A DNA stretch of 64,000 nt from Gemmatimonadota bacterium (GTDB lineage Bacteria > Gemmatimonadota > Gemmatimonadetes > Gemmatimonadales > GWC2-71-9), in contig JBGPLG010000001.1 in the NCBI GenBank assembly GCA_041486305.1, forward strand, positions 84,429-148,428, written 5' to 3'. The notes beneath the pieces are model-generated. The model had not been told where the DNA came from. It ran no database searches and was given only the letters and a program-made list of their open reading frames with translations. Both the position numbers and the translations under genes were made by a program. Shown here one piece after another: positions 1 to 64,000 of the stretch; within the stretch, counting starts at the first letter, position 1; every line of letters begins with the position of its first letter.

Positions 1-500
1 GAGCCCAGAATGTGGCCGGCATCGGTGTACTCGAACGCCAGATTCTTGCGCAGGTAGTGGATCCGCTTGTAGGGCAGGGTCTGGATCAGGTCCTGCACCG
101 CGATGGCATCCCCCAGGGTATACAGCGGCTCACTCTCGGGTCCTTTCCTGCCGCGCCGGGCCAGGAAGTCGGCGTCCTTTTCCTGAATCTTGGCGGCATC
201 GGGGAGCATGACGGCGCAGAGGTCGCGGGTGGCGGGCGTGGCGTAGATCGGTCCGTGATAGCCGTGGCGGACCAGCAGCGGGAGCCGCCCGATATGATCG
301 ATATGGGCGTGGCTCACGACGATGGCGTCGATCCGTCGGGGATCGAAAGGCAGGTTGGCGTTGAGCGAGGCGGCCTCGGCGCGATGGCCCTGGAAGAGGC
401 CCGCGTCGAGGAGCACCCGGGCCCCGGCGGCCTCGAGCAGGTGCATCGAGCCGGTGACCTGACCCGCGGCGCCCCAGAATGTGAGTTTCGGTCCGCTCAT
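1..500 (-). CDS. MBL-fold metallo-hydrolase (beta-CASP / RNA-metabolising type), 3' end cut by window edge
   Basis: Absent from the ORF track because it runs off the window. The reverse complement from ATG at 500 reads MSGPKLTFWGAAGQVTGSMHLLEAAGARVLLDAGLFQG. The HxHxDH zinc motif IVVSHAHIDHI is encoded at about nt 291-323. Confidence 0.8.
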   Translation of the reverse strand, partial: MSGPKLTFWGAAGQVTGSMHLLEAAGARVLLDAGLFQGHRAEAASLNANLPFDPRRIDAIVVSHAHIDHIGRLPLLVRHGYHGPIYATPATRDLCAVMLPDAAKIQEKDADFLARRGRKGPESEPLYTLGDAIAVQDLIQTLPYKRIHYLRKNLAFEYTDAGHILG

Positions 501-510
501 GCGCGCCCCC

Positions 511-1155
511 TCACCTGGTTCCAAAGATCCTGTCGCCCGCATCTCCCAGTCCGGGGAGGATGTAGCCGTGGTCGTTGAGCTCCCGATCGAGCGCCGCCGC
601 GAACACCGGGACGGTAGGGTGGGCGGCCAGCATCGCCTTGACCCCCTCGGGCGCCGCTACGAGGCAGAGAAACCGGAGACGGTTGACACCGGCGGCCTTG
701 AGCTTGCTCACCGCCGCCACCGCCGAACCCCCGGTCGCGAGCATGGGGTCGAGCACGAAGAAGTCGCGGTCGGTTTCCGCGGCCGGGACCTTGTAGTAGT
801 AGCTCACCGGCAGGAGCGTCTCGTGGTCACGGTAGAGCCCGATGTGGCCAACCCGGGCCGAGGGCACCAGCTGGGTAATTCCCTCCACCATGCCGAGGCC
901 GGCGCGAAGGATGGGTACCAGGGTCAGCTTCTTGCCGGCGACCCGCCGGGCCTTCATCCGCTCCAGAGGAGTCTCGATCAGCACCTCCTCGGTCTCGAGG
1001 TCTCGGGTGACCTCGTAGGTCATCAGCATTGCGATCTCACTGACCAATTGCTTGAAGTCCTTGACCGGCGTGGACTTGTCGCGAAGGATGGACAGTTTGT
1101 GCTGGATCAGCGGGTGCTCGAGAACGGTGAGATTGGGGTGGGCGGGATGGGACAT
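511..1155 (-). CDS. upp: uracil phosphoribosyltransferase
   Basis: 214 aa. Has [13 protein letters not shown], the PILRAGLGM flexible loop, the [15 protein letters not shown]-binding motif and a C-terminal [16 protein letters not shown], all typical of Upp. Confidence 0.95.
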
Positions 1156-1282
1156 GGCGAAAAGATGCGGGGATCAGTCTCTCCCGGCTAGTATGTCCCC
1201 TTGATCGAAAACCAGTAGGCTGGCTGACGGAAGGGGCGGGGATATATTAGGCATCAGCCCCCTGCCTCCCAAGGTCATTGCA

Positions 1283-2263
1283 ATGCGTAGCCTCTTCCTG
1301 GCGGCCGGTATCGCCGCCGCCGCCCTGCCCGCCTCAGCACAGCAGAACCCGTTCAAGGTCCAGAAGGCCGGGATCAAGAACGCCCAGGTTTCCTATACCA
1401 TGTCGGGCGACATGAGTGGTACCGCCTCCGTCGCGTTCGACGGGGAGCGCATGGCACGCCGTAGCACCACCACGACCAAGATGATGGGGAAGACCACCTC
1501 GGCCGACACCTGGACCCTCACCACCCCGGACTCGGTGTACAACGGGGACCTCATCAAGAAGAAGGGGACGGTCGCGCCGAACCTGGTGCCGTACATGGCC
1601 AAGGCGTACGAGGACTTGGACGGGGACTCCAAGAAGCGGCTGCACCAGAACATGGAAGACATGGCGGCGGTGATGTCGAAGGCGTTCGGCCTGGCCGGCA
1701 TCAACAGCGGGGAAAAGATCGGGAGCAAGACCTACGCGGGGCAGGAGTGCGAGGAGAGGAAATTCGGCGGCTTCGAGATCTGCACCATGAACAAGGCGCC
1801 GATCATGCTGCATACCAAGGCCTCGATCGTCTGCCTCAACTACGAAGAGACCGCCAGCGAGGTGAAGCTCGGCGCGACATCCCCGGACGCGTTCGCGGCG
1901 CCGGCGGGCGTGGTGTTCACGGCGGACGAGCACCTCACCAAGCCGGATTCCATGGCGCTGGGCTACGTCAACTACCTGGCCAGCCAGCAGCTGGCCGACT
2001 CGCTGGCCAAGGCGAAGGCGCAGATGGCTGGCGCCGGCGGCCCTGGCATGCCCCAGATGACTCCGGAGCAGCAGGCGTCGATGCAGAAGGCCTGCGAAAC
2101 CATGAAGAACCTGGACGTCGGGAAGATGATGGCCGACGCCTCCAATCAAATGCTCAAGGGCATGGCCGACGCCGCCAAGCGGGCGGCGGTGGATGCGGCC
2201 AAGAACGCCGCGGAGAACAAGGTCAAGGGAATCTTCAAGAAGCCGAAGATCCCGACCAGTTGA
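1283..2263 (+). CDS. secreted hypothetical protein, Met/Lys-rich
   Basis: Sec-type signal MRSLFLAAGIAAAALPASAQQ. I count 22 Met in 326 aa by hand, clustered in the C-terminal MPQMTPEQQASMQKACETMKNLDVGKMMADASNQMLKGM. No family recognised. Confidence 0.6.
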   Translation: MRSLFLAAGIAAAALPASAQQNPFKVQKAGIKNAQVSYTMSGDMSGTASVAFDGERMARRSTTTTKMMGKTTSADTWTLTTPDSVYNGDLIKKKGTVAPNLVPYMAKAYEDLDGDSKKRLHQNMEDMAAVMSKAFGLAGINSGEKIGSKTYAGQECEERKFGGFEICTMNKAPIMLHTKASIVCLNYEETASEVKLGATSPDAFAAPAGVVFTADEHLTKPDSMALGYVNYLASQQLADSLAKAKAQMAGAGGPGMPQMTPEQQASMQKACETMKNLDVGKMMADASNQMLKGMADAAKRAAVDAAKNAAENKVKGIFKKPKIPTS

Positions 2264-2280
2264 CGAAGCGCATGATTTGC

Positions 2281-2309
2281 TTGAGGTTAGGGCCCTGGCC
2301 CGTTATATT
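2281..2309 (+). promoter_or_regulatory. candidate sigma70-type promoter for tRNA-Phe
   Basis: TTGAGG (2281-2286), 17-nt spacer, TATATT (2304-2309), ending 12 nt before the tRNA 5' end. Confidence 0.35.
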
Positions 2310-2321
2310 TTCGCCGCTTCG

Positions 2322-2394
<73 letters not shown>

Positions 2395-2441
2395 CTCGCG
2401 CCACATGGCCGTCCGATCGGGGCGGCCGTCGTCGTTCGGGG

Positions 2442-3056
2442 CTAGGCCACCCCCGGGATCCATCGGTAGCGCACCTCCCGCATGTATCGCTCGTACTCCG
2501 GATCGATCCGCAGGAAACTCTCCTCCATCAGCGTCTTGCTCACGAACAGCCCGAGGAACACGAGGCTCAAGGCCAGGTTCGGCCACGAGAAGCCCTCGAG
2601 GATCACGCACACCTCGGCGAGGAACAGCGCCGAGTAAATCGGGTGCCGGACCAGACGGTAGGGGCCGGTCAGGACCAGGCGTCGCTGAGCCGGCACGAAC
2701 CCGATGTTGCGACCCAGGCTGAGCCGCGCATACACATCCGCGATGACGCTCACCACCGACAGGCTGTCGGTCACCAGCGCGGGCACCAGGGGATGCCCGC
2801 CGCCGGTGAAGCTGGCGGTCAGGAATCCGTAGTAGCTGGCGACCAACGCGACGACCCAGAACAGGGGGTTGGTCGTCACGCGGACCGGGGGGAGCCGGAT
2901 CAGCATGGTGACGATGAGCAGTGACAGCTGCACCAGGATCGCGACCCGCGGAACGCTCAGGTGCCCCGCCCTGATGTCGAACCAGAGCACGTACCCGAAG
3001 GGCAGTGTCGCCAGCACGGCGATGGTGCGGTCGACCCAGGGCCGGGTGAGGAACAT
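2442..3056 (-). CDS. isoprenylcysteine carboxyl methyltransferase (ICMT/PEMT-like) family membrane methyltransferase
   Basis: Multi-TM protein with LVLTGPYRLVRHPIYSALF, the family LVTxGxYxxxRHPxY motif. Start moved to ATG 3056 (MFLTRPW) because the upstream part of ORF 2442-3134 looks non-coding. Confidence 0.75.
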   Translation of the reverse strand: MFLTRPWVDRTIAVLATLPFGYVLWFDIRAGHLSVPRVAILVQLSLLIVTMLIRLPPVRVTTNPLFWVVALVASYYGFLTASFTGGGHPLVPALVTDSLSVVSVIADVYARLSLGRNIGFVPAQRRLVLTGPYRLVRHPIYSALFLAEVCVILEGFSWPNLALSLVFLGLFVSKTLMEESFLRIDPEYERYMREVRYRWIPGVA

Positions 3057-3131
3057 GGCCGTAAGGTAGGGGAAACCGGGCCCGGTGCCGCACCGACACG
3101 ACCGGGTTGACGGGACAACCGGCCGGCGGTA

Positions 3132-3154
3132 CATATGTTGTTATACAATATATG
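3132..3154. promoter_or_regulatory. imperfect 10-3-10 inverted repeat, candidate PadR operator overlapping the padR start codon
   Basis: CATATGTTGT-TAT-ACAATATATG, arms match 9/10. It sits in an AT-rich patch within GC-rich DNA and includes the ATG at 3152. Confidence 0.4.
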
Positions 3155-3496
3155 GAGCAGCCGGTGCTCGATCGGGAATGGAAGAAGGGCAGCGCGGATC
3201 TCCTGGTGCTCTCCCTGGTGGAACACGAGCCCCGCCACGGCTATGACCTCTGCAAGCTGATCGAGACCCGCTCCCGGGGCGTGCTGACTTTCCACGTCGC
3301 ATCGCTGTACCCGCTGCTCTACCGCCTGGAGAAACGGGGCTGGATCGAGGGCCGCTGGGTGGAAAAGGCGGGCCAGCGGCGGCGGCGCTACTACCGGCTC
3401 ACCCCGGTCGGCCGGAAGGTCCTCGCCGCACAGCGGCGGAGCTGGAGCGCCTTCGCCGCCGCCATCAGCCGGATCGCGGGGGTCCAGAATGCCTGA
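3152..3496 (+). CDS. PadR family transcriptional regulator
   Basis: Winged-HTH signature [27 protein letters not shown]...[18 protein letters not shown]...[12 protein letters not shown]. Start set at MEQPVL because the codons upstream (YVVIQY) are AT-rich and atypical for this DNA. Confidence 0.88.
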
Positions 3497-6173
3497 CTGG
3501 AGCGGCGAGATCCGTCGGCGGCTGGCGCCGCTCTCCCTGGAGCCCACCCGCGAAGCCGACATCGTGGAGGAGCTGTCGCAGCATCTGGACGACCGGTACC
3601 GGGAGCTGCTGGCCCGGGGCCTCGCGGCGGACGCCGCCACGCGCGCCGCGCTCGCGGAGCTCAGCGACGAGGAGCTCACCGGCGCCCTCCGCGGCATCGA
3701 ACGGCCCGCTCCGGCTCCGGCGCCCGCGCCCGGCGCTCCGCGCACCCGCCGGTGGAGCGGCCAGTTCCTGCAGGACCTCCGCTTCGGCGTTCGCATGCTG
3801 CGGACCCGCCCCGGCTTCACGGCTGTCGCCATGCTCACCCTGGCGCTGGGCATCGGTGCCAACACGGCGATCTTCAGCACCGTCAACGGCGTGCTGCTCA
3901 AGCCGCTGCCCTATCCCGAGTCGCAGAATCTGGTGACGTTCTGGGGCACCGCGCCGGAAAAGCGGCTTCCGGTGGTCAACTACCCGGACGCCATGTTCGT
4001 CTTCTTCCACCAACACACCCGGGTGCTCGAATCGGTGGCCGCTTACTCCGGTGGCGGGGTCAGCCTGTCCGGGGAAGGCGACCCTGAGCGGGTTCCGGCG
4101 ACGGCGGTCTCGACCGACTTCTTCTCCGTCATGAGGCAGGTTCCCGTGGCGGGGCGGGGGTTCGTGGCGGACGAAGGAACCAGCGGCAAGAGCAACGTCG
4201 TCGTGGTGAGCCACGCGCTCTGGCGGCGGCGCTTCGGGGGCGATCGCAACCTGGTCGGCAAGTCCATCCTGCTCGGCGGGCAGCCTACAGTGGTGGTCGG
4301 GATCATGGCGCCGGGTTTCGATTTCCCGGAGCGTTCCGAGCTCTGGGTCCCGCTGGTGCTCGACCCGGAAAGCGTGAACAACTGGTACCTCTCGACGGTC
4401 GGACGTCTCAAGCCCGGTCGGACGGTGGAGGACGCCCACCGGGAAGTGGCGGCCATGAGCGACGAGTTCATGCTGAGTCGCCCGGCGAGGTTTCCGGACG
4501 CCAAGCCCGGCGGGGGGAGGGCGGTGGTCCAGCCGGTGCTCCAGAGCCTGGTGGGAGATGCGCGCACTCCGCTTCTCGTACTTCTCGGCGCCGTCGGGTT
4601 GGTTCTGCTCATCGCCTCGGCCAATATCGGGAACCTGCTTCTGGCGCGGGCGCTCGCCCGCAACCGTGAAATGGCCCTGCGTTGCTGTCTGGGGGCCAGC
4701 ACCGGGCGGATTGCCGCCCAGCTGCTGACCGAAAGCCTGGTGCTCGCGGTGCTGGGGGGCGCAGTGGGCCTGCTGCTGGGAGCCCTCGGCGTCGGCCTGA
4801 TCCGGGGCCTTCAGGTCGGACCGGTGCCTCGGCTCGCCGAGGTCCGGCTCGATCCACTCGCCCAGCTCTTCGCGCTCGGTATCACCCTCACCGCGGGCCT
4901 GTTCTTCGGGATGGCGCCGGCGATCCGCGCCTCCCGGGTGAACCCGCTCGTGGGGCTCCAGGGCGGCGCCCGCGGCGGCAGGTCCGGGGGCGCACGACGG
5001 CTGAGCCACGGATTCGTGGTCGCGCAATTCGCCCTGTCGCTGATTCTCCTGATCGGCGCCGGGCTGCTGCTGCGGAGCTTTCGGCGGACGCTCGAGGTCG
5101 ATCCCGGCTTTCGGCCCGAGAACGTCGTGACGGCCCGGGTCCAGCTCCCCTGGCCCAAGTACCGGAGTGACACGGTGGTCCGCGTGTTCCAGACCCGGCT
5201 GCTCGAGTCGGTGCGCACGCTCCCGGGCGTGCGGGAGGTGGGGCTGGCGAGCCGGGTGCCGTTCAGCCCGGGCAATCCCCAACAGAACCTGTACGTCGAG
5301 GACCATCCGGCTCGGTCGGGCGAGGCGATCCCGGTCGTCAATTCGCGAGTGGTCTCCCCCGGGTACTTCGAGGCGATCGGAACGCCGATCCTCCGGGGCC
5401 GCGGGTTTTTGCCGAGCGACAACACCAACGCGCCCCAGGTCGTCGTGGTGGATGAAACCCTGGCGCAGCAGTACTGGCCCGGCGCCGATCCTCTCGGCAA
5501 GCGGATCAGAGTCAGCACCGACAGCGGCACGCCGTGGCTTGCCATCGTCGGTGTGGTGCCAAACGTGAAGCACGCGAGCTTGCGCGAGCGACCCAACTTC
5601 GAGCTCTACCGGCCGTTCACCCAGAATCCCACCTGGTCCTCCTACGTCGTCATGCGCTCCCGAAGCGCGTCTGAGGGACTGGTCCCGGAGCTCCGGCGTC
5701 GGGTGGCCGAGCTGGATCCGACGCTGCCGGTCTCCGAAGTCCAGACGATGGAAGGGGCGATGGCCGAATCGCTGAGCCTCGCCCGGCTCACCAATCTGCT
5801 GCTCACCGGGTTTGCGGGCCTCGCCCTGCTGTTGGCGGTCATCGGCATCTACGGTGTGATGTCGCTCGATGTGAACGGGCGGCTGAGCGAGTTCGGCGTA
5901 CGGCTCGCGCTCGGCGCGGCGCCGCGGGATGTGCTTCGGCTAGTGATGCGACGAGGGCTGTTGCTGGCGCTGCTCGGACTCGGGATCGGCCTGGCCGGTG
6001 CGGTATGGCTGACCCGGTTCCTCGGCGCGCTGCTTTTCGAAGTAAGCCCGGTGGACCCGCTCATCTTCCTGACGGTGGCCGGAGCGCTGACGGCGGCGGC
6101 GGTTTTCGCGTGCTACTTGCCGGCCCGCCGCGCCACCCGGGCCGATCCCATCACGGTGCTGCGGCGCGAATAG
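3489..6173 (+). CDS. ADOP-type duplicated MacB/FtsX permease with N-terminal prefix domain (copy 1)
   Basis: 894 aa. About 95-aa charged helical prefix, then [37 protein letters not shown] (TM1). Two FtsX 4-TM blocks and the C-terminal [17 protein letters not shown] tail. Overlaps the padR stop by 8 nt. Confidence 0.92.
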
Positions 6174-6185
6174 CCGGCTCCGGGC

Positions 6186-8678
6186 TCATTCCGCGCGCAA
6201 TGTGATCAGCGGGTCCACCCGGGTGGCGCGCCGCGCGGGCACGATCAACGCCAGCAGGGCAACGGTACCCAGCAGGAGCAGCAGGACCCCATACACCCTC
6301 GGGTCGGTCGGCTTGACGCCGTAGAGCAGCGATTCCAGCAGCCGGCTCAGCGCCAGCGCGCCGAGCACTCCCGCCGCGAGCCCGGCGCCCGCCACGGCCA
6401 GCCCTTCGCGGACCACCATCCACGCAATCATGCCGGGCCCGCCCCCGATGGCGATGCGGATGCCGATCTCCCGGCTCCGTTCACTGACCGAGTGCGCAAT
6501 CACCCCGTAGATCCCCAGCGCAGCGAGTCCGAGCGCCAGGATCGCGAAGGCCGACAGCAGGCCGGCGTTAAACCGGGCCCGGGCCCAGGTTGCGGCGAGC
6601 GCGTCGGACATGGTCCGCACGTCGAAGATCGGCAGGCCGGGCTCCGCGGCGTTCACGGCCGCGCGGACCTCCGCCACGACCGAGAGCGGATCGCGCTCGG
6701 TCCGCGCCATGACGGTTCGAAAGGCGTAGGTGAACTGGAGGTACGGCGTGTAGAAGCTGGCCTGGCCCGCCGCGCTCTCGATCGATCCATACGGCACGTC
6801 GCCCACCACCCCGACGATCACAGCGCTCGAATCGGGACTCGAGAAAGTACTTCCTCCCCCGAACCAGACCCGCCGACCGACCGGGTCCTCGCCGGGCCAG
6901 AACTTCTGCGCCGCGGTGCGGTTGATGATGGTGACGTGCGGCGCGCCGGCGCGATCGGCCGGCGTGAAGGCCCGGCCGCGCAGCACCGGAATTCCGAGGG
7001 TCCGGAAATGGTCGGGGCCGACATAGTGACGGGTGATCGGCGGCGCCCGGCCGGGCTCCGGCGGCGGCCGGCCCGCGATGTAGAGCGTGCTGTTGGCGTA
7101 GCGGTCGTCGAACGGAGTGCCGGCGTCGACCGAAGCCGACACGACGCCGGGCACCACGGAGACCCGCTGCAGCAGCCGCTCGAGGAGTGCCGGCGCCCGC
7201 TCCGACGGATAGCGCGTGTCGGCCGGCTGGATCCGGAAGGTCAGGAGCCCGGCCGGCTGGAAGCCGTGGTCGACCGCGACCGTCCGCCGGAAACTCTCCA
7301 CCATCAAGCCGGCGCCAATACACAACATGAGCGCCAGCGCCATTTCTCCCACGATGATGAGCCCGCGAAGCTGGGGACGGCGCAGCGAGAGAGACCGCCC
7401 TGCGGAGCTCCCGCCTCCCCGCAACTCCGCGGCCAGGTCGGACCGGGTGGCGCGCAGCGCCGGCAACAGGCCAAACAGCACGGTGGTTCCGAGCGCCAGG
7501 AACAGCGCCATGCCCAGCACGGTGGGGTCCAGCCGCGCCGTGGCGAATTCTCCCAGTGCGCCGTACCCTCCGCGCGCCCCGATGGTGCGCTCCGGTACGG
7601 CCAGCCATCGCAGGATCAAGGCGGCGAGCAGCACTCCACCCAGGCCGCCGGCGCCGGCCAGCAGCACGCTTTCGGTGAGGAGCTGCCGGACCAGCCGCGG
7701 CCGGCCGACCCCGAGCGCGAGCCGGACGGCGATCTCGCGCCGCCGGGCCACCGCGCGTCCGAGTTGGAGGCTGGCCAGGTTGGCCGAGGCGACCAGCAGG
7801 AGGAAAATCGCGGCTCCGAACAGGACCAGTACCGCGCGGCGATTCACCGGATCGATGCGCGCCGCATCGAGCGGAACGGCGGTAGCGGCGAACGTCGCCG
7901 GAACGTCGGTCTCGCTGGGGAGCTCGGCCTGGATCCTGGCGCCAAGGACGGCCAGCTCGGCCCGTGCCGCGGCCGGCGTGACACCGTCGCGCAGCCGGCC
8001 AATGACGCTGAGGAAGTTCTGGTTGGTGGTGAGGTGCTCCCGATAGCTGAGCACCGGCGCCATGGCCTCGGGGGTCCAGAGCTCGGCCTTGCCGGAGAGC
8101 CCCCGGAACCCCGGGGGCATAACGCCCACGATGGTGAGCGGCTCGGCTTCCAGGGTGAGGGTCCGTCCGATCGCGGCGCGGTCACCCGCGAAACGGCGCT
8201 GCCAAAGCGCATAGCCGAGCAGGACGGCCGGATGCGCCCCGGGGATGGAATCCTCTTCGGGCAGAAAAGTCCGGCCGACCAGTGCCGGTACCCCCAGAAT
8301 CCCGAAATACCCGGCCGAGACCTGCTCGCTGGACAGGCGCTCCGGCTCGGCCCCGTCGGTCAGGTTGATGCTGGCCGGGCCGAAGGTCGACACGTCCGTG
8401 AACGAACGCTGTTCCCGGTGCAGCATTCGATAGCGCGGGAAGGACCAGCGCTCGCGCCCCGCGAGGGCCCCGTTCTCGGTTCGGGTGATATAGGGCAGCA
8501 TCAGGCGATCGGCCCGCTCAAACGGGACCGGACGGAACAGCGCGCCGTAGACCACGCTGTATACCGCGGTGGTGGCGCCAATGGCGAGCGTGAGCGTACC
8601 GACCGCGATCGCGGCGAAGAGGCGGCTCCGCACCAGGGCGCGGAGCGCGAAGCGAAGGTCGTGCAGCAGGCTGTCCAT
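6186..8678 (-). CDS. ADOP-type duplicated MacB/FtsX permease, prefix-less (copy 2)
   Basis: Start set at ATG 8678 (MDSLLHDLRFALRALVRSRLFAAIAVGTLTLAIGATTAVYS), which aligns with TM1 of the other copies. AGGAAG lies 5 nt upstream. C-terminal tail PARRATRVDPLITLRAE. The longer ORF to 9179 is Arg/Gly/Pro-rich and overlaps the sigma gene. Confidence 0.88.
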   Translation of the reverse strand: MDSLLHDLRFALRALVRSRLFAAIAVGTLTLAIGATTAVYSVVYGALFRPVPFERADRLMLPYITRTENGALAGRERWSFPRYRMLHREQRSFTDVSTFGPASINLTDGAEPERLSSEQVSAGYFGILGVPALVGRTFLPEEDSIPGAHPAVLLGYALWQRRFAGDRAAIGRTLTLEAEPLTIVGVMPPGFRGLSGKAELWTPEAMAPVLSYREHLTTNQNFLSVIGRLRDGVTPAAARAELAVLGARIQAELPSETDVPATFAATAVPLDAARIDPVNRRAVLVLFGAAIFLLLVASANLASLQLGRAVARRREIAVRLALGVGRPRLVRQLLTESVLLAGAGGLGGVLLAALILRWLAVPERTIGARGGYGALGEFATARLDPTVLGMALFLALGTTVLFGLLPALRATRSDLAAELRGGGSSAGRSLSLRRPQLRGLIIVGEMALALMLCIGAGLMVESFRRTVAVDHGFQPAGLLTFRIQPADTRYPSERAPALLERLLQRVSVVPGVVSASVDAGTPFDDRYANSTLYIAGRPPPEPGRAPPITRHYVGPDHFRTLGIPVLRGRAFTPADRAGAPHVTIINRTAAQKFWPGEDPVGRRVWFGGGSTFSSPDSSAVIVGVVGDVPYGSIESAAGQASFYTPYLQFTYAFRTVMARTERDPLSVVAEVRAAVNAAEPGLPIFDVRTMSDALAATWARARFNAGLLSAFAILALGLAALGIYGVIAHSVSERSREIGIRIAIGGGPGMIAWMVVREGLAVAGAGLAAGVLGALALSRLLESLLYGVKPTDPRVYGVLLLLLGTVALLALIVPARRATRVDPLITLRAE

Positions 8679-8734
8679 GTGTACTTCCTGGGATGCCGGC
8701 CGGACCCCGTGGGTTTGGGCGGTCCGGGTTCGCG

Positions 8735-9979
8735 CTAGCGAGTCAGTTCCCGGATGCGGCGCTCCAGAAAATGGCGCTCCGGCTCCAATTTCGTCAGGGT
8801 GAGCGCACGCCGGTACGAGGCGATCGCCTCGGCGACCATTCCCAGGCGGCGGCAGAGGTCGGCGCGGGCCGAATGGGCCAGGTGGTAGTCGGCCAGCGCT
8901 CCCCGGAGGAGAATCGCGTCGATGAGCTCGAGCCCGGCCGCTGGACCGTCCCGCATCGCCACGGCCGCGGCGCGATTGAGCTCGACCACCGGCGTGGGAT
9001 CCGCGCGAAGCAGGACGTCGTAGAGGCCCACGATCTGCCGCCAGTCGGTCGCGCCGGCGTCGGCGGCCTCGGCGTGCACCGCCGCGATGGCGGCCTGGAG
9101 CGTATAGGGGCCGAAGCGACGTGAGCCCAGGGCCCGCTCGACCAGGGCGCATCCTTCGGCGATCTGACCGCGATCCCACCGGCTGCGATCCTGATCGGCC
9201 AGCAGGACGAGCCCGGCGGAGGCGGACACCCGGGTCTCGCGGCGGGAGTCGTGCAGCAGCATCAGAGCGAGCAGTCCCAGGACCTCGGGTTCGGGCAGAA
9301 GATCGGCCAGGAGCCGCCCCAGCCGAATGGCCTCGGCAGAGAGATCGTGCCGGGTGAGGGAGGCGCCCGACGACGCGGTGTACCCCTCGTTGAACACCAG
9401 ATAGACGACGTGGAGCACGGCGTCGAGCCGCTCGGGCAGATCGGCCCGCGACGGCACCTGATAAGGAATACCGGCGTCCCGGATCTTGGCCTTGGCGCGC
9501 ACGATCCGCTGGGCCAGCGCGGGGGCCGAGATCAGGAACGCGCGGGCGATCTCTTCGGTCTCCAGTCCGCAGACCTCGCGCAGCGTCAGGGCGATCCGGG
9601 CGTCGGGGGGCAGGGCGGGGTGGCAGCAGGTGAAGACGAGGCGGAGCCGGTCGTCGTCGACGGCGTCGTCGTCCGGATCCGGCACGGGCGAGGCCTCCGC
9701 GTCCAGCCGCTCGGCGATCGAGGAGAGCGACGCGTCGAACCGGGCCCTCCGTCGCAGCTGGTCGATGGCCTTGAACCGTCCGGCCGAAACCAGCCAGGCC
9801 CGCGGGTTATCGGGAACGCCGGTCTCGGGCCAGCGGCTCAGGGCGGCGGCGAAGGCTTCCTGCAGCGCCTCCTCGGCGAGGTCGAAATCACCGAGGAGGC
9901 GGATGAGGGTGGCGAGGACCCGACGGGACTCGGACCGGTAAATGGAGTCCACCATGCTCCGGACCTCGTCAGCCGGCAT
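8735..9979 (-). CDS. ECF-type RNA polymerase sigma factor with long C-terminal extension (ECF42-like)
   Basis: 414 aa. Has RVLATLIRLLGDFDLAEEALQEAF, the sigma-4 region LTLREVCGLETEEIARAF and a roughly 200-aa helical/TPR-like C-terminal extension. Preceded by a YciI/DGPF gene, the hallmark context of the ECF42 group (from memory). Confidence 0.85.
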   Translation of the reverse strand: MPADEVRSMVDSIYRSESRRVLATLIRLLGDFDLAEEALQEAFAAALSRWPETGVPDNPRAWLVSAGRFKAIDQLRRRARFDASLSSIAERLDAEASPVPDPDDDAVDDDRLRLVFTCCHPALPPDARIALTLREVCGLETEEIARAFLISAPALAQRIVRAKAKIRDAGIPYQVPSRADLPERLDAVLHVVYLVFNEGYTASSGASLTRHDLSAEAIRLGRLLADLLPEPEVLGLLALMLLHDSRRETRVSASAGLVLLADQDRSRWDRGQIAEGCALVERALGSRRFGPYTLQAAIAAVHAEAADAGATDWRQIVGLYDVLLRADPTPVVELNRAAAVAMRDGPAAGLELIDAILLRGALADYHLAHSARADLCRRLGMVAEAIASYRRALTLTKLEPERHFLERRIRELTR

Positions 9980-10325
9980 TGTACTCCATGATGGGCCGGA
10001 CTTCGATGGAGCCGACCCGCACCGAGGGAATCCGGGCCGCCACCTGGATGGCGTCGTTCAGATCCTTGGCCGTGATGAGGTAGAAACCGCCCAGCTGTTC
10101 CTTGGTTTCGGCGAAGGGCCCGTCGGTGGTGGAGACCTTGCCCTGCCGCGACCGGATGGTGGTGGCCGTCTGGGTGGGCTGCAGGGGCTCGCCGCCGAGG
10201 TAGTGGCCGGTCTTCTTGATGTCGTTGGTGAAGGCGCGGTACTCCCCCATGACCGCGTCCGACTCTGCCTTCGGCATCTTTTCCCAGAGAGTCTCGTCCG
10301 AGTAGATCAGGCACAGGTATTTCAT
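9969..10325 (-). CDS. YciI-family (DGPF domain) protein
   Basis: 118 aa. Starts MKYLCLIY and contains the signature TTDGPFAETKEQLGGFYLI. Overlaps the sigma gene start by 11 nt. Confidence 0.9.
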   Translation of the reverse strand: MKYLCLIYSDETLWEKMPKAESDAVMGEYRAFTNDIKKTGHYLGGEPLQPTQTATTIRSRQGKVSTTDGPFAETKEQLGGFYLITAKDLNDAIQVAARIPSVRVGSIEVRPIMEYNAG

Positions 10326-10363
10326 GGCTGGCTCCGGTTGGTGTGGACCGTGTGGACGCCAGA

Positions 10364-10392
10364 TAGTCGTCCGGCACGGCGCCGAATCGACA
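10364..10392 (-). promoter_or_regulatory. candidate ECF42-type autoregulated promoter
   Basis: The minus strand reads TGTCGA - 17 nt - CGACTA, ending 38 nt upstream of the yciI ATG. It matches the TGTCGA/CGAC-type motif I recall for ECF42. Confidence 0.4.
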
Positions 10393-10483
10393 ATCGGATG
10401 ATCCCGGGCCAGGAAGGACGCCGGGCGGGGCCAAGTCCGGGCTCCCCGTTCGACCGCCTATGGGGGGTCGCTATTATACCGAT

Positions 10484-10522
10484 CCCCACGGGGCCGGAGG
10501 GTGGTCGCCCGGCCCCGTGGGG
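10484..10522. promoter_or_regulatory. perfect 14-bp GC-rich inverted repeat in the RND operon leader / divergent control region
   Basis: CCCCACGGGGCCGG - 11 nt - CCGGCCCCGTGGGG. It lies directly downstream of the only AT-rich patch in the region (CTATTATACC, 10471-10480) and 50 nt upstream of the MFP start. Confidence 0.4.
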
Positions 10523-10571
10523 CGGAATCGGGTCCCGAATCGTCACCGTTCAGCTTTTCCCGGATGGCCGG

Positions 10572-11741
10572 ATGCCTAACTTACGCCAGCGCGCCGCGGG
10601 TGCGGCACTCCTCTCAGCGGCGGCCGTTGCATCGCCTGCCTGCAAACAGCAATCGGCGCCGTTCGCGCCGCCTCCGCCGGAGGTGGCGGTAGTCGAGGTG
10701 GTCCCCCGGACGCTGGACCAGGTCTACGAGTTCTCCGGCAGCGTCGAGGCGTCCCGGAGCGTACAGGTGCGCTCCCAGGTGGCGGGTGTGGTGAAGGCCC
10801 GCCCCTTCCACGAGGGCCAGGCCGTCAAGGCAGGCGACGTCCTCTATCAGATCGACCAGACCGCGTTCGAAGCCGACTGGCGCGCCGCCCGGGCGCGGCT
10901 CACTGAAGCGGAGGCGCGGGCGGCCAACGCCAGACAGACCCTCACCCGGTTTGCCGCGCTGTTATCGGACAGCGCGGTGTCCCGCCAGGACTACGACAAC
11001 GCCTCGGCGCAGGCCAAGCAGGCCGATGCGGCGGTCGAGGAGGCTCGCGGCATCGCGGACCGGGCCAAGAAGAATCTCGACGACACGATGGTGCGTGCCG
11101 AGCTGTCGGGCCGGGTCGGCAGGGCGCTGCTCGAGGTCGGCGCCCGGGTCCGGGGCACCGACGACATCCTCACGTACATCGACGTCCTGGACCCGATCTA
11201 CGTAGTCTTCCGGCCCTCGGCACAGCAAATCCTGTCGTGGCGGCGGGACCCCCGCGCCACCCGCATGCTGGCTCCGGGGGGCAGGCTCACCTTCCAGGCG
11301 ATCCTACCGGACGGCGCGCCGGCGCCGAGCCGGGGGCGGCTCGACTTCATCGACCCGGTGGTGGACCCGTCCACCGGGACCCAGCAATTCCGGGCCGAGT
11401 TTCCCAACCGGGAGCGGCTGCTGCTGCCGGGGCAGTTCGTCCGGGTCCGCCTGCTCGGCCTGGTCCGGGACAGCGCGATCGTGGTGCCGCAGCGCGCGGT
11501 GCTGCTCCAGATGGGCCGCCAGACGGTGTATGTCGTCGCGGCGGGTGACACCGTGCGGGTCCGGGACGTGGTGGCCAGCGACTGGGCCGGCGACCAATGG
11601 CTGATCGAGGAGGGCCTGGCTCCCGGTGACCGGGTCATCGTGGACGGGGTGCAGAAGGTGGGCCCGGGCGCCAAGGTGAAACCGGTCCGGGCGGACAGCG
11701 CGACGGCGGGGAAAGCCGCCGGCGGAGGCGCCCGCCCGTGA
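10572..11741 (+). CDS. efflux RND transporter periplasmic adaptor (membrane fusion protein)
   Basis: Signal/lipobox-like N-terminus MPNLRQRAAGAALLSAAAVASPAC. HlyD/AcrA-type lipoyl and hairpin pattern (QVAGVVKARPFHEGQAVKAGDVLYQIDQTAFEADW). The stop overlaps the RND start. Confidence 0.9.
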   Translation: MPNLRQRAAGAALLSAAAVASPACKQQSAPFAPPPPEVAVVEVVPRTLDQVYEFSGSVEASRSVQVRSQVAGVVKARPFHEGQAVKAGDVLYQIDQTAFEADWRAARARLTEAEARAANARQTLTRFAALLSDSAVSRQDYDNASAQAKQADAAVEEARGIADRAKKNLDDTMVRAELSGRVGRALLEVGARVRGTDDILTYIDVLDPIYVVFRPSAQQILSWRRDPRATRMLAPGGRLTFQAILPDGAPAPSRGRLDFIDPVVDPSTGTQQFRAEFPNRERLLLPGQFVRVRLLGLVRDSAIVVPQRAVLLQMGRQTVYVVAAGDTVRVRDVVASDWAGDQWLIEEGLAPGDRVIVDGVQKVGPGAKVKPVRADSATAGKAAGGGARP

Positions 11742-14700
11742 GCGGCGCGGCGCCGGCTCCGGTCAGGTATTTCTTCATTCGGCGGCCGGTCCTGGCCGCC
11801 GTGATCTCGATCATCATCACGCTGCTGGGCGGCTTCGCCCTGCTGCGGCTGCCGATCAACCGGTTTCCCCAGATCACGCCGCCCGCGGTGCAGGTCACCG
11901 CGGTCTATCCGGGCGCCAACGCCGAGGACGTGGCCCAGGCGGTGGCGGCGCCGATCGAGCAGCAGCTCTCCGGGCTCGACGGCCTGCTGTACTACCAGTC
12001 GGCCAACTCGAGCACCGGCGTGATGTCGCTCTCGGTCTATTTCGACATCTCCCGGGACCAGGACATCGCGGCGGTCGAGGTCCAGAACGCCATCAAGTTG
12101 GCCGAGCCGCAGCTGCCCGAGGAGGTGCGCCGGAACGGCATCGTGGTCCAGAAGACCAACACCAATATTCTCATGTTGGTTGCGCTGGTGTCCGACGACC
12201 CCCGGTACGACGCGCTGTACCTCAACAACTACGCCAAGCTCTACGTGGAGGATGAGCTCAAGCGGATTCCCGGTGTGGGGAACGCCCAGATCTTCGGCGG
12301 CGCGGACTTCGCCATGCTGCTCTCGCTCGATCCGGAGAAGATGGCCCAGCTCGGCATCACGGTGGACGACGTGTCGCGGGCGGTGCGGGAGCAGAACGTC
12401 ACCAATCCGGCGGGCCGGATCGGCCGGGAGCCGGCCCCGAAGGGCACCGAGCTCACGCTACCGGTCACCACCAGCGGCCGGCTCAGCCAGCCGGCGCAGT
12501 TCGGGGCCATCATCGTCCGGTCCCGGCCGGACGGCTCGGTGGTGCGGGTCAGCGATATCGCGCACGTGCATCTGGGCGCCCAGAGCTACGATGCCGGCGG
12601 CCGGCTCAACGGGCGGCCGACGGCGTTCTTCCTGGTCTTCGCCCGTCCCGGCGCCAACCAGCTCCAGGTGCGGGACGCCGTCGAGCAGCGCATCCGGGAA
12701 CTGCAGAAGGGGTTTCCCGCCGGCATCCAGTACCGGATTCCTTTCGACACGACGCCCTTCATCACTACCTCGATGGAGGAGGTGGTGAAGACGCTGATCG
12801 AAGCGATGATCCTGGTGACCCTGGTGGTGTTCCTGTTCCTGGAGAGCTGGCGGGCCACGCTGATTCCGGTGCTCGCGGTGCCGGTGAGCATCATCGGAAC
12901 CTTCCTGGGACTGCAGATGCTGGGCTTCACCATCAACACCCTCACCCTCTTCGGCCTGGTGCTGGCGATCGGCATCGTGGTGGACGACGCGATCGTGGTG
13001 ATCGAGAACGTCGAGCGCATCATGGAGGAGGAGCACCTGCCGCCCCGCCTTGCCGCGGACAAGGCGATCCGCCAGGTGAGCGGCGCGCTGGTGGCGATCG
13101 TGCTCTCGCTCTGCGCGGTGTTCGTGCCGGTGGCGTTCCTCAGCGGGATCACCGGGGCCATGTACAAGGAGTTCGCCCTCACCATCGTGATCGCCATCGT
13201 GATCTCCGGCATCGTGGCGCTGACCCTGACGCCGGCCCTGTGCGCCACACTGCTGCGGCACTCCCCGGCCGACACCACGAACAAGTTCTTCCTGGCGTTC
13301 AACCGCGGCTTCGACCGGGTCCGGTCCCGCTATCTGGGCGCCGCCGGCCGGATCGTGGAGCGGCCCCGGGCCTGGATCGCGGTGTTCGTGGTGATGGTGG
13401 CGCTGACCCTGCTGCTCTTCCGGAAGGTGCCCGGCGCCTTCATCCCGCCGGAGGACAAGGGTTTCTTCGTGCTGGCGGTCCAGCTCCCCGACGCGGCCTC
13501 GCGCCAGCGCACCGAGGACGTGGTGACCCAGGTGGAGAAGATCGTGCTGGCGGATTCATCGGTGATGTCCACCGTGAGCCTGGTGGGGCTCGACCTGCTC
13601 ACCTTTTCGCAGCAGACCAACAGCGCCACCATGTTCGTGCGGCTCAAGCCGTGGAGCCAGCGCACCGCAAAGGGCCAGGGCCTCGACGCGATCCTGGGCC
13701 GGGTGAACGGCCGGCTCTTCGGGATCAAGGAGGCGTTTTCATTCGGATTCAATTTTCCCGAGATCCCGGGGCTGGGCCGGACCAGCGGGCTCGAGATGAA
13801 CCTCCAGGCCCGGGCCGGCGGAGAGTACCGGGACTTCGCGCGGATCGCCCAAAGCTTCGTGCGGGACGCCAACGCGCTGCCCGAGGTGCAGGGCGCCGTC
13901 ACCCAGATCCGCGCCGATGTGCCGCAGGTCTACGTGACGATCGACAAGGACGCGGCCTACGCGCGCGGTGTCGGCCCGGGGCAGATCTTCAGCACCCTGC
14001 AGGCGATGCTCTCCAGCCTCTATATCAACGACTTCAACCTGGCCGGGCGGACCTTCCGGGTGCAGGCGGAGGCGGAGTCCGAATTCCGCCAGAAGCCCGA
14101 GGACATCGGCCGGTTCTACGTCCGGAGCTCGCACGGCGACATGGTGCCCCTCGCCGCCCTGATCACCACCGAGATGCGGGGCGGCCCCAGTCTCATCGCC
14201 CGGTTCAACGGATTCCCCTCGGCGCTGGTGACGGCCCAGCCCAAACCGGGCAAGAGCTCCGGCCAGCTGATCGCCGCGGTGGAACGGCTGGTGGCGGACA
14301 AGTACGCCTCGCAGGGCATCGGCTACGGCTACAGCGGGCAGACCTTTCAGGAACGGATCTCGGCGGGCAGCAGCTCGCTGGTGATCGTGCTGGGGCTGGT
14401 CATGGTCTTCCTGGTGCTGGCGGCGCAGTACGAGAGCTTCGCGATCCCCTTCGCCGTGCTGCTGGGCGTGCCGTTCGGCGTGTTCGGCGCGCTGCTTGGG
14501 GCCTGGCTGCGCGGGATGGCGAACGACGTCTACTTCCAGGTCGGCATGATCGCCGTGATCGGCCTCGCGGCCAAGAACGCGATTCTGATCGTGGAATTCG
14601 CCAACGAGCTCCTGGCCCGGGGCTCCTCGGTTCGGGATGCCGCCCGGGAAGCCGCGCGGCAGCGGCTCCGGCCGATCCTGATGACCTCGTTCGCCTTCAT

Positions 14701-14905
14701 TCTGGGGGTGTCGCCGCTGGTGGTGGCGGGCGGCGCCGGCGCGGCGAGCCGGCACTCGATCGGCACCGGCGTGTTCGCGGGAATGCTGGTCGCGACCCTG
14801 GTCGGCATCTTCTTCATCCCGCTCTTCTTTTCGGTGATCGCGGGACTCACCCGCCGGGGGCGAACCGCGGCGCCACCCGCGGCCGGCGCCGCGGTGGAGG
14901 GCTGA
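11738..14905 (+). CDS. RND multidrug efflux permease (AcrB/HAE1-like)
   Basis: 1055 aa, 12-TM architecture with two large periplasmic loops. N-terminal FFIRRPVLAAVISIIITLLG and the conserved TLFGLVLAIGIVVDDAIVVIENVER motif. Confidence 0.95.
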   Translation: MSGAAPAPVRYFFIRRPVLAAVISIIITLLGGFALLRLPINRFPQITPPAVQVTAVYPGANAEDVAQAVAAPIEQQLSGLDGLLYYQSANSSTGVMSLSVYFDISRDQDIAAVEVQNAIKLAEPQLPEEVRRNGIVVQKTNTNILMLVALVSDDPRYDALYLNNYAKLYVEDELKRIPGVGNAQIFGGADFAMLLSLDPEKMAQLGITVDDVSRAVREQNVTNPAGRIGREPAPKGTELTLPVTTSGRLSQPAQFGAIIVRSRPDGSVVRVSDIAHVHLGAQSYDAGGRLNGRPTAFFLVFARPGANQLQVRDAVEQRIRELQKGFPAGIQYRIPFDTTPFITTSMEEVVKTLIEAMILVTLVVFLFLESWRATLIPVLAVPVSIIGTFLGLQMLGFTINTLTLFGLVLAIGIVVDDAIVVIENVERIMEEEHLPPRLAADKAIRQVSGALVAIVLSLCAVFVPVAFLSGITGAMYKEFALTIVIAIVISGIVALTLTPALCATLLRHSPADTTNKFFLAFNRGFDRVRSRYLGAAGRIVERPRAWIAVFVVMVALTLLLFRKVPGAFIPPEDKGFFVLAVQLPDAASRQRTEDVVTQVEKIVLADSSVMSTVSLVGLDLLTFSQQTNSATMFVRLKPWSQRTAKGQGLDAILGRVNGRLFGIKEAFSFGFNFPEIPGLGRTSGLEMNLQARAGGEYRDFARIAQSFVRDANALPEVQGAVTQIRADVPQVYVTIDKDAAYARGVGPGQIFSTLQAMLSSLYINDFNLAGRTFRVQAEAESEFRQKPEDIGRFYVRSSHGDMVPLAALITTEMRGGPSLIARFNGFPSALVTAQPKPGKSSGQLIAAVERLVADKYASQGIGYGYSGQTFQERISAGSSSLVIVLGLVMVFLVLAAQYESFAIPFAVLLGVPFGVFGALLGAWLRGMANDVYFQVGMIAVIGLAAKNAILIVEFANELLARGSSVRDAAREAARQRLRPILMTSFAFILGVSPLVVAGGAGAASRHSIGTGVFAGMLVATLVGIFFIPLFFSVIAGLTRRGRTAAPPAAGAAVEG

Positions 14906-14906
14906 C

Positions 14907-16388
14907 ATGCGCGCCGTTCCGGCGCTCCTCGCGCTCCTCGCGGCGGCCGGCTGCGCCGTGGGGCCGTCCACCGGGGTGCACCGGCCGGCGCCGGCGTCGG
15001 TGCGGCCGGCCGACAGCCTGACCGCACCCGGCTCCCGGGCCTTCCTGGATTCGCTGGCGGCGGTACGCGCGACCGACCGCCGCGACTCCACCCCCGCGCT
15101 CTGGGTCTCCCGGCGGCTGGCGCTCGACTCGCTGGGCGACCGCCCGTGGCTGGCGGTACTCGACGACTCGGTCCTGATGTCGATGGTCGAAGCCGCGATG
15201 TCCGACAACCAGGACCTGAAGGTGGCGGTGGCGCGGGTCAAGGAATACCGGGCGCTGCTGGGCGCCGCCCGCGGCGACCTCTTCCCCCAGGTCAATGCCG
15301 GCGGGTTGCGCAGCACCAACCAGAGCGTGTTCGGGGCATTCCCGGCCCAGAACTTCGAGGTGGTGCGGCTGACCGCCGACCTGGCGTGGGAGCTGGATTT
15401 CTGGGGCAAACTCCGGCGGCAGACCCAGGCGGCGGGGTTCGATCTCGGAGCGCAGGAAGCGGCGGAGCGCGCCGCGGTGGTGACCCTGGTGAGCGATGTG
15501 GTGACCGGCTACCTCGAGCTCCGGGAGCTCGACCAGGAAGTCGCGATCTCGGAACAGACGCTCGAGGCCCGGCGGGCCTCGCTGGCCCTGGCGCGGCGCC
15601 GGTTCACCGAGGGGGTCATCTCCGAGCTCGACGTGCGGCAGTTCGAGTCCGAGGCCGCGGCGCCGGCGGTCCGGGTGGCGGACTTCGCCCGCCAGCGCGC
15701 CGAGAAGGAGCACCAGCTTTCAGTCCTGCTGGGTCGGGCCCCGGGGCCGCTGCCGCGCGGCAGGCCGCTGGCGGAAATCGTGCAGGCGGTCATGGTGCCC
15801 GACTCGATTCCCGGGGAGCTCCTGCTGCGCAGGCCCGACGTCCGGCAGGCGGAGCGCGAGCTGCAGGCCGCCACGTCCCGGATCGGCGTGGCGATGGGAA
15901 ACCGCCTGCCGAGGATCGCGATCACCGGTCAGTACGGGCGGCAGCGGAGCGATTTTCATGATTTGTTCGGCAAGTCCGGCGAGGTGTACTTCGCGCAGCT
16001 GGGCATCACGCTGCCGCTGTTCACCGGCGGGAAGCTGCTCAACCAGCAGCGCGCCGCGAGCGCCCGGGCCGAGCAGGCCCGAGCCCGTTACGAGGCGGCG
16101 GTGCTCAACGCGCTTCGCGAGGCCGATGACGCCCTGGTCGGCCTCCGGCTCACCAAGGACCAGCTGGTGGCGCAGAACACCCAGGTGCTGGCGCTGAGCC
16201 GGGCCTTCGAGCTGGCCCGGCGCCGCTATGAAAACGGGGTGTCCAGCTACCTCGAGGTGCTGGATTCCCAGCGGGGGCTCTTCCAGGCCCAGCTCACCCT
16301 GGCTCAGACCGAGCGGCAATACCTCGGCGCGACGGTGCGGCTGTACAAGGCGCTGGGAGGAGGGTGGGGACCAACGCCGAGGCCCTGA
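14907..16388 (+). CDS. efflux outer-membrane factor lipoprotein (NodT/TolC family)
   Basis: Lipobox LLAAAGC. Two repeats of the OMF helical pattern. Starts 1 nt after the RND stop. Confidence 0.9.
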   Translation: MRAVPALLALLAAAGCAVGPSTGVHRPAPASVRPADSLTAPGSRAFLDSLAAVRATDRRDSTPALWVSRRLALDSLGDRPWLAVLDDSVLMSMVEAAMSDNQDLKVAVARVKEYRALLGAARGDLFPQVNAGGLRSTNQSVFGAFPAQNFEVVRLTADLAWELDFWGKLRRQTQAAGFDLGAQEAAERAAVVTLVSDVVTGYLELRELDQEVAISEQTLEARRASLALARRRFTEGVISELDVRQFESEAAAPAVRVADFARQRAEKEHQLSVLLGRAPGPLPRGRPLAEIVQAVMVPDSIPGELLLRRPDVRQAERELQAATSRIGVAMGNRLPRIAITGQYGRQRSDFHDLFGKSGEVYFAQLGITLPLFTGGKLLNQQRAASARAEQARARYEAAVLNALREADDALVGLRLTKDQLVAQNTQVLALSRAFELARRRYENGVSSYLEVLDSQRGLFQAQLTLAQTERQYLGATVRLYKALGGGWGPTPRP

Positions 16389-16461
16389 TCGCCCGCTCCT
16401 CGATTTCTTCGAGGATTGGTTCCTCCACGGCCTGGACGTCCGTGGTGGCGGCCGCAGGATC

Positions 16462-18360
16462 CTAGCCCGACGCGACGGTTTCCAGCTCCTCCCATCGCCG
16501 GGTCAGCTCGTCCAGCTCGGACCCGAGTGACGTGAGGCGCGCCTTCGCGGCGGCGGCGGCCGCTCCGTCCCGGAGCAGCACCGGGTCCGTGAGCGATTCA
16601 TAGAGCCGGGCCCGCTCCCGCTCCAGCGCGTCGATCCGCCCCGGCAGCTCGGCCAGCTCAGCGGCCTCCTTCATCGTCAGCCGGCGCTTCCTGGCCGGCC
16701 GCGCGGACTCCTGCGGTGGGGCCTTCCGGGCGGGACCCCCCGGCCCGGTCTTCTCCGCGGGATCCGGACCCCGCTGCCGCAACCAGTCGGAGTATCCGCC
16801 GACATATTCGCCCACGACCCCGCCGCCCTCCAGCACGAGGGTGCTGGTCACCACATTGTCGAGGAAGGTCCGGTCGTGGCTCACCACCAGGAGCGTGCCC
16901 GAGAAGCCGAGCAGCAGCTCTTCCAGCAGGTCGAGGGTCTCGATGTCGAGATCGTTGGTCGGTTCGTCGAGCACCAGCAGGTTGAATGAGCGGGTGAAGA
17001 GCCGCGCGAGCAGCAGCCGGTTGCGTTCGCCCCCGGAGAGCGCCTTGACCGGTGTGCGGGCCCGTTCCGCGGGGAAGAGGAATTCCTGCAGGTAGCCCAG
17101 CACATGCTTCCGCACCGGTCCGATCTCGACGACCTCGGCGCCATCGGCGACGCTCTCGAAAACGGTGCGCTCCGGATCGAGCTGCTCGCGGAGCTGATCG
17201 AAATACGCGATTTCGAGGCCGGTCCCCGGCGTTATCGTTCCGGTGTCCGGCGGAAGCTCTCCGATCAGCAGGCGGAGCAGCGTGGTCTTGCCGGAGCCGT
17301 TCGGCCCGATGATCCCCACGCGGTCCCCCCGCATGATCGTGGTGGTGAAGTTCCGCACCAGCACGCGGTCCCCGTGGGCGAAGCCCAGGTCCCGCGCCTT
17401 CACGACCAGCTTGCCGGAGCGCTCCGCCTCTTCCGCCTTGAGCCGGACGGTCCCGGCCCGCTCCCGGCGCATCCCTCGCTCGCGCCGGAGCGCCTCGAGG
17501 GCTCGGACCCGTCCCTCGTTTCGAGTGCGCCGGGCCTTGATACCGGTCCGGATCCAGATCTCCTCCCGGGCCAGTTTCTTGTCGAATTCCGCCCGCTCGC
17601 GTCCTTCCGCGGCGAGCGCCGCCTCCTTCCGCACCAGGTAGGTCTCGTAGGTGGGTCCCCAGTCCGCCAGGCGACCCCGGTCGAGCTCCACGATCCGGGT
17701 CGCCACCCGGCGGAGGAAGGCGCGGTCGTGGGTCACGAACAGCAGGGTGGAGGCGCGGTCGACCAGAAATTCCTCCAGCCAGGCGACCGCGTCGATGTCG
17801 AGATGGTTGGTGGGCTCGTCCAGCAGCAGGACATCGGGCTTCTGGACCAGCGCGCGCGCCAGGAGGACCTGCCGCTTGCCACCGCCCGAGGCGAGGGAAA
17901 ACGGCGCGTCGGCGTCGAGGCCCAGATGGGAGAGCACCGTCTCCACCCGGGTCTGCATCTGCCAGGCGCCGGCGGCATCGAGCGCGTGGTGAAGCCGGTC
18001 GAGCTCGCGCAGCGCGCCGTCGCTGGCGCGGGTGGCGACGTCGTGCCCGGCCTGGTGGTACCGGGTGAGGAGCAGGCCGGCGGGCCCCAGGCCGGCGGCG
18101 ACCACGTCGTAGGTGGAGCCGATGAGGTCGGGAGGCACGGCCTGCTCGAGACGCGCAACGGTGATGCCGGTCTGGCGCACGATGACGCCGCTATCGGGCG
18201 CGATGGTGCCGTCCAACAGCTTCATGACCGTGCTCTTGCCGGCGCCGTTGCGTCCCAGGAGGCAGACTCGCTCGCCTCGCTCCATGGAAAAGCCGGCCCG
18301 GTCGAGCACCGGCGGGCCCCCGAAGGCGAGGGTGAGGTCCTGCATGCCCAGGAGGGCCAT
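16462..18360 (-). CDS. ABC-F family ATPase (Uup-like), soluble
   Basis: Two NBDs with Walker A GRNGAGKST and GPNGSGKTT, signature LSGGERNRL, no TM segments, charged coiled-coil C-terminal tail. Confidence 0.92.
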   Translation of the reverse strand: MALLGMQDLTLAFGGPPVLDRAGFSMERGERVCLLGRNGAGKSTVMKLLDGTIAPDSGVIVRQTGITVARLEQAVPPDLIGSTYDVVAAGLGPAGLLLTRYHQAGHDVATRASDGALRELDRLHHALDAAGAWQMQTRVETVLSHLGLDADAPFSLASGGGKRQVLLARALVQKPDVLLLDEPTNHLDIDAVAWLEEFLVDRASTLLFVTHDRAFLRRVATRIVELDRGRLADWGPTYETYLVRKEAALAAEGRERAEFDKKLAREEIWIRTGIKARRTRNEGRVRALEALRRERGMRRERAGTVRLKAEEAERSGKLVVKARDLGFAHGDRVLVRNFTTTIMRGDRVGIIGPNGSGKTTLLRLLIGELPPDTGTITPGTGLEIAYFDQLREQLDPERTVFESVADGAEVVEIGPVRKHVLGYLQEFLFPAERARTPVKALSGGERNRLLLARLFTRSFNLLVLDEPTNDLDIETLDLLEELLLGFSGTLLVVSHDRTFLDNVVTSTLVLEGGGVVGEYVGGYSDWLRQRGPDPAEKTGPGGPARKAPPQESARPARKRRLTMKEAAELAELPGRIDALERERARLYESLTDPVLLRDGAAAAAAKARLTSLGSELDELTRRWEELETVASG

Positions 18361-18457
18361 GCTGATCCCGGTCAGAGGGAGGCGAAAGTTATCAGCGCGA
18401 GGCGCCGGGCACTCCCTCGGGCGTGACTAACAGAGCCGCGCGCGGTAGCTTCTCACC

Positions 18458-19900
18458 GTGACCATCCCCAACTACATCAACGGCGGCTGGACCAGGGCGT
18501 CGGGGGCCGACTCGCTCCCGGTCGTCGATCCCGCCAGCGGGGAGATGCTGGGCCGGGTTCCGCTCTCGTCGCGGGACGATGTCGCGGACGCGGTCGCCGC
18601 GGCGGCGCGGGCCTTTCCCGGCTGGCGCGCGGTGCCGGTGGTGGACCGGATCGCGGTGCTGTTCCGGCTCAAGACTCTGCTCGAGGAGCACCTGCCGGAG
18701 CTCGCCGAGCTGATGACCCGGGAACACGGCAAGACCAGGGACGAGTCGGCCGGCGAGATCAAGCGCGGGATCGAGAGTGTGGTGCACGCCTGCGCGATCC
18801 CGACACTCATGATGGGCGAGACGCTGGAGAATATCGCCGCCGGCGTCGACTGCGAGACCGTCCGGCAGCCGCTCGGCGTCTTCGCCGTGGTGACGCCCTA
18901 CAATTTTCCGGTGATGATCCCCCTCTGGTTCTGGCCCTTCGCGGTAGCCACCGGGAATACGGTGGTGCTCAAGCCGAGCGAGCGGGATCCGCTCACCCAC
19001 CAACGGGTCGTGGACCTGGCGTCCCTCGCGGGGCTGCCTGCGGGCGTGCTCAACGTGGTTCATGGCGACCGGGGAGCGGTCGCCGCGCTGCTCGAGCATC
19101 CCGACATCCAGGGCGTCTCGTTCGTCGGCTCCAGCGCGGTGGCGCGGAGCCTCTATGCCGCCGCCGCCGCGTCGGGCAAGCGGGTCCAGGCGCTGGGTGG
19201 CGCCAAGAACCACATGATCGTGCTCCCCGATGCGGATTTCGACGCCACCGCGAAGGCGGTGGTGTCCTCCGCGTACGGCGCGGCGGGCCAGCGCTGCCTC
19301 GCGGGGAGCGTCGTGGTGGGCGTGGGCGACGCCTATCGACCGATGCGGGATTCGATCCTGGAAGGCGCCGGGGAACTCAGGCTGGGCCACGGCCTGGAGT
19401 CCGGCGTCACCATGGGGCCGGTGATCTCCGCGGCGCACCGGGAGCGGGTCGCGGGCTATGTCGCCACCGGGGAGCGGGAAGGGGCGAAGCTTCTGCTCGA
19501 CGGGCGGAGTGCCCGCGTGGCCGGCCATCCCGCCGGCCACTGGTTCGGGCCCACGGTCTTCGAGGGCGTACTGCCGGAGATGTCGATCGGCCGCGAGGAG
19601 ATCTTCGGGCCGGTGGCTGGGCTCACCCGGGCCGACTCGCTCGAGGCCGCCATCGCTCTGGTGCACCGGAACCCGTACGGCAACGCCATCTCGCTCTTCA
19701 CCCGGAGCGGCGCCGCGGCGCGCGAATTCCGCTACCGGGCCGGCATCAGCATGATCGGGGTGAACATCGGCGTCGTGGCCCCGATGGCGTTCTTCCCGTT
19801 TGGCGGCTCGCGCGGGTCCTTCTACGGAGACCTGAAGGCCCAGGGCAAGGATGCGATCGAGTTCTACACCGACCAGCGGGTGGTGATCTCGAAGTGGTGA
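18458..19900 (+). CDS. mmsA: CoA-acylating methylmalonate/malonate-semialdehyde dehydrogenase
   Basis: Aldehyde dehydrogenase fold. Has NYINGGW, VVLKPSERDP, catalytic-Cys context AAGQRCLAGS, and no glutamate-type general-base block, as in MMSDH-type enzymes. GTG start. Confidence 0.82.
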   Translation: MTIPNYINGGWTRASGADSLPVVDPASGEMLGRVPLSSRDDVADAVAAAARAFPGWRAVPVVDRIAVLFRLKTLLEEHLPELAELMTREHGKTRDESAGEIKRGIESVVHACAIPTLMMGETLENIAAGVDCETVRQPLGVFAVVTPYNFPVMIPLWFWPFAVATGNTVVLKPSERDPLTHQRVVDLASLAGLPAGVLNVVHGDRGAVAALLEHPDIQGVSFVGSSAVARSLYAAAAASGKRVQALGGAKNHMIVLPDADFDATAKAVVSSAYGAAGQRCLAGSVVVGVGDAYRPMRDSILEGAGELRLGHGLESGVTMGPVISAAHRERVAGYVATGEREGAKLLLDGRSARVAGHPAGHWFGPTVFEGVLPEMSIGREEIFGPVAGLTRADSLEAAIALVHRNPYGNAISLFTRSGAAAREFRYRAGISMIGVNIGVVAPMAFFPFGGSRGSFYGDLKAQGKDAIEFYTDQRVVISKW

Positions 19901-19957
19901 GTACCGTGGGGACGGTGAGGACAGACGGACGGTTGAACGAACCACAGCGGAGGCCCT

Positions 19958-21262
19958 ATGACGACCGACATCGATCTCGCGAACGCCGTGAAATCCGGCT
20001 GGAAGGATTTCATCATCCCCGCCGCTCCGCCCTATTACAAGGATCCGCTGGTCATGGTCGAGGGCAGCGGCTCGACGGTGACCGACGCGGAGGGCCGGGA
20101 ATACCTCGACTTCTTCTGCGGCATCCTCACCACGGGAATCGGGCATTGTCACCCCGAGGTGGTGGAGCGGGTGCGGGAGCAGGTGGGGCGGCTGGGGCAC
20201 ACCTCGACGCTGTATCTCACCGAGCCGCAGGTGAACGCGGCGCGGCGGCTGGCCGGGATCGCGCCGGGCGCGCTCCGCAAGAGCTTCTTCACCAACAGCG
20301 GCACCGAGGCGGTGGAGACCGCAATCATGCTGGCGCGGATGTACACCGGGCGGGACGAGGTCGTCTGCCTCCGCTACGGTTACTCGGGCCGCTCGGTGCT
20401 CGCCACCAACATGACGGCGGTCAGCGGGTGGAACCCGCTGGGCGCGTCGGTGCCCTGGGTGAAGCACGCGCTGTCTCCCTACTGCTACCGCTGCGCCTTC
20501 GGGCCTCCCCACGACCGGTGCGCCGAGCGCTACGCCCAGGACGTGGAGGAGGCGATTCTCACCACCACCAGCGGCAAGCCGGCGGCGTTCTTCGCGGAGA
20601 CCATCCAGGGGGTCGGCGGGTACATTGTGCCGCCGCCGGGCTATTTCAAACTGGTGGCCGCGATCATCCGGAAACACGGCGGACTGTTCATCTCCGACGA
20701 GGTCCAGGCCGGCTTCGGCCGGACCGGCGACAAGTGGTTCGGCATCGAGCACTGGGGTGTCGAGCCGGACATCATGGTGATGGCCAAGGCGGTGGCCAGC
20801 GGATTCCCGGTCGGCGCGACCATCACCACCGACGAGATCGCCTCGGCCTGGAAGGGCAAGACCATTTCGACCTTCGGCGGCAATCCCATCTCCATGGCGG
20901 CCATGGACGCCACCCTCGAGGTAATGGAGCGCGAGCGGGTGCCGGCCCGGAGCGCCGAGCGGGGACGTCAGCTCCGGGCCGGGCTCGACCGGCTGTTCGC
21001 CCGGCACGAGTGGATCGGCGAGGTGCGCGGGATGGGCCTGATGCAGGCCCTGGAGCTGGTGGAGAACCGGGAAACCAAGGAGCCCAGCCCCCGGAAGGCA
21101 GCGGCGCTGCTCCAGGCGGCCAAACAAGAGGGGCTGCTCATCGGGACCGGAGGGATGTACGGCCACGTGATCCGCATGGCCCCCCAGATGCTGATGAGCG
21201 AGGCGGAAATCGCCGACGGCCTCGAGCGGCTGGCCCGGGCCTGCGGGGCGATCGGCGCGTGA
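19958..21262 (+). CDS. class-III PLP aminotransferase (AGXT2 / beta-alanine- or 3-aminoisobutyrate-pyruvate type)
   Basis: Has GILTTGIGHCHPEVV, SDEVQAGFGRTG and the Schiff-base lysine region VMAKAVASGFP. Confidence 0.88.
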   Translation: MTTDIDLANAVKSGWKDFIIPAAPPYYKDPLVMVEGSGSTVTDAEGREYLDFFCGILTTGIGHCHPEVVERVREQVGRLGHTSTLYLTEPQVNAARRLAGIAPGALRKSFFTNSGTEAVETAIMLARMYTGRDEVVCLRYGYSGRSVLATNMTAVSGWNPLGASVPWVKHALSPYCYRCAFGPPHDRCAERYAQDVEEAILTTTSGKPAAFFAETIQGVGGYIVPPPGYFKLVAAIIRKHGGLFISDEVQAGFGRTGDKWFGIEHWGVEPDIMVMAKAVASGFPVGATITTDEIASAWKGKTISTFGGNPISMAAMDATLEVMERERVPARSAERGRQLRAGLDRLFARHEWIGEVRGMGLMQALELVENRETKEPSPRKAAALLQAAKQEGLLIGTGGMYGHVIRMAPQMLMSEAEIADGLERLARACGAIGA

Positions 21263-21768
21263 CCGATCGGCTCACGATCACCGTCACCGTCAACGGGGCC
21301 CGCCACGAGCGCGCCGTCGAGTCCCGCTTGCTGCTCTCCGACTTTCTGCGCCACGACCTCGGCCTCACCGGTACCCATGTCGGGTGCGAGCACGGGGTCT
21401 GCGGCGCCTGCACCGTGCTGCTCGATGGCGAGGCGGTGCGGTCCTGCCTGGTGTTCGCGGTCCAGACCGACGGCCACGCCGTCGAAACGGTGGAGAGCTT
21501 GGCCACGGATGGTGTGCTCGATCCCCTGCAGACCGCCTTCCATGACGCGCACGGCCTGCAATGCGGTTTCTGCACCCCCGGCATCCTGATGACCCTGGTG
21601 CCGTGGCTCCGGCACCATCCCGCTCCGAATGAAGTCGACATCCGCGAGGCGATCTCCGGCAACCTCTGCCGCTGCACCGGCTATGCCAACATCGTGAAGG
21701 CGGTGGAACTCGCGGTCTCTCGGTTGGCGGACGGGCGGACCGGCGGACCGGCGGGAGCTCGATCGTGA
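21259..21768 (+). CDS. (2Fe-2S)-binding small subunit of XDH/CoxS-family molybdenum hydroxylase
   Basis: Internal GTG start in the frame of ORF 19894-21768. Cys clusters CEHGVCGACTV and CGFCTPG...CRCTGY. GTGA overlap with the aminotransferase stop. Confidence 0.88.
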   Translation: MTDRLTITVTVNGARHERAVESRLLLSDFLRHDLGLTGTHVGCEHGVCGACTVLLDGEAVRSCLVFAVQTDGHAVETVESLATDGVLDPLQTAFHDAHGLQCGFCTPGILMTLVPWLRHHPAPNEVDIREAISGNLCRCTGYANIVKAVELAVSRLADGRTGGPAGARS

Positions 21769-24116
21769 AGCCGGGCCGCTACATGGGGCAGAGTGTTCCC
21801 CGTCTCGAGGACGCCAAGCTGCTCACCGGCCGGGCCCTCTTCGTCGACGACGTCCAGCTTCCCGGCATGCTCCACGCGGCGTTTCTCCGGAGCGACGACG
21901 CCCACGGGATCCTCAGGAGCATCGATGCGAGCGCGGCGCGCGAGCGCGCCGGTGTGGTGGCGGTGTATACGGCGCAGGATCTGGGCGACTACTGGCGCCC
22001 CGGCCCCCTGCTGGTGCCGCCGCCGCCGATCACGGGCCTGGTATTCAATGCGGCCACCCAGGTGCCCCTGGCGCGGGACAAGGTGCGCCACGGCGGCGAG
22101 GCGCTCGCGATGGTGGTGGCTGAGAGCCGCTACATCGCCGAGGACGCGCTGGAGGACATCGTCGTCGAGCTCGAGCCCCTCGCCGCGGTCACCGACCTCG
22201 AGGCGGCCCTCCGGCCCGGCGCCTCACTGGTCCACGAGCAGTTCGGCACCAACCTCGCTGCGCACGTCCATCAGTCCAAGGGAGACTATGCCGGCGCGCG
22301 CGCGGCGGCCGCCCTGGTGGTAGCGCGCCGGTTCCGCTACGACCGCGGGGCCTCCGCGGCCATCGAGAACCGGGGCATCGTGGCCGAGTGGGACGCCCGG
22401 GCCGAGCAGCTGACCGTCTGGGACACCACCCAGGCCCCGATCCCGATCCGGAACGGACTCGCGGCGATGCTGGGTCTGGGCGAATCCCAGGTCCGGGTCA
22501 TCGCGCCGTTCATCGGGGGCGGATTCGGACCCAAGATCATGATGTTTTACCCCGAAGAAGTGCTGTTGCCCTGGGCCGCGATGCGGCTGGGCCGGCCGCT
22601 GAAATGGATCGAGGACCGCCGGGAGAATTTCTACGCCACCACTCAGGAGCGGCTTCAGATCCACGATGCCGAGCTGGCGGTTGCGCAGGACGGCCGCATC
22701 CTGGGCGTGAAGGACACCTTCCTGCACGACACCGGGGCCTACGATCCCTACGGCCTGACAGTCCCGATCAACAGCCAGTGCACCCTGCTCGGCCCCTACG
22801 TGGTTCCCAACTACGACAGCGAGTTCACCGCGGTCTTCACCAACACGCCGATCGTCACCCCGGTCCGCGGCGCCGGACGGCAACACGGCGTGTTCGTCAT
22901 GGAGCGGCTGCTGGATTTTGCGGCCCGGGAGCTGGGCATCGACCGAGTGGAGATCCGGCGCCGCAACCTCATCCCGCCGGACGCCTTCCCCTACGATCAC
23001 GAGATCCTGTTCCAGGACTTCCGTCCGCTGGTCTACGACAGCGGGAACTATCCCGCCGCGCTCCACAAGGCGGTGGAGATGATCGGGTACGAGGCGTTCA
23101 TCCGCAGCGAGCAGCCCCGGCTCCGGCGCGCGGGCCGCCGGGCCGGCATCGGGGTGGTGTCCTACATCGAGGGAACCGGCATCGGGCCCTACGAAGGCGC
23201 CCGGGTGACGGTGGAGCCCAGCGGCCTGGTGCGGGTCGCCACCGGGGTCGGCACCCAGGGCCAGGGGCACTTCACCACCTTCGCGCAACTGGTGGCCGAG
23301 CAGCTCGGCGTGGAAGTGGACCGGGTACGGGTGGTGACGGGAGATACCCGCGAGTTCCACTGGGGCACCGGCACCTTTGCGAGCCGGGGCGCGGTGGTCG
23401 CGGGCAATGCCTGCCACGCCGCGGCGCTCAAGGTCCGCGACAAGATCATCGCGCTGGCGGCGCGGCTGCTGGAGGCGGAGCCCGGGCAGGTCGTGGTCGA
23501 GGGCGGAAGCGCCTGCGTCCGTGGGGCTCCCGACCGGAGCTTCACGCTCGGCGAGCTGGCCCGGCGGGCCAATCCGCTGCGCGGCGCCGTGACGCCGGGC
23601 ACCGAGCCCGGGCTGGAGGCCACCGCCTACTTCGGCCCCGACCGCGGCAACGCCGCCAGCGGGGTGCATGCGATGATCGTCGAGGTGGACCCCGACACCG
23701 CCGCGGTGGAGATCAAGCGCTACGTGGTGGTGCACGACTGCGGCGTGGTGATCAACCCCGTCGTGGTCGAGGCCCAGGTGCAGGGCGGCGTGGCCCACGG
23801 GATCGGAAACGCCTTCTACGAACAGCTGATCTTCGACGACAACGGCCAGCTGATGAATGCCTCGTTCATGGACTACCTCCTGCCCACCGCGCTGGACGTG
23901 CCCACCGTGGAGATGGCCCACCTCGAGACCCCCTCGCCCCTCAACCCGCTCGGTACCAAGGGCGTCGGAGAAGCCGGTGCGATTCCCACCGGCGCGCTGT
24001 TCGCCCAGGCGGTCGAGGACGCCCTCTCCGGCACCGGGGTCGAGATCACCGAGATCCCACTCAGCCCCAACCGGCTGTTCGAGCTGATCACGCAGGCCAA
24101 GGGAGCCGCGGCATGA
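21765..24116 (+). CDS. molybdopterin-binding large subunit of XDH/aldehyde-oxidase/CoxL family
   Basis: 783 aa with a/b-hammerhead N-terminus, PVRGAGRQHG and C-terminal GTKGVGEAG motifs. GTGA overlap with the small subunit. Confidence 0.9.
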   Translation: MKPGRYMGQSVPRLEDAKLLTGRALFVDDVQLPGMLHAAFLRSDDAHGILRSIDASAARERAGVVAVYTAQDLGDYWRPGPLLVPPPPITGLVFNAATQVPLARDKVRHGGEALAMVVAESRYIAEDALEDIVVELEPLAAVTDLEAALRPGASLVHEQFGTNLAAHVHQSKGDYAGARAAAALVVARRFRYDRGASAAIENRGIVAEWDARAEQLTVWDTTQAPIPIRNGLAAMLGLGESQVRVIAPFIGGGFGPKIMMFYPEEVLLPWAAMRLGRPLKWIEDRRENFYATTQERLQIHDAELAVAQDGRILGVKDTFLHDTGAYDPYGLTVPINSQCTLLGPYVVPNYDSEFTAVFTNTPIVTPVRGAGRQHGVFVMERLLDFAARELGIDRVEIRRRNLIPPDAFPYDHEILFQDFRPLVYDSGNYPAALHKAVEMIGYEAFIRSEQPRLRRAGRRAGIGVVSYIEGTGIGPYEGARVTVEPSGLVRVATGVGTQGQGHFTTFAQLVAEQLGVEVDRVRVVTGDTREFHWGTGTFASRGAVVAGNACHAAALKVRDKIIALAARLLEAEPGQVVVEGGSACVRGAPDRSFTLGELARRANPLRGAVTPGTEPGLEATAYFGPDRGNAASGVHAMIVEVDPDTAAVEIKRYVVVHDCGVVINPVVVEAQVQGGVAHGIGNAFYEQLIFDDNGQLMNASFMDYLLPTALDVPTVEMAHLETPSPLNPLGTKGVGEAGAIPTGALFAQAVEDALSGTGVEITEIPLSPNRLFELITQAKGAAA

Positions 24117-24574
24117 TCGTCGAAGGCACCTACACCTTTCCCGGCCCGCGCGAGGTGGTCTTTCGGCTGCTGCTGGATCCCGACGTTCTCGCCAAGACGA
24201 TGCCAGGCGCCACCAGTATTGCGCGGGTGAACGAGGACCGCTACGAGGGAAAGATGGGCGTCGGCATCGGCCCGATCACGGCGGCGGAATTCGACGTTGT
24301 CATCACGATGACCGAGAAGGTGGTTCCCGAGAGCTATCAGATGCAGATCGACGGGCGCGGCCGCTTCGGCTTCACCCGGGGGAAGGCGTCAGTCCGGCTG
24401 ACCGCCGACGGCGAGTCCACCGTCATGCACTACGAGGCCGACATGATGGTGGGCGGCAAGATCGCGGCGGTGGGCCAGCGGCTGCTCGATTCGGTGAGCC
24501 GCATGATGCTGAAGCAGGGGCTCGAGGCGATGAGCGCCGAGCTGGACCGCCGGCTGGGCAAGGAACCGGCGTGA
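24113..24574 (+). CDS. CoxG-like SRPBCC protein
   Basis: 153 aa. Starts MIVEGTYTFPGPREVVFRLLLDPDVLAKTMPG, typical of the CoxG family. ATGA overlap upstream and GTGA overlap downstream. Confidence 0.8.
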   Translation: MIVEGTYTFPGPREVVFRLLLDPDVLAKTMPGATSIARVNEDRYEGKMGVGIGPITAAEFDVVITMTEKVVPESYQMQIDGRGRFGFTRGKASVRLTADGESTVMHYEADMMVGGKIAAVGQRLLDSVSRMMLKQGLEAMSAELDRRLGKEPA

Positions 24575-25461
24575 AGCCACCGGCCTTCGAGTACTTCCGT
24601 CCCGCCTCGGTCTTGGAGGCGCTCGATCTCCTGGCCGCACGGCCCGGGGCCAAGCCGTTGGCGGGCGGACAGAGCCTGATCCCCGCCATGAACTTCCGGC
24701 TCGCGGCGCCGGAGGCCCTGGTCGATCTCAACGGGATCGCCGCGCTATCCGGCATCACCCGGCTCCCGGACGGCGGCCTCCGGCTGGGCGCCATGACCCG
24801 GCACCATGCCGTCGAGACCAGCCCCCTGGTGGCGGCGCATGCGCCGCTACTCGCCGAGACGATGCCGTTCGTCGCCCATCCCCAGATCCGCAATCGCGGC
24901 ACCGTGGGCGGCAGCCTGGCCCACGCCGACCCGGCGGCCGAGCTGCCGGCGGTGATGCTGGCGCTCGAAGCCGTTCTCGTGCTCACCAGCCGGACCGGAG
25001 AGCGGCGGCTTCCGGCCGCCGGGTTCTTCACGGGGCTCTTCGCGACCGCGCTCGCGCCAGGGGAGCTGCTCACGGCCATCGAGCTTCCCGCGCGGGCGGC
25101 CGCCACCGGCTCCGCGTTCATCGAGCAGGCGCGCCGCCACGGTGACTACGCTCTGGTCGGCGTAGCGGCCACCGTCACGTTGGCCGGCTCCGGCGAGTGC
25201 GATGCCGCGCGGGTGACCCTCTTCAGCGTCGGGGAGGGGCCGGTGCTCGCGGAGCGCGTGGCGGTGGCGCTGGAAGGGCTGCGCCCCGATGCGGGCGTGG
25301 TCGAGGCCGCGGCCCACGCGGTACAGGGAGACATCGATCCGCCATCCGATATCCACGCCGGCGCCGCCTACCGCCGCCAGCTTGCGCGAGTGCTCACCGG
25401 CCGGGCGCTCGAGCGCGCCTTCCAGCGGGCCCGCGCGCACCAGTCCAACCCGGAGCAGTGA
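24571..25461 (+). CDS. FAD-binding medium subunit (CoxM/XdhB-like)
   Basis: 296 aa. Has FEYFRPASVLEALDLL and the LAGGQSLIP motif of the PCMH-type FAD domain. Confidence 0.88.
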   Translation: MKPPAFEYFRPASVLEALDLLAARPGAKPLAGGQSLIPAMNFRLAAPEALVDLNGIAALSGITRLPDGGLRLGAMTRHHAVETSPLVAAHAPLLAETMPFVAHPQIRNRGTVGGSLAHADPAAELPAVMLALEAVLVLTSRTGERRLPAAGFFTGLFATALAPGELLTAIELPARAAATGSAFIEQARRHGDYALVGVAATVTLAGSGECDAARVTLFSVGEGPVLAERVAVALEGLRPDAGVVEAAAHAVQGDIDPPSDIHAGAAYRRQLARVLTGRALERAFQRARAHQSNPEQ

Positions 25462-26264
25462 TGCGAACCTACGACCTGTCCCAGCCGCTGAACCAGGAGG
25501 TTTCCTTCTGGCCCTACTATCCGCCGTTCGAGGTGAAGTACATCAAGCGCAAGGCGGAACACGGGGTGAACGCGCAGTACATCCAGACCTCGAACCACAT
25601 GGGCACCCACCTCGATGCGCCGCGCCACTTCGTGACCAACGGCCGGACCATCGACGAGATTCCCATGGAGTGGCTCTGCGGTCCGGGCGTGGTGGTGGAC
25701 CTGCGCGACGAGATGGGCGACCTGGCGCTCTACACCCCGCAGATGATCGAGAAGCGGGTCAAGGTCAAGCCGGGCGACATGCTGATCCTGCACACCGGCT
25801 TTCACGTCCACTCGCAATTCGGCGCCGAGGCGGACGAGGAGCGCTACATCCACCTGCACCCCGGGGCGCATCCCGACATGGTGCCATGGCTGCTCAAGAA
25901 GGGGATTCACATCTGGGGCGTGGACTGCATTTCCACCGACCACCCGATGAACCTTCCCATCGGCCGGTTCCTGGGCAAGGGCATGCACGACCATTGGGCC
26001 CGGGTCCGGGCCAAGGCCGAAGAGAAGTTCGGCGGCAGGAAGGCGGTGGACAAGCTGTTCCCCGACTCGGCCTACCAGCTGACCCATAACGCGCTGTTTC
26101 CGAAGGACTGCATGCACATCGAGAACCTGGGCGGGGAGATCGACGCGCCGGAGCTCCAGAACAAGCGCATGATCCTGGGCTGCTTCCCGTGGAAGTTCCG
26201 CGGCGGCGAAGCGGCCTTCTGCCGGGCGGTGGCATGGCAGGGCGAGTGGCCGAAGAATCCATGA
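25461..26264 (+). CDS. cyclase-family metal hydrolase (kynurenine/aryl-formamidase-like)
   Basis: Internal ATG in the frame of ORF 25197-26264. HMGTHLDAPRH matches the HxGTHxDxPxH motif of the putative-cyclase family. The start overlaps the previous stop (TGATG). Confidence 0.82.
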   Translation: MRTYDLSQPLNQEVSFWPYYPPFEVKYIKRKAEHGVNAQYIQTSNHMGTHLDAPRHFVTNGRTIDEIPMEWLCGPGVVVDLRDEMGDLALYTPQMIEKRVKVKPGDMLILHTGFHVHSQFGAEADEERYIHLHPGAHPDMVPWLLKKGIHIWGVDCISTDHPMNLPIGRFLGKGMHDHWARVRAKAEEKFGGRKAVDKLFPDSAYQLTHNALFPKDCMHIENLGGEIDAPELQNKRMILGCFPWKFRGGEAAFCRAVAWQGEWPKNP

Positions 26265-26286
26265 CCACCGGGGGCCCCCGGCCCTG

Positions 26287-27696
26287 ATGCCCGATCTCAC
26301 CGCCGTCGACATAGCGGGTAGGGTCGCGAGCAGGGAACTGAGCCCCGTGGCGGTCGTCGAAGCCGCGCTCGCGCGCGTGGCCGCGCTCAATCCCCGCCTC
26401 AACGCCATCGTCACGCTCAACCCGCGCGCCCTCGACGACGCCCGCGCCCTGGAGCGGCGTATTGCGCGGGGCGAGGTCGTGGGCGCCCTGGCGGGCGTGC
26501 CGGTCGGCATCAAGGATGTGACCCAGGTGGCGGGCCTCCGCACCACCTTCGGCGCTCCGCTCTACGCCGACCACGTTCCCGAGCGCGACGCCCTGGTGGT
26601 CGAGCGGCTCCGCGCCGCCGACGCCATCATCCTCGGCAAGACCAACACCCCCGAGTTCGCCGCCGGCGGTAACACCTGGAACGACGTGTTCGGTCGGACC
26701 CGGAATCCCTGGAACCTCCAGAAGAGCGCCGGCGGCTCGACCGGGGGCGGCGCGGTCGGCCTCGCGACCGGCATGATCGCACTCGCCGAAGGCACCGACC
26801 TGGGCGGATCGCTCCGGATTCCGGCGTCGTTCTGCGGCGTCGTTGGTCTCCGGCCATCGCCCGGGCTGGTGCCGACGGTCCCCACCGATTTCGTCTGGGA
26901 CACGCTCCAGGTGAGCGGCCCCATGGCGCGCACCGCGCTCGATCTGGCGCTGATGCTCCAGGCCATCGCCGGGCCCAGCGCCCTGTCCCCGCTGCGGCAG
27001 CCGATCCGGCATCGCGATTTCGTGGCCGCGGTACGCAACGGGCCGCTCCCCGGGCTCCGGGTCGCCTACTGTGCGGACATTGCCGGGATCGGCATTGATC
27101 CCGCGGTCGAGGCCGTCTGCCGTCGCGCCGCAAACCGGCTGGCGGGGCAGGGCGCGCAGCTGGACGTGATCGACCTCGATTTGAGCGCGGGACGCGACGC
27201 GTTTCTCGCGCTCCGGGGTCACTGGTTCGCCTCCTGGATGTCGGAGCGGCTCGACCGGCTGGACCAATTCGGGGTCAACGTCCGGAACAACACCCGGGCC
27301 GGCATCGAAGCGGTGGGAAAGGACCTCGGGCAGGCGGAGATGGTGCGGGGCCGGATCTGGCACCGATTCCACGAGCTCTTCGGGCGCTACGATCACCTCC
27401 TGACGCCCACCATGGCGGTGGCGCCGTTTCCGGTCGAGCAGAACTATCCCGAGACCGTCGCCGGGAAGAAGATGCGGACATACGTCGACTGGCTCGCGCC
27501 TACCTTCGTCCTGAGTCTCACCGGGCTGCCGGTGGCCTCGGTGCCCTGCGGGCTGGATCCCGACGGCATGCCGGTGGGCCTGCAGGTGGTGGGGCCGCCG
27601 GAGGGAGAGGAGGCCGTGCTCGCGCTGGCGCAGGTGCTGCAGGACCTCCACCCGATCGGCGGTCCGGCGATGGCCGGAAGCACTATTCCGTCTTGA
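26287..27696 (+). CDS. amidase-signature family amidase
   Basis: 469 aa. Has GVPVGIKD and the Gly/Ser-rich signature GGSTGGGAVGLATG. Confidence 0.9.
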   Translation: MPDLTAVDIAGRVASRELSPVAVVEAALARVAALNPRLNAIVTLNPRALDDARALERRIARGEVVGALAGVPVGIKDVTQVAGLRTTFGAPLYADHVPERDALVVERLRAADAIILGKTNTPEFAAGGNTWNDVFGRTRNPWNLQKSAGGSTGGGAVGLATGMIALAEGTDLGGSLRIPASFCGVVGLRPSPGLVPTVPTDFVWDTLQVSGPMARTALDLALMLQAIAGPSALSPLRQPIRHRDFVAAVRNGPLPGLRVAYCADIAGIGIDPAVEAVCRRAANRLAGQGAQLDVIDLDLSAGRDAFLALRGHWFASWMSERLDRLDQFGVNVRNNTRAGIEAVGKDLGQAEMVRGRIWHRFHELFGRYDHLLTPTMAVAPFPVEQNYPETVAGKKMRTYVDWLAPTFVLSLTGLPVASVPCGLDPDGMPVGLQVVGPPEGEEAVLALAQVLQDLHPIGGPAMAGSTIPS

Positions 27697-30409
27697 GGGC
27701 CCGGAGCGGATCGACCTGGGTGGCCCTCCGGGCCGGCAGGTAACACGCAACGAGGGCCACCCCGGCCAGAATGAGCGGGACGGCCGTGAACGTAGCCGCG
27801 TCGGTCGCCCCGATTTCGAAGAGCATGTAGGCCATCAGGCGCGTGACGCCGAGGGCCGCGGCCACCCCGAGCGCGATCCCCCCCGCGGCGAGCGCCATCC
27901 CTTCGCCGAGCACCAGCCCGATCACGTCGGGGGCCCGCGCCCCCAGCGCGATGCGCACCCCGATTTCCTGGGTCCGCTGCGCCACGGCATAGTGGAGCAG
28001 GCCGTACAGCCCCACGGCCGCGAGAGCCAGCGCGAAGGCGGCGAATCCGGCCAGCAGCCAGGTCTGGAACCGCCGCGCCGTGCTCAGCGCGCCCAGCGCG
28101 CGGTCGGCGGTGCCGACGCTCAGGATCATCAGGGTCCGGTCCACCGACCGGATCTCCTGCCGGACCGCTGGCGCCAGCGCGAGCGGATTCCCGTCGGTCC
28201 GCAACACCAGGTCGGTCGATCCGCCCAGGTTCGAGCCGAAGTACTCGGGAATGACCCCCTTCTCCAGTCCCTGCCGGTGCATGTCACCCACCACGCCGAC
28301 GATTTCGTACCAGTACACCTTGGGCGGCGCTCCGAGGTAGAACCGCCGGCCGATCGGGTCCCGGTCGGGAAAGAACCGCTGCACGAAGGCCTGGTTCACG
28401 ACCGCGGCCTCCGCCGGCCCCGCGTAATCGACTGCTTCGGATGTGACGAGCAGGTGAACCGCAGCGACCGCGTCCCCCTGGGAATGCAGACGACCCCTCC
28501 GCAGGGGAACCCGCATTGTGGAGAAGAAGCCCGGATCGACCGAACTCGACGCCAGTTGTCCGGTGCCGCCGCCGCCGGGGCCACCCGCGCCGCCCTCGAC
28601 GGTGATGGACTGGTCGGGGTTGTCTCGTCGGAGCAGGCTGCTCACCGCCCCGACATCGCGGACTCCGTGTACGCCCGCAAGGCGCTCGGTAAGCGTGGCC
28701 AGGGCAGCCAGCCTCCGTCCATACACGGTTTCTGCGGGCCCTCGAACTGCAGCGGCCGCTACCCGCACCAGCAGCACATGGTCGGGATCGAAACCCGGAT
28801 CGACCGCTTGCAGGCGCACGGCGCTCCGGATCAGGAGGCCCGCGCCGATGAGCAGGACCACCGCGAGCGCGCACTCGGCCACGACGAGCAGGCTCCGGAT
28901 CCGGCGGGTGCCGGACGCGCCCGGGCCGCCGGTCTTGAGCGCGTCGTTCGGGTTGCTGCGGGACAGTGTCCACGCCGGCACGATGCCGAAGAGAATGCCC
29001 GCGAGAATCGACACGCCCGCCATGAATGCCAGCACCGTCCCGTCCACCCGCATCCCGTCGATCCGGGCGATCCCAGGCGGTGCCGCCGCCGCGAGCACCC
29101 GCACCACCGCCGCCGCGAGGGCCAGGCCCGCCGCGCCGCCGATCCCCGCGAGAGTCAGGCTTTCGGTGAGCAACTGCCGCAATAGGCGCAGCCGGCCGGC
29201 GCCGAGGGACACCCGCACTGCCAATTCGCGGCCCCGGGCGGCCCCGCGCGCGAGCTGCAGGCTGGCGAGGTTCACGCAGGCGATCAGCAGCACCAGGCCG
29301 ACCGCCCCCAGCAGCACCCACAGTGCGCGCTGCAGGTTCTTTCCGGTGACCTGGTCCAGCAGCGGGACCACGGTCACGCCGAACCCGGGAAAATCCGGGT
29401 CCGGGCTGGGATAGGCCTGGGCCAGCCGCCGGCCGATGGCATCCATGTCGACCTGCGCGGCGGAGAAGCTGGCGCCCGGAGCGAGCCGTCCTACCACCCG
29501 CCAGTTGTTGAAGAAGCGGTCTCCACTCTCGCGCTGGAGCCGCCAGTAGGAGGTGACCGGCTCCCAGAGCTGGGTGCCGGGACCGGGGAAGAAGAACTCC
29601 GGCGGCATGACGCCGATGACCCGGACGCTGCGCGGCCCGCCTTTCGACGCGGTACCGTCGCCATCCAGGGAGAGGAACTTGCCTACGACGTCCCGGCGGC
29701 CGCCGAACCGGCGCTGCCAGAGTCCATAGCTCAGCACGACTACTGGCTCGCGCCGCTGCTGGTCCTCGGCGGTGATGCCGCGTCCCAGCAGCGGCTCGGC
29801 GCCGAGGAGAGGGAACAGCCGCGTTGATACGAAGCTGCTGGTGGTCCGCTCGGGCTCGTCTCCCCCCAGCAGGGTGACCGTATTGTCGAAGCTGAATACC
29901 GCCAGCTCGGCGAAGGTCCGGGTCTGGGCCTGCCAGTCCCGAACGGTAGGAAACGAGGTTTCCACCTCGTGGAGCCCGCGCCGGACGTCGTCGGTCCAGA
30001 GGACGGCGAGACGATCGGCGTCCCGGAACGGGAGCGGGCGCAGGATCACGGCGTTGACGCTGCTGAAGATCGCGGTCGTCGCGCCGATGCCGAGGGCCAG
30101 GGTGAGCAGGGCCACCAGCGTAAAGCCCGGGTTCTTCCGCAGCGAGCGCGCCGCATAGCGGAAATCGCTCCCGACCGACTCGAGGTTCGCTTCCCACCCG
30201 CCGCTCCGGGCCTCCTCCTTCACCGCGGCGACGCTTCCGAGCTCCAGCCGGGCCGCCCGCGCGGCCGATTCCGGCGTCATGCCACCGCGAATCCGCTCCC
30301 GGGTGGCCTGCGCGAGGTAGTCCTGCACCTCGTCGTCCAGCTCCGCCTCGACCGCGCGGCGCCGAAACAGGCCGCGCAGTCCATCCCGGATGGATCGCAG
30401 CAGCGCCAT
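27683..30409 (-). CDS. ADOP-type duplicated MacB/FtsX permease with prefix domain (copy 3)
   Basis: Start at ATG 30409 (MALLRSIRDGLRGLFRRRAVEAELDDEVQDYL). Prefix motif GGMTPESAARAARLELGS, TM1 [36 protein letters not shown], tail PARRATQVDPLRALKTE. Confidence 0.9.
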   Translation of the reverse strand: MALLRSIRDGLRGLFRRRAVEAELDDEVQDYLAQATRERIRGGMTPESAARAARLELGSVAAVKEEARSGGWEANLESVGSDFRYAARSLRKNPGFTLVALLTLALGIGATTAIFSSVNAVILRPLPFRDADRLAVLWTDDVRRGLHEVETSFPTVRDWQAQTRTFAELAVFSFDNTVTLLGGDEPERTTSSFVSTRLFPLLGAEPLLGRGITAEDQQRREPVVVLSYGLWQRRFGGRRDVVGKFLSLDGDGTASKGGPRSVRVIGVMPPEFFFPGPGTQLWEPVTSYWRLQRESGDRFFNNWRVVGRLAPGASFSAAQVDMDAIGRRLAQAYPSPDPDFPGFGVTVVPLLDQVTGKNLQRALWVLLGAVGLVLLIACVNLASLQLARGAARGRELAVRVSLGAGRLRLLRQLLTESLTLAGIGGAAGLALAAAVVRVLAAAAPPGIARIDGMRVDGTVLAFMAGVSILAGILFGIVPAWTLSRSNPNDALKTGGPGASGTRRIRSLLVVAECALAVVLLIGAGLLIRSAVRLQAVDPGFDPDHVLLVRVAAAAVRGPAETVYGRRLAALATLTERLAGVHGVRDVGAVSSLLRRDNPDQSITVEGGAGGPGGGGTGQLASSSVDPGFFSTMRVPLRRGRLHSQGDAVAAVHLLVTSEAVDYAGPAEAAVVNQAFVQRFFPDRDPIGRRFYLGAPPKVYWYEIVGVVGDMHRQGLEKGVIPEYFGSNLGGSTDLVLRTDGNPLALAPAVRQEIRSVDRTLMILSVGTADRALGALSTARRFQTWLLAGFAAFALALAAVGLYGLLHYAVAQRTQEIGVRIALGARAPDVIGLVLGEGMALAAGGIALGVAAALGVTRLMAYMLFEIGATDAATFTAVPLILAGVALVACYLPARRATQVDPLRALKTE

Positions 30410-30414
30410 GACGC

Positions 30415-30744
30415 TCACGCCTCGAGCAGCCGGGCGATGGCGGCCGTCCGGCGGGCCCAGTTCCGCGTTTCGGCCGCGAGCTGCTTCTGCCCCTTCGCGG
30501 TGAGCGCGTAGTACTTGGCGGTGCGGTTGTTCTCGGTGGCCCGCCACTCCGCTTTCAGCACCCCGGAGCGCTCCAGCCGCCGGAACGCCAGGAGCAGGGA
30601 GCCGGGGTTGACCTTGAAGACGCCCCGGCTGATCTGCTCGATGCGCCGCCCGATGCCGAACCCGTGCATCGGCTCCAGGGACAGCGACTTGAGGATCAGC
30701 AGATCCAGGGTGCCCTGAATGACGTCGGTCGACTCGCCCGGCAT
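30415..30744 (-). CDS. PadR family transcriptional regulator (acidobacterial-type)
   Basis: MPGESTDVIQGTLDLLILKSLSLEPMHGFGIGRRIE...NRTAKYYALTAKG. ATG 30744 preferred over the TTG at 30786. Confidence 0.88.
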   Translation of the reverse strand: MPGESTDVIQGTLDLLILKSLSLEPMHGFGIGRRIEQISRGVFKVNPGSLLLAFRRLERSGVLKAEWRATENNRTAKYYALTAKGQKQLAAETRNWARRTAAIARLLEA

Positions 30745-30857
30745 GAGGCCTCCGTCCGCGGAATGCGGCCTCCACTTGGATGCCAAGGGGAGGACGGGCC
30801 TACGCTAAGGCCTCTCCTCATGGTTGTCAAGAGGAGGAGGAACGAGACCGCCGCCGA

Positions 30858-32375
30858 TCAGGGGCTTGGTGCAGCGAACAGCTTCACGACCTCCGGTTTC
30901 ACCACCTTGCCCATCGCGTTGCGGGGCAGCGCCGGTACCGCGCGCAGCGCCCGCGGCACCTTGTAGGGCGCCAGCCGCTCCTTCGACCAGGCCTGCAGGC
31001 TGCTCAGGGTGAGCTTACGGCCCGGGACCAGCTCCACGGCGGCCGAGACCCGCTCGCCCCAGTCGTCGTCCGGGATTCCTACTACGGCGCACTCCGCGAT
31101 GGCCGGGTGGGCGCGCAGCGTCTCCTCGATCTCCAGCGCCGATACCTTGAACCCGCCGGTCTTGATGATGTCCACGCTGCTCCGGCCCAGGATCCGGTAG
31201 GACTCGTCCTCCACGACCGCGGTATCGCCGGTCCGGAACCAGCCATCGCGGAAGGCGGCCGCCGTGGCTTCGGGGCGCTGCCAGTATTCCAGGAAGATGT
31301 TGGGTCCCCGGACTTCGACTTCGCCCGGCGTGCCGGCGGGCACCGGCCTGCCCTGCTCGTCCACGACTCGCACCTCCACACCGGGCAGCGGCGTACCCAC
31401 GAATCCGGGGCGGCGTTCACCGGCGAGCGGGTTCGAGAGCGCCATGCCGAGCTCGGTCATGCCGTATCGCTCGAGCAGGGTGTGGCCGCTGATCTCCCGC
31501 CACCGGGTAAGGGTCTGCACCGGCAGGGCGGCCGAGCCGGAGACCATGAGCCGGAGCTTTCCGCTCGCAGCCGACATCCGGGCCCGTCGCTTGGGCGCTG
31601 CCGCCTCCCACGCCGCGATCAACTTGCGGTAGATCGTCGGCACCGCCATGAACACCGTCAGCTGGCCCGATTCGATCCGCCGCCAGGTTTCTTCGGCATC
31701 GAATCGCGGAAGCATCTCGCAGACCGCGCCGGACCAGAGCGAGCATCCCACCACATTGACGATGCCGTGGACATGGTGGAGCGGCAGCACCAGGAGGATC
31801 CGGTCCTGCTCGCTCCAGCCCCAGGCTTCGACCAGCGCCGTGATCTGGGCCCGTAGGTTGGCGTGCGAGCACACCACGCCCTTCGGCTTGCCGGTGGTGC
31901 CGCTGGTGTACACCATCATCGCGCGCCGGTCCTCCGCGACGCTCGGCAGATGGGCCGACCGGCCGGCCAGGGCCTCGGTCGCGGTCAGAAAACGGGCACC
32001 CGCGGCCGTCGCGAGCGGCTCGAGCATCGCCGCCGACGCGGCGTCGCCCACGACGATGGAGGCGCCGGAGTCGGTGATCACGTATTCGAGCTCGGCGGGA
32101 GGGTGGGAGGTGGCCAGCGGGACGGCGATCCCGCCCGCCCGCCACGCGCCCCATTGCACCGCAACGTGATCGAAGCCGGGCGCAATCAGGAAGGCGACCC
32201 GGGCCTCCTGGAGATCGGACGCGCCGTCCAGGAAGCAGGCCGCCGCTCGGGCCGAGGCGTCGGAGAGCTGAGCATAGGTGAACTCACCCTCGCGGTCGAC
32301 GATCGCCGGCCGGTACGGATCCGCGTCGGCGCGTTGGATCAGGGGGAGGGGAGGGGCCACGGACATGGGACCCAA
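30858..32375 (-). CDS. AMP-dependent acyl-CoA synthetase/ligase (MatB-like size and motifs)
   Basis: 505 aa. Has the AMP-binding motif MVYTSGTTGKPKGVV, GWFRTGD and a C-terminal catalytic Lys region NAMGKVVK. Confidence 0.88.
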   Translation of the reverse strand: MGPMSVAPPLPLIQRADADPYRPAIVDREGEFTYAQLSDASARAAACFLDGASDLQEARVAFLIAPGFDHVAVQWGAWRAGGIAVPLATSHPPAELEYVITDSGASIVVGDAASAAMLEPLATAAGARFLTATEALAGRSAHLPSVAEDRRAMMVYTSGTTGKPKGVVCSHANLRAQITALVEAWGWSEQDRILLVLPLHHVHGIVNVVGCSLWSGAVCEMLPRFDAEETWRRIESGQLTVFMAVPTIYRKLIAAWEAAAPKRRARMSAASGKLRLMVSGSAALPVQTLTRWREISGHTLLERYGMTELGMALSNPLAGERRPGFVGTPLPGVEVRVVDEQGRPVPAGTPGEVEVRGPNIFLEYWQRPEATAAAFRDGWFRTGDTAVVEDESYRILGRSSVDIIKTGGFKVSALEIEETLRAHPAIAECAVVGIPDDDWGERVSAAVELVPGRKLTLSSLQAWSKERLAPYKVPRALRAVPALPRNAMGKVVKPEVVKLFAAPSP

Positions 32376-32415
32376 GAAACCGGCTTGGGGCCCCGCAGGG
32401 CAAGAGCACCGCCGG

Positions 32416-32859
32416 CTATGCCGACCCGCCCAACGCCTTGATCCGGTCCAGCACGGCCAGGAAGTGCTGCGGCTCGGCCAGCTTGTGGCCCCAGCCCCGG
32501 CCCATCATGGTCCGGAGCAGGAAGCCGGCGACCCCGCTGAAACCGGAATGGACCAGTACGAGGCGGGTGCCCGAGTGTTCCGGAATCAGGGTCCACTCGA
32601 CCGTGGTCGGCGCCCGCTTCTTCGGCCCACCTACCCAGGAATAGGCCAGACGCCGGGGCGGGTCCGCCTCGAGCACCTCACAACGCACGATTCCATCGAA
32701 CCCCGGTGCCGGTTTGGTGCGGAAGGTGAACCGATGGCCGATCCGGGGCGCGATGTCGTTTTCCATGAGCCACGAGGCCAGCAGCGCCGGCTCGGTGAGC
32801 GCGCGCCAGACCCGCTCGGGCGGATGGGGATAGAACACCTCACGCCGAATGCTCTTCAC
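32416..32859 (-). CDS. SRPBCC (AHSA1/START-like) domain protein
   Basis: GTG 32859 start (VKSIRREVFYPHPPERVWRALTEPALLASW). This is the classic partner of ArsR regulators. Overlaps arsR by 20 nt. Confidence 0.78.
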   Translation of the reverse strand: MKSIRREVFYPHPPERVWRALTEPALLASWLMENDIAPRIGHRFTFRTKPAPGFDGIVRCEVLEADPPRRLAYSWVGGPKKRAPTTVEWTLIPEHSGTRLVLVHSGFSGVAGFLLRTMMGRGWGHKLAEPQHFLAVLDRIKALGGSA

Positions 32860-33214
32860 GCGCTCTTTCCCGTTCGAGGGTGGCCTCCAGCCGCCGCAGG
32901 CGCTCATCCCAGAACCGCTCGTAGCGCCGGATCCATTCGTAGGCCCGCCGCATTTCCCGGCCCTCCAGACGATAGCGCCGCTCCCGGCCGGCCCGGTCCT
33001 CGCGCACCAGCCCCGCCGACCGCAGCACCCGCAGGTGCTGCGAGATGGCGGGTCGGGAGACCTGAAACCACGCGGCCAGCTCGTGCACCGCGCGGTCTCC
33101 CCCCTGGAGCAGCTCGACGAGCCGGAGCCGGCTCGGGTCTCCCAGGGCGGCAAAGAGCCGGGCCTGGCGGGCGGCGGACGGCGGGACCGGCGGGCGGCGG
33201 GTAGGGCGCGGCAT
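32840..33214 (-). CDS. ArsR/SmtB family transcriptional regulator
   Basis: Winged HTH: LFAALGDPSRLRLVELLQGGDRAVHELAAWFQVSRPAISQHLRVLRSAGLV. Confidence 0.9.
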   Translation of the reverse strand: MPRPTRRPPVPPSAARQARLFAALGDPSRLRLVELLQGGDRAVHELAAWFQVSRPAISQHLRVLRSAGLVREDRAGRERRYRLEGREMRRAYEWIRRYERFWDERLRRLEATLERERAREEHSA

Positions 33215-33261
33215 GGCACAAATATAGGTAAGAAAGTACTAACGTGTCAACGATCAATGTC

Positions 33262-33307
33262 TCAATATATATTGACGATATGGTGGCGAAGCAATATACA
33301 TATATGT
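33262..33307. promoter_or_regulatory. two perfect AT palindromes in the arsR / VOC divergent region (candidate ArsR operator and promoters)
   Basis: TCAATATATATTGA (33262-33275) and ACATATATGT (33298-33307), centres 34 bp apart. They sit inside an AT-rich island of about 110 nt. Confidence 0.5.
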
Positions 33308-33360
33308 AATGGTTTACTTACCTGTATCAAACTCCGATATCCCCGAGAGGAGATTCGCCC

Positions 33361-33852
33361 ATGCCCCGCACCATCCTGCTGCCCGGCCTCGCCTTGATTA
33401 TGCTCGCCGCCCCGCCGCGGCTCCCCGCGCAGACCGGCGCGCCCGACCTCAGGCTCCGCAGCGTCACGGTCATCGTGCGGGACTACGACGAGGCCAGGAA
33501 GTGGTACACCGAAAAGCTGGGCTTCGAGGTCGAGATCGACCGGACCTTCGCTCCGGGACAACGCTTTCTCCGGGTGCATCCGCCGGGACAACCCGGGCTC
33601 GGCATCGTGCTGGAAACGCCGGGCGACGGCGCCGACCCCGCGATGCCGCGCGCCTACCAGGACCGGATCGGCAAGGAGGTGTCGTGGGTGTTTGAATCGG
33701 AGGATGTCGCCAAAACCTACGAGCTGCTCAAGGGGCGGGGCGTGGAATTCACCCAGGCGCCGAAGCAGAGGCCCTGGGGCACCGAGGCGCTGTTCCGGGA
33801 TCTCTATGGCAACGCGTTCGTGATCATCGGGCCGAGCCGCAAGAGCCCCTAG
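33361..33852 (+). CDS. VOC (glyoxalase/bleomycin-resistance/dioxygenase) family protein with signal peptide
   Basis: Signal MPRTILLPGLALIMLAAPPRLPAQ, then a VOC beta-alpha-beta-beta-beta pattern (VTVIVRDYDEARKWYTEKLGF...FRDLYGNAFVI). Confidence 0.82.
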   Translation: MPRTILLPGLALIMLAAPPRLPAQTGAPDLRLRSVTVIVRDYDEARKWYTEKLGFEVEIDRTFAPGQRFLRVHPPGQPGLGIVLETPGDGADPAMPRAYQDRIGKEVSWVFESEDVAKTYELLKGRGVEFTQAPKQRPWGTEALFRDLYGNAFVIIGPSRKSP

Positions 33853-34927
33853 CGCCGCAGGCCAGCGCGAGCCGGGCGAAGGCCAGGGCCTCCGCCTCCC
33901 CGAAGCCGGCTTCGGTGTTCGACAGGATGGCCACCGCGACGCCCTGGTCGGGATACACCAGGATAAAGGCGCGGCCGCCGGTGGAGGCGCCGCCGTGGTG
34001 GACGTAGCGCCGGCCCAGCGAGTCCGTCGCGATGCGCCAGCCCAGCCCCACCGGAACAGGCATTCCGGCGCTGGTGTGCTGCTGGGTCAGGAGGAGGGCA
34101 CGGACCGAATCGGGGAGATAGCCGGGAGCGAAGACGCCGAGCCCGAAGCGGGCCAGCTCCTCCGCGGAGGAGATCACGCCGCCGGCGGGCCACCGGTCGC
34201 TCAGGTCCACCAGGTGGGACGGCTGATATTTCCCGTCGCTGTCTCTGGTATAGGGCCGGGCCTGGTCCCCGGCCGGTCCACCGCCGGGCTCGAGGCCGGT
34301 GCGGATGAGCTCGAGTGGCCGCGCCACTTCCTGCTCCAGCAGCTCGCCATAGCTCTTTCCCGACGCGGCTTCCAGGACCGCCCCCAACAAGTTGTACCCG
34401 TACGTGGAGTAGAAGTAGCGGGTGCCGGGCGGAGTGAGCAGGGTATCCCCGAGAAAGATTCCCAGGCTCGCGGGCACCGACGGATAGTGGGTCTGGTTTT
34501 CGAACTCGCCGGGTCCGTAGTGGCGAACTCCGGCGAGATGCCCGGCCAGCAGACGAGCGGTCAGGGTTCGGTACGGCCCCGGCAGTCTGGGCAGGTACCG
34601 GGAGATCGGTGCGTCGAGATCGAGGCGGCCGGCGGCTACCAAACGGGCCGCGATCGACGCGGTGAACACCTTCGAGACGCTGCCGACCCGGAAAACGGTC
34701 GAGCGCTCGATCCGGCGTCCGGTTTCGAGATCGGCCCGGCCGATCTGCCATCTCCACAACTGCCCGTCCGCAAGCGCCACGGCGATCGAGACGCCGGGAA
34801 GATCGAGTTTTTCGTAGAGCGCCTGGGCGAGCGAGTCCGATCGCTCCGCGACGACCGGGCTGGGCGGTGCGGGTGAGGGGCCGCACGCCGCGACGGCCAG
34901 CGCGAAGGCGAGTACCCGGCGCGTCAT
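33824..34927 (-). CDS. serine hydrolase (beta-lactamase/PBP4-like family) lipoprotein
   Basis: Start ATG 34927 (MTRRVLAFALAVAACGPS, lipobox VAAC). SxxK motif in FRVGSVSKVFTAS. The ATG overlaps the TGA of the upstream permease (ATGA). Confidence 0.85.
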   Translation of the reverse strand: MTRRVLAFALAVAACGPSPAPPSPVVAERSDSLAQALYEKLDLPGVSIAVALADGQLWRWQIGRADLETGRRIERSTVFRVGSVSKVFTASIAARLVAAGRLDLDAPISRYLPRLPGPYRTLTARLLAGHLAGVRHYGPGEFENQTHYPSVPASLGIFLGDTLLTPPGTRYFYSTYGYNLLGAVLEAASGKSYGELLEQEVARPLELIRTGLEPGGGPAGDQARPYTRDSDGKYQPSHLVDLSDRWPAGGVISSAEELARFGLGVFAPGYLPDSVRALLLTQQHTSAGMPVPVGLGWRIATDSLGRRYVHHGGASTGGRAFILVYPDQGVAVAILSNTEAGFGEAEALAFARLALACGARGSCGSAR

Positions 34928-37584
34928 TCTCCCCGCAGCACGATCGCCGGGTCGGCCCGAGTGGCCCGGCGGGCCGGGATCCAGCAGGCCGCGAACGCGA
35001 CCCCCAGGAACAGCGCGGCGGAAAGCCCCAGGACCGCGGGGTCGGCCGGGGTGACCTGGTACAGGAGTTTCGACAGGCTGCGCGCGATGAGCCACCCCGC
35101 GCCGAGCCCGCATCCGGCACCCAAGACGGCATCGCGCATACCGGAGCGGACCACTTCCGCGACCACCTGGGTATCACTGGCGCCGAGGGCCCGGCGCAGA
35201 CCCATTTCCCGGGTCCGCTGGGCCACGATATGCGAGATCACGCCGTAGACGCCGAGTCCCGCCAGCGCGGCCGCGAGCAACGCGAACAGGCCCATGACCC
35301 AGGCCCGGAACCGCTGCGGGGTGGAGGCGTGCCGCACCACCGCCTCCATGGTCTGCACCTGGCTCACCGGCAGGTCGGGATCCATCGCGTTGATGATCCG
35401 GCGCACCTCCGTCACCAGCGACAGCGGGCTCACGCTGGTGCGGAGCACCATGGTCAGGTAGCCCTCGGGAACCATCTCGGTGTTGCCGTAGATGATGGCG
35501 CGCGGCTCCTGGTCGAGGCCCCGCTCGCGCACGTCGCCCGCCACCCCGATGACATACCCCTGGGGGCGGTCGTCGTCCGGGCCCGGCTGCGCCGCCACCC
35601 GGATGAACCGGCCCAGGAACTTCCCGTCGGGCCAGAACTTCTTCGCCGCCGCGGCGCTGATGACGACGACCGGTCGGCCGCCCCGCCGGTCTTCCGCCGT
35701 GAACCCGCGGCCGGCGACGATCGGGATCCGCTGGGTGGCGAAGTAGTCGGCCGAGACCAGCCGGAGCTGGGCCGATTGGCTCACGCCGTCGGGCACCGGC
35801 ACGCTGTCGATGGTGAAGCTCGAGCTGTACCCGAACCCGTCGAGCGGCAGCCCGAAGACCAGGGAGGCGGACTCGACCCCGTTGATCGCGCCGAGCCGCC
35901 GCAACAGCTCCTGCTGGAACTGGACGATCGGCACGCTCTTGCCGTAGGTCTTGTCCGGGAGGGACACGCTCGCGGTAAGAGTCGACGAGGCATCAAACCC
36001 GGGATTCACCTGCTCCAGCCGCATTTTGCTCTTCACCAGCACCCCGGCCACCGCCAGGAGCGCCAGCGCCACCGCCGTCTCCACCGCCACCAGCCAGCGG
36101 TGCAACCCCCGCCGGGTGCCGACGCTCCGGCCACTGCCGCCGGCCAGCGCGGTGCGCAGATCGATCCGGGCGATCCGGCGCGCCGGCGCCAGGCTCACCA
36201 GCAGGGCAGCCAGCATGGTGACGCCCAGGGTGAAGAGCAGCGCCGGGGGATCGAGCCGGACCGTCTCGATCCGCGGCACGCCCTGGGGCGCGAAACGGCG
36301 GATCATTCCCGCACCGAATACCGCCACCGGAATCGCCGCCATCGCGCCGACCCCCACCAGCACCAGCACTTCGCTCGCGCCGTGCCAGAGCAGGCGCCCG
36401 CGCCCGGCGCCGAGCGCGCTCCGCAGCGCCACCTCGCCGCTCCGGCCGATGGCGCGCACCAGGACCAGGTTGGCGACGTTGGCGCAGGCGAGGATCAGCA
36501 GCAGGCCCACTCCGGTCATGAGAAGGATCAGCGTCGGGCGCGACTCCTCCACCACATCCTCGTGAAGCGATCGGAGATCCACGGTCCAGTTGGCGCTCGA
36601 CCTGGGGAACACCCGCGCGATGCGTGCCGCCAGCGTGACCAGCTCGGTTTTGGTGCCGGCAAGGGTAGCTCCGGCGGCGAGGCGCCCGGCGACATCGAGG
36701 TAGTGGCCACCCCGCTGCGAGGCGACGTCCCGGGGCGTCTGAAACGGGATCCAGGCGGCGCCCTCCCCGACCGGGAATTCGAAGCCCTGGGGCATCACGC
36801 CGATGATCTCGTAGCTCTCGCCGTCCAGGATCCAGCGTTTCCCCAGCACCGCCGCATCGCGGCCGAACCGGCCGACCCAGGTCCCGTAGGAGAGGATCGC
36901 GACGTGGGTCGCGCCGTTCTCGAACTCAGGGTCGACAAAACCGCGGCCCAGTGTGGGGGCCACCCCGGTCACCGCCTGGAATCCGCGGGTGACCGAGATG
37001 ACGGACACCTGCTCCGCCGGACCCATGCCGGTCGCGGCGGATTGGGATTCGGTCCAGGCGACCATCGCCCGGAAGCCCTGGCTCTCCCGCGCCCAGTCGT
37101 AGAAGTCGGCCGGAGCGACCGGAAAGGTCGGCCATCCGTCCGTGGGATTGCTGGAGGAGATCTTGATCAGCTCCCCGGGATTCGGATACGCCAGCGGCTT
37201 GAGGACCACGCCGCGGAGAACCGAGAAGACGGTGGCGTTGAGCCCGATGCCGAGCGCCAGGACCAGCACGGCGGTGGCGGTGAATCCGGGCGCCCGAAGC
37301 AGCGCCCGGCTCGATTGCCGAATGCCCTGGCACGCGCCGGCCCACCATTCGCGCCGGCGCCGCTCCTTCCGCTCGGCGATATCGATGGCCCGGCATTCGG
37401 CGGCGTAGCGGGACAGGGGGCCGAAGCGCTGCTCGGCCTCCCGGCGGGCGTCCTCGGGTGACAGGCCGCTCCGGGCCAGTGCCTCGGCTTTCATCGCGAG
37501 ATGGGCCTCGAACTCCGCCGCGACGTCTTCCGCGGGCGGCGGCTCCCGGCCGATCAACCGGAACAGCGAACGAAACCTGGTCAT
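34924..37584 (-). CDS. ADOP-type duplicated MacB/FtsX permease with prefix domain (copy 4)
   Basis: 886 aa. Prefix motif SGLSPEDARREAEQRFGP, TM1 LLRAPGFTATAVLVLALGIGLNATVFS, tail [17 protein letters not shown]. Confidence 0.92.
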   Translation of the reverse strand: MTRFRSLFRLIGREPPPAEDVAAEFEAHLAMKAEALARSGLSPEDARREAEQRFGPLSRYAAECRAIDIAERKERRRREWWAGACQGIRQSSRALLRAPGFTATAVLVLALGIGLNATVFSVLRGVVLKPLAYPNPGELIKISSSNPTDGWPTFPVAPADFYDWARESQGFRAMVAWTESQSAATGMGPAEQVSVISVTRGFQAVTGVAPTLGRGFVDPEFENGATHVAILSYGTWVGRFGRDAAVLGKRWILDGESYEIIGVMPQGFEFPVGEGAAWIPFQTPRDVASQRGGHYLDVAGRLAAGATLAGTKTELVTLAARIARVFPRSSANWTVDLRSLHEDVVEESRPTLILLMTGVGLLLILACANVANLVLVRAIGRSGEVALRSALGAGRGRLLWHGASEVLVLVGVGAMAAIPVAVFGAGMIRRFAPQGVPRIETVRLDPPALLFTLGVTMLAALLVSLAPARRIARIDLRTALAGGSGRSVGTRRGLHRWLVAVETAVALALLAVAGVLVKSKMRLEQVNPGFDASSTLTASVSLPDKTYGKSVPIVQFQQELLRRLGAINGVESASLVFGLPLDGFGYSSSFTIDSVPVPDGVSQSAQLRLVSADYFATQRIPIVAGRGFTAEDRRGGRPVVVISAAAAKKFWPDGKFLGRFIRVAAQPGPDDDRPQGYVIGVAGDVRERGLDQEPRAIIYGNTEMVPEGYLTMVLRTSVSPLSLVTEVRRIINAMDPDLPVSQVQTMEAVVRHASTPQRFRAWVMGLFALLAAALAGLGVYGVISHIVAQRTREMGLRRALGASDTQVVAEVVRSGMRDAVLGAGCGLGAGWLIARSLSKLLYQVTPADPAVLGLSAALFLGVAFAACWIPARRATRADPAIVLRGE

Positions 37585-37593
37585 GATCCCTCC

Positions 37594-37929
37594 TTACCGT
37601 TCCGCGGGGCCGAGCACCCGCTCCACCGCGCTCACATAACGACTCCACAGGGACACTTCGGCCCGCAGCTGGACCCGGCCCTTGGAAGTCAGACGATAGA
37701 ACTTGGCCTTCCGGTTGTTCTCGGACAGCCCCCATTCCGACTCGACCCAGCCGCGCCGCTCCAGCCGGTGCAGGGCGGGGTAGAGCGCGCCTTCCTCGAT
37801 CAGGAACTCCTCGCCGGAGCGCTCCCGGATCCAGGTGGACACCGCATAGCCGTGACGGGAGCCCCAGGAGAGGGCCTTGAGCACCAGGAGATCGAGGGTG
37901 CCCTGCAGCAGGTCGAGTGACGGAGCCAT
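37594..37929 (-). CDS. PadR family transcriptional regulator (acidobacterial-type)
   Basis: MAPSLDLLQGTLDLLVLKALSWGSRHGYAVSTWI...NNRKAKFYRLTSKG. An alternative ATG lies at 37941. The longer ORF to 38310 was rejected. Confidence 0.88.
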   Translation of the reverse strand: MAPSLDLLQGTLDLLVLKALSWGSRHGYAVSTWIRERSGEEFLIEEGALYPALHRLERRGWVESEWGLSENNRKAKFYRLTSKGRVQLRAEVSLWSRYVSAVERVLGPAER

Positions 37930-37945
37930 GACCGTTCCCATAGTG

Positions 37946-37980
37946 ATCTTATGGGAAGAGTGCCACGCTTCCCATAAGAT
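37946..37980. promoter_or_regulatory. perfect 13-9-13 inverted repeat, candidate PadR operator
   Basis: ATCTTATGGGAAG - AGTGCCACG - CTTCCCATAAGAT, 17 nt upstream of the padR ATG. Extra half-site copies lie at 37934-37943 (inverted) and 37985-37992 (direct). Confidence 0.55.
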
Positions 37981-38053
37981 GTCAATGGGAAGCCGCGATG
38001 GCGGCGGGCGGGGCGCCGCGGTATCGTAGAGATCGTCCTTCTCCGGGTCCCCC

Positions 38054-39835
38054 ATGACCGATGATGTTTCCCGGCGCGACTGGCTCAAGGCCGCCGGTGC
38101 CGCGGGCGTGGCCGGCGCCTCCGGCCTGATTCCGCCGGGAACATCCTTGCCGCTCCAGGCCCCTGCGTCGCGGTCCACGATTCTTCCCCTGGTCTCCACC
38201 TCCGAGGTCTTCGTCCCCGGACGGGGACGCGGCTTCCAGCGGTTCAGTTTCGATTTTCCCGAGCCTTCGATCGAGTTTGCCGGGCTGCGATTCGGATTCC
38301 TGGTGTTCACCCGCGAGAACGTCTACGGGCTCGATCTGGACCAAATGGAAGCGGAGGGCGACGCCGACCGCCTTACCCTCGAGGCCAGGGGGATGGTGTG
38401 GGCGGGCGGTCAGCGGCGCGCGCCGGGCCGCCTGACGGTCCGGTTCCGCCGGAGCGGCGACACCGTCGAGTGGGACGCCGAGGCGGAAATGGACCAGCCC
38501 ATCAAGAGCGTCACCACGGTGATCCGGGGCTTGCCACGGGGGAAGATTTCCGCCGGGGGCGGCGCGCCGTTCGATCCGCGGGACGACGAGCTGCTCTTCG
38601 GTTATCCGTTCGGCGCCGGCGATCTCTTTGGTGGAAACACCGCGGGGGGCTTGGGCACTCCGTACATGGCGATCGTCGGAACCGACCAGGTCTGGTCGCT
38701 CGCCTCACTCGACGACAAGGTACGGGCCAAGCGGTTTTTCTTTCAGCCCGGGGAGAGCGGTTACCGGGTCGAGGCGGTCTTCGAGGTCGAGGGTTGGCTG
38801 GATCAGCGCCGCCTGAAGGTTCCCGCGTGGAGGCTCGCGCGGGGCACGTCGCTCGACGCGGCCACCGACGCCCACTACGCCCATCTGGAGCGGGCCTACA
38901 ACTTTCCCGCCTGGGAAACCCGGGCGGATGTCCCCGATTGGCTCCGCAAGACCGCGCTGGTGCTCTCGTTGCATGGGGCCCACTACACCGGCTTCGTGTT
39001 CAACGACTATGCCCGGATGCTGGAGATCCTCCGCTGGACCGCCACCCGGATCCCCGCCGACCGGGTCCTGGTCTTTCTGCCGGCGTGGGACGGGCGCTAC
39101 TACTGGAACTACCCCCTGTACCGGGCGGACCAGGGGATGGGGGGAGAGGCCGGACTCAAGCGACTGATTGCCGAAGGGCACGCGCTGGGCTTCAAGATCA
39201 TGCCCATGTTCGGGATGAACACCGCGAACAAGCGGCATCCCGAATTCGCGAAGTTCGCCGATGCCGCCACCCAGCGAATCGACGGCGACCAGTTCGACCT
39301 CGACTGGGTGGACTGGGACAACGACCGCCACCAGGAGGGCTGGGTGGCCTACATGAACCTGGGCGTCGACTCGTGGCGCCGCTGGCTCACCGAGCGGATT
39401 GCCGACGTCATCGAGCGCTACGGCGCCGATGCGTATTTCCTGGACATTTCCGGCGGGTGGATCAACAATCAGAAGGCCGACATGCACGCGGGAACCCGCC
39501 GGATGGTCGCGGATCTCCGGGCCCGGTATCCCCAGGTGCTGGCCTGCGGCGAGTTTCCCTACGACGCACTGATGGAATTTCTCCCGCTGTTTCACGTGTA
39601 CTCGAAGCCGGGCATGAAATACTCGCGATTCTTTTCCCACCTGAGTCATCCGGCGCCGGGCCGGGGCAGCAGCGGGGTGCACGAGTCGGGCTTCGGCCGG
39701 TTCAACCCGCAGACGCTCTCCATGTCGCAGGGCCCGATCCCGACCATCAGCGTGGTCGAAGACACCTTCACGAAATACCGCGACACCATGGCCGCCGCCA
39801 TTGCCAAGGCGAAAGAGCTGGGAGGCATTCCATGA
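38054..39835 (+). CDS. TAT-exported hypothetical protein (possible TIM-barrel glycosidase-like)
   Basis: Twin-arginine signal MTDDVSRRDWLKAAGAAGVAG. No family recognised. The C-terminal half has alternating strand/helix segments with acidic motifs (AYFLDISGGW, ACGEFPYD). ATGA overlap with the GH127 gene. Confidence 0.7.
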   Translation: MTDDVSRRDWLKAAGAAGVAGASGLIPPGTSLPLQAPASRSTILPLVSTSEVFVPGRGRGFQRFSFDFPEPSIEFAGLRFGFLVFTRENVYGLDLDQMEAEGDADRLTLEARGMVWAGGQRRAPGRLTVRFRRSGDTVEWDAEAEMDQPIKSVTTVIRGLPRGKISAGGGAPFDPRDDELLFGYPFGAGDLFGGNTAGGLGTPYMAIVGTDQVWSLASLDDKVRAKRFFFQPGESGYRVEAVFEVEGWLDQRRLKVPAWRLARGTSLDAATDAHYAHLERAYNFPAWETRADVPDWLRKTALVLSLHGAHYTGFVFNDYARMLEILRWTATRIPADRVLVFLPAWDGRYYWNYPLYRADQGMGGEAGLKRLIAEGHALGFKIMPMFGMNTANKRHPEFAKFADAATQRIDGDQFDLDWVDWDNDRHQEGWVAYMNLGVDSWRRWLTERIADVIERYGADAYFLDISGGWINNQKADMHAGTRRMVADLRARYPQVLACGEFPYDALMEFLPLFHVYSKPGMKYSRFFSHLSHPAPGRGSSGVHESGFGRFNPQTLSMSQGPIPTISVVEDTFTKYRDTMAAAIAKAKELGGIP

Positions 39836-41700
39836 ATCGGAGAGAATTCGTGGCGCTGTCCGCCGCCGCGGCACTGCCCTTGTCGCGCCGCTGGGCGCGC
39901 CCCGCCGCGCCGGTGGCCCCGACGGCCGTGCCGTTCGACCTGTCCCGGATCCGCCTGCTGCCGGGTCCGCTCTACGACGAGATGCAGATCAACCGCCGGT
40001 TCCTGCTGGCCCAGGACCCCGACCGGCTGCTCCATACCTTCCGCCTCAAGGCCGGGCTCCCCTCGACCGCCGAGCCGTTGGGCGGGTGGGAAGCACCGGC
40101 CAACGAGCTACGGGGTCATTACACCGGGCACTATCTCTCGGCGTGCGCCCTGATGGCGGCGCAGGGAGATGGAGAGCTCAAGGCCCGGGGCGAGAAGCTG
40201 GTGGCCGAGCTGGCCCGGTGCCAGCAGCCGAACGGGTACCTGAGCGCCTTTCCGGAAGAATTCTTCGACCGGCTCCGCGCCGACCAGCCGGTCTGGGCGC
40301 CGTTCTACACCTATCATAAGATCATGGCCGGCCTGCTGGACATGCATGTGCACGCGGGCAGCGCGCCGGCGCTCGACCTGGTCAAGGGCATGGCGCGCTG
40401 GACCACCCGATGGACCCAGCCGCTGGGCGACTACGAGATGGCGCGGGTGCTGGAGCGGGAGTACGGCGGGATGAACGAGGTGCTCTACAATCTGTCGGTG
40501 GTGGCGCAGGACCCCGGCCTTCGGGGCACCGCCCGGCGCTTCGACCATGAGCGAGTCTTCGGGCCACTGGCGCAGGGCATGGACCAGCTCAAGGGTCTCC
40601 ATGCCAACACGCTGATCCCCAAGATCATCGGCGCTGCCAGGCGCTACGAGCTGACGGCTGACCCGCGGTACCGACGGATCGCGGAGTACTTCTGGCGCGA
40701 GGTGACCACCGCGCGGGCATATGCCACCGGGGGCACCAGCAACGGCGAAGGGTGGCAGGCCGAGCCGAACGTCCTGTCGACCCAGTTGAGCGGGTACACG
40801 CAGGAGGACTGCGTCACCTACAACATGATGAAGCTGACTCGGCATGTCTTCGGCTGGACCGCCGATCCCGGCTGCGCCGACTACTACGAACGGGCGCTCT
40901 GGAACGGTATCGTCGGAAGCCAACACCCGTCGGACGGCAACAAGCTCTATTACGTCTCCCTGGGGTCGGGGCTCTGGAAGCTGTTCGGCACGCCGAGCCA
41001 GGACTACTGGTGCTGTACCGGCTCGATGAGCGAGGCCTTTTCCAAGCTGGGCGACAGCATCTACTTCCACGACGAGAGCGGGCTGTTCGTGAACCTGTTC
41101 GCGGCCTCGGAGCTGGATTGGCAGGAGCGGGGCGTGAAGGTGGTCCAGGAAACCCTGTTTCCCTCGGAAGAGGGCACCGCGCTCACCATTCGGACCCGGA
41201 AGCCCGCCGGGTTCACGCTCCGGGTCAGAGTGCCGTATTGGGCCACCGGATCGAACTCCGCCTCGCTCAACGGAAAGCTGCTCGAAGGCTTCGCCGGGCC
41301 GGGGGGCTACTATGTGCTGGACCGCACCTGGAAGGACGGCGACCGTCTTTCGCTCAGGCTCCCGATGAGCCTCCACGCGCACCCGATGCCCGACGACCCG
41401 TCGTTGCAGGCGTTCATGTACGGCCCGCTGGTCCTGGCCGGCCGCCTGGGCGCCGAAGGGCTGACGCCGGCCACGCTTCGAGCGGAGCCCACCAAGCCGC
41501 GCACCGTCCCCAACTACCCGCTGGAACCGATCGCCGCGCCCGCGTTCAAGGCCGCGGGAGACGACCTCTCCGCCTGGATCAAGCCGGGATCCGGTCCGGG
41601 CGAGTTCCAGACCACGGGCCAGGCCCGCGATGTGACCCTGATGCCGTTCAACCGGCTCTTCGACGAGCGCTACGCCGTGTATTGGAAGGTGACGCGCTAG
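39832..41700 (+). CDS. glycoside hydrolase family 127 (beta-L-arabinofuranosidase-like, DUF1680)
   Basis: Internal ATG in the frame of ORF 38398-41700 with a TAT-like signal MNRREFVALSAAAALP. GH127 hallmarks: HYTGHYLSA, ATGGTSNGEGW, the E-x-C pair in YTQEDCVTYN, and the CC pair in DYWCCTGS (Zn/nucleophile cysteines in HypBA1, from memory). Confidence 0.85.
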   Translation: MNRREFVALSAAAALPLSRRWARPAAPVAPTAVPFDLSRIRLLPGPLYDEMQINRRFLLAQDPDRLLHTFRLKAGLPSTAEPLGGWEAPANELRGHYTGHYLSACALMAAQGDGELKARGEKLVAELARCQQPNGYLSAFPEEFFDRLRADQPVWAPFYTYHKIMAGLLDMHVHAGSAPALDLVKGMARWTTRWTQPLGDYEMARVLEREYGGMNEVLYNLSVVAQDPGLRGTARRFDHERVFGPLAQGMDQLKGLHANTLIPKIIGAARRYELTADPRYRRIAEYFWREVTTARAYATGGTSNGEGWQAEPNVLSTQLSGYTQEDCVTYNMMKLTRHVFGWTADPGCADYYERALWNGIVGSQHPSDGNKLYYVSLGSGLWKLFGTPSQDYWCCTGSMSEAFSKLGDSIYFHDESGLFVNLFAASELDWQERGVKVVQETLFPSEEGTALTIRTRKPAGFTLRVRVPYWATGSNSASLNGKLLEGFAGPGGYYVLDRTWKDGDRLSLRLPMSLHAHPMPDDPSLQAFMYGPLVLAGRLGAEGLTPATLRAEPTKPRTVPNYPLEPIAAPAFKAAGDDLSAWIKPGSGPGEFQTTGQARDVTLMPFNRLFDERYAVYWKVTR

Positions 41701-41713
41701 CGTATTTTCCGGC

Positions 41714-43450
41714 ATGCGTTTCGTCACCGGCATCCTTCTCGGCTTACCGGCCGCCCTGTCCGCGCAGGGATCGTCCCGGCCTTCGACCCCCGCGTTCACC
41801 CGGACGTTGGCCGAGGCACGGGCGGAGTTTTCCGGCCCACGGGCGCTGGCCACCACCGCATTCATCGAGCAGTACTGGCGGGTGGCGGGGAACACCGGCT
41901 TCAACGCCAGCATCGCGAGGGTGGCCGCCATCCTCGACAGCGCGGGCTTCCTGCCGGAAGACCGGGGAACCGCCTCCTCCCGGCTCACCTACCGGATCGA
42001 GCACCGCCCGATGTCGCGGCCCACCTGGGAGCCGGTAGACGGCTCGCTTACGATCGTGGGTCAGGCAACGCCCGTCCTCCGCTATGCCACGAACCGTCAT
42101 ATGCTCGGCATGTACTCGGCCTCCACGCCCGCGGGCGGAGTCGAGGCCGAGCTGGTCGACGTCGGGAAGGGCACTCCCGCGGATTTTTCGGGAAAGGACG
42201 TGGCGGGGCGGATCGTGCTCGGGGACCTGTCGCTGCGAGCTCTCTGGACCGAAGCGGTCCTGAAGCGAGGCGCGCTGGGGGTGCTGGCCTATTCGATGCC
42301 TGCTTACACCCGGCCCGAGGTGAATCGAAGCTCGATTCAGTTCACCGGGATTCCGTACGACTCGGCACGCGCCGGGTGGGGCATCCCGCTGTCCTTCGGC
42401 GCGTGGGAGTCGCTCCGCGCCGCGCTGGCCGACGGTCCGGTCCGGGTCCGGGCGGAGCTCTCGACCCGGCTCTATCGATCCGAGGAGCTGACCCTGGTGG
42501 CCGAGGTGCGCGGGAGTCGCGCACCGTCGGAGCGGTTCGTCTTCAGCGCCCATGTCCAGGAGCCGGGCGCCAACGACAACGCCTCGGGAGTGGGCGCGCT
42601 CGCGGAGCTGGCGCGGGTCACCGCTGCGCTGGTGCGGTCGGGCCAACAGGATCCGGGGCGCACCATCACCTTCCTCTGGGGCGAGGAGATCGCCTCGACG
42701 GCGCGATTCCTCAAGGACGATTCGGTCCGAACTGCGGGCGTGCGTTGGGGATTGTCGCTTGATATGGTGGGCGAAGACGCGTCGAAGACCGGCGGCACCT
42801 TCCTCATCGAGAAGATGCCGGATCCCTCGGCGGTGTGGACCCGGGGCGAGGACCACCACACCGAGTGGGGCGGATCACCGATGACGGTGGCGCAGCTCAC
42901 TCCCCACTATTTCAACGACTTCGTCCGGAACCGCTGCCTCGACCAGGCAGCGGGGACCGGGTGGGTGGTGGGGACCAACCCGTTCGAGGGCGGGAGCGAC
43001 CACACCCCATTCCTGGCCGCGGGGAAGCCCGGGCTGCTGCTCTGGCACTTCACCGATCAGTTCTATCACACCGACGGCGACCGGATCGGCAACGTGAGCG
43101 CGGGCGAGATCCGGAACGTGGGGATCTGCGCGCTGACCACGGCCCTGGCGCTGGCTTCGGCGGACGCGGTAACCGCGAGCTTCGTCATCGACGAAACCCG
43201 GCGGGCCGCGCTCGAGCGGCTGGAGAAGGAAACCGCCCTGAGCATGGCGGCGGTCCGGCGGGAAAGCACCCGGGAGAAGGAGCTGCAGATTCTCCGCGCC
43301 TGGGTCGACTGGTACCGGGGCGCCCTGGACGCGATCAGGGAAGTGGAAATCGGAGGAGCCTCAGCCGGAACGATGGCACGGATCGACGCGGCGAAGCGGG
43401 ACGTGGAGCAGGGGTTCGAGAAGGCGAGAAGACAGATCTTCTCGGAGTGA
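41714..43450 (+). CDS. M28-family metallopeptidase with PA domain
   Basis: Signal MRFVTGILLGLPAALSAQG. PA-domain insert, then M28 zinc-ligand blocks SAHVQEPGANDNASG and EGGSDHTPF. Confidence 0.85.
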   Translation: MRFVTGILLGLPAALSAQGSSRPSTPAFTRTLAEARAEFSGPRALATTAFIEQYWRVAGNTGFNASIARVAAILDSAGFLPEDRGTASSRLTYRIEHRPMSRPTWEPVDGSLTIVGQATPVLRYATNRHMLGMYSASTPAGGVEAELVDVGKGTPADFSGKDVAGRIVLGDLSLRALWTEAVLKRGALGVLAYSMPAYTRPEVNRSSIQFTGIPYDSARAGWGIPLSFGAWESLRAALADGPVRVRAELSTRLYRSEELTLVAEVRGSRAPSERFVFSAHVQEPGANDNASGVGALAELARVTAALVRSGQQDPGRTITFLWGEEIASTARFLKDDSVRTAGVRWGLSLDMVGEDASKTGGTFLIEKMPDPSAVWTRGEDHHTEWGGSPMTVAQLTPHYFNDFVRNRCLDQAAGTGWVVGTNPFEGGSDHTPFLAAGKPGLLLWHFTDQFYHTDGDRIGNVSAGEIRNVGICALTTALALASADAVTASFVIDETRRAALERLEKETALSMAAVRRESTREKELQILRAWVDWYRGALDAIREVEIGGASAGTMARIDAAKRDVEQGFEKARRQIFSE

Positions 43451-43490
43451 GATCGCTTCGGTCCTGGGGGCCTCGCGAAGACTCCGACGC

Positions 43491-44675
43491 CTAGCGCAGT
43501 TCCCGCAACCGGGCCAGCTCGGCCGATTCGATCAGCCGTCCGCTCAGGACCACCGCGGACAGCGAGCGAAGGTTCCTGATGTCGGCGAGCGGGTCGGCGT
43601 CGAGCACCAGAAACATCGCCGGCGCCCCCACTTCGATGCGCCCGCTGCCGTGGTGCAGCACCGCCTCGGCAGCGGTGGTGGTGCCGGCCGCCAGGGCCTG
43701 GCGTGGCGTCATCCCGATCTCCACCAGCCGTTCCAGCTCGAGCAGCAGCACGTCGCCGTGCCGTTCCAGTACGTCGGAGCCGGCCAGGATCGGCACTCCC
43801 GCCTTCACGATCCGTCCCGCGAGCAGCTTCATCCGCGCATACGCCTCCCGCCGCCGCGCCGCGACCTCGGGGCTCGCCGTGGCAAAGGTCGCCTCATAGC
43901 CGACCAGGGTCGGATCGAAGAAGGTGTGGTTGCGCTTGAGAACGGCCCAGATGGAATCGCCATGGGGGCCCATGAGCCGGTCGGTGATCTGGAGGAACAG
44001 CTCGGGGGTCACCTTCAAGTCGGGCTGCTCGTTCTCGAAGATGGTCTGAATGTGCTCGATGGTACGCATGCCGCGATTCGACGCCTCGATCCAGGAGAGC
44101 GCCAGGGGAACATGTCCGCTCACCGTGAGGCCATTGCGGCGTGCCTCATCGATGACCGCGAGAAACGCCGGCCTTCCGATCGCGCGGTGCACCTTGATGA
44201 AGTCCACGCCCAGCGCCCGGAGCTCGCGCACGGCCGCGCGGGCCTCGGCCTCGGTGACGACCTTGCGGTGGAACGGGGCGGGCTGCTCGCCGTTGAGGGT
44301 GGGGCCGGCCATCACGATCTCGGGCCCGATCCGGTCGCCGGAACGGATCCGGCCCCGCAACGGAAACAGGGTGTCGGGAAACCCGCCCATGTCGCGTATA
44401 CCGAGCACGCCGTACCCGACGTACTGTTCCGGCGCATTCCCGACCGGGCCGGACGACGCCAGATGGGCGTGCATGTCCCAGAGCCCCGGGACCAGGAATT
44501 TTCCATGCGCATCGACGACCCGGGCGCCGGGAGGAACCCGGGGCGCCCGCCCGACGGCCGTCACGTGCCCGCGTTCCACCACCACGGTGCCCTGGGTGGC
44601 CGGGCTCTTCCCGGTGGGATCGATGATGGTGCCGTTGGCGATGACCAGCGCCTGCGCAAGCAGCGATCCTATCAA
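43491..44675 (-). CDS. amidohydrolase-superfamily metal hydrolase (Xaa-Pro dipeptidase / imidazolonepropionase-like)
   Basis: VIANGTIIDPTG...GKFLVPGLWDMHAHL (HxH metal motif). I prefer the TTG start at 44675: GGGAGG lies 4 nt upstream and it forms a TTGA overlap with the permease stop. The longest ORF starts at GTG 44735. Confidence 0.82.
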   Translation of the reverse strand: MIGSLLAQALVIANGTIIDPTGKSPATQGTVVVERGHVTAVGRAPRVPPGARVVDAHGKFLVPGLWDMHAHLASSGPVGNAPEQYVGYGVLGIRDMGGFPDTLFPLRGRIRSGDRIGPEIVMAGPTLNGEQPAPFHRKVVTEAEARAAVRELRALGVDFIKVHRAIGRPAFLAVIDEARRNGLTVSGHVPLALSWIEASNRGMRTIEHIQTIFENEQPDLKVTPELFLQITDRLMGPHGDSIWAVLKRNHTFFDPTLVGYEATFATASPEVAARRREAYARMKLLAGRIVKAGVPILAGSDVLERHGDVLLLELERLVEIGMTPRQALAAGTTTAAEAVLHHGSGRIEVGAPAMFLVLDADPLADIRNLRSLSAVVLSGRLIESAELARLRELR

Positions 44676-47299
44676 CCGTCCTCCCGGAGTGTCACCGCCG
44701 GGTCCACCCGCAGCGCGCGGCGGGTGGGAAGCCACGTCGCCAGCGCGGCGACGCCCACGAGGACTCCGGCTACGAGTACCAGGGTGACGGGGTCGCTGGG
44801 TGAAAGCCCGTAGAGGAGTTTACCCAGGAAGCGCGTGGTCGCAAGCGATGCCGCCAGGCCGACCGCGACGCCGAGGCCCACGAATCGAGACCCTTCGCCC
44901 ACGACCAGCCGTGCGATCCTGCCTCCGGTGGCGCCGAGGGCCCGGCGGAGCCCGATCTCGCGGGACCGCTGGCCGACGATGTAGGCCAGCACCCCGTAGA
45001 GTCCGATCGCCGAGAGGATCAGGGCGAGCACGGCGAGGAGGCTGAGCAGCAGCATCGGGTAGCGGCGGTCGGCGGTGGACTCCGCGAGGCGCGATTCGAG
45101 CGTCTCCACGGCGAGCACCGGGAGGGAGCGGTCTATCGCGGCGATTTCCCGGCGCACCAGCGGCGCGAGCGCCGCCGTCCCAGCGGAAACCCGGATCACG
45201 ACCGTCATGTCGGCCGGCGGCCCCTGCAGGAACGGATAGAACACCGTCGGCCGGGGATCCACGTCCAGGCCGTCGCGCCGCATGTCTCCCACGACGCCGA
45301 CGACCTCGAGGACCGTATCCGGCTCGGCCATATCGACGCGGATCCGCTGGCCGATCGGCGACGCGCCCTTGAGCACCTGCCGAGCGAAGGCCTTGCTGAT
45401 GAGGACCACGCGCGGGGCGCCCAGGCGATCGGCGGCGATGAACCCGCGACCCTGCACCAGCGGAGTCCGCATGGCGCGGAGGTATGACGCGTCGACGGTA
45501 TTCACTTCGGTGACCGCGGCCTGGCCCGCCGGTGGCTCGGGCTGTCCGACGATATGCACCGATGTCGCGGGCGCCAGGCCGCGCAGCGGAAGGAAGTTCA
45601 CCAGGCCCACGTCGTCCACGCTCCGAAGAGCGCCGATGCGCCGGGCCAGCTCCTCATAGAAGGCGGCCTTCTTTTCCGGCGGACCATACGCATCACCGGG
45701 GAGGCGGAGCTGGACCGTCAGGACGCTCCGGGGATCGAACCCCGGCTGCACCGAGAGCAGATTGGCGAGGGAGCGCACCGTCAGGCCCGCGCCGGTCAGC
45801 AGCATCAGGCTGAGCGCCACCTGGACCGACACCAGCGCACCGCGCAGGGTCCGGCCCCGGGGAGCCGAGCCGGCTTCGCCCCCCCTGCGGCTGAGCGGCT
45901 GGCGCAGCGAGCTCTCCCGGAGCGCCAGCGCGGGCGCCAGTCCGAACGCCAGGCCAGCCAATGCGGTGATCAGGAGGGCGAATCCCAGCACCCTGAAGTC
46001 AATGCTCACTTCCTGAAGCCGCGGAATCTGCCGCACCTGGGCATGTACCAGCGCGCGGACGCCCAGCGCCGCCGCCACGATGCCCAGCCCGCCACCCGCA
46101 GCCGCAAGCACCAGCCCTTCCACCACCATCTGCCGCAGGATCCTCCCGCGCGATGCGCCGAGGGCCGCCCGCACCGCGAGCTCGGTACGGCGCGCCAGCA
46201 CCTGACCCAGCTTGAGGTTGGCGACGTTGGCGCAGGCGATCAGCAGCACCGACGCGATGGCTCCGGCGAGCAGCAGGAGCACCGGACGCGCCCTGCCGGT
46301 GACCTGGTCCTGCAGCCCGATCACATCGGCGGTCCAGCCCGTGTTGAACTTCGGATACTCCCCCGCAAGCGAGACGGCGATGGCATGCATTTCCCGGTCG
46401 GCGGCGGCGGCGGTGACTCCTTCGCGAAGCCGGCCGATCACCATGGCGTAGCGGCCCCGGCGCACCTGCTGGCTGCTGGTGACCGCCCAGGGTTCCCAAT
46501 ACTCCTCGCCGCCCATCGGCCGGAAGCCGCGGGGCATGACGCCCACCACCCGGGCGGTCGCGTCCCGAAGCACCACGGTTCTGCCGATCACCGTGGGATC
46601 TCCGCCGAACCGGCGGAGCCAGAGCCCATGGCTCAGCACCAGCGCCACCGGCGCTCCCGGGAGCGTGTCTTCGGGCGCGAGCAGCCGTCCCAGCGCCGGG
46701 CGGACGCCAAGGGTGGGGAAGAAGTTGGTGGTGACGGCGCGCCCGTCGAGAATCTCCGGCGCGTCACCGCTGAGTGGGGCGCTGGCCCAGGTATACATCG
46801 CCAGGGACTCGAAGCTCCGGGCCCGGTCGCGCCAGTCCACGAAGTTGGCGGGCGCCACCAGATTCTCGCGGCGGTCGCGCGGGATGTTGTGCTCCCAGAC
46901 CTGGACCAGCCGGCCGGAATCGGCGTAGGGCAATGACTTGAGCAGCACCGCATCGAGCACGCTGAAGAGCGCGGTGGTGACGCCGATGCCGAGCATCAGG
47001 GTGAGGATGGCGGCGGCCGCGTACCCTGTGCGGCGCCGAAGGCCGCGCAAGGCGTACTTCACGTCCTGGGTGAAGTCGTCCCAGGCCGGCGGCGACCAGA
47101 CGGCGCGGGCGCTTTCCCGGGCCTGGGCCGTGTTCCCCACCTGGCGCCGCGCCGCGAAGCGGGCCGCTTCGGGGTCGGCGCCCTCGCGCCGCGCATCTTC
47201 GGCGGCCATCTCTTCGTGGAAACCGAGCTCGTCATTGAGATCCGCCTCGAAGCGGCCGCGACGGAGGAGGTGGAGGATGCGCCGGATGATGCTGCTCAT
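44672..47299 (-). CDS. ADOP-type duplicated MacB/FtsX permease with prefix domain (copy 5)
   Basis: Start at ATG 47299 (MSSIIRRILHLLRRGRFEADLNDELGFHEE). Prefix motif EGADPEAARFAARRQVGN, TM1 LRRRTGYAAAAILTLMLGIGVTTALFS, tail PTRRALRVDPAVTLREDG. Confidence 0.9.
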   Translation of the reverse strand: MSSIIRRILHLLRRGRFEADLNDELGFHEEMAAEDARREGADPEAARFAARRQVGNTAQARESARAVWSPPAWDDFTQDVKYALRGLRRRTGYAAAAILTLMLGIGVTTALFSVLDAVLLKSLPYADSGRLVQVWEHNIPRDRRENLVAPANFVDWRDRARSFESLAMYTWASAPLSGDAPEILDGRAVTTNFFPTLGVRPALGRLLAPEDTLPGAPVALVLSHGLWLRRFGGDPTVIGRTVVLRDATARVVGVMPRGFRPMGGEEYWEPWAVTSSQQVRRGRYAMVIGRLREGVTAAAADREMHAIAVSLAGEYPKFNTGWTADVIGLQDQVTGRARPVLLLLAGAIASVLLIACANVANLKLGQVLARRTELAVRAALGASRGRILRQMVVEGLVLAAAGGGLGIVAAALGVRALVHAQVRQIPRLQEVSIDFRVLGFALLITALAGLAFGLAPALALRESSLRQPLSRRGGEAGSAPRGRTLRGALVSVQVALSLMLLTGAGLTVRSLANLLSVQPGFDPRSVLTVQLRLPGDAYGPPEKKAAFYEELARRIGALRSVDDVGLVNFLPLRGLAPATSVHIVGQPEPPAGQAAVTEVNTVDASYLRAMRTPLVQGRGFIAADRLGAPRVVLISKAFARQVLKGASPIGQRIRVDMAEPDTVLEVVGVVGDMRRDGLDVDPRPTVFYPFLQGPPADMTVVIRVSAGTAALAPLVRREIAAIDRSLPVLAVETLESRLAESTADRRYPMLLLSLLAVLALILSAIGLYGVLAYIVGQRSREIGLRRALGATGGRIARLVVGEGSRFVGLGVAVGLAASLATTRFLGKLLYGLSPSDPVTLVLVAGVLVGVAALATWLPTRRALRVDPAVTLREDG

Positions 47300-47399
47300 G
47301 GGGGAGACGCGTTCTGACCGGAGATCCGGCTCAGAGCCCACGCGGCCGCGTCCCGGACCTTCGGACTCGGGTCGTGCGCCGCGCCTTCGATCGCCGCGA

Positions 47400-47744
47400 T
47401 CATGCCGGCCTCACCACGCTCCGGACCGCGGCCACCAGCTGGTCGAACGCCGAGACCTCATGGGCCAGCTGGCGACGGCCGGCCGGGGTGAGGGCGTAGT
47501 ACCGGGCTCGGCGTTTCGTGGGAGTGAGCCTCCACTCGGCGGTGACCCAGCCCTTGATCTTGAGGCGCTGGAGCGCGGGATAGAGCGAGCCTTCCTCCAC
47601 CCTGAGCGCGGCCCCGGAGAGCCGGCCGATATGCCCCGCGATGCCGTACCCGTGCATCGGCGTCACCGAGAGGGTCTTGAGGATCAGGAGATCGAGGGTT
47701 CCGGGGAGGAGCTCGACCCGGAGCGGATCGCGGGGGGCAGCCAT
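47400..47744 (-). CDS. PadR family transcriptional regulator (acidobacterial-type)
   Basis: MAAPRDPLRVELLPGTLDLLILKTLSVTPMHGYGIAGHI...KRRARYYALTPAGR. Confidence 0.9.
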   Translation of the reverse strand: MAAPRDPLRVELLPGTLDLLILKTLSVTPMHGYGIAGHIGRLSGAALRVEEGSLYPALQRLKIKGWVTAEWRLTPTKRRARYYALTPAGRRQLAHEVSAFDQLVAAVRSVVRPA

Positions 47745-47749
47745 AGCGC

Positions 47750-47778
47750 CTCAATACATAGTGAGTCTATGGATTGAG
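47750..47778. promoter_or_regulatory. 12-5-12 inverted repeat (11/12), candidate PadR operator
   Basis: CTCAATACATAG - TGAGT - CTATGGATTGAG, 6 nt upstream of the padR ATG. Extra CTATGG/CCATAG copies lie at 47741-47746 (over the start codon) and 47782-47787. Confidence 0.5.
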
Positions 47779-47837
47779 AATCTATGGTCAACCGAGCGCC
47801 CCGTCAAGCCGGGGGCCCACCGCCCTACATTTCGGCC

Positions 47838-48998
47838 ATGCCGGCCTCCGCCCACCGCTGCTTTGCCGTCACCCCGCCCGGGATCGAGGCCATCACCGCC
47901 TCCGAGCTGGTGGCGCTGGGCATCGCGCCGCTCAAGACCGAGCCGGGAGGCGTGGAATTCGAGGCGACTCCGGGCCAGCTCTACGCCGCCAACCTCGAGC
48001 TCCGGACGGCTACCCGGATCATCGTGCGGCTGGCCGAGTTTCCGGCCCGGGCCTTCTATGAGCTGGAACGGAAGGCCAAGCGGGTGCCCTGGGAGAAGAT
48101 CGTGGGGCGCGGCGCGCCGGTCCGGTTCCGGGTCACCTCCAGGAAATCCCGGCTCTACCATGCCGACGCCATCGCGCAGCGCTTGGGGGACGTCGTGGGC
48201 CTCGAACGGGGGGCCGTCGCAACGACGGGAAGCGGGGAGGGGGAAGCGGAGCGCGGCGACGATGCCGCGGAAGAGACCGAGACCGAGGCCCAGCTGTTCA
48301 TCGTCCGGGTCGCCCGCGATATCGTCACCATCAGTGCCGACAGCTCCGGCGCCCTCCTGCACCGGCGCGGGTACCGCCTGGCCGGCGCCAAGGCGCCACT
48401 CCGGGAGACTTTCGCCGCCGCGATGCTGCTGGGCGCCGGCTACGACGGCACGGCGGCGCTGGCCGACCCGTTCTGTGGCTCCGGCACCATTCCCATCGAG
48501 GCGGCATTGCTGGCGCGACGGATCGCGCCGGGGCGGCACCGGACTTTCGCCTTCGAGCGGTGGCCGGACTTCGATCCGGTGACGTGGGATGGGCTCAAGG
48601 CACGGGCCGTGGCGCGGGAGCTCCTCGCGGCTCCCGCCCCGATCGCAGGCAGCGACCGCGACGCCGGCGCCATCGGCGCTGCGGAAGCGAATGCGGCTCG
48701 CGCCGGGGTGGCGCGGGACATCGTGTTCCGGACCGAGGCGGTCTCGGCGATGAAACCGCCCGCGGCCGCCGGCCTGCTCGCCACCAATCCTCCCTATGGC
48801 ATCCGGGTGGGTCAGGGGATGGATCTCCGCGATCTCTACGCCCGGCTCGGCGCCCTGGTGCGGGACCGGTGGAGCGGGTGGGGCATCGCCATCCTGGTCG
48901 CCGGCCCGATGCCCGAACGGGAGATGGGTCTCCCCCTCGCGCCGCGGTGGGATTCGAACAACGGCGGGATTCCGATCCGCCTCCTCATTCGCAGCTGA
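47838..48998 (+). CDS. THUMP-domain class I SAM-dependent RNA methyltransferase (RlmL/RlmK-like)
   Basis: THUMP-like N-terminus (ANLELRTATRIIVRL), SAM motif I DPFCGSGTIPIEA and catalytic NPPYG. Start set at ATG 47838 (MPASAHRCFAV). Confidence 0.82.
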   Translation: MPASAHRCFAVTPPGIEAITASELVALGIAPLKTEPGGVEFEATPGQLYAANLELRTATRIIVRLAEFPARAFYELERKAKRVPWEKIVGRGAPVRFRVTSRKSRLYHADAIAQRLGDVVGLERGAVATTGSGEGEAERGDDAAEETETEAQLFIVRVARDIVTISADSSGALLHRRGYRLAGAKAPLRETFAAAMLLGAGYDGTAALADPFCGSGTIPIEAALLARRIAPGRHRTFAFERWPDFDPVTWDGLKARAVARELLAAPAPIAGSDRDAGAIGAAEANAARAGVARDIVFRTEAVSAMKPPAAAGLLATNPPYGIRVGQGMDLRDLYARLGALVRDRWSGWGIAILVAGPMPEREMGLPLAPRWDSNNGGIPIRLLIRS

Positions 48999-49004
48999 GT
49001 CGCC

Positions 49005-49907
49005 CTAACCGGCGTTCATCTCTCCCGCGATCCTCTCGAGCAGCGCCTTGGTCTTCGCCACGCCTTCCCGCTCGCCGAGCCGATCTCCCTCGAACTCGAT
49101 GCCCATCCAGGAATGGAATCCGGCGCGGGTGACGATCCGCATCATGCGTCGGTAGTCGATGGTGGTTTCCTCGCCCCGGTCGTCGAAGTCGTAGGTCTTG
49201 GCGCTCACCGCCTTCGCGTACGGCATCATCTCCTCGACCCCCTTGTAGCGGTCGTAGTCGGTGAAGTTCCCGAAATCGGGGAGGGTGCCGCAGCGGGGGT
49301 GGTTCACCAGCTTCATCACGCCGGCCAGCCAGTCACCATGGGACGACAGGTCTCCATGGTTTTCGACGATGACGTTGATCTCGCGCGAGGCGCCATATTC
49401 GGTGAGGCGGCGTAGCCCGTCGGCGCAGAGCTTCTGCTGTTCCGCGGGCTGGCCCTCGCTCTCGGCGTTGACCCGGATGGTGAAGCAGCCCAGGGTCCGG
49501 GCCGCGTCGACCCACTTCTTGTGGTTTTCCACCGCCTGGGTGCGGAGCGCCGAGTCGGGATCGCCGAGCCGACCCTCGACGTCGATCATGATGAGGTGCT
49601 GGAAGACGCCGTGATCCTTGGCGCGGCGATTCATCTCCGCGAGGTAGGCGGCGTCGGTGGCCTTGTCCTTGAAGAAGGTATTGACGTACTCGACCGCCCC
49701 GATGTCGAATTCGGTGCGGGCCACCCGGGCAAAATCGAGGTGGTCGAGCCGGCCTTCGTGCAGGGCCTTGTGGAACGACCACTGGGCCAGCGAAATCTTG
49801 AAGGGGGGATCGTCCTGGGCGTCCACGAACATGGGCAGCGCCATCGTCTGGGTGGCGGCGAGGGCCGCGCCGGCCAGGAAATCGCGGCGTGTCACGAGTA
49901 CTGGCAT
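49005..49907 (-). CDS. TAT-exported xylose-isomerase-like TIM-barrel protein (sugar phosphate isomerase/epimerase family)
   Basis: Twin-arginine signal [20 protein letters not shown]-endonuclease-2/TIM pattern: [28 protein letters not shown]. Confidence 0.85.
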
Positions 49908-49979
49908 GGACCGGCCCCCTCTCTCGTCGGCGCCCCAAGTCTACCCCGCCCGCCCGGCGGAGGATAGCTTCCCACACTC

Positions 49980-51125
49980 ATGCCGCCATCGCTCGGAATC
50001 GGCCTCATCGGCCAACAGTTCATGGGCCGGGCCCACAGCAACGCCTGGGGCCAGGTCGGCAAGTTCTTCGATCTTCCGGTGGTGCCCCGGCTGGTGGCGA
50101 TCAGCGCGCGAGACGCCGCCACGCTGGGACCCTTCGCGCTGCGCTGGGGCTTCGAGCGCTACACCACCGACTGGCGCCTCCTGGCCCACGATCCCGAGAT
50201 CCAACTGGTAGACGTGGCCACGCCCAACCACGTGCACGCCGAGCAGGCGGTCGCGATGCTCGAGGCGGGGAAACACGTGGCCTGCGAGAAGCCGCTGGCC
50301 GGCACCCTGGCCGACGCCCGCGCGATGCGCGATGCCGCAAAACGCTCCAGGGCCAAGACCTTTGTCTGGTTCAATTACCGTCGCTGCCCGGCGATCGGCC
50401 TCGCGTGGGGCCTGATTCGCGATGGTGCGCTCGGTACCATCCACCATGTGCGGGCGCACTATCTGCAGAGCTGGGGCGGCAAGGAGACGCCGCTCCTGTG
50501 GCGGTTCAAGAAGGGACCGGCCGGCTCCGGCGCGCACGGAGACCTCAACGCCCACAGCGTCGACCTGGCGCGGTTCCTCTCGGGACAGGAGGTCGTCTCG
50601 GTGGACGGCGCGGTGGCGCGGACCTTCATCGGCCGGAGGAAGATCCCCGGCTCCCGGAAGACCGGCCGGAGCACGGTGGACGACGCGACCCTCTTCCTGG
50701 CCACCATGTCCGGCGGCGCGGTGGCGAGCTTCGAATGCTCCCGGGTCGCCACCGGGCACCTGAACGACAACACCATCGAGCTCAACGGAGAGCGGGGCGG
50801 CATCCGGTTTTCCTTCGAGGACATGAACGTGCTCTGGAACTTCGACGCCACCCTCCCCAAGGGCACCCAGGGGTGGCGCCGGATCATGGCCAGCGCCGCC
50901 GGGGAGCACCCCTACGTGGCCAACTGGTGGCCTGAAGCCCACCTGCTCGGCTACGAGCACACCTTCGTGAACATGGCGGCCGATGTGCTTCGGGTGCTGG
51001 GGCGGCGACGGCCCGAGCTGCCGCTGCCCGACTTTGCCGACGCCTACGAAACCCAGCGAGTGCTCGAGGCGGCGATGCTCAGTGCGAAGGAGCGCTGCGC
51101 GGTGCCGATGCGGGAGGTGCGATGA
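49980..51125 (+). CDS. Gfo/Idh/MocA family oxidoreductase
   Basis: N-terminal Rossmann GIGLIGQQFMGRAHSNAW and the EKP motif in HVACEKPLA. 381 aa. Confidence 0.9.
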   Translation: MPPSLGIGLIGQQFMGRAHSNAWGQVGKFFDLPVVPRLVAISARDAATLGPFALRWGFERYTTDWRLLAHDPEIQLVDVATPNHVHAEQAVAMLEAGKHVACEKPLAGTLADARAMRDAAKRSRAKTFVWFNYRRCPAIGLAWGLIRDGALGTIHHVRAHYLQSWGGKETPLLWRFKKGPAGSGAHGDLNAHSVDLARFLSGQEVVSVDGAVARTFIGRRKIPGSRKTGRSTVDDATLFLATMSGGAVASFECSRVATGHLNDNTIELNGERGGIRFSFEDMNVLWNFDATLPKGTQGWRRIMASAAGEHPYVANWWPEAHLLGYEHTFVNMAADVLRVLGRRRPELPLPDFADAYETQRVLEAAMLSAKERCAVPMREVR

Positions 51126-51138
51126 AAGAGGCTAAGCG

Positions 51139-51170
51139 GCTACGACGCTACGACGCTACGACGCTACGAC
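51139..51170. repeat. 8-bp tandem repeat (GCTACGAC) x4 with degenerate flanking copies
   Basis: Four perfect head-to-tail copies at 51139-51170, with partial copies at 51131-51138 and 51171-51174. It fills the intergenic gap and abuts the AGGAG RBS of the next gene. Confidence 0.9.
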
Positions 51171-51181
51171 GCTAGGAGTTC

Positions 51182-52234
51182 ATGCGACCATTGACGTTGT
51201 TTACGGGGCAGTGGGCGGATCTCCCGCTCGAAACGCTCGCGGCCAAGGCCAAGGCCTGGGGCTATGACGGCCTCGAGCTGGCCTGCTGGGGCGACCACTT
51301 CCAGGTGCAGCTGGCCCTGACCGAGCGGGGCTACGTGCGAGACAAGTGGGCGCTGCTCAAGGACCACGGCCTGCTCTGCTTCGCGCTGAGTAACCACCTG
51401 GTGGGGCAGGCGGTCTGCGACCGGATCGACGCCCGCCACCGGGCCATCGTCCCCGAACCCGTCTGGGGCGACGGTGACCCGGAGGGGGTTCGTCGCCGGG
51501 CCGCCCAGGAGATGATCGACACCGGAAAGGCCGCCCGGAAGTTCTTCGATGCGGCGCCCGCGGCGGTGAAGAAGCACCTGGCCCGGACCGGCCGCACCGT
51601 GGTCAACGGGTTCACCGGGTCTTCCATCTGGAGCCGGATCTACTCCTTCCCGCCCAACCTTCCGGGAGAGATCGACGCCGGCTTTGCCGACTTCGCGGCG
51701 CGGTGGCGGCCGATCCTGAACGCGTTCGCCAAGGCCGGCGTGTACTTCGCGCTGGAGGTGCACCCCGCCGAGATCGCGTTCGACATCGCCTCGACCCGGC
51801 GGGCCCTCGCGGCAATCCGGAACCACAAACACTTCGGATTCAACTTCGATCCCTCGCACTTCGGTTACCAGAACGTGGATTATCTTGCCTTTCTGCGCGA
51901 GTTCGGCGCCAGGATCTTTCACACCCATGTGAAGGATGTTTGGTGGAGCCCGGTGCCGACCGAGGCGGGCACCTTCGGCGGGCATACCGAGTTCGGCGCC
52001 GCCGGGCGGGCCTGGGACTTCCGCACCCCCGGCCGGGGGCTCCTCGATTTCGACGCCGTGATCCGCGCGCTGGGGCGGGTCGGATACCAGGGCCCGCTAT
52101 CGGTCGAGTGGGAAGATCCCGAGATGGACCGGGAGCATGGGGCCGCGGAAGCGGCGGCGTTCGTCCGGAGACTTGATTTCCCCGCGGCAGGCCGGGCGTT
52201 CGACGCCGCATTTTCCGAAAAGCGCAAACGGTAA
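51182..52234 (+). CDS. sugar phosphate isomerase/epimerase (xylose-isomerase-like TIM barrel), cytoplasmic
   Basis: 350 aa. Has [22 protein letters not shown] and FNFDPSHF, typical of this family. AGGAG lies 4 nt upstream of the ATG. Confidence 0.88.
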
Positions 52235-52248
52235 TCCTGGAGGAGTTC

Positions 52249-54141
52249 ATGGCCCGACGCTTCGTGGTCGGTGCCGCGGCGGTCATTCTGCTGGCATCAG
52301 CATCGGCATTCAGTCCGGCGGCCCCGCCAGCCCCGATCCGGATCTCACCCAACGACAATCGCGTGCCGGCCGGCGCCATGCAGGGAGACACCCTGCGGCT
52401 GCGGCTGGTGGTGGGGCGGGCCGAGTGGTATCCCGAGGACTCGACCGGCCCCCACATCACAGTGGAAGCGTTCGGTGAAGAGGGCAAGGCGCCGAGCATC
52501 CCCGCGCCGCTGATCCGAGTGGGTGCCGGCACCCCGATTCACGCCACGATCCACAACGCGCTCTCGGATTCCACCATTCACGTGATCGGGCTGGCGACCC
52601 AGCCGATCCCGGCCTCCGATACCCTGCACCTGGCGCCGGGCGAATCGGCGGAAGTCACCTTTCCGGCCGGCGCGCCGGGCACCTATCTCTACCGCGCCGT
52701 GATCGGCAACGACCCGGACGGGCGTCCCTCCGAGCGGGAGACGGCCAATGGCGCCTTCGTCGTGGATCCTCCAGAAGGCTCGCCGCCGGACCGGATCTTC
52801 GTTATCAACATCGTGGCCTACGATATGGACTCGCTGCGAGTGCGCCAGGCGGTTGGATTCAATGGGCGCTCCTGGCCGTATACCGAGCGGCTGGCGCTGA
52901 CGGTGGGCGACACGGTGCACTGGCGGATCGTCAACGGCTCGACCCGGGGCCACCCGATACACCTGCACGGCTTCTACTTCAAGCTGAACGCCGCCGGGAA
53001 CGGATTGTCCAGCCGCGCCATTCCGGAATCCCAGCAACGGCTCAGCGTCACCGAGCAGTTTCCGCCTTGGAATACCAGGACGTACACCTGGTCGCCCGAC
53101 CGCCCGGGAAACTGGCTGCTGCACTGTCACCTGACGTTTCACGTGACGCCGGAGGTGCGGCTCGACCACGCCGAGGACACCGAGCACCAGGATCACTCCG
53201 GCAGCGCCGCCGAGCACATGGCTGGGCTGGTGCTCGGTATCCAGGTGGCGCCTCGCCCGGGGGAGAGGTACACCAGGACCGGGACACCGCGGCGGCTCGA
53301 CCTGTATGCGCACCAGGGGCCCGCGAGGGGCACGATGCCGATGACCTACAGCTATGTCCTGCAGCGCGGCCCGGCGCCGCCGGCCCGCGATTCGATCGAG
53401 ATTCCGAGCTCCATCATCGTGGTGACCCGGGGCCAGCCCACCGACATCGTGGTGCACAATCAGAGCCCCCAATCCACCGGCATCCACTGGCATGGCATCG
53501 AGCTGGAGAGCTGGTCGGATGGCGTGGTGGGATGGAGCAATCAGGGCAGCGCCATGGCGCCCCCGATCGTGCCGGGCGATTCGTTCCGCGCCCGGCTCAC
53601 GCTGCCGCGCGCCGGCACGTTCATGTATCACACCCATCTGAACGATGCGAAGCAGCTGACCGGCGGGGCGGCGGGGCCACTGCTGGTGCTGGAGCCGGGT
53701 GAGGTTTTCGACCCGGCCCGGGATCACGTCTACCTCGCCACCTGGAGCGGTCGCGGGCCGGGGATGGCCCCGCCTCCGCCTCCGCATCTGATCGTCAATG
53801 GGGACACCGCCGTGTCCGCCGCCGGGGAACTCGCGGCCGGGATCACCCACCGATTCCGCTTCATCAACATCGGAGCCGCCCTGAACGTCAGGTTTCAGCT
53901 CCGCCGAGACACGGTCCTGGTCCCATGGAAGGCGCTGGCCGAAGACGGCGCCGACCTTCCGATGGATCTTCGGGTCGTGAAGCCGGCCGACCAGGGGGTC
54001 GCGGTCGGGGAAACGTTCGACTTCGAGTTTACCCCGCCGGCGCCCGGAGTCTACGAGCTTACCGCGGGCTTCATCCCGCCAGCGGGCGCTCCGCCGCTCG
54101 GCGCCCGACAGCGCTGGAGGCAACGCCTGGTGGTGAGGTGA
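52249..54141 (+). CDS. multicopper oxidase domain protein (ligand order as in type-C two-domain MCOs)
   Basis: Signal MARRFVVGAAAVILLASASA. Full ligand set in the order HPIHLHG (H235/238/240), HCHLTFH (H292-C293-H294, H298), HWHG (H413/415), YHTH (H461/463). Confidence 0.85.
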   Translation: MARRFVVGAAAVILLASASAFSPAAPPAPIRISPNDNRVPAGAMQGDTLRLRLVVGRAEWYPEDSTGPHITVEAFGEEGKAPSIPAPLIRVGAGTPIHATIHNALSDSTIHVIGLATQPIPASDTLHLAPGESAEVTFPAGAPGTYLYRAVIGNDPDGRPSERETANGAFVVDPPEGSPPDRIFVINIVAYDMDSLRVRQAVGFNGRSWPYTERLALTVGDTVHWRIVNGSTRGHPIHLHGFYFKLNAAGNGLSSRAIPESQQRLSVTEQFPPWNTRTYTWSPDRPGNWLLHCHLTFHVTPEVRLDHAEDTEHQDHSGSAAEHMAGLVLGIQVAPRPGERYTRTGTPRRLDLYAHQGPARGTMPMTYSYVLQRGPAPPARDSIEIPSSIIVVTRGQPTDIVVHNQSPQSTGIHWHGIELESWSDGVVGWSNQGSAMAPPIVPGDSFRARLTLPRAGTFMYHTHLNDAKQLTGGAAGPLLVLEPGEVFDPARDHVYLATWSGRGPGMAPPPPPHLIVNGDTAVSAAGELAAGITHRFRFINIGAALNVRFQLRRDTVLVPWKALAEDGADLPMDLRVVKPADQGVAVGETFDFEFTPPAPGVYELTAGFIPPAGAPPLGARQRWRQRLVVR

Positions 54142-54162
54142 GCGGCAGCGCTGCGGCCGCGG

Positions 54163-55563
54163 CTACCTCGGCGGCTCCACCGGCACCGCGATCCGGCGCC
54201 ACTTCCCCTGCCGGAACCGGAGCACGCTCAGGGTGCAGCGGGTGGCGTGGCCGATGACGATGGCGAGCCAGACGTCGGAAGGCACCAGGGGCCGCAGCGA
54301 TTGCAGGATCGAGAGCAACCCGATGGGAATGAGAAACTGCGACACGATCGAGATATAGAGCGGACTCTTGGTGTCGCCGGTGCCCTGGAGCCCGCCGGTG
54401 TAGGTGAGCGCCACCGTGATGAAGAGGCCCGAGACGCTGAGGAACGCGAGCAGCTGGACCCCGATCGCGAGCACGCCGGGCTGATTCAAACCGAAGAAGC
54501 CGAACAGCGCGTGCGGGACGAGGAGAAAGAGGAGTCCGACGACTGTGGCAATGGCGACTCCGACTCGCGCGGCGGTCTGGACCGCGCGAATGCTGCGTTC
54601 GGGGTGACCGGCGCCCAGGTTCTGGCCGGCCAGCGCGGCCGTGGCCCCCATCAGCCCGACCGAGGTCCAGGTGACCAGCGAGAAGAGCTCGGTGTAGCCG
54701 ACCGCGTAGGCCGCTTGGGCCTCGGCGCTTTGCGCCACCGAGCCGAGGAAGCGGAGCAGCATCACGCCGGCCACGTTCATGGCGATGCCCTGCAGCCCGG
54801 TCGGGAGGCCGAACTTGAAGAGGGACTTGATGATTGCCCAGTCCGGCTTCCAGCTCTGGCCCCGGAAGTCGATGACCCAGCGGCCGCTGAAGAGCTTCAC
54901 CAGGGCGTAGAGACTCACCAGCGCGCCGGCGGTCACGGTCCCCATCGCGGCGCCCTTGGTGCCGAAGGCGGGGATCGGCCCCAGGCCGCGAATGAGGACC
55001 ACGTTGAGCCCGACATTGAGGGCGGTGAGCCCGATACCCAGCTTGAGCGGGGTCCGCGCGTCTCCCGCGGAGCGGAGCGCGCCGCCGAGCATGAAGAAGA
55101 GCATCATGCCCAGGCCGAACACGAACATGATCCGGAGGAAGGGCAGCGCCTGGGCCTGGACCGCCGGCGCCGCGTTCACCAGGCCGAGCAGGTGGGGCGC
55201 CAGGAAATAGCCGACCGGCGCCAGGAATCCCAGGCAGAGCGCCACGGCGGTGATGAAGGCCTGTACCGCGGTGCGGTTGACCGCCTCCTCGTTGTTGGCG
55301 CCGGTGTACCGGGCGATGAGCACGCCCATGCCGGTGAAGATCGAGGCGATGAACACCATGACGACGAGGAATATCTGGAAGGCCACCCCGATGCCGGCGT
55401 TGCCGGTAAAGCCGACCAGGTGGCCCACCAGCGCATGATCCACCACGCCCTGGAGGCCGCCGATCATGTTCTGGAGGACCGACGGCCACGCCAGCTTCCA
55501 GACGGCCGTACGGATGGGACCTTCGACGAGGGAGCGGTCGAACCGCGAGGTCTTGGTCGCCAT
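54163..55563 (-). CDS. MATE family efflux transporter
   Basis: 466 aa, 12 TM. N-terminus GPIRTAVWKLAWPSVLQNMIGGLQGVVDHALVGHL is typical of NorM/DinF-type MATE proteins. Confidence 0.92.
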   Translation of the reverse strand: MATKTSRFDRSLVEGPIRTAVWKLAWPSVLQNMIGGLQGVVDHALVGHLVGFTGNAGIGVAFQIFLVVMVFIASIFTGMGVLIARYTGANNEEAVNRTAVQAFITAVALCLGFLAPVGYFLAPHLLGLVNAAPAVQAQALPFLRIMFVFGLGMMLFFMLGGALRSAGDARTPLKLGIGLTALNVGLNVVLIRGLGPIPAFGTKGAAMGTVTAGALVSLYALVKLFSGRWVIDFRGQSWKPDWAIIKSLFKFGLPTGLQGIAMNVAGVMLLRFLGSVAQSAEAQAAYAVGYTELFSLVTWTSVGLMGATAALAGQNLGAGHPERSIRAVQTAARVGVAIATVVGLLFLLVPHALFGFFGLNQPGVLAIGVQLLAFLSVSGLFITVALTYTGGLQGTGDTKSPLYISIVSQFLIPIGLLSILQSLRPLVPSDVWLAIVIGHATRCTLSVLRFRQGKWRRIAVPVEPPR

Positions 55564-55583
55564 GGAGCGGGAAAGGTAATCTT

Positions 55584-55820
55584 ATGAGCTTTCGGCGCTT
55601 CACCGATTGTGACAAGCAGGACTGGGAAATCCGGCCGGTGTCCAGCAGCGTGTGGGAGTTGAGTCCCATGGGAGAGAATGTCGGACGGCCCCGGACCGTG
55701 GCGGCCCCGGGGTACGAGAAGGATCCCTGGGAGATGAGCCAGGAGGAGCTGCAACGGCTGCTGGACGCGAGCGCGGCTACCCAGGTACGGTCCCGGAAGA
55801 ATCCCTTCGGTGACGCGTGA
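55584..55820 (+). CDS. small hypothetical protein (78 aa)
   Basis: GC3-biased codons and plausible composition. Its stop overlaps the GTG of the downstream ATPase (GTGA). No family recognised. Confidence 0.55.
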   Translation: MSFRRFTDCDKQDWEIRPVSSSVWELSPMGENVGRPRTVAAPGYEKDPWEMSQEELQRLLDASAATQVRSRKNPFGDA

Positions 55821-56380
55821 AGATCGCCTTCATCGGCTCCCACGGCGTCGGCAAGACCACGCTCTGCTACGACCTCGCCTCCCGGCTCAAGCGCCAGGAC
55901 CGGGCCGTGGACCTGGTCAAGGAGGTGGCCCGCCGCTGCCCGCTCCCGATCAACCGGGAGACCACGCTCCCGGCCCAGGCCTGGATCCTCCACACCCAGA
56001 TCGCCGACGAGATCGCGGCCGCCGCGCAGAACGAGGTGGTGATCTGCGACCGCTCGGTGCTCGACAACTACGCCTACCTGGTTCATCAGGCCGGACGGCT
56101 TCCCGAGTACGATGCGCTGGTGAAGGAATGGGTGGGCACCTACGACCGGCTGTTCAAGGTGCCGATCATCGATGCCCCGACGTTCGACGGCCAGCGCGAC
56201 GTGAGCCGGACCTTTCAGCAGGACATCGACGGGGTCATTGACCGGCTGGTCCTGGAGCTCGGCGTGGTCTGCCATCGGCTGGATCCGGCGGCCCGGGATG
56301 CCTGGGTGGACACCGTGCTCACGTCGAGCGGTCTTCCGCTCCATCCGCCACAGATCGACCTCTTCCCCGCCCGCACCTAG
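55817..56380 (+). CDS. P-loop NTPase (AAA_28/NadR-kinase-like ATP-binding protein)
   Basis: Walker A in MKIAFIGSHGVGKTTL, Walker B-like VVICDRS. 187 aa, single domain. Confidence 0.75.
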   Translation: MKIAFIGSHGVGKTTLCYDLASRLKRQDRAVDLVKEVARRCPLPINRETTLPAQAWILHTQIADEIAAAAQNEVVICDRSVLDNYAYLVHQAGRLPEYDALVKEWVGTYDRLFKVPIIDAPTFDGQRDVSRTFQQDIDGVIDRLVLELGVVCHRLDPAARDAWVDTVLTSSGLPLHPPQIDLFPART

Positions 56381-56387
56381 AGACCCG

Positions 56388-57359
56388 ATGCTCCGGGCCA
56401 TCGGCGGTCTCCTGCTCGGATGCGCGCTGACCCAGTGCAGTCACCTGAGCCGCCGCGCCACGATCTACTACACGGCGGCCGCGATCCGGCTTTCCCCCAA
56501 CCCGGTGCGGTTCACGCTCACGCGGTCGTTCATCGAGGCCTACCGGGACCGGGTGACGATCGAGACCAGCTTCACGGTCGACGACGCGAGCGGCGGACCC
56601 TCGCCGAACCTCTTCGACGGTGACTTCCACTTCTCCGGGCGCGCCCCCGAGATCGGGCTCCGGTCGGTGGGAGAGATCGCGAACGCGGCCGAGGAGGACA
56701 GCGCGGTGGCGCTGATCAAGCGGTCGGCGAAGAGCCATCGCCCGCTCCGGCTCACCGGCGCGTGGCGGCTCTGGCCGGAGCATGCCCTGGGCGCACCCGA
56801 GCAACAGGGTCGGCCGGTGCCGCCACTCGAGAACCCCTATCCCGACCACGTGTTCGAGGTTCACCCGGTTACCAGGGTGGAGGGCATCGACCTGTCGGGC
56901 ACCCTGCACCCGGTCGAGGGCTATCGGGCGGGCGCCGCCAAGCGGACCTTCAACCTGTACCAGGACGCCAGGCTCACCCTGCGGGTGACTCCCACGACCG
57001 TCACCCTCGACACGCCTCCCGCGCTCTTCAACGACGTCCATTTCCTCATGGAGATCGGCGGGGCGAGGCAGGAGGTCGTGGAGGGCGGACGCTTCGTGAC
57101 CGCCTCGGCCCTCGACACCGACGGAAATCTCCTGGTCGAGGGGCTCCGGATGGTCTTCCTCGCGGGAACCCCGCCCGAGCTGGCGGTTCGCCGGGCCAGG
57201 CCCGGGACCCGGTTCCACGTCGTGGGGCTGCCCCGGGTGAGCTTCGCGGAGATCTCCCGCCGGGTCCGCGCGGCCGGAGCCAGCCGGCTTCCCATCGAGG
57301 GCCCGCTGCCCTACGAGCTGGTCATTGTCGCCGTGTACCCGACGGTTTCGGTGCCGTGA
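56388..57359 (+). CDS. hypothetical lipoprotein
   Basis: Internal ATG in the frame of ORF 56238-57359. Canonical lipobox MLRAIGGLLLGCAL. His-containing motifs DGDFHFSGR, WRLWPEH and HVFEVHPV. No family recognised. Confidence 0.65.
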   Translation: MLRAIGGLLLGCALTQCSHLSRRATIYYTAAAIRLSPNPVRFTLTRSFIEAYRDRVTIETSFTVDDASGGPSPNLFDGDFHFSGRAPEIGLRSVGEIANAAEEDSAVALIKRSAKSHRPLRLTGAWRLWPEHALGAPEQQGRPVPPLENPYPDHVFEVHPVTRVEGIDLSGTLHPVEGYRAGAAKRTFNLYQDARLTLRVTPTTVTLDTPPALFNDVHFLMEIGGARQEVVEGGRFVTASALDTDGNLLVEGLRMVFLAGTPPELAVRRARPGTRFHVVGLPRVSFAEISRRVRAAGASRLPIEGPLPYELVIVAVYPTVSVP

Positions 57360-57550
57360 TCGCCTGGAACGGCGCCCGCCGCGGGGATATCCTTCACCCC
57401 GGCAATCAGCGCGGAGGGCGACATTTGGAAGTCCCGTACCACCATGCTCCGCCGCGGCCCGCGCCGGCCGGGACCGACCGCATGCTGGCGACCGGCGTGC
57501 AGGTGATCCATTAGGCCCCCCCGGAGCGCCTTCGGCGCGGTGCCGCGCTG

Positions 57551-58642
57551 ATGTGGGATCTGCCGACCCCCGCGCTGATCCTCGATCTGGACGCGATGAC
57601 CCGCAACCTGGACAAGATGGCGGGCCATTGTCGCGCCGCGAACGTGCGGCTCCGGCCCCACGCCAAGACCCACAAGAGCCCGGTGATCGCGAAGGCGCAG
57701 CTGGTGCGCGGGGCGACGGGCATCTGCGTGGCCAAGCTCAGCGAAGCGGAGATGATGATCGGCGCGGGGATCACCGACATCCTGGTCACCACCGGGATCG
57801 TGGACCCGCTCCGGATCCGCCGGCTGGTGGCGCTGGCCGGCACCCACCCCACCCTCCGTGCGGTCACCGACCACGCGGCCAACGTGGACCTGCTCGCCTC
57901 GGCGGCCGCGACGGCGAAGGTCAGGCTCGGCGTGCTGATCGATCTCAACTGCGGCGCCAACCGGACCGGCGTGGCGATGGGCGCGGTGGCCGTGGCGCTG
58001 GCGGAGCACGTGACGCGGAAGCCATCGCTCCGGCTGGAGGGGTTCCAGGCCTTTGCATCGCACGTGGTGCACCGGCACGGCTATCACGAGCGGCGCCGGG
58101 CCGACCTGGAGGCGCTGGCGGGCGCGGTGGAAACCCGGAAACTGGCGGAGCGCGCCGGGCTCGACGTGCCGGTGCTCTCGGTCGGCGGCACCGGCACCTG
58201 GGACATCGATGTCGCGGTGGAGGGCGTGACCGAGGTCCAGTCCGGCTCCTACGTCTTCATGGATGCGATGTATCGCGCCATCGGCGGCAAGGGCGGGCCG
58301 GTCTTCGACGACTTCGAGCCGGCCCTGTTCGTGCTGACCACGGCGATCAGCCAGCCGGGCGTGGGCGAGATCACCGTGGATGCGGGTTACAAGGCGTCGG
58401 CGACCGACCACCAGCCGCCGGAGCCCTGGGGCGTGGGCCAGGTGACCTACCGCTGGGCCGGGGACGAACACGGGATTCTCACGCTGACGCGCCCCTCGCG
58501 CCCCATCAATATCGGGGACCGGATTCTCATGGTAGCGAGCCACTGCGATCCCACCGTGAATCTCTACGACTCCTACTGGGTCTGCAGCGGCGAGCGGGTG
58601 GTGGCGCAGTGGCCGGTGGCGGGGCGGGGCATGTCGCAGTGA
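57551..58642 (+). CDS. DSD1-family PLP enzyme (D-serine dehydratase / D-threonine aldolase-like, alanine-racemase N-terminal fold)
   Basis: LPTPALILDLDAMTRNL, the PLP-lysine motif RPHAKTHK, and a C-terminal HCDPTVNLYD. Confidence 0.85.
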   Translation: MWDLPTPALILDLDAMTRNLDKMAGHCRAANVRLRPHAKTHKSPVIAKAQLVRGATGICVAKLSEAEMMIGAGITDILVTTGIVDPLRIRRLVALAGTHPTLRAVTDHAANVDLLASAAATAKVRLGVLIDLNCGANRTGVAMGAVAVALAEHVTRKPSLRLEGFQAFASHVVHRHGYHERRRADLEALAGAVETRKLAERAGLDVPVLSVGGTGTWDIDVAVEGVTEVQSGSYVFMDAMYRAIGGKGGPVFDDFEPALFVLTTAISQPGVGEITVDAGYKASATDHQPPEPWGVGQVTYRWAGDEHGILTLTRPSRPINIGDRILMVASHCDPTVNLYDSYWVCSGERVVAQWPVAGRGMSQ

Positions 58643-59895
58643 GCGGCGCGCCGGGCGCGTCCTACGGGCCGGCGCTGCGGGTTCTGGCCGGGCTTGGGCT
58701 CGGCCTGGCGCTCGGGTTCGCGGCGTCGAGATCGGGATCTCCGGGGCTCCTGGCCCTGACCCGAGCCGTCGAGCCGCTGGGAACACTCTTCGTCAATGCC
58801 ATTCGCATGACCGTCGTGCCCCTGGTGGTCGCGATGCTGCTCACCGGCATCGTGTCCATCAGCGACGCGGGGATGCTGACGCGGCTGGGTCTCCGGAGCC
58901 TGGGGCTGGGGGTCGGGCTCACCGCCGTGGTGGCGGTCTTCGCCATGCTGGTCGCGGCGCCGGTGTTCTCCCGGATGCGAATCGATCCCGTCGTCGCCGA
59001 ATCGCTTCGCCAATCGGCCCTGAACGGCCCGGCGTTCCCGGCGGCCGCGCCGTCGGGTGTGGCCCAGTGGCTCGTCGATCTGGTTCCCGCGAATCCCGTC
59101 AAGGCCGCCGCGGACGGCGCCCTGCTGCCGCTGCTGGTGTTCACCATCCTGTTGGGGTTCGCGCTGACGAGGCTGTCCGTCGAGATCCGCGCGCCGGTGG
59201 TCGGGTTCTTCTCCGGGCTGGGCGAGGCGATGCTGGTGCTGGTGGGGTGGGTCATCCGGCTGGCCCCGCTGGGGGTGCTCGCCCTCGCCGCCCCGCTCGC
59301 CGCCCGGATGGGGTCGGGCGTCGCGGGAGCGCTGCTGTCCTACGTCGCGGTCTCGGCGCTGCTCACCCTCGCGGCGCTGGCCCTGATCGTCTATCCGGCC
59401 ACCATCCTGCTGGGGCGGGTTCCCCTCCGGGACCTGGTTCGCGCGCTGGCGCCGGCGCAGGCCCTGGCGTTCTCGTCCCGCTCGACCATGGCCACTCTCC
59501 CCGCGATGATCGAATCGGTCCGGCGGCTCGGGGTTCCCGGGCCGGTTGCGGCGTTCGTGGTGCCGCTGGCGGCGTCGCTGATTCGGGTGGGGTCGGGTGT
59601 GGGGCAGACCGTGGCGGTGCTGTTCGCGGCGCGGCTCTTCGGTGTGGCCCTCTCACCGTCCCAGCTGGTGACCGTCCTCCTCACGACGGTGGTGACAACA
59701 TTCACCGTCCCGGGTATTCCCGGCGGCAGCATCGTGGTGATGGTCCCCATCCTCGTCTCCGCGGGGGTACCCGCGGTGGCGACGGGCATCCTGCTGGGCG
59801 CGGACGTGATTCCCGACATGTTCCGCACCATGGCGAACGCAACCGGCGGGATCAGCGCGGGCGTGGTGGTGGGAAGGGCAGCCGAGAAAGCGTAG
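58639..59895 (+). CDS. dicarboxylate/amino acid:cation symporter (DAACS, GltP/SstT-like)
   Basis: GTG start in the frame of ORF 57325-59895, with a GTGA overlap on the DSD1 stop. Has LFVNAIRMTVVPLVV, AFSSRSTMATLP and DMFRTMANATG, typical of DAACS. Confidence 0.85.
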   Translation: MSGAPGASYGPALRVLAGLGLGLALGFAASRSGSPGLLALTRAVEPLGTLFVNAIRMTVVPLVVAMLLTGIVSISDAGMLTRLGLRSLGLGVGLTAVVAVFAMLVAAPVFSRMRIDPVVAESLRQSALNGPAFPAAAPSGVAQWLVDLVPANPVKAAADGALLPLLVFTILLGFALTRLSVEIRAPVVGFFSGLGEAMLVLVGWVIRLAPLGVLALAAPLAARMGSGVAGALLSYVAVSALLTLAALALIVYPATILLGRVPLRDLVRALAPAQALAFSSRSTMATLPAMIESVRRLGVPGPVAAFVVPLAASLIRVGSGVGQTVAVLFAARLFGVALSPSQLVTVLLTTVVTTFTVPGIPGGSIVVMVPILVSAGVPAVATGILLGADVIPDMFRTMANATGGISAGVVVGRAAEKA

Positions 59896-59909
59896 GGTAT
59901 ATTCTCCCG

Positions 59910-61499
59910 GTGCTCGCCATCCCCCCCGATCTCGCCGCAGCGCTCGCGGATCGCTACGAGCTTCGCGATCTCCTGGGCCGCGGGGGGATGGCCACGGTCT
60001 ACCTCGCGTTCGACCGGAAGCATCACCGCGTCGTCGCCCTGAAGGTGCTCCGGCCCGAGCTGGCCGCCACGCTCGGCGCCGACCGTTTTCTCAAGGAAAT
60101 CCAGATCGTCGCCCAGCTCACCCACCCGCACATTCTCCCGCTCCACGATTCGGGTGAGGCCGGCGCCTTTCTCTACTACGTGATGCCGTACATCACCGGG
60201 GGCTCGCTCCGGCAGCGGCTCATGGAGCAGGGACCTCTGGACTCGGCTCACGCCCTGGGTATCGCATCGCCGGTCGCCGACGCGCTGACCTACGCCCATG
60301 GCCAGGGGATCCTGCACCGCGACATCAAGCCCGAGAACATTCTCTTTTCCCAGGGCCATGCCATCGTCGCCGACTTCGGCATCGCCAAGGCGGTGAGCAC
60401 CGCCTCGGAGACCCAGCTCACCCGCACCGGCCTCTCTCTTGGCACCCCGGGTTACATGAGCCCGGAGCAGGCCGCAGGCGCGACCGACCTCGATGTCCGG
60501 ACCGACGTCTACAGCCTGGCCGCGGTGGTCTACGAGATGCTGGTGGGAGAGGTGCCGGGCCGCTGGCCCACCGAGGAGGCGGTGCGCTCGGGCCGATTCC
60601 TCGAGGCGCCCGCCTCCCATCGCTCCCGGCTCGCCGGCGCCGGCTCCGCCATCGAGGGTGCCCTGGTGCGCGGGCTGGCGATCAACCAGGCGCGGCGCAC
60701 CGCCTCTCCCCAGGCGCTCATGGGTGAGCTCACCGGGGCGGAGCCGCGGCGGAAGTTCCGCTCCGACGAAGCGGTCGAGATCGTCAAGCGCGCGGCGCTG
60801 CTCGAGGCCGGCAACCCGACCCAGACCGGCGCCATGACCATGGGGGGCGTCGAGGCGCTCGGCGCGGAGGTGGGGATTGCTCCCGAGCTGGTCCGCTCGG
60901 CGGCGCGGCGACTGGAATCACGGGCTACGGGACCGACACAACTCGTCCCGTCTGCGTCCTACAGCCAGGTGGCCGGCGGGCCCACCAAGATCTTCTACGA
61001 GCGGATCGTCGAGGGCGAGCTTCCCGACAGCGAGTTTCCCTATGTCGTCGAGGAGATTCAGCGGGTCATGGGCAATGCCGGACAGGTGAGCCAGCTGGGG
61101 CGCTCGTTCAGCTGGACCATCCGAAGCACCGGGGTGCGCCGCGACATGGAGGTCAGTGTGACGGTGCGGGCCGGTCGCACCCGCATCGCGGTGATGGAGA
61201 ATCTTTCCCAGACCGTCGGTGCCATCTTCGGCGGCATCGGCGGCGGCATGGGCGGCGGCGGGTTCGGCCTCCTGGGCGGCGTGGTGGCAGGCGCGCTCAA
61301 CGCGCCGCTCGCGCTGCTCGTCGCGGTGCCCGCCTGGCTGCTGCTCACCTACGGAACCGCCCGCACCATCTACGCCCGGGCCGCCCGGCGCCGGAACCAC
61401 GAGCTGGAGGCGCTGGCGGACCACCTGGCCTCGGTGATCGAAGAGGAAGTGAATCCCGGCCACCATCGGCTGAACGCCCCCACCCCGGAGCCCCGATGA
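59910..61499 (+). CDS. Ser/Thr protein kinase with unrecognised C-terminal domain and Gly-zipper membrane segment
   Basis: Hanks motifs GRGGMATVYLA, VALK, HRDIKPEN, DFG, GYMSPE. The C-terminal roughly 250 aa have no recognised fold and contain GAIFGGIGGGMGGGGFGLLGGVVAG followed by a TM helix. The GTG start is tentative. Confidence 0.85.
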   Translation: MLAIPPDLAAALADRYELRDLLGRGGMATVYLAFDRKHHRVVALKVLRPELAATLGADRFLKEIQIVAQLTHPHILPLHDSGEAGAFLYYVMPYITGGSLRQRLMEQGPLDSAHALGIASPVADALTYAHGQGILHRDIKPENILFSQGHAIVADFGIAKAVSTASETQLTRTGLSLGTPGYMSPEQAAGATDLDVRTDVYSLAAVVYEMLVGEVPGRWPTEEAVRSGRFLEAPASHRSRLAGAGSAIEGALVRGLAINQARRTASPQALMGELTGAEPRRKFRSDEAVEIVKRAALLEAGNPTQTGAMTMGGVEALGAEVGIAPELVRSAARRLESRATGPTQLVPSASYSQVAGGPTKIFYERIVEGELPDSEFPYVVEEIQRVMGNAGQVSQLGRSFSWTIRSTGVRRDMEVSVTVRAGRTRIAVMENLSQTVGAIFGGIGGGMGGGGFGLLGGVVAGALNAPLALLVAVPAWLLLTYGTARTIYARAARRRNHELEALADHLASVIEEEVNPGHHRLNAPTPEPR

Positions 61500-62767
61500 A
61501 AACGAACGTCGGCCGCCTCTCCTTCATGATGTTCCTGCAGTACGCGGTGTGGGGAGCCTGGCTCCCGCTCGCCGCGCGCTACCTCACCGCGTCGACTGCG
61601 GAAGGCGGCCTCGGGTTCACCGGAACGCAGATGGGAACCATCCTCGGGCTGGCCGGCTCGATCGGTGCGATCTGCTCCCCCTTCATCGCGGGTCAGCTGG
61701 CCGATCGCTATTTCAGCACCGAGCGCTTCCTGGCGGCGCTGCTCACCATCGGCGCCGTGATCAAGTGGCTCACGGCCAGCCAACATGGCTTCTCCGCCTG
61801 GCTGATCCTCTCGATTCTCTACAGCGTCGTGTACATGCCGACCCTGGCGCTGTCCAACTCCATGGCCTTTGCCAACCTGGACGACCGGGACCGGCAGTTC
61901 CCCAAGGTGCGGGTCTGGGGCACCATCGGCTGGATCGCGGCGAGCTGGATCTTTCCGATGATCTACCTGCAGAGCGGGCTTCATGTCCAGGCGATGCCTC
62001 CCTTCCTGGTAGGCCCCGAGCTGCCCAACGTCACCGCGCGCCTGGCCGACTCGCTCCGCTTCTCCGCGATCATCTCCGTCGGCTATGCGGTCTACTGCCT
62101 GTCGCTCCCGCACACGCCGCCAAGAAAGGACGCCATCGAAAAACTGGCATTCAAGAAGGCGTTCGCGCTGCTCAAGGAGCGCTCCTTTGCCGTGCTGGTG
62201 CTGGCCAGCCTTCCGATCAGCATCATCCACCAGGTCTACTTCCTCCAGACCCCGCCGTTCTTCTCGCACCTCGGCCTGGGCGACAGTCAGATCGGCCCCG
62301 CCATGACCATCGGGCAGTTCAGCGAGATCGCCGTCATGGCGGCCCTCGGCGCCTTGTTGACCCGGCTCGGATTCCGCAAGGTGATCACCATCGGCGCGCT
62401 GGCCTACTTCGTCCGCTACGCGATCTGGAGCTTTCCGGCCGTCTTCCCGGTGTCGGTCCTGGTCGGAAGCCAGTTCCTTCACGGCATCTGCTACGCCTGC
62501 TTCTTCGCGGGGGCGTTCATCTACACCGACCGGGTGGCGCCGGCCGACGTTCGCCACTCGGCCCAGACGGTCTTCGGAATCATCATCCTGGGCGGCGGAC
62601 CGGTGCTGGGCGGCCTGCTGTCGGGCTATCTGGCTGATAACTACGCCCAGTCCGGGGGCCAGCTGGACTACGGCGCCTTGTGGCGGGTGGTATCCCTGAT
62701 CGGCCTTGCCGCCGCCGTGTTCTTCTGGGCCTTCTTCCGGGAGCGCGCGTCTCCGGCCCCGGCGTAA
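61496..62767 (+). CDS. MFS transporter, nucleoside:H+ symporter-like (NupG/XapB family)
   Basis: 423 aa, 12 TM. N-terminus LSFMMFLQYAVWGAWLP is typical of the Nuc_H_symport family. ATGA overlap with the kinase stop. Confidence 0.8.
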   Translation: MKTNVGRLSFMMFLQYAVWGAWLPLAARYLTASTAEGGLGFTGTQMGTILGLAGSIGAICSPFIAGQLADRYFSTERFLAALLTIGAVIKWLTASQHGFSAWLILSILYSVVYMPTLALSNSMAFANLDDRDRQFPKVRVWGTIGWIAASWIFPMIYLQSGLHVQAMPPFLVGPELPNVTARLADSLRFSAIISVGYAVYCLSLPHTPPRKDAIEKLAFKKAFALLKERSFAVLVLASLPISIIHQVYFLQTPPFFSHLGLGDSQIGPAMTIGQFSEIAVMAALGALLTRLGFRKVITIGALAYFVRYAIWSFPAVFPVSVLVGSQFLHGICYACFFAGAFIYTDRVAPADVRHSAQTVFGIIILGGGPVLGGLLSGYLADNYAQSGGQLDYGALWRVVSLIGLAAAVFFWAFFRERASPAPA

Positions 62768-62856
62768 ACAAACCATCGGCCTCCGGCCGGCATCCCATTG
62801 TCGTGTCCACTCTCGCGCTTGCACTCGGCCGACCCGTCCCGGCGATTCCGGTCTCG

Positions 62857-63396
62857 ATGGATAACCGGCCCGTCGCGGCCATGAGCGACCTGGTCGGCAA
62901 GGCCCAGGCGGGCGACGAGGATGCCTTCGCCTCACTCTACCGCGCCCACGTCGGCCGGGTGCACGCGCTCTGCCTCCGGATGGCCGGGGACGCGCACGCG
63001 GCCGCCGACCTGACCCAGGACGTCTTCGTCCGGGCCTGGGAGGCGCTGCCCGGCTTCCGGGGCGACAGCGCGCTGGGAAGCTGGCTCCACCGACTCGCGG
63101 TGAACGTCTTCCTGGGAGACAAGCGCAGCAGCAACCGGCGGGAAAGACGGGTGTTGTTCGCCGCCGAGCCGGGGCTGCTGGAGCGGCCGCGGGAGGCCGG
63201 CACGCCGGGACTCGGCATGGACCTGGAGCGGGCCATCGCGGCGCTGCCGGAACGGGCCCGCCTGGTGTTCGTCCTGCATGACGTCGAGGGCTATCAGCAC
63301 GGGGAGATCGCCGAGATGGCGGGAATCGCCACGGGAACCTCGAAGGCGCAGCTGTTCCGCGCCCGGCGGCTGTTGCGGGAGTCGCTGGAGCGATGA
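62857..63396 (+). CDS. ECF-family RNA polymerase sigma factor
   Basis: Sigma-2 (DAFASLYRAHVGRVHALCLRM...DLTQDVFVRAW) and sigma-4 (LPERARLVFVLHDVEGYQHGEIAEMAGIATGTSKAQLFRAR). An alternative ATG lies at 62881. Confidence 0.88.
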   Translation: MDNRPVAAMSDLVGKAQAGDEDAFASLYRAHVGRVHALCLRMAGDAHAAADLTQDVFVRAWEALPGFRGDSALGSWLHRLAVNVFLGDKRSSNRRERRVLFAAEPGLLERPREAGTPGLGMDLERAIAALPERARLVFVLHDVEGYQHGEIAEMAGIATGTSKAQLFRARRLLRESLER

Positions 63397-64000
63397 ACTG
63401 CACCGAGCTGCGGGACCGCTTCGACGCCTACGTCGCGGGCACCCTGTCCGAGGCGGAGTCGGCGGCGCTCGAATCGCACCTGGACGGCTGCATCGCGTGC
63501 CACGAGGCGCTCGCCAACCGCGACCGGGCGCTGGGCCAGACCGGCGGGCTGCCGCGCTCGGTCGTCCCGCCTACCGACCTGTGGCCCGGGATCGAGAAGC
63601 AGCTCGCGTCACGGCGGCGCTTCCGGGGGCGGGTCGCTCTCCCGGGCTGGCTGCTCGCGGCGGCGGCGGCGCTCCTGATGGTGGCGTCTTCGGGCGGCAC
63701 CGTGCTGTTCCTGCGGAACTGGCCCGGGGACCGGCCGGCGATCCAGCCGTCCAGCCATCTGACCGCGCTCGAATCCCAGTACAGCGCCGCCAGCGCCGAG
63801 CTCACCGAGGCCCTCGAGAAGGCGCGATCGCGGCTTTCGCCCGAGACCGTCGCCACGATCGAGCGGAGCCTCCGCATCATCGACCAGGCACTGGCCGAGT
63901 CGCGCGCGGCGCTGGCCCGGGATCCCGGCAACCAGGCCCTCGAGCAGCTGGTGATGGCGGCCTGGCGCCAGAAGGTGGATCTGCTGCGGCGCGCCACCGC
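63393..64000 (+). CDS. anti-sigma factor (zf-HC2 type), 3' end cut by window edge
   Basis: ATGA overlap with the sigma gene. H-x3-C-x2-C motif in LESHLDGCIACHEAL. One TM segment (LPGWLLAAAAALLMVASSGGTVLF). Confidence 0.82.
   Translation, partial: MNCTELRDRFDAYVAGTLSEAESAALESHLDGCIACHEALANRDRALGQTGGLPRSVVPPTDLWPGIEKQLASRRRFRGRVALPGWLLAAAAALLMVASSGGTVLFLRNWPGDRPAIQPSSHLTALESQYSAASAELTEALEKARSRLSPETVATIERSLRIIDQALAESRAALARDPGNQALEQLVMAAWRQKVDLLRRAT

Follow-up and report, generated by a model that had tools for sequence, protein, structure and literature searches.

Five double-length MacB-type permeases, four of them led by PadR genes, in a probable Gemmatimonadales locus

What are five large membrane permeases of a single family doing in one bacterial locus, with no ATPase at their side and, for four of them, with a PadR gene in front? 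The window considered here, a stretch of 64 kb of DNA, had been described in an earlier note as holding an orphan, regulator-coupled envelope system, its substrate, energy source and inducing signal all undescribed. The answer that we favour, with a probability slightly above one half (about 0.55), is less exotic. The proteins would be fused-dimer type VII permeases that find their ATPase and adaptor in trans, and their operons would be repressed by their own PadR proteins, which read the state of the permease via an N-terminal prefix.

Five permeases of a catalogued family

The genes, ADOP-A (3489-6173, plus strand; 894 aa), ADOP-B (6186-8678, minus strand; 830 aa), ADOP-C (27683-30409, minus strand; 908 aa), ADOP-D (34924-37584, minus strand; 886 aa) and ADOP-E (44672-47299, minus strand; 875 aa), lie exactly where the earlier note had placed five paralogs of 830-908 aa. 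All five start with ATG, end with a stop codon and have no internal stop. Their combined length is 13,194 nt, or 20.6% of the window, in line with the one fifth announced. They are 31-39% identical in pairs over nearly their full length, with E-values of 1e-83 to 1e-146, which excludes chance and makes them old paralogs. Assignment to the ADOP family (acidobacterial duplicated orphan permease, TIGR03434) was borne out by HMM search: against a whole-protein cut-off of 622.3 bits in NCBIfam, ADOP-A to -E score 918.9, 842.7, 858.5, 790.3 and 886.8 bits, respectively (range 790-919). A Pfam HMM search retrieves two FtsX blocks (PF02687) and two MacB_PCD domains (PF12704) from each of the five, matching the two blocks and large extracytoplasmic domains first described. 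That description had overlooked a further domain, the perm_prefix_1 or HAAS-like prefix found at the N-terminus of ADOP-A, -C, -D and -E, so that ADOP-A reads as prefix, then twice a TM helix, a MacB_PCD domain and three TM helices. The motifs proposed as common to the five, a TM1 context and a C-terminal tail P.RRA..[VA]DP...LR.E, are present in the window proteins, except that ADOP-B departs from the former at its PGF portion.

ADOP-B, convergent with ADOP-A, has neither prefix nor PadR, and its alignment to TIGR03434 reaches profile position 1 at residue 4. It stands third in a co-directional series, after genes for a YCII protein (9969-10325, minus strand; Pfam) and for an ECF-type sigma factor with a TPR/DUF6596 tail (8735-9955, minus strand; Pfam and TIGR02937, sigma70-ECF), with gaps of 13 and 56 nt. 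Adjacency of a sigma factor and an ADOP gene, when looked for in related loci, is not general.

The term 'acidobacterial' is a misnomer for this locus, judging by sequence kinship, because its closest relatives are Gemmatimonadales. The host, too, probably belongs to Gemmatimonadales, not to Acidobacteria. ADOP-E is 84% identical to its ortholog in the related locus L083 across 875 aa.

A model of ADOP-D produced with AF2 (pLDDT 85, pTM 0.75) displays 8 TM helices, two beta-rich periplasmic domains and two coupling helices. Foldseek places it closest to YbbP (E=7e-24), then MacB (6e-17), followed by LolCE, BceB and HrtB. The predicted fold is that of a type VII ABC permease: a 4-TM FtsX fold in which TM1 and TM2 are separated by a periplasmic domain, and TM2 and TM3 by a cytoplasmic coupling helix. 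Each ADOP would supply the transmembrane portion of an ABC system of type VII, the MacB-like, mechanotransmission type, as a single 8-TM chain that unites two MacB-type halves and their two periplasmic domains. From their sequence, these are double-length MacB-type membrane permeases of a catalogued family and of a known kind. A search of the paper library for experimental work on ADOP returned none; as the family is catalogued and has relatives in adaptor–ATPase–permease pump operons, the window ADOPs are unstudied rather than strange.

PadR genes, candidate operators and the N-terminal prefix

Four ADOP genes do follow a PadR gene at the distances first given, an 8-nt overlap for module A and gaps of 5, 9 and 100 nt for C, D and E. 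PadR-A (3152-3496, plus strand; 114 aa) is short and LmrR-like and also matches PF03551. PadR-C (30415-30744, minus strand) has 109 aa from its likely start, ATG 30744, PadR-D (37594-37929, minus strand) 111 aa from its likely start, ATG 37929, and PadR-E (47400-47744, minus strand) 114 aa. With 113.8, 129.6, 138.1 and 133.5 bits, all four pass the cut-off of 101.8 bits of TIGR03433, the ADOP-associated PadR model, and the partner family was thus correctly named (114-138 bits). The start of PadR-A at ATG 3152 agrees with the public gene call; that of PadR-D was chosen because its orthologs in L083 and L084 have 111 aa (identity with the L083 protein is 86%). The wide gap of module E results from a 97-nt insert at 47300-47396, which was sought in L083 and L084 and is absent from both. 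The outer limits initially drawn around the region, 3132-47787, have to be moved inward: position 3132 is no in-frame start, and 47400-47787 is broken by stop codons, the PadR-E frame being 47400-47744.

The regions upstream of these genes carry palindromes that are candidate operators. Directly before the PadR-A start is an AT-rich imperfect palindrome, ATATGTTGTTATACAATAT (3133-3151, plus strand), whose pattern ATATG-N9-CATAT is also seen 5' of PadR in the related loci L005 and L061; in L004, upstream of PadR in a 60%-identical ortholog, one reads CATATATGG-N5-CCATATATG. The PadR-C candidate, CTCCTC-TTGACAACCAT-GAGGAG (30814-30836, minus strand), is an inverted repeat around a TTGACA -35-like hexamer, and L005, L021 and pD show this layout too, with arms on either side of TTGAC. 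PadR-D has two candidate sites, CTTCCCAT-TGACATCTT-ATGGGAAG over a TTGACA hexamer (site 1; 37968-37992, minus strand) and TTCCCATA-AGATCAC-TATGGGAA (site 2; 37935-37957, minus strand). Both are kept in the orthologous loci L083, L084 and L085, whose proteins are 68-85% identical, though with a spacer that differs from locus to locus. For PadR-E, the candidate is CTCAATCCATAG-ACTCA-CTATGTATTGAG (47750-47778, minus strand), just 3' of a TTGACC hexamer; its core CCATAG-N5-CTATGG is retained in L084, 5' of the PadR gene that goes with the E ortholog. Palindromes with arms of at least 7 nt occur in 14 of 37 PadR upstream regions, compared with 2.2 in shuffled sequences and 2 of 37 coding controls. 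In each of the four PadR-led modules, a PadR dimer would repress its own padR-adop(-hydrolase) operon by way of a palindrome that overlies the promoter and is particular to the module.

The prefix comprises about 60 cytoplasmic residues. The NCBIfam model perm_prefix_1 (NF038403; cut-off 30 bits) locates it at about 3543-3674 in ADOP-A (plus strand; 32.7 bits), 30209-30379 in ADOP-C (minus strand; 48.2 bits) and 37390-37563 in ADOP-D (minus strand; 44.6 bits). In ADOP-E (about 47111-47278, minus strand) the score of 29.9 bits falls just short of the cut-off, although the segment aligns with the family. The prefix HMM found no match in the ADOP-B frame. For Pfam HAAS (PF22564), with a gathering score of 27 bits, the best window scores are lower, 17.8 bits for ADOP-A (E=0.0045) and 16.4 bits for ADOP-D, and 5 of 33 related prefixes match it at E<0.1. 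AF2 predicts helices at 17-38, 43-54 and 57-97; G40 is invariant, and an S/T-P turn follows at 42-43. Neither a profile comparison with solved structures nor a Foldseek search yields a significant match for the prefix. Its three helices would lead straight into TM1.

Prefix and PadR go together. Across 79 related loci, their co-occurrence gives a 2x2 table of 34/16/2/178 (Fisher p = 5e-26). The 16 genes with a prefix that form the exceptions are mostly in co-directional tandem arrays, with PadR in the lead wherever the head of the array is visible. Counted by array, the prefix is present in 45 of the 49 genes of PadR-led arrays; these make 45 of the 50 prefix-bearing genes, and the remaining five belong to arrays whose head is not visible. 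No ATPase-led or leaderless ADOP gene in the related loci has a prefix. Divergence tells the same story: that of PadR correlates with that of the prefix (r = 0.57) rather than with that of the permease core (r = 0.15), and the partial correlation is 0.56 (p = 5e-4); PadR follows the prefix, not the permease body. Transfer of a padR-plus-prefix cassette, without physical contact, could instead produce this co-divergence. The prefix is likely to be the physical link between permease and PadR. When the permease engages its substrate or cycles, the prefix would capture or reconfigure the cognate PadR, and the operon would be de-repressed.

A rival scheme would have PadR sense the inducer directly, in the way of LmrR or of the phenolic-acid PadR, and de-repress a co-transcribed pump subunit, the prefix being devoted to assembly or membrane targeting, say. 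LmrR, which governs an ABC pump, has its drug-binding site where the subunits of the dimer meet. Among solved structures, the closest homologs of PadR-D are LmrR-type short PadR proteins (1xma, 3f8b family; E about 1e-12), which are ligand-binding regulators, and autorepression with promoter palindromes suits this scheme equally well. What it leaves unexplained is the confinement of the prefix to PadR-led arrays, the fact that PadR diverges with the prefix rather than with the core, and the joint absence of both from ADOP-B; we see it as rather unlikely, while being the most serious competitor of a prefix that relays the state of the permease to PadR.

ATPases and adaptors

A six-frame Walker A / LSGGQ scan of the 64-kb window uncovers a single ABC ATPase, the soluble ABC-F already noticed (16462-18360, minus strand; Uup/EttA-like, with two ABC_tran domains). 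It is at least 6.6 kb away from every ADOP gene, and none of the five has an ABC ATPase adjacent or fused to it. Neither the window nor the 10 kb to its right encodes a MacB-type ATPase or an ABC-associated adaptor, and that flanking stretch has no ABC ATPase of any type. The only MFP and OMF of the window are part of an RND operon (10572-16388); an MFP and OMF serving an ABC part, as in a tripartite exporter, are not found within it.

Related loci tell us more. Fifteen arrays, with 1-8 ADOP genes each and 47 in all, are headed by an ATPase that matches DarD, MacB, LolD or FtsE models best, and their ADOPs reach 936-1077 bits with TIGR03434. In nine loci, a membrane-fusion protein gene (nearest models RND_mfp/DarC) directly precedes the ATPase gene; no OMF gene adjoins the ATPase-led arrays. 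One locus, L056, has PadR, a prefix-ADOP, an MFP and an ATPase, in that order, in one co-directional run, and no other FtsX permease is present there. Another 38 arrays are led by neither an ATPase nor a PadR. The earlier view of an orphan without a described energy source holds for the local absence of a transporter ATPase and fails for relatives directly behind MacB/LolD/DarD-type ATPases: the 15 ATPase-led arrays imply that 'orphan' is a property of this locus, as its gene content indicates, and not of the ADOP family. Here, two copies of a MacB/LolD/DarD-type ATPase would most likely be recruited, encoded elsewhere in the genome and common to the paralogs, probably with a MacA-like adaptor of similarly distant origin and likewise shared. 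In relatives, a single adaptor-ATPase pair stands in front of as many as eight ADOP genes.

The coupling helices, which dock the ATPase, are conserved. Two short helices of ADOP-D, 382-390 and 791-799, carry residues that do not vary among 96 homologs (E384, R388, G392, E793, R797 and G801), and R..RE.A.R.ALGA is invariant in both halves of the five window proteins. The corresponding loops of YbbAP touch the ATPase (PMC12646458). Mean top-residue frequencies barely depend on the leader: 0.71, 0.71 and 0.73 for coupling helix 1 in ATPase-led, PadR-led and leaderless genes, and 0.66, 0.64 and 0.65 for coupling helix 2. The C-terminal tail shows equal conservation in PadR-led and ATPase-led ADOPs, and the permease cores of the classes are intermixed in sequence space.

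These observations bear on the idea that prefix-ADOPs are pure envelope sensors, with no transport and no ATPase, passing a periplasmic signal via the prefix to a PadR whose targets may be elsewhere. The idea draws on the want of an ATPase in cis, on FtsEX-type relatives that transmit signals instead of transporting, and on the published HAAS hypothesis, which assigns a sensor role to the TM domains in such fusions (PMC11237479). Yet a sensor freed from its ATPase sits poorly with coupling helices and tail equally conserved in both classes, with intermixed cores, and with the adaptor and ATPase that run along with the prefix-ADOP of L056, while the only visible candidate PadR operators are at the modules' own promoters; we think it somewhat less probable still than direct sensing by PadR. 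Finally, ADOPs that are true orphans, proton-motive force-driven or passive as the family name implies, are very improbable: they would fit the 38 arrays and five window genes that lack an ATPase leader and the TIGRFAMs description, by which ADOP genes essentially never adjoin ATPase genes, but against them stand the 47 genes led by ATPases, with adaptors, and invariant residues located in the ATPase-docking helices, and we know of no FtsX-fold protein that runs on proton-motive force.

We keep to permeases powered in trans. Their likely substrates are envelope-active compounds of amphiphilic or hydrophobic character. A translationally coupled hydrolase would complete modules D and E, in the manner of YbbAP-TesA. 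In module D this is a beta-lactamase-fold serine hydrolase (33824-34927, minus strand; 367 aa; PF00144, E=4e-64), which bears a signal of lipoprotein type, MTRRVLAFALAVAAC, and matches AmpH / class C models weakly. Between its start and the ADOP-D stop there is an overlap of 4 nt, kept in L083 and L084, and its identity with the protein of L083 is 79%. In module E it is an amidohydrolase-family metallohydrolase (43491-44675, minus strand; 394 aa; PF01979), 85% identical to its L083 counterpart, with a start that overlaps the ADOP-E stop by 4 nt, as it does in L083.

Known systems compared

Within the NCBIfam ADOP set (TIGR03434, TIGR03433, NF038403), all five permeases, the four PadRs and three of four prefixes pass, the fourth with 29.9 against 30; the set differs in that its orphan trait is true of the window and not family-wide. 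Regulator coupling is not new either. The PadR-led modules proposed earlier are real, but both the coupling of the HAAS–PadR–FtsX fusion and a proposed signalling mechanism were published in 2024, in the PSP survey of Ravi/Aravind in mSystems. This comparative genomics study of the dyad formed by HAAS and a PadR-like wHTH lists HAAS fused to FtsX-like TM and MacB/PCD domains beside PadR, and proposes that a signal is relayed to PadR (PMC11237479). As in that dyad, a protein with several TM segments carries a helical domain at its N-terminus, always beside a stand-alone PadR, and the predicted helices and conserved G-x-x-P turn may fit; by contrast, PF22564 is matched sub-threshold only, and the turn is G-x-x-P and not GxP. 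In Listeria, PadRs beside HAAS/DUF1700 membrane proteins repress their own operons about 100-fold (PMC6624303). The LstR/LltR arrangement, a PadR gene co-transcribed with that of a HAAS/DUF1700-type membrane protein and strong repression of its own operon, is comparable to ours, except that in Listeria the place of the ABC permease is taken by an FtsW/RodA-like or DUF1700 protein.

On the transport side, E. coli YbbAP-TesA (PDB 9GE6-9GE8; PLoS Biol 2025, PMC12646458) offers a type VII permease whose single chain forms a pseudo-dimer, with two coupling helices and, in the periplasm, two Porter/Sabre domains, an ATPase on a separate chain, and a periplasmic hydrolase that brings to mind those at ADOP-D and -E. 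It differs by the 10 TM helices of YbbP, with a TM5-6 linker, against 8 in the ADOP model, by the adjacency of ybbA to ybbP, by the absence of PadR and prefix, and by a sequence identity of about 14%. Tripartite ABC exporters, MacAB-TolC and the split DarBCD type, are also close: MacB is the nearest solved protein by sequence, and related loci read adaptor, ATPase, ADOP. MacB has its ATPase fused N-terminally and works as a permease homodimer, while in ADOP the halves are fused and the ATPase is a separate protein, not encoded in the window; the ADOP prefix sits at the very N-terminal position where MacB has its ATPase. With BceAB-BceRS the likeness is one of analogy only: an FtsX-fold permease (BceB is a Foldseek match) doubles as the sensor of its own expression, there through a histidine kinase and a response regulator, here, as we propose, through PadR and a fused prefix. 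The module would then be a one-component counterpart of BceAB-BceS flux sensing, built into the transporter itself.

Five old paralogs and their surroundings

Soil Acidobacteriota, Gemmatimonadota and Verrucomicrobiota count among their most expanded membrane-protein families that of the ADOP genes, which code for duplicated permeases of the MacB/FtsX type. To our knowledge, none of these genes has been the subject of an experimental study. The five present in the window are all intact from ATG to stop: ADOP-A (3489-6173, + strand, 894 aa), ADOP-B (6186-8678, - strand, 830 aa), ADOP-C (27683-30409, - strand, 908 aa), ADOP-D (34924-37584, - strand, 886 aa) and ADOP-E (44672-47299, - strand, 875 aa). 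The coordinates proposed in an earlier note, made from the sequence alone, are exact, and so is its summed length of 13,194 nt. Its assignment of the proteins to NCBIfam family TIGR03434 is borne out by scores of 790-919 bits (cut-off 622), each protein comprises MacB_PCD and FtsX Pfam domains, two of either kind, and the motifs quoted for TM1 and the C-terminus are both visible in the alignment. Pairwise identity is 31-39% over almost the full length, and the five are therefore old paralogs, not recent copies.

The PadR genes preceding A, C, D and E all belong, as that note proposed, to the partner family TIGR03433 (114-138 bits, cut-off 101.8), and they are spaced from the permease genes as reported. 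Only the outer limits drawn around the whole group were slightly off, at both ends, the remaining coordinates being right: PadR-A most likely starts at ATG 3152, while the PadR-E reading frame is limited to 47744, because stops occur in 47400-47787. It had also been said that the window codes for a single ABC protein. This is indeed the outcome of a six-frame scan for Walker A and LSGGQ motifs, which retrieved an Uup/EttA-like ABC-F protein with two cassettes, 16462-18360(-). No transporter ATPase was found within the window plus 10 kb beyond it, and neither ATPase nor adaptor in the 10 kb to its right; the left edge of the window coincides with a contig end in GCA_041491445.1. The G+C content of the window is 65-72%, and its closest homologs are annotated as Gemmatimonadales.

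Several neighbours deserve a mention. The ABC-F gene is separated from ADOP-C by a catabolic cluster (18449-27696) coding for an aldehyde dehydrogenase, an aminotransferase, CoxG, a cyclase, an amidase and a molybdenum hydroxylase of three subunits (Fer2, MoCoBD, FAD_binding_5). The ends of the amidase gene and of ADOP-C, which are convergent, overlap by 14 nt. Genes for an ECF sigma factor, a zf-HC2 anti-sigma factor and a DUF4097 (Toastrack-like) protein, in 62857-64000 and past the right edge (L086 11362-13387), form a further envelope-stress-type signalling unit, of the kind treated in the comparative-genomics paper on PSP and HAAS (PMC11237479).

Permeases led by an ATPase

Using the alignment of the five paralogs, one genome per species was scanned, which gave 79 related loci, mostly from Acidobacteriota, and also from Gemmatimonadota, Verrucomicrobiota, Myxococcota and Actinomycetota. 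Their six-frame ORFs were searched with HMMs made from the ADOP core, N-terminal prefix and PadR of the window, and for ABC ATPases with the ABC-F cassettes as seeds. This yielded 282 ADOP ORFs in 1.39 Mb. We term arrays the co-directional groupings of ADOP genes. Thirty-six arrays (49 genes, 45 with the prefix) are led by PadR, 15 (47 genes) by an ATPase and 38 (63 genes) have no leader, the prefix being absent from both of these latter sets; in 34 further arrays (84 genes, 5 with the prefix) the head lies off the locus.

The earlier note had described these permeases as orphans. As a trait of the family this does not stand, since 15 arrays with 47 ADOP genes are ATPase-led, and the permeases concerned are unquestionable members, with 936-1077 bits to TIGR03434. 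The ATPases upstream of them have a single cassette, the best models being DarD, MacB, LolD and FtsE. In nine loci (L025, L027, L029, L031, L041, L062, L064, L079 and L081) the gene of a membrane-fusion protein (MFP, the adaptor) lies directly upstream of the ATPase gene, and the order is adaptor, ATPase, then one to eight ADOPs. Locus L056 combines both leaders in one co-directional series: PadR, a prefix-bearing ADOP (perm_prefix_1 64 bits, ADOP 991 bits), MFP and ATPase, with no other FtsX-type permease in that locus. A second adjacency of an ATPase and a PadR module was seen in L006, where 13500-23397 carries on one strand a naked ADOP, a MacB-type ATPase, PadR and two prefix-ADOPs, the ATPase gene being 46 nt upstream of PadR.

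We considered whether PadR-led, ATPase-led and leaderless ADOPs make separate clades, and rejected this view: their cores intermix in sequence space. The loop motifs R..RE.A.R.ALGA (first half) and QRT.EIGIRMALGA (second half) and the tail PARRAT.VDP..LR.E are equally conserved in all three. An AF2 model of ADOP-D built from 96 sequences (pLDDT 85, pTM 0.75) has eight TM helices, a pair of beta-rich domains in the periplasm and, on the cytoplasmic side, the short helices 382-390 and 791-799. These last two bear exactly the residues that are invariant in the 96 homologs, E384, R388, G392, E793, R797 and G801. MacB is the nearest solved protein by sequence; by structure, Foldseek placed first YbbP of Escherichia coli (YbbAP, 9GE6/9GE7; E=7e-24), followed by MacB, Spr0695, LolE/C, BceB and HrtB. 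YbbP and BceB differ from ADOPs in having ten TM helices instead of eight. In YbbAP the equivalent loops are coupling helices that bind two YbbA ATPases (PMC12646458).

These data support the view of ADOPs as type VII ABC permeases of fused-dimer build, in which the ATPase-docking elements are retained and for which an ATPase of the MacB/DarD type, with a MacA-like adaptor, is often the motor in cis. As for the five permeases of the window, we infer that their ATPase and adaptor would come from genes located elsewhere. No outer-membrane factor (OMF) gene was found beside ADOP arrays in the surveyed loci. Next to the ADOP-B unit of the window lies an operon with all three parts of an RND efflux system (MFP, ACR_tran and OEP; 10572-16388(+)); its OMF, the product of the only TolC-like gene of the window, might in principle serve ABC-type pumps as well.

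PadR, the prefix and candidate operators

A feature that the earlier note overlooked is an additional domain of some 60 residues at the N-terminus of ADOP-A, -C, -D and -E, the cytoplasmic prefix perm_prefix_1 (NF038403; 32.7, 48.2, 44.6 and 29.9 bits, respectively; cut-off 30). ADOP-B has neither PadR nor prefix, and aligns with the ADOP profile from position 1 onward. In the ADOP-D model the prefix forms helices 17-38, 43-54 and 57-97, and the last runs nearly unbroken into TM1 (99-128). The Pfam family HAAS (PF22564) matches A (E=0.0045) and D (E=0.012) weakly, under its gathering score. A profile search of solved structures retrieved for the prefix designed helical repeats and ribosomal S15 only, with non-significant scores, and Foldseek returned nothing below E=2 for a prefix-only AF2 model. 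Membership of the prefix in HAAS thus falls short of the threshold in sequence searches and is not confirmed by structural comparison. HAAS itself is a three-helix domain that always adjoins a stand-alone gene for a PadR-like wHTH protein (PMC11237479, published in 2024); the literature thus links these pieces already, as this paper lists HAAS fusions with FtsX-like TM and MacB/PCD domains. In Listeria a PadR encoded beside HAAS/DUF1700 membrane proteins represses its own operon approximately 100-fold (PMC6624303).

The link between prefix and PadR is strong. Among the 230 ADOP genes whose N-terminus is intact and whose upstream sequence extends over 800 nt or more, 34 have both the prefix and PadR upstream, 16 the prefix without PadR, 2 PadR without the prefix and 178 neither (Fisher p = 5e-26). 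The 16 lie mostly within co-directional tandem arrays of prefix-bearing ADOPs, which PadR leads in the cases where their head can be seen (for example, PadR plus four in L052, plus three in L045 and L021). Short ORFs beside ADOP fragments in L047 (950-1489 and 9745-10431) give two further prefix-like HMM matches; they may represent ADOP genes with a frameshift, or else prefix proteins that stand alone.

Over 33 PadR/ADOP pairs, the divergence of PadR correlates with that of the prefix (r = 0.57) and not with that of the permease core (r = 0.15), and the correlation with the prefix persists once the core is accounted for (partial r = 0.56, permutation p = 5e-4). It is therefore the prefix, rather than the body of the transporter, to which PadR is matched. 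Transfer of the two as a cassette, in place of physical contact, could also produce this co-divergence. The data support a distinct subclass of ADOPs, in which a PadR repressor and a matched N-terminal prefix take the place of the ATPase leader.

Upstream of each PadR gene of the window we found a promoter-like TTGAC hexamer and an inverted repeat specific to the module. The candidate operators are, for PadR-D, CTTCCCAT-N9-ATGGGAAG and TTCCCATA-N7-TATGGGAA (37935-37992), for PadR-E CTCAATCCATAG-N5-CTATGTATTGAG (47750-47778), for PadR-C CTCCTC-N11-GAGGAG (30814-30836) and for PadR-A the AT-rich ATATGTTGTTATACAATAT (3133-3151). Both PadR-D palindromes are kept in the three loci orthologous to D (L083, L084 and L085, proteins 68-85% identical), with a variable spacer between them; the PadR-E core, CCATAG-N5-CTATGG, is kept in L084, and the PadR-A type, ATATG-N9-CATAT, recurs in L004, L005 and L061. 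Perfect palindromes with arms of at least 7 nt occur in 14 of 37 PadR upstream regions, against 2.2 after shuffling and 2 of 37 coding controls. CATA-N-TATG was tried as a universal PadR operator and rejected, being present upstream of 4 of the 37 genes. Because the arms differ from module to module, a single consensus is rejected as well; this diversity fits four insulated autoregulatory circuits.

Each PadR of the window would repress its own operon at the candidate palindromes. The prefix, rigidly joined to TM1, would capture or reconfigure PadR once the permease engages its substrate, and the matching module would thereby induce itself. A weak point of this reading is that PadR proteins similar to LmrR can sense ligands directly.

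Module turnover and coupled hydrolases

The slot of ADOP-C, between the genes of an AMP-binding enzyme and an amidase, differs among close relatives (window 26287-32375; L083 16027-21413). In the window it holds PadR and ADOP-C; in L083, where the flanking genes are 77-87% identical, a naked 807-aa ADOP with only 33% identity to C; in L084 and L085 it lacks any ADOP. The slot resembles a hot spot of ADOP cassette turnover. With contents so variable, gain, loss and replacement of modules must be rapid, and PadR appears and disappears along with the prefix. At the E module, a 97-nt insert, 47300-47396(-), separates the stop of PadR-E from the start of ADOP-E and accounts for the odd 100-nt gap. 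It carries a small hairpin, CCGGATCTCCGG, has no stop in the E reading frame, and is absent from the orthologous L083 (4-nt overlap) and L084 (short intergenic gap).

Directly upstream of ADOP-B, 8735-10325(-) comprises a gene for an ECF-type sigma factor with a TPR/DUF6596 C-terminal extension and a YCII gene. The whole unit is co-directional, with gaps of 13 and 56 nt, the latter between sigma and ADOP-B. Adjacency of an ECF sigma gene and an ADOP as a third general grammar was rejected, being seen in the window and in none of the other loci. With this sigma gene beside the PadR-less ADOP-B, each of the five ADOPs may have a dedicated regulator.

Modules D and E extend to a coupled enzyme, in each case with a 4-nt start/stop overlap: a serine hydrolase of beta-lactamase fold with a lipoprotein-type signal follows ADOP-D (33824-34927), and an amidohydrolase follows ADOP-E (43491-44675). 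The former coupling is kept in L083 and L084, the latter in L083. Genes for a 593-aa protein without Pfam family and a GH127 beta-L-arabinofuranosidase, 38054-41700(+), divergent from PadR-D, and then for an M28 peptidase (41714-43450) separate the two modules, in L083 as well.

A general picture, to which we give roughly one chance in three, would bring these elements together. ADOPs would be interchangeable 'cartridges' on a shared adaptor-ATPase engine, one such pair serving numerous permeases of fused-dimer form, some in operons of up to eight or more and others scattered in trans. A subset would have swapped its cis engine for a PadR repressor and an N-terminal PadR-docking prefix, becoming one-component flux sensors: the permease itself would sense flux, and induce only the cartridge, with its coupled hydrolase, that fits the incoming compound. 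Four insulated sensor-cartridges of this kind, whose operators differ, would then be present in the window.

Existing catalogues or publications already cover the families, their partnership with PadR, the prefix model and the HAAS-PadR-FtsX/MacB-PCD architecture. What is added here is evidence that being an orphan is not intrinsic, from the adaptor-ATPase-led multi-permease arrays and the L056 hybrid, together with the near-perfect prefix/PadR rule, the co-divergence of the two, the candidate operators and the coupling to hydrolases. The label "orphan" should go. The family is large, and since many of its members belong to adaptor-ATPase-permease arrays, they can be treated as exporters or extractors similar to MacAB or DarBCD, with a shared motor. 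The PadR modules, for their part, make a compact and testable signalling hypothesis, with repressor, prefix, palindrome and defined candidate operator sequences, for which gene B and the naked ADOP in the C slot of a close relative are natural controls. If true, this would be a transporter-embedded alternative to the two-component flux sensing of the Bce type. Finally, the D and E modules parallel YbbAP-TesA, where the partner of the YbbP permease is the periplasmic hydrolase TesA (PMC12646458), and this likeness suggests that they may be extract-and-degrade detoxification units.

Follow-up and report, generated by a model that had tools for sequence, protein, structure and literature searches.

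The window analysed here, a 64-kb stretch of a Gemmatimonadota contig, contains five genes for permeases of the ADOP family, a high density, numbered copies 1 to 5 in what follows. All five products score 790-919 bits against the family model TIGR03434 (cutoff 622), and each contains two MacB_PCD (PF12704) and two FtsX (PF02687) stretches. These genes and the features around them are as follows:

3152-3496, plus strand: PadR repressor of copy 1 (TIGR03433, 114 bits; Pfam PadR)
3489-6173, plus strand: ADOP copy 1, with a HAAS-type prefix at residues 1-92 (894 aa; TIGR03434 918.9 bits, NF038403 32.7 bits)
6186-8678, minus strand: ADOP copy 2, a prefix-less duplicated MacB/FtsX-type permease (830 aa; TIGR03434 842.7 bits, no NF038403)
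8679-8734, minus strand: gap between the sigma and permease genes (56 nt; RBS AGGAAG at 8689-8684)
8735-9979, minus strand: ECF42 sigma factor (414 aa; sigma2/sigma4 core and a C-terminal extension of ~230 aa with DUF6596 and TPR)
9969-10325, minus strand: yciI/DGPF gene, first in the putative operon (118 aa; Pfam YCII, E = 2.8e-22; DGPF motif in the translation)
10366-10392, minus strand: predicted ECF42-type promoter, TGTCGA (-35)-N17-CGAC (-10), from the motif and cross-locus comparison
27683-30409, minus strand: ADOP copy 3, with prefix (908 aa; TIGR03434 858.5 bits, NF038403 48.2 bits)
30415-30744, minus strand: PadR repressor of copy 3
34924-37584, minus strand: ADOP copy 4, with prefix (886 aa; TIGR03434 790.3 bits, NF038403 44.6 bits)
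37594-37929, minus strand: PadR repressor of copy 4
44672-47299, minus strand: ADOP copy 5, with prefix (875 aa; TIGR03434 886.8 bits, NF038403 29.9 bits)
47400-47744, minus strand: PadR repressor of copy 5

Copies 1, 3, 4, and 5 are each preceded by a PadR gene, at spacings from an 8-nt overlap up to 100 nt, and each carries an N-terminal prefix, in agreement with the first-pass annotation of this DNA. The cutoff of the perm_prefix_1 model NF038403, 30 bits, is exceeded by copies 1, 3, and 4, and copy 5 falls just under it. The PadR genes of copies 3, 4, and 5 were called from their translations and with an HMM built from the four PadR sequences of the window. A distinct palindrome lies upstream of every one of these PadR genes, including two just upstream of the copy 4 PadR (37937-37955 and 37971-37989) and a nested one at the copy 5 PadR (47741-47787), and sigma70-like promoter candidates are present upstream of the PadR genes as well. 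Copies 1 and 2 are convergent, with stop codons 12 nt apart; a related locus, L091, has an 80%-identical ortholog of copy 1 with its PadR gene at the same position and lacks copy 2.

Among 242 ADOP genes from 89 sequences, the prefix and the PadR gene are strongly associated. The contingency table, which omits the window and its sister locus L001, comprises 25 genes for permeases having perm_prefix_1 and a PadR gene directly upstream, 11 with the prefix and no PadR, five with PadR and no prefix, and 187 with neither (odds ratio 85, Fisher p = 4e-20). Tabulation of the prefix against the upstream regulator had been proposed as a check on their linkage, and the linkage emerges from it clearly, with exceptions of both kinds. 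Nine of the 11 prefixed permeases without PadR are encoded within tandem ADOP arrays, each directly behind another family member, and several of these arrays are headed by PadR; all five PadR-linked permeases without the prefix bear a different N-terminal extension of 80-110 aa.

All 35 prefix sequences tested matched NF038403. The only Pfam family matched repeatedly was HAAS (PF22564), which was hit below threshold by seven of the 35 (best E = 9e-4); the prefix scored 17.7 bits against this model (cutoff 27), and the matches of copy 1 (E = 0.0047) and copy 4 (E = 0.02) were likewise sub-threshold. Conservation across the prefix alignment peaks at GMxPxEARRAAxxxxG, in which the shared motif G-x-x-P-E-x-A-R-x-A...G recognized at first reading is recovered. 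An AlphaFold2 model of residues 1-95 of copy 3 contains helices at 2-41, 46-70, and 75-92 with a break at G42-M-T-P45; since its mean pLDDT is only 65 and a Foldseek search of the PDB returned no match with E < 1, the modeling is uninformative. The best match of the prefix-alignment profile among PDB sequences had E = 0.12. Five prefix-less ADOPs seemed to have long in-frame "extensions", which were rejected as non-coding read-through, the true Met lying at the start of the core.

The association of an ADOP prefix with PadR corresponds to the HAAS-PadR dyad proposed by Ravi et al. 2024 (mSystems, PMC11237479), whose table lists an identical architecture and labels it HAAS. Copies 1, 3, 4, and 5 have in common with this dyad the PadR gene immediately upstream and a helical N-terminal domain with a conserved Gly/Pro turn, which may correspond to the kink at the conserved GxP motif in the three-helix fold of the dyad. 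Related families are NF038403 (perm_prefix_1), TIGR03433 (padR_acidobact), and TIGR03434 (ADOP). There is no substantive difference between the published dyad and the window, where the Pfam HAAS match is sub-threshold and the PadR genes have distinct palindromes of their own. The initial view of the prefix as a PadR-specific module thus stands as far as co-occurrence is concerned and falls as a novelty, having already been published. Co-occurrence points to an interaction between PadR and the prefix in these four copies; in the proposed mechanism, the cytoplasmic N-terminal helical domain would bind or release PadR depending on the state of the permease. The counts over 242 genes provide independent quantitative support for the published hypothesis.

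Copy 2 does not belong to such a dyad, because it has neither a PadR gene nor a prefix. Its match to TIGR03434 (cutoff 622.3) covers model positions 1-803, i.e. the full length, and begins at residue 4 (MDSLLHDLRFALRAL); NF038403 has no match in it, and the gene upstream encodes the sigma factor instead of PadR, as the first-pass annotation had described. The further statement that it is the only prefix-less copy is true within the 64-kb window and fails beyond it: 201 of the 242 ADOPs in the 89 sequences are prefix-less, and copy 2 can be classed with this majority form of the family. A Pfam scan detected no ABC ATPase domain in the copy 2 chain, and its neighbors are the sigma gene and another ADOP. 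ADOPs share the FtsX transmembrane and MacB periplasmic core with the type VII ABC permeases MacB, LolCDE, and FtsEX, each being present twice per ADOP chain, but have no fused or adjacent ATPase, whence "orphan" in the family name.

The locus had initially been interpreted as a regulator swap, in which copy 2 would descend from a PadR-linked, prefixed ADOP that lost its prefix and PadR under ECF42 control. Copy 2 does adjoin the PadR-linked copy 1, and in an all-against-all comparison of 217 ADOP cores, prefix-bearing and prefix-less proteins are intermixed at 37-44% identity, so the prefix must have been both gained and lost within the family. However, copy 2 is merely 33-38% identical to the four other ADOPs of the window, it begins with MDSLLHDLRF, as is usual among prefix-less ADOPs, and no remnant of a prefix or of a PadR gene was found upstream of it. 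Its orthologs are 86% (L001), 85% (L089), and 70% (L173) identical, and the one in L173 is prefix-less and has no PadR or sigma gene upstream. Together with the majority status of the prefix-less form and the variable slot downstream of the sigma gene described below, these observations make the swap very improbable, and this part of the first-pass annotation is not upheld.

The genes preceding copy 2 on the same strand, yciI and the ECF42-like sigma gene, were identified as first annotated. The sigma factor contains Sigma70_r2 at residues 13-80 and Sigma70_r4_2 at 116-166 (TIGR02937, 53.3 bits, cutoff 42.9), and its C-terminal extension contains DUF6596 at 184-283 (E = 3.8e-37) and TPR_2 at 367-395 (28.7 bits, cutoff 27). 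The yciI gene immediately precedes the sigma gene, with an 11-nt overlap at the start of the latter. In 84 related loci from many phyla, the sigma relatives are 57-89% identical, and nearly all have an adjacent YciI gene; those in Pseudomonas, Rhizobium, Planctomycetes, and Acidobacteriota genomes are 57-79% identical.

The predicted promoter ends 41 nt before the yciI ATG. Across the 84 ECF42 loci, the window, and L001, the ECF42 motif was found 59 times in the 150 nt preceding a YciI-type gene, the usual distance to the ATG being 35-50 nt where the whole gene was matched. Conservation in L089, L090, and L091 extends over the promoter and 5' UTR, from the -35 element up to the ATG, and does not continue into the sequence farther upstream. 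A loose form of the pattern is not enriched over the whole window (5 matches against 9.95 expected), and the site at 10392 is meaningful only because of its position and the cross-locus comparison, on which it is predicted to be a genuine ECF42 promoter.

ECF42 factors with DGPF/YCII neighbors include SVEN_0747, SVEN_4377, and SVEN_7131 of S. venezuelae, RpoE10 of S. meliloti, and ECF-10 of P. putida. The promoter consensus reported for the S. venezuelae factors is TGTCGA (-35) and CG(A/T)C (-10). Like this group, the window sigma factor combines a sigma2/sigma4 core and a TPR-containing C-terminal extension with a DGPF/YCII gene next to it, a TGTCGA...CG(A/T)C promoter preceding that gene, and no anti-sigma gene nearby; on these features it is assigned to the ECF42 group, and the module is a typical one. 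The TGTCGA-N17-CGAC promoter matches the target promoters of RpoE10 in S. meliloti, TGTCGG-N17-CGTC (PMC6180224). A precedent for copy 2 as a possible target is found in S. meliloti, where the genes just downstream of rpoE10, itself an ECF42 gene, are RpoE10 targets (PMC6180224). However, the downstream target in S. meliloti has an ECF42 promoter of its own, whereas the window ADOP has no motif of its own in the gap directly upstream. The window also differs from ECF42 systems elsewhere in that an ADOP permease gene occupies the downstream position and the divergent RND operon is clade-specific.

The 56-nt gap between the sigma and permease genes contains the RBS, as first noted, and the apparent lack of a terminator was confirmed by a terminator scan. 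The predicted RNA fold of the gap does not exceed that of shuffled sequence in stability (z = -0.05). A small stem in the gap was rejected as a conserved structure, since it is not in register in L001 or L089; the window, L089, and L001 share the same 19 nt before the copy 2 start codon. A sigma70-like promoter was found neither in the gap nor in the 400 nt preceding copy 2, which is weak evidence either way because the promoter consensus of Gemmatimonadota is poorly known. Given the short gap, the lack of a terminator, and the lack of a recognizable promoter of its own, copy 2 is most likely the third gene of the ECF42 operon, and from this layout we consider its co-transcription from the ECF42 promoter somewhat probable. 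Membership of the ADOP gene in the ECF42 regulon would then be plausible.

Alternatively, the adjacency may be incidental, copy 2 being expressed independently of ECF42 from an unrecognized promoter of its own, e.g. one within the 3' part of the sigma gene. The short, terminator-free gap and the lack of a sigma70-like promoter argue against this reading, and the density of ADOP genes in such genomes, exemplified by the five in the window, argues for it. Also in its favor, no ECF42 motif was found within 300 nt upstream of any ADOP gene or array head in 88 ADOP loci, and the L173 ortholog has no sigma gene upstream. The order yciI, sigma gene, ADOP is retained in the window, L089, and L001, in support of the operon reading; the slot downstream of orthologous sigma genes is variable, being occupied by PEMT in L090 and by SnoaL in L091 and L092, which favors incidental adjacency. 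In distant loci, the first ORF downstream of the sigma gene is mostly a spurious high-GC ORF. In L001, the sigma gene is frameshifted and has lost residues 66-209, sigma4 included, and yciI has decayed too, but the permease ortholog is intact and under purifying selection (dN/dS 0.15). This permease can therefore dispense with this sigma copy, unless a paralogous ECF42 factor uses the kept promoter. The RBS of L001 is intact, and so is its promoter motif despite lesions in both coding sequences, which speaks against incidental adjacency. On these data we regard incidental adjacency as somewhat improbable.

An independent case in favor of an ECF42-ADOP link comes from the Acidobacteriota locus L094: 55 nt behind its ECF42 promoter and YciI-like gene lies a prefix-less ADOP with only 28% identity to copy 2. 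ADOPs are so abundant in these phyla, however, that chance can account for a single independent adjacency in 80 genome-derived sigma loci. We consider it rather improbable that the ECF42-DGPF module truly has a prefix-less ADOP among its outputs, transcribed from the TGTCGA...CGAC promoter, in this clade and independently in at least one Acidobacteriota lineage (L094). The juxtaposition of sigma and permease genes in the window is recent and restricted to a narrow Gemmatimonadaceae clade, which counts against the ADOP as a regulon member. Both modules, HAAS-PadR and ECF42-DGPF, are already known, and the copy 2 arrangement is an ordinary gene-order variant of them, specific to its lineage.

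In the preferred reading, which places copy 2 in the ECF42 operon, the window would combine two known modes of control of ADOP-family permeases. Copies 1, 3, 4, and 5 would form HAAS-PadR dyads, and copy 2 would have landed, in a recent ancestor of the clade, in the variable slot behind an ECF42 module ordered as TGTCGA-N17-CGAC promoter, yciI/DGPF, and sigma gene with TPR extension, becoming the third gene of an autoregulated operon. Taken as a whole, we find this explanation reasonably probable.

To our knowledge, neither the physiological role of ECF42 sigma factors nor the signal that induces them is well understood, and we know of no ADOP permease with a known substrate or energy source. 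Expression of copy 2 from the ECF42 promoter, if true, would provide a tractable link between the two, and an ADOP as ECF42 output would tie the ECF42 response to envelope export or remodeling. The general significance is limited, since the ECF42-ADOP link is restricted to few related lineages of a narrow clade and probably opportunistic. The divergent RND efflux operon is a neighbor conserved in, and specific to, the same narrow Gemmatimonadaceae clade; if the link is real, the ADOP and this pump together would offer a concrete phenotype with which to screen for the ECF42 signal.

The window (G+C about 70%) contains five genes of the ADOP family of duplicated permeases, all of which match TIGR03434 (scores of 790-919 bits, where the cutoff is 622) and carry two MacB_PCD and two FtsX stretches each; no ATPase domain was found in any of the five proteins.

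ADOP permease genes of the window
3489-6173, plus strand: copy 1 (c1), 894 aa
6186-8678, minus strand: copy 2 (c2), 830 aa
27683-30409, minus strand: copy 3 (c3), 908 aa
34924-37584, minus strand: copy 4 (c4), 886 aa
44672-47299, minus strand: copy 5 (c5), 875 aa

The model of the N-terminal prefix domain, perm_prefix_1 (NF038403, cutoff 30 bits), is passed by c1, c3 and c4, and c5 reaches 29.9 bits; c2 has no match to it, and its match to the ADOP model starts at residue 4. For the PadR protein encoded 5' of c1, both TIGR03433 and the Pfam PadR model gave matches; the PadR genes 5' of c3, c4 and c5 were recognized from translations and an HMM of the four window PadR sequences. The pairing of PadR with ADOP is also mentioned in the TIGRFAMs entries for TIGR03433 and TIGR03434. 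On the same strand as c2 and 5' of it are encoded a 414-aa sigma factor (Sigma70_r2, Sigma70_r4_2, DUF6596 and TPR_2 domains) and a 118-aa YCII protein with a DGPF motif. The sigma gene is separated from c2 by 56 nt, in which no terminator was found and the predicted fold is no better than that of shuffled sequence. The layout described in the first-pass annotation is borne out by these family matches and neighbors.

The link between prefix and PadR was surveyed in the window and 88 further ADOP loci, using HMMs made from sequences of the window. The prefix model is validated by NCBIfam, where all 35 prefix sequences submitted matched NF038403. Among 242 ADOP genes with an examinable N-terminus, 41 have a prefix and 201 do not.

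ADOP genes by prefix and upstream regulator (window and its sister locus excluded)
Prefix, PadR directly upstream: 25 genes
Prefix, no PadR directly upstream: 11 genes
No prefix, PadR directly upstream: 5 genes
No prefix, no PadR directly upstream: 187 genes

The association is very large (odds ratio 85, Fisher p = 4e-20, the genes being partly non-independent). Nine of the 11 prefixed genes without PadR sit inside tandem arrays, immediately after another ADOP gene, and a PadR gene heads several of these arrays; locus L085, with degenerate prefixes and no PadR, is a real exception. All five PadR-linked genes without the prefix encode a different N-terminal extension of 80-110 aa, which in two cases resembles NF038404 (perm_prefix_2). 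Given this association and the nature of the exceptions, the proposal that the prefix is tied to PadR withstood tabulation against the upstream regulator: neither prefixed copies without PadR nor prefix-less copies with it proved common. Apparent long extensions on five prefix-less ADOP genes were rejected as non-coding read-through. Most prefix-less genes belong to tandem arrays, in which as many as eight copies follow one another at a median distance of 73 nt; such arrays without PadR nearby occur in L002, L020, L024, L052, L084 and other loci. Long contigs also encode stand-alone perm_prefix_1 proteins of 76-91 aa (P0124, P0137, P0154, P0180 and P0185), one of them being present on seven contigs; these could be products of split genes or else HAAS-like proteins in free form.

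The idea of a PadR-specific prefix is right as far as co-occurrence goes, but already published: the HAAS domain was defined as one that never occurs without a standalone PadR-like wHTH protein, and the pair was proposed to work like a two-component system (Ravi et al. 2024, PMC11237479). Pfam HAAS is the only family matched repeatedly by the prefixes, with every match below threshold. In a structure model, of only moderate confidence, the prefix helices are broken at the conserved G-x-x-P turn.

An AT-rich palindrome is located just 5' of each of the four PadR genes in this 70% G+C genome.

PadR-linked palindromes
37937-37955 and 37971-37989
47741-47787
about 3125-3150
30814-30836

Examples include CCCATAGTGATCTTATGGG, CCCATAAGATGTCAATGGG and a nested CCATAG...CTATGG. 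At three of the four PadR genes a sigma70-like promoter candidate lies near the palindrome or overlaps with it. Each copy has a different palindrome sequence, suggesting that each PadR may have an operator of its own; upstream of c2 and yciI, no palindrome of this kind was found.

The sigma module 5' of c2 is a typical ECF42 unit, in which all defining features that could be tested are present.

ECF42-type promoter of the module
10392-10366, minus strand: TGTCGA-N17-CGAC, ending 41 nt before the yciI ATG

Promoters of the form TGTCGG-N17-CGTC are used by the Sinorhizobium meliloti ECF42 factor RpoE10 (PMC6180224). The comparison set comprised 84 loci from Gemmatimonadota, Acidobacteriota, Pseudomonas, Rhizobium, Planctomycetes and other groups, encoding relatives 57-86% identical to the window sigma factor; in nearly all of them one or more YciI genes adjoin the sigma gene. 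There are 59 cases of the motif TGTCG[AG]-N16-18-CG[AT]C in the 150 nt preceding a YciI-type gene, usually 35-50 nt before the ATG where the whole gene was matched. In the closest loci (L089, L090 and L091) conservation covers the stretch between the -35 element and the ATG and does not extend farther upstream. In its extended form, TGTCGAWW, the site is the only one in the 64-kb window.

With its shared strand and a 56-nt gap lacking a terminator, the layout would most simply be read as co-transcription of c2 with the ECF42 operon. No sigma70-like promoter was detected within 400 nt upstream of c2 by a scan that finds candidates 5' of the PadR genes, and AGGAAG lies 5 nt before the c2 ATG. 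The order yciI-sigma-ADOP is kept in L089 (sigma 86% and c2 85% identical) and in the sister locus L001, the closest relative in the genome collection, from an uncultured Gemmatimonas genome (80% DNA identity over window 3129-9210); all three share the same 19 nt immediately ahead of the c2 ATG. In an unrelated acidobacterial locus, L094, a sigma gene is followed in order by an ECF42 promoter, a YciI-like gene and, after a gap of 55 nt, a prefix-less ADOP gene; its ADOP is only 28% identical to c2, indicating an independent juxtaposition. One such recurrence in 80 genome-derived sigma loci is compatible with chance, since ADOP genes are so common in these phyla, and no ECF42 motif was found within 300 nt upstream of any ADOP gene in the 88 ADOP loci.

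Decay in L001 counts against c2 belonging to the operon. At L001 positions 4890-5940, at least four lesions (deletions or frameshifts) disrupt yciI and the sigma gene: the sigma gene has lost residues 66-209, region 4 included, and is frameshifted near residue 248, and yciI is truncated and frameshifted. Both flanking permease genes are intact, with a dN/dS of 0.15 for the c2 ortholog. The lesions are probably due to pseudogenisation, errors of metagenome assembly being a lesser possibility. The promoter elements are intact, which fits continued use by a paralogous ECF42 factor but could equally reflect recent decay. On balance, we lean slightly towards ECF42 control of c2, which is plausible and would be confined to a narrow lineage.

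The genes downstream of the sigma gene differ between orthologous loci.

Downstream of the sigma gene
Window, L089 and L001: c2, then convergent c1 and its PadR gene; in the window, a PEMT-like gene next
L091 and L092: a SnoaL gene, then a convergent c1 ortholog (80% identical) and its PadR gene
L090: only a PEMT-like gene, 82% identical to window 2442-3134

Additionally, L173, which encodes a c2 ortholog (70% identity), has no sigma gene or yciI within 2.5 kb upstream. Together these differences point to c2 being a recent arrival in a variable position. The "regulator swap" proposed in the first-pass annotation, ECF42 for PadR, is not supported: c2 starts with MDSLLHDLRF, the usual start of prefix-less ADOPs, its L173 ortholog is prefix-less with neither regulator upstream, and it is only 33-38% identical to the four local copies. 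No sign of a former prefix or PadR gene was found for c2. Prefixed and prefix-less ADOP cores are mixed with one another at 37-44% identity, a pattern compatible with prefix change in either direction. A better description would be that a prefix-less ADOP gene, c2, inserted behind the ECF42 operon, adjoining the older PadR-ADOP pair of c1.

Compared with L090 and L091, window 2322-8678 is an insertion/deletion hot spot, with a tRNA-Phe gene (2322-2395) 47 nt past its PEMT-like gene. The convergent c1 and c2 (window 6173-6186) have 12 nt between their stop codons, which leaves no room for a terminator, so that converging transcripts could collide or overlap. On the other side of the module, an RND efflux operon (MFP, AcrB-like and OEP genes; 10572-16388, plus strand) is divergent from yciI. 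The intergenic region (10326-10571) contains a perfect 14-nt inverted repeat (arms 10484-10497 and 10509-10522) and a sigma70-like promoter candidate (10450-10477, plus strand). The close clade (L089-L092) shares this RND/yciI neighborhood, which is not conserved in ECF42 loci at greater distance.

Follow-up and report, generated by a model that had tools for sequence, protein, structure and literature searches.

Introduction

Hydrolytic opening of hydroxylated N-heterocycles by cyclase-family enzymes (PF04199) is known from HpoH of Rhodococcus rhodochrous PY11 and from PKC, which is encoded on pAO1 of Paenarthrobacter nicotinovorans. These enzymes open the C-N bond of 2,3,6-trihydroxypyridine, and an amidase catalyzes the following step (PMC6214936, PMC9304392, PMC6117287). 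On pAO1 the cyclase is encoded in one operon with the molybdenum hydroxylase gene kdhL (PMC6214936). The oxidative pyrimidine pathway of Rhodococcus erythropolis consists of uracil/thymine dehydrogenase, barbiturase and ureidomalonase (PMC3758960). Its known barbiturase is an AtzD/TrzD enzyme with a "Toblerone fold". In the literature searched, no paper names the genes that encode uracil dehydrogenase or ureidomalonase.

Form-I CO dehydrogenase is composed of CoxSML and CoxG. The HpdA pathway of Ensifer adhaerens HP1 reportedly follows a maleamate route in its downstream steps. HpdA itself is a four-component 3-hydroxypyridine dehydrogenase, an XDH-family N-heterocycle hydroxylase that requires an SRPBCC/CoxG-like fourth component; the downstream steps are reported to begin at 2,5-dihydroxypyridine, unlike those proposed below (bioRxiv 10.1101/2020.01.08.898148). 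Reductive pyrimidine operons of Lewinellaceae/Saprospiraceae have the gene order mmsA-AT-NCS1-dihydropyrimidinase-CN_hydrolase-PreT-PreA. Here we compare these systems with an eight-gene block from a soil bacterium of the Gemmatimonadales. The block lies in a stretch of 64,000 nucleotides, which was analyzed as a whole and is called the window.

Results and Discussion

All eight open reading frames of the block are real, lie on the plus strand and end in one terminal stop each. The first gene, mmsA (18458-19900), encodes a CoA-acylating (methyl)malonate-semialdehyde dehydrogenase (TIGR01722 MMSDH, 587.7 bits, cut-off 448.5). It is followed after 57 nt by AT (19958-21262, PF00202), a class-III aminotransferase gene of the beta-alanine/3-aminoisobutyrate type. 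The stop of AT overlaps the start of S, the small [2Fe-2S] subunit gene of a molybdenum hydroxylase (21259-21768; PF01799, PF00111), in the sequence GTGA at 21259-21262. Stop/start overlaps likewise join S to L, the large MoCo subunit of the CoxL/Qor/Kdh branch (21765-24116; PF01315, PF02738, PF20256; GTGA at 21765-21768), L to the CoxG/SRPBCC subunit G (24113-24574; PF06240; ATGA at 24113-24116), G to the FAD-binding subunit F (24571-25461; PF00941, PF03450; GTGA at 24571-24574), and F to a long cyclase-fold metal hydrolase (25461-26264; PF04199; TGATG at 25459-25463). The gene of an amidase-signature amidase (26287-27696, PF01425) starts 22 nt further downstream. Thus, the eight co-directional genes and five overlaps of the preliminary description are borne out by ORF coordinates and junction sequences, as are its family calls by Pfam/NCBIfam assignments.

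An ABC-F ATPase gene (16462-18360) flanks the block on the opposite strand. Between the amidase gene and a gene for a MatB-like, AMP-binding acyl-CoA synthetase (30858-32375, minus strand) lies an ADOP-type MacB/FtsX permease gene (27683-30775, minus strand; PF12704, PF02687). This permease is an insertion outside the system, and the stretch 27630-30874 has no counterpart in the related loci L001, L002 and L003 by blastn. Consensus scans, which are weakly informative at 70% G+C, detected neither promoter nor terminator.

The last six genes were compared with 80 related, cyclase-centred loci of two phyla, Gemmatimonadota and Acidobacteriota. Across these loci both phyla preserve the order S-L-(G)-F-(NCS1)-cyc-ami, and the genes stay together though the flanking genes differ. 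This preservation of gene order in dozens of species is the strongest sign that the arrangement is more than chance. The amidase gene follows the cyclase gene in 74 of the 80 loci; in Longimicrobium the core is rearranged (ami, x, ACS(-), S, L, G, F, cyc), with the amidase upstream but retained. CoxG is present in 56/80 loci and is missing from one Gemmatimonadota subgroup and from Thermoanaerobaculia. The cyclase is the best-conserved protein of the block (median identity 82.5%), compared with 73% for S, 62% for the FAD subunit and 52.5% for CoxG. The families of the genes, their pattern of conservation and the limits of the modules are all directly observed. Not the eight genes but S, L, CoxG, FAD subunit, cyclase and amidase make up the functional unit, a catabolic module that is conserved. 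No cultured carrier of this core was identified.

The eight genes had been described as one self-contained route, in which AT and MmsA would convert an omega-amino acid released by the core to an acyl-CoA. The common strand, the five overlaps including that of AT and S, and the role of AT and MmsA orthologs in terminating pyrimidine catabolism in other phyla speak for it. However, neither mmsA nor AT occurs in any of the 80 core loci, and the core follows AT in none of 80 AT-centred loci. AT orthologs with 78-85% identity are located on other contigs of the same MAGs that carry the core. In the syntenic relative L003, positions 10-5706 correspond to window 10654-16362 and positions 5817-12166 to window 21277-27629 (blastn), so that the 4.9-kb ABC-F/mmsA/AT segment (16363-21276) is missing at the same site. 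Moreover, the partner conserved with the core is no transaminase but a CoA ligase of the dicarboxylate type. The eight-gene block is therefore not conserved as a unit, an omega-amino acid as end product of the route finds no support, and we consider this explanation highly improbable.

These comparisons mark mmsA and AT as an independent beta-alanine/3-aminoisobutyrate module. The two genes are paired in 50/80 AT-centred loci, and in Gemmatimonadota they are usually accompanied by genes for an amidohydrolase, an SSF symporter and a peptidase of family S58. More distant AT orthologs belong to the complete reductive pyrimidine operons of Lewinellaceae/Saprospiraceae, whose terminal module equals the mmsA-AT pair; in contrast to these operons, the window contains no PreA/PreT, dihydropyrimidinase or CN-hydrolase homologs. 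Among the genomes examined only the source genome carries the core fused to this module. In the source lineage the pair has come to adjoin the core directly upstream and is probably co-transcribed with it. Given the overlap of the AT stop codon with the start of S, the core and the beta-alanine module may be functionally coupled there.

Both cysteine motifs, CEHGVCGAC and CGFCTPG...CRCTGY, are visible in the S subunit. The best solved relatives of L are CoxL (8uem), Qor (1t3q) and Kdh (7dqx). Automated names would make S-L-G-F an aerobic CO dehydrogenase with the cyclase and amidase as unrelated neighbours. Indeed, form-I CO dehydrogenase has the same subunit set including CoxG, a CoxL is the best full-length PDB match of L, and CODH_aero_grp5 is its best NCBIfam model. 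However, all NCBIfam matches of L fall below cut-off (CODH_aero_grp5, 904 bits versus 950), and the scores lie under both curated CODH cut-offs. The active-site loop TPVRGAGRQ occupies the position of the copper-binding loop AYxCSFR of form-I CoxL and, as VRGAGR, lacks its cysteine. Moreover, the hydroxylase stays linked to cyclase and amidase across phyla and rearrangements. A CO dehydrogenase is barely credible; by its motifs L is no such enzyme and is placed among the N-heterocycle hydroxylases. For the central active-site segment of L the best solved match is the pyridine-ring hydroxylase Kdh. Actinomycete L subunits with 45-48% identity, a level which does not by itself establish orthology, occur in NCS2-F-S-L-G-CN_hydrolase units beside AtzD/barbiturase-family genes. 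These units speak for the pyrimidine reading proposed below, but an F-S-L unit lies within 10 kb in only about 10 of 81 AtzD-family loci.

The cyclase carries the motif HMGTHLDAPRH (H46xGTHxDxPxH56), and all 32 significant Foldseek matches in the PDB are PF04199 enzymes. It groups with long PF04199 proteins, among them an HpoH-like protein from a 2-hydroxypyridine-type cluster of Rhodococcus ruber. Judged by these relatives it is a member of the long branch around HpoH/PKC, the trihydroxypyridine ring-opening hydrolases, and shares their long C-terminal architecture. HpoH/PKC and the window cyclase nevertheless form separate orthogroups; that of the window cyclase is set apart by an identity gap (at least 67% inside, at most 45% outside). 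We propose that it is a ring-opening cyclic imide/ureide hydrolase. Linkage of cyclase and molybdenum hydroxylase recurs in three cyclase clades, two of them sister clades of the window type. In one sister clade cyc-F-S-L operons occur together with homologs of AllF/AllG/AllH, which in E. coli cleave the acyl-urea oxalurate (PMC11326118); acyl-urea products are therefore indicated. A haloarchaeal cyclase clade adjoins S, L, CoxG, FAD and an NCS2 permease. The characterised enzymes in the branch of the window cyclase act on a pyridine ring, which speaks against a pyrimidine substrate.

Like HpoH/PKC, the core would combine PF04199 opening of a C-N bond in a hydroxylated N-heterocycle with a subsequent amidase step. 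A hydroxypyridine/pyridone route could start from, e.g., 3-hydroxypyridine or 2,5-dihydroxypyridine, the hydroxylase, cyclase and amidase leading via 2,3,6-trihydroxypyridine and 2-ketoglutaramate to 2-oxoglutarate and ammonia. The HpoH/PKC reaction is the sole biochemically assigned ring opening in the cyclase branch (PMC6214936, PMC6117287), the Kdh match of L agrees with it, and 3-hydroxypyridine is the reported substrate of a four-component SRPBCC-bearing hydroxylase (bioRxiv 10.1101/2020.01.08.898148). The window cyclase is 36% identical to the R. ruber protein, but this is paralog level and other cyclase clades are equally close. Known 2-ketoglutaramate amidases are of the nitrilase family (PMC9304392), as in the HpoH/PKC system, whereas the core amidase is of the amidase-signature type. 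Such a route also offers no function for the MatB-like synthetase that is retained, and it does not suit a permease of the uracil/allantoin/hydantoin type. The core context adds this NCS1 permease and ligase and is without a ring monooxygenase/dioxygenase. A hydroxypyridine substrate is decidedly unlikely.

The amidase contains the motifs GIKD, GGSTGG and GGSLRIPA and is proposed to be an acyl-amide/acyl-urea hydrolase. An NCS1 nucleobase-type permease gene (TIGR00800, 361 bits, cut-off 353) is present in about 30-36 of 80 core loci, where it either separates F from cyc or precedes S; no NCS1 gene was found anywhere in the window. The permease shares about 51% identity with the NCS1 protein encoded in complete reductive pyrimidine operons. 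The models closest to it describe allantoin permeases, and its relative of solved structure is the hydantoin transporter Mhp1. These relatives, the oxalurate-type AllFGH enzymes beside a sister cyclase clade and the solved relatives of L, which do not fix its subfamily specificity, would suit another cyclic ureide or amide (hydantoin/imidazolone-type, purine-derived or another pyrimidine-like ring), converted in the same three steps to a different acid. However, molybdenum hydroxylases require an sp2 C-H beside N, which hydantoin and allantoin lack, and the MatB-like partner best suits malonate or methylmalonate. This alternative is unlikely.

The MatB-like synthetase, noticed already in the preliminary description as lying nearby, proved to be part of the conserved neighbourhood in Gemmatimonadota, where it adjoins the core in two arrangements; in Acidobacteriota it does not. 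It is convergent and 0-6 kb past the amidase in 29 core loci (about 0.04-1.2 kb in L001, L002 and L003), and divergent directly upstream of S in Longimicrobium (68-69% identity). In the PDB it matches best two MatB malonyl-CoA ligases (3nyq and 4fuq, with E values of about 1e-86), although it reaches only 396 bits against a cut-off of 558 for NCBIfam malonyl-CoA synthase. Its retention points to a dicarboxylate as putative product of the core. Alternatively, the synthetase might first activate a heteroaromatic carboxylate, with the hydroxylase acting on the CoA ester. Models for this are furoyl-CoA dehydrogenase HmfABC with HmfD and 4-hydroxybenzoyl-CoA reductase. An AMP-binding ligase kept beside a hydroxylase in two arrangements and scoring under the curated MatB cut-off would fit, but the Acidobacteriota clusters are without ligase, MatB enzymes match it far better than anything else, and NCS1 permeases transport neutral nucleobase-like rings. 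A CoA-thioester route is very improbable.

We infer every reaction and substrate of the core pathway. A nucleobase-like ring would be imported, and the hydroxylase would place an oxo group on the sp2 carbon beside a ring N to yield a cyclic imide. The cyclase-fold enzyme would then hydrolyse a ring C-N bond, as HpoH/PKC do on trihydroxypyridine, the amidase would split the resulting acyl-amide or acyl-urea, and the synthetase would activate the acid product. Of the preliminary mechanism, hydroxylation beside the ring N, ring opening and deamidation stand, given the HpoH/PKC precedent (PMC6214936, PMC9304392) and the three linked clades; its confinement to a self-contained eight-gene route does not.

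The oxidative pyrimidine pathway had been discounted in the preliminary description. Its enzyme families do differ, as the core has a PF04199 cyclase in place of the AtzD/TrzD barbiturase, and no PF09663 gene of that family occurs in the window or the 80 core loci. By chemistry, however, this pathway is the best fit: Mo/Fe-S/flavin dehydrogenase, ring-opening amidohydrolase, acyl-urea amidase and malonate match the predicted chemistry of the core step by step. The likeliest substrate would be uracil or thymine, with uracil converted via barbiturate and ureidomalonate to urea and malonate, and the latter to malonyl-CoA. Urease or urea-amidolyase genes do not recur near the cluster, and the literature searched holds no paper that ties the core families to uracil dehydrogenase or ureidomalonase. 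We assign a probability of roughly 45% to the reading of the core as a module for ring oxidation, opening and deamidation which acts most likely on uracil or thymine via barbiturate.

Conclusions

The core is a widespread yet unstudied gene set. If the proposed reading is true, it would encode an oxidative route of pyrimidine breakdown whose barbiturase has no relationship to the AtzD-family enzyme known so far.

Gene Organization of the Cluster

The run of eight genes reported in the preliminary description was confirmed. All open reading frames are present on the plus strand with one terminal stop codon each: mmsA (18458-19900), a class-III aminotransferase gene (AT, 19958-21262), the genes for the small (S, 21259-21768), large (L, 21765-24116), CoxG (G, 24113-24574) and FAD (F, 24571-25461) subunits of a molybdenum hydroxylase, a cyclase gene (25461-26264) and an amidase gene (26287-27696). 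The five reported junctions are exact (GTGA at 21259, 21765 and 24571, ATGA at 24113 and TGATG at 25459), and Pfam and NCBIfam bore out all eight family assignments. These include AT as a class-III aminotransferase and MmsA as the CoA-acylating methylmalonate-semialdehyde dehydrogenase TIGR01722 (587.7 bits, cut-off 448.5). Judged from the overlap between AT and S, co-transcription is likely here; the overlap is no demonstration of a common pathway.

The G+C content of the window is approximately 70%. Genes on the opposite strand delimit the block, one for an ABC-F ATPase on one side and one for an ADOP-type MacB/FtsX permease on the other. An AcrB/OEP pair is located upstream; taken together with the ADOP permeases, it pointed to Gemmatimonadota or Acidobacteriota. 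Three large ADOP-type MacB_PCD/FtsX permeases are encoded on the minus strand (27683-30775, 34924-37584 and 44672-47410), the first of which is an insertion between amidase and synthetase relative to the related loci L001-L003. A scan for promoters and terminators detected no regulatory element, a result of little weight at this G+C content. Likewise, an Rfam scan of the window and four loci revealed no riboswitch or regulatory element that could name a ligand, a tRNA gene (2322-2394, plus strand) being the sole match within the window. An open reading frame of 601 amino acids (38030-39835, plus strand) showed a strong coding signal (GC3 0.85) and no Pfam match.

Conservation of the Core Block

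A genome scan with the cyclase yielded 389 related stretches, the best 80 of which were analyzed. They represent Gemmatimonadales, Vicinamibacterales, Solibacteraceae and a small number of other groups, with Gemmatimonadales MAGs closest to the window. Using tblastn with the window proteins, a single recurrent block, S-L-(G)-F-cyclase-amidase, was found in these 80 loci, and mmsA and AT were found in none of them. Thus, the eight genes are not conserved as a unit; the conserved part is this core. Clustering of the open reading frames of the loci revealed no other widely conserved flanks except an NCS1 permease and an AMP-binding gene.

The median identities in related loci are 82.5% (cyclase), 75% (L), 70% (amidase) and 52.5% (CoxG). 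The cyclase is therefore far more conserved than its neighbors, and its Gemmatimonadota and Acidobacteriota versions still agree at about 80%. Complex formation with the hydroxylase could account for this, as could frequent transfer between phyla. Longimicrobium contigs show the order amidase, small ORF, synthetase (opposite strand) and then S-L-G-F-cyclase, all proteins being 52-77% identical to those of the window (synthetase 68-69%). Amidase and synthetase were kept through this rearrangement, which argues for function rather than inherited synteny. A Thermoanaerobaculia contig carries S-L-F-cyclase-amidase without CoxG and without the synthetase.

In some relatives a GxxExxY (TIGR04256) gene of about 500 bp lies between cyclase and amidase (L001:2347-2841, L012:10838-11343 and several others). 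The window is devoid of this gene and has a gap of 22 nt at this position. In one Gemmatimonadota subgroup of 11 loci (L037, L038, L041-L043, L045, L048, L053, L058, L062 and L077) CoxG is missing from the core in 10 of 11, L077 being the member that retains it. A second, divergently oriented XDH-family gene, an L at 28-30% identity, is found upstream in all 11; the S of this second set (43-51% identity) accompanies it in all except L042 and L053.

mmsA-AT Is a Separate Module

The preliminary description had read the eight genes as a self-contained route from an N-heterocycle or lactam via an omega-amino acid to an acyl-CoA. This proposal is not supported, since core and mmsA-AT are separate modules. 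In a genome scan with AT, which returned 80 loci, mmsA adjoins AT in 50 and the core follows AT in none, so that the linkage is 0/80 in both directions. In several core-bearing MAGs the AT ortholog (78-85% identical) is carried by another contig than the core, as in JAXIPC01 (core L003, AT L248), CAZYPO01 (L004, L249), MFD04944 bin 1 (L011, L257) and MFD04944 bin 2 (L012, L303). L003 is collinear with the window at the DNA level from the AcrAB/OEP genes (10-5706, corresponding to window 10654-16362) and then runs straight into S (5817, window 21277). Consequently, 4.9 kb with ABC-F, mmsA and AT are missing in L003. Two modules are fused in the eight-gene operon, an arrangement found only in this window among the examinable loci.

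In Lewinellaceae/Saprospiraceae the pair heads a complete textbook reductive pyrimidine operon, mmsA-AT-NCS1-dihydropyrimidinase-CN_hydrolase-PreT-PreA (L311, L315, L318-L320, L322). In Gemmatimonadota the usual neighbors of mmsA-AT are genes for an aminopeptidase of the S58 (DmpA/BapA) type, an SSF symporter and an amidohydrolase of the Amidohydro_3 family (L263:2383-3630, L283:3145-4623, L278:12889-14592 and similar loci). These neighbors hint at the catabolism of beta-alanine-containing peptides.

The Molybdenum Hydroxylase

The L protein matched PF01315, PF02738 and PF20256 far above the cut-offs, corresponding to a hammerhead and two MoCo-binding domains. S (PF01799/PF00111) contains two [2Fe-2S] cysteine motifs in its translation, and the FAD subunit matched PF00941/PF03450. 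GVGEAG and TTQAP, candidate motifs for the catalytic Glu and the Mo-site Gln, were seen in the translated sequence. The best solved relatives of L, with similar scores, are CoxL (8uem), quinoline 2-oxidoreductase and 6-hydroxypseudooxynicotine dehydrogenase.

A form-I aerobic CO dehydrogenase was rejected because the Cu-binding cysteine loop AYxCSFR is replaced by TPVRGAGRQ. The same active-site segment reads AYACSFR/AYRCSFR in CoxL (8uem/1ffu), AYRAPGR in Kdh and AYRGVGF in Qor. The curated NCBIfam models for CO dehydrogenase were also not reached (TIGR02416, 535 against a cut-off of 991; NF040766, 904 against 950). Judged from this segment and these scores, the S-L-G-F enzyme is not a CO dehydrogenase. 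Since the curated model that scores best for L is nevertheless one for CO dehydrogenase, its threshold being narrowly missed, genes of this kind can easily be mistaken for CO dehydrogenase genes.

A reductive role of the molybdenum enzyme, as an analog of dihydropyrimidine dehydrogenase with the eight genes forming a reductive pathway, was considered as well. We know of no reduction of C=C bonds in the molybdenum hydroxylase family, and mmsA-AT is unlinked to the core elsewhere; for these reasons this role was rejected. HpdA, an N-heterocycle hydroxylase of four components that include an SRPBCC subunit (bioRxiv 10.1101/2020.01.08.898148), provides a precedent for the four-component hydroxylase of the window with its CoxG/SRPBCC subunit.

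The Cyclase and Its Relatives

The cyclase matched PF04199 (2e-37), and its motif HMGTHLDAPRH fits HxG[T/A]HxDxPxH. The nearest PDB sequences are KynB (2e-15) and isatin hydrolases. An assignment as KynB kynurenine formamidase was rejected, the protein scoring 70 bits with the TIGR03035 equivalog (cut-off 223) and being about 60 residues longer than KynB. All 32 significant Foldseek matches of an AlphaFold model were PF04199 enzymes; this model is of moderate quality (pLDDT 74.6, poor around the metal site) and was used for fold membership alone.

In a library clustered at 50% the cyclase family forms one tight group of at least 67% identity, separated by a gap from paralog clades at 45% or less. 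One of these, clade P0254 (42-45% identity to the window cyclase), is no less tight across five or more phyla, among them Ignavibacteriota, Verrucomicrobiota and Bacteroidota. It occurs in cyclase-F-S-L operons in 61-68 of 80 loci, with an L only about 30% identical to that of the window, downstream of thiolase-like, DUF35-type, AllH, AllF (FdrA) and AllG homologs. The resulting ten-gene operon (L165-L244, e.g., L214:6956-14593 and L201:3898-14512) encodes a 249-aa protein, a thiolase-like protein, a DUF35/ChsH2-type OB protein, AllH, AllF (FdrA), AllG, cyclase, FAD subunit, S and L, and is conserved in Ignavibacteriota, Verrucomicrobiota, Bacteroidota, Zixibacteria and Elusimicrobiota. AllFGH of E. 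coli is an oxamic transcarbamylase which cleaves the acyl-urea oxalurate (PMC11326118). The operon looks like an uncharacterized molybdenum hydroxylase pathway ending in phosphorolytic acyl-urea cleavage.

A haloarchaeal clade (39% identity) is located beside XdhC, S, L, CoxG, FAD subunit and NCS2 permease genes. In L245 (Halorussus salilacus plasmid NZ_CP099994.1, 83300-104040) the order is XdhC, MobA-like, S, L, CoxG, FAD, cyclase (39%), CocE/NonD hydrolase, SLC23/NCS2 permease and amidohydrolase. This version from a cultured organism could serve as an experimental entry point. A homolog on a Rhodococcus ruber plasmid (36% identity) adjoins a nitrilase-type hydrolase and a Rieske dioxygenase, an Hpo-like 2-hydroxypyridine cluster. 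A long C-terminal part is common to the window, P0254, haloarchaeal and R. ruber proteins, as are DHP(M/L)N, (E/D)N and FPW..GGE motifs.

HpoH/PKC hydrolytically opens the C-N bond of 2,3,6-trihydroxypyridine to yield 2-ketoglutaramate, which is followed by an amidase, and on pAO1 pkc and kdhL share one operon (PMC6214936, PMC9304392, PMC6117287). Orthology to HpoH/PKC was rejected, since several other clades (39-45%) are as close or closer to the window cyclase than the HpoH-like protein (36%). The precedent establishes hydroxylation, ring opening by a cyclase-fold enzyme and deamidation as a known logic, of which the window cluster would be an uncharacterized variant. Of the original interpretation, this logic of the core stands, but a self-contained route of eight genes ending in an omega-amino acid is not borne out. 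The general three-step mechanism is quite probable.

Amidase, Synthetase and Permease

The amidase matched PF01425 (6e-100) and contains the Ser-cisSer-Lys motifs GIKD, GGSTGG and GGSLRIPA; no NCBIfam equivalog was reached. The AMP-binding gene, represented in the window by the synthetase gene (30858-32375, minus strand), lies in convergent orientation 0-6 kb beyond the amidase in 29 of the 80 loci, every one of them from Gemmatimonadota. The synthetase scored 396 with PRK07514 (cut-off 558), and the top five PDB sequences are without exception MatB enzymes or chimeras of MatB (4e-86 to 7e-83; next 2e-66). From these matches a MatB-like synthetase is suggested, in keeping with a pathway that ends in malonate or methylmalonate.

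A 1.4-kb gene for an NCS1 permease (PF02133) lies between F and cyclase in many Gemmatimonadota and upstream of S in several Vicinamibacterales; no homolog was found in the window. The permease at L018:1781-3241 exceeds the TIGR00800 cut-off (361.1 against 353.1). The nearest models are allantoin permeases, and the hydantoin transporter Mhp1 is a solved relative. The core-linked permeases are about 51% identical to NCS1 of the reductive pyrimidine operons. At L011:8696-10001, in a long-read MAG, the gene is split into two ORFs by a sequencing frameshift or as a pseudogene.

Uracil and Thymine as Candidate Substrates

In oxidative uracil/thymine catabolism the core would provide a molybdenum hydroxylase, a cyclase-fold barbiturase and a ureidomalonase-type amidase. 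The permease type with its similarity to the pyrimidine-operon NCS1, the MatB-like synthetase and the acyl-urea-cleaving partners of P0254 were counted in favor, as was the inferred chemical resemblance of barbiturate to trihydroxypyridine in its imide tautomer. Actinomycete units also point in this direction: they have the order NCS2 permease-F-S-L-G-CN_hydrolase, an L 45-48% identical to that of the window, and lie 0.4-7 kb from AtzD/barbiturase-family and carbamate-kinase-like genes. Of 81 loci, only about 10 showed this link, which is therefore no more than suggestive, and its rarity was counted against these substrates. Such units in L084, L086, L155, L158 and L159 are candidates for a classical oxidative pyrimidine or related ureide cluster; L155 has an additional FdrA-like CoA-ligase-domain gene. 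A tblastn search of plasmids with AtzD revealed an AtzD-family gene 7 kb from F-S-L-G on an Embleya replicon and no Rhodococcus record. The Rhodococcus barbiturase was not reached with pADP-1 AtzD, the 120 matches listed all being close AtzD homologs (at least 61%).

The classical oxidative pathway possesses an AtzD/TrzD barbiturase, whereas the window cluster does not: PF09663 was absent from the eight proteins, and tblastn searches using AtzD and an actinomycete protein of its family as queries revealed no homolog in the window or the 80 core loci. Further points were counted against uracil/thymine. The synthetase scores under its curated cut-off and is absent from Acidobacteriota clusters, the window has no NCS1 permease, and the sole assigned cyclase relative acts on a pyridine. 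ORF clustering of the loci revealed no urea-utilization genes recurring near the cluster, and our literature search found no paper naming genes for uracil dehydrogenase or ureidomalonase.

In summary, the cluster appears to be a variant of N-heterocycle catabolism in which a molybdenum hydroxylase starts the route and a cyclase-fold enzyme hydrolyzes the ring; it is widespread among uncultured soil phyla. A module with the three-step mechanism and uracil/thymine as likeliest substrate is given a probability of roughly 0.45. Uracil/thymine specifically as the substrate is possible, with the odds leaning against it. The most far-reaching version is less likely than not, namely that this is the oxidative uracil/thymine gene set of Gemmatimonadota/Acidobacteriota with the first gene assignments found for uracil/thymine dehydrogenase and ureidomalonase, that its cyclase-fold barbiturase is unrelated to the AtzD family, and that in both bacteria and archaea molybdenum hydroxylases regularly have a long PF04199 "cyclase" as their ring-opening partner in a general hydroxylate-then-hydrolyze module. 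There is a realistic chance that the cluster supplies the genes hitherto missing for the oxidative pathway of pyrimidine catabolism.

Implications

Tight start/stop overlaps in one genome are no proof of a common pathway. The pairing of three cyclase clades with molybdenum hydroxylases offers a testable rule for many "cyclase family protein" entries. Hydroxylase genes of this branch are plentiful in soil MAGs of Gemmatimonadota and Acidobacteriota, and their place here in a conserved module, probably for N-heterocycle catabolism, alters the way in which surveys of trace-gas and nitrogen cycling should count them. The biochemistry of the oxidative pyrimidine pathway has been known since the 1950s. 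If the substrate is uracil or thymine, this biochemically known pathway would gain genes, and it would be far more widespread than the carriers of AtzD/barbiturase homologs, which are found in roughly 3% of genomes (PMC3758960).
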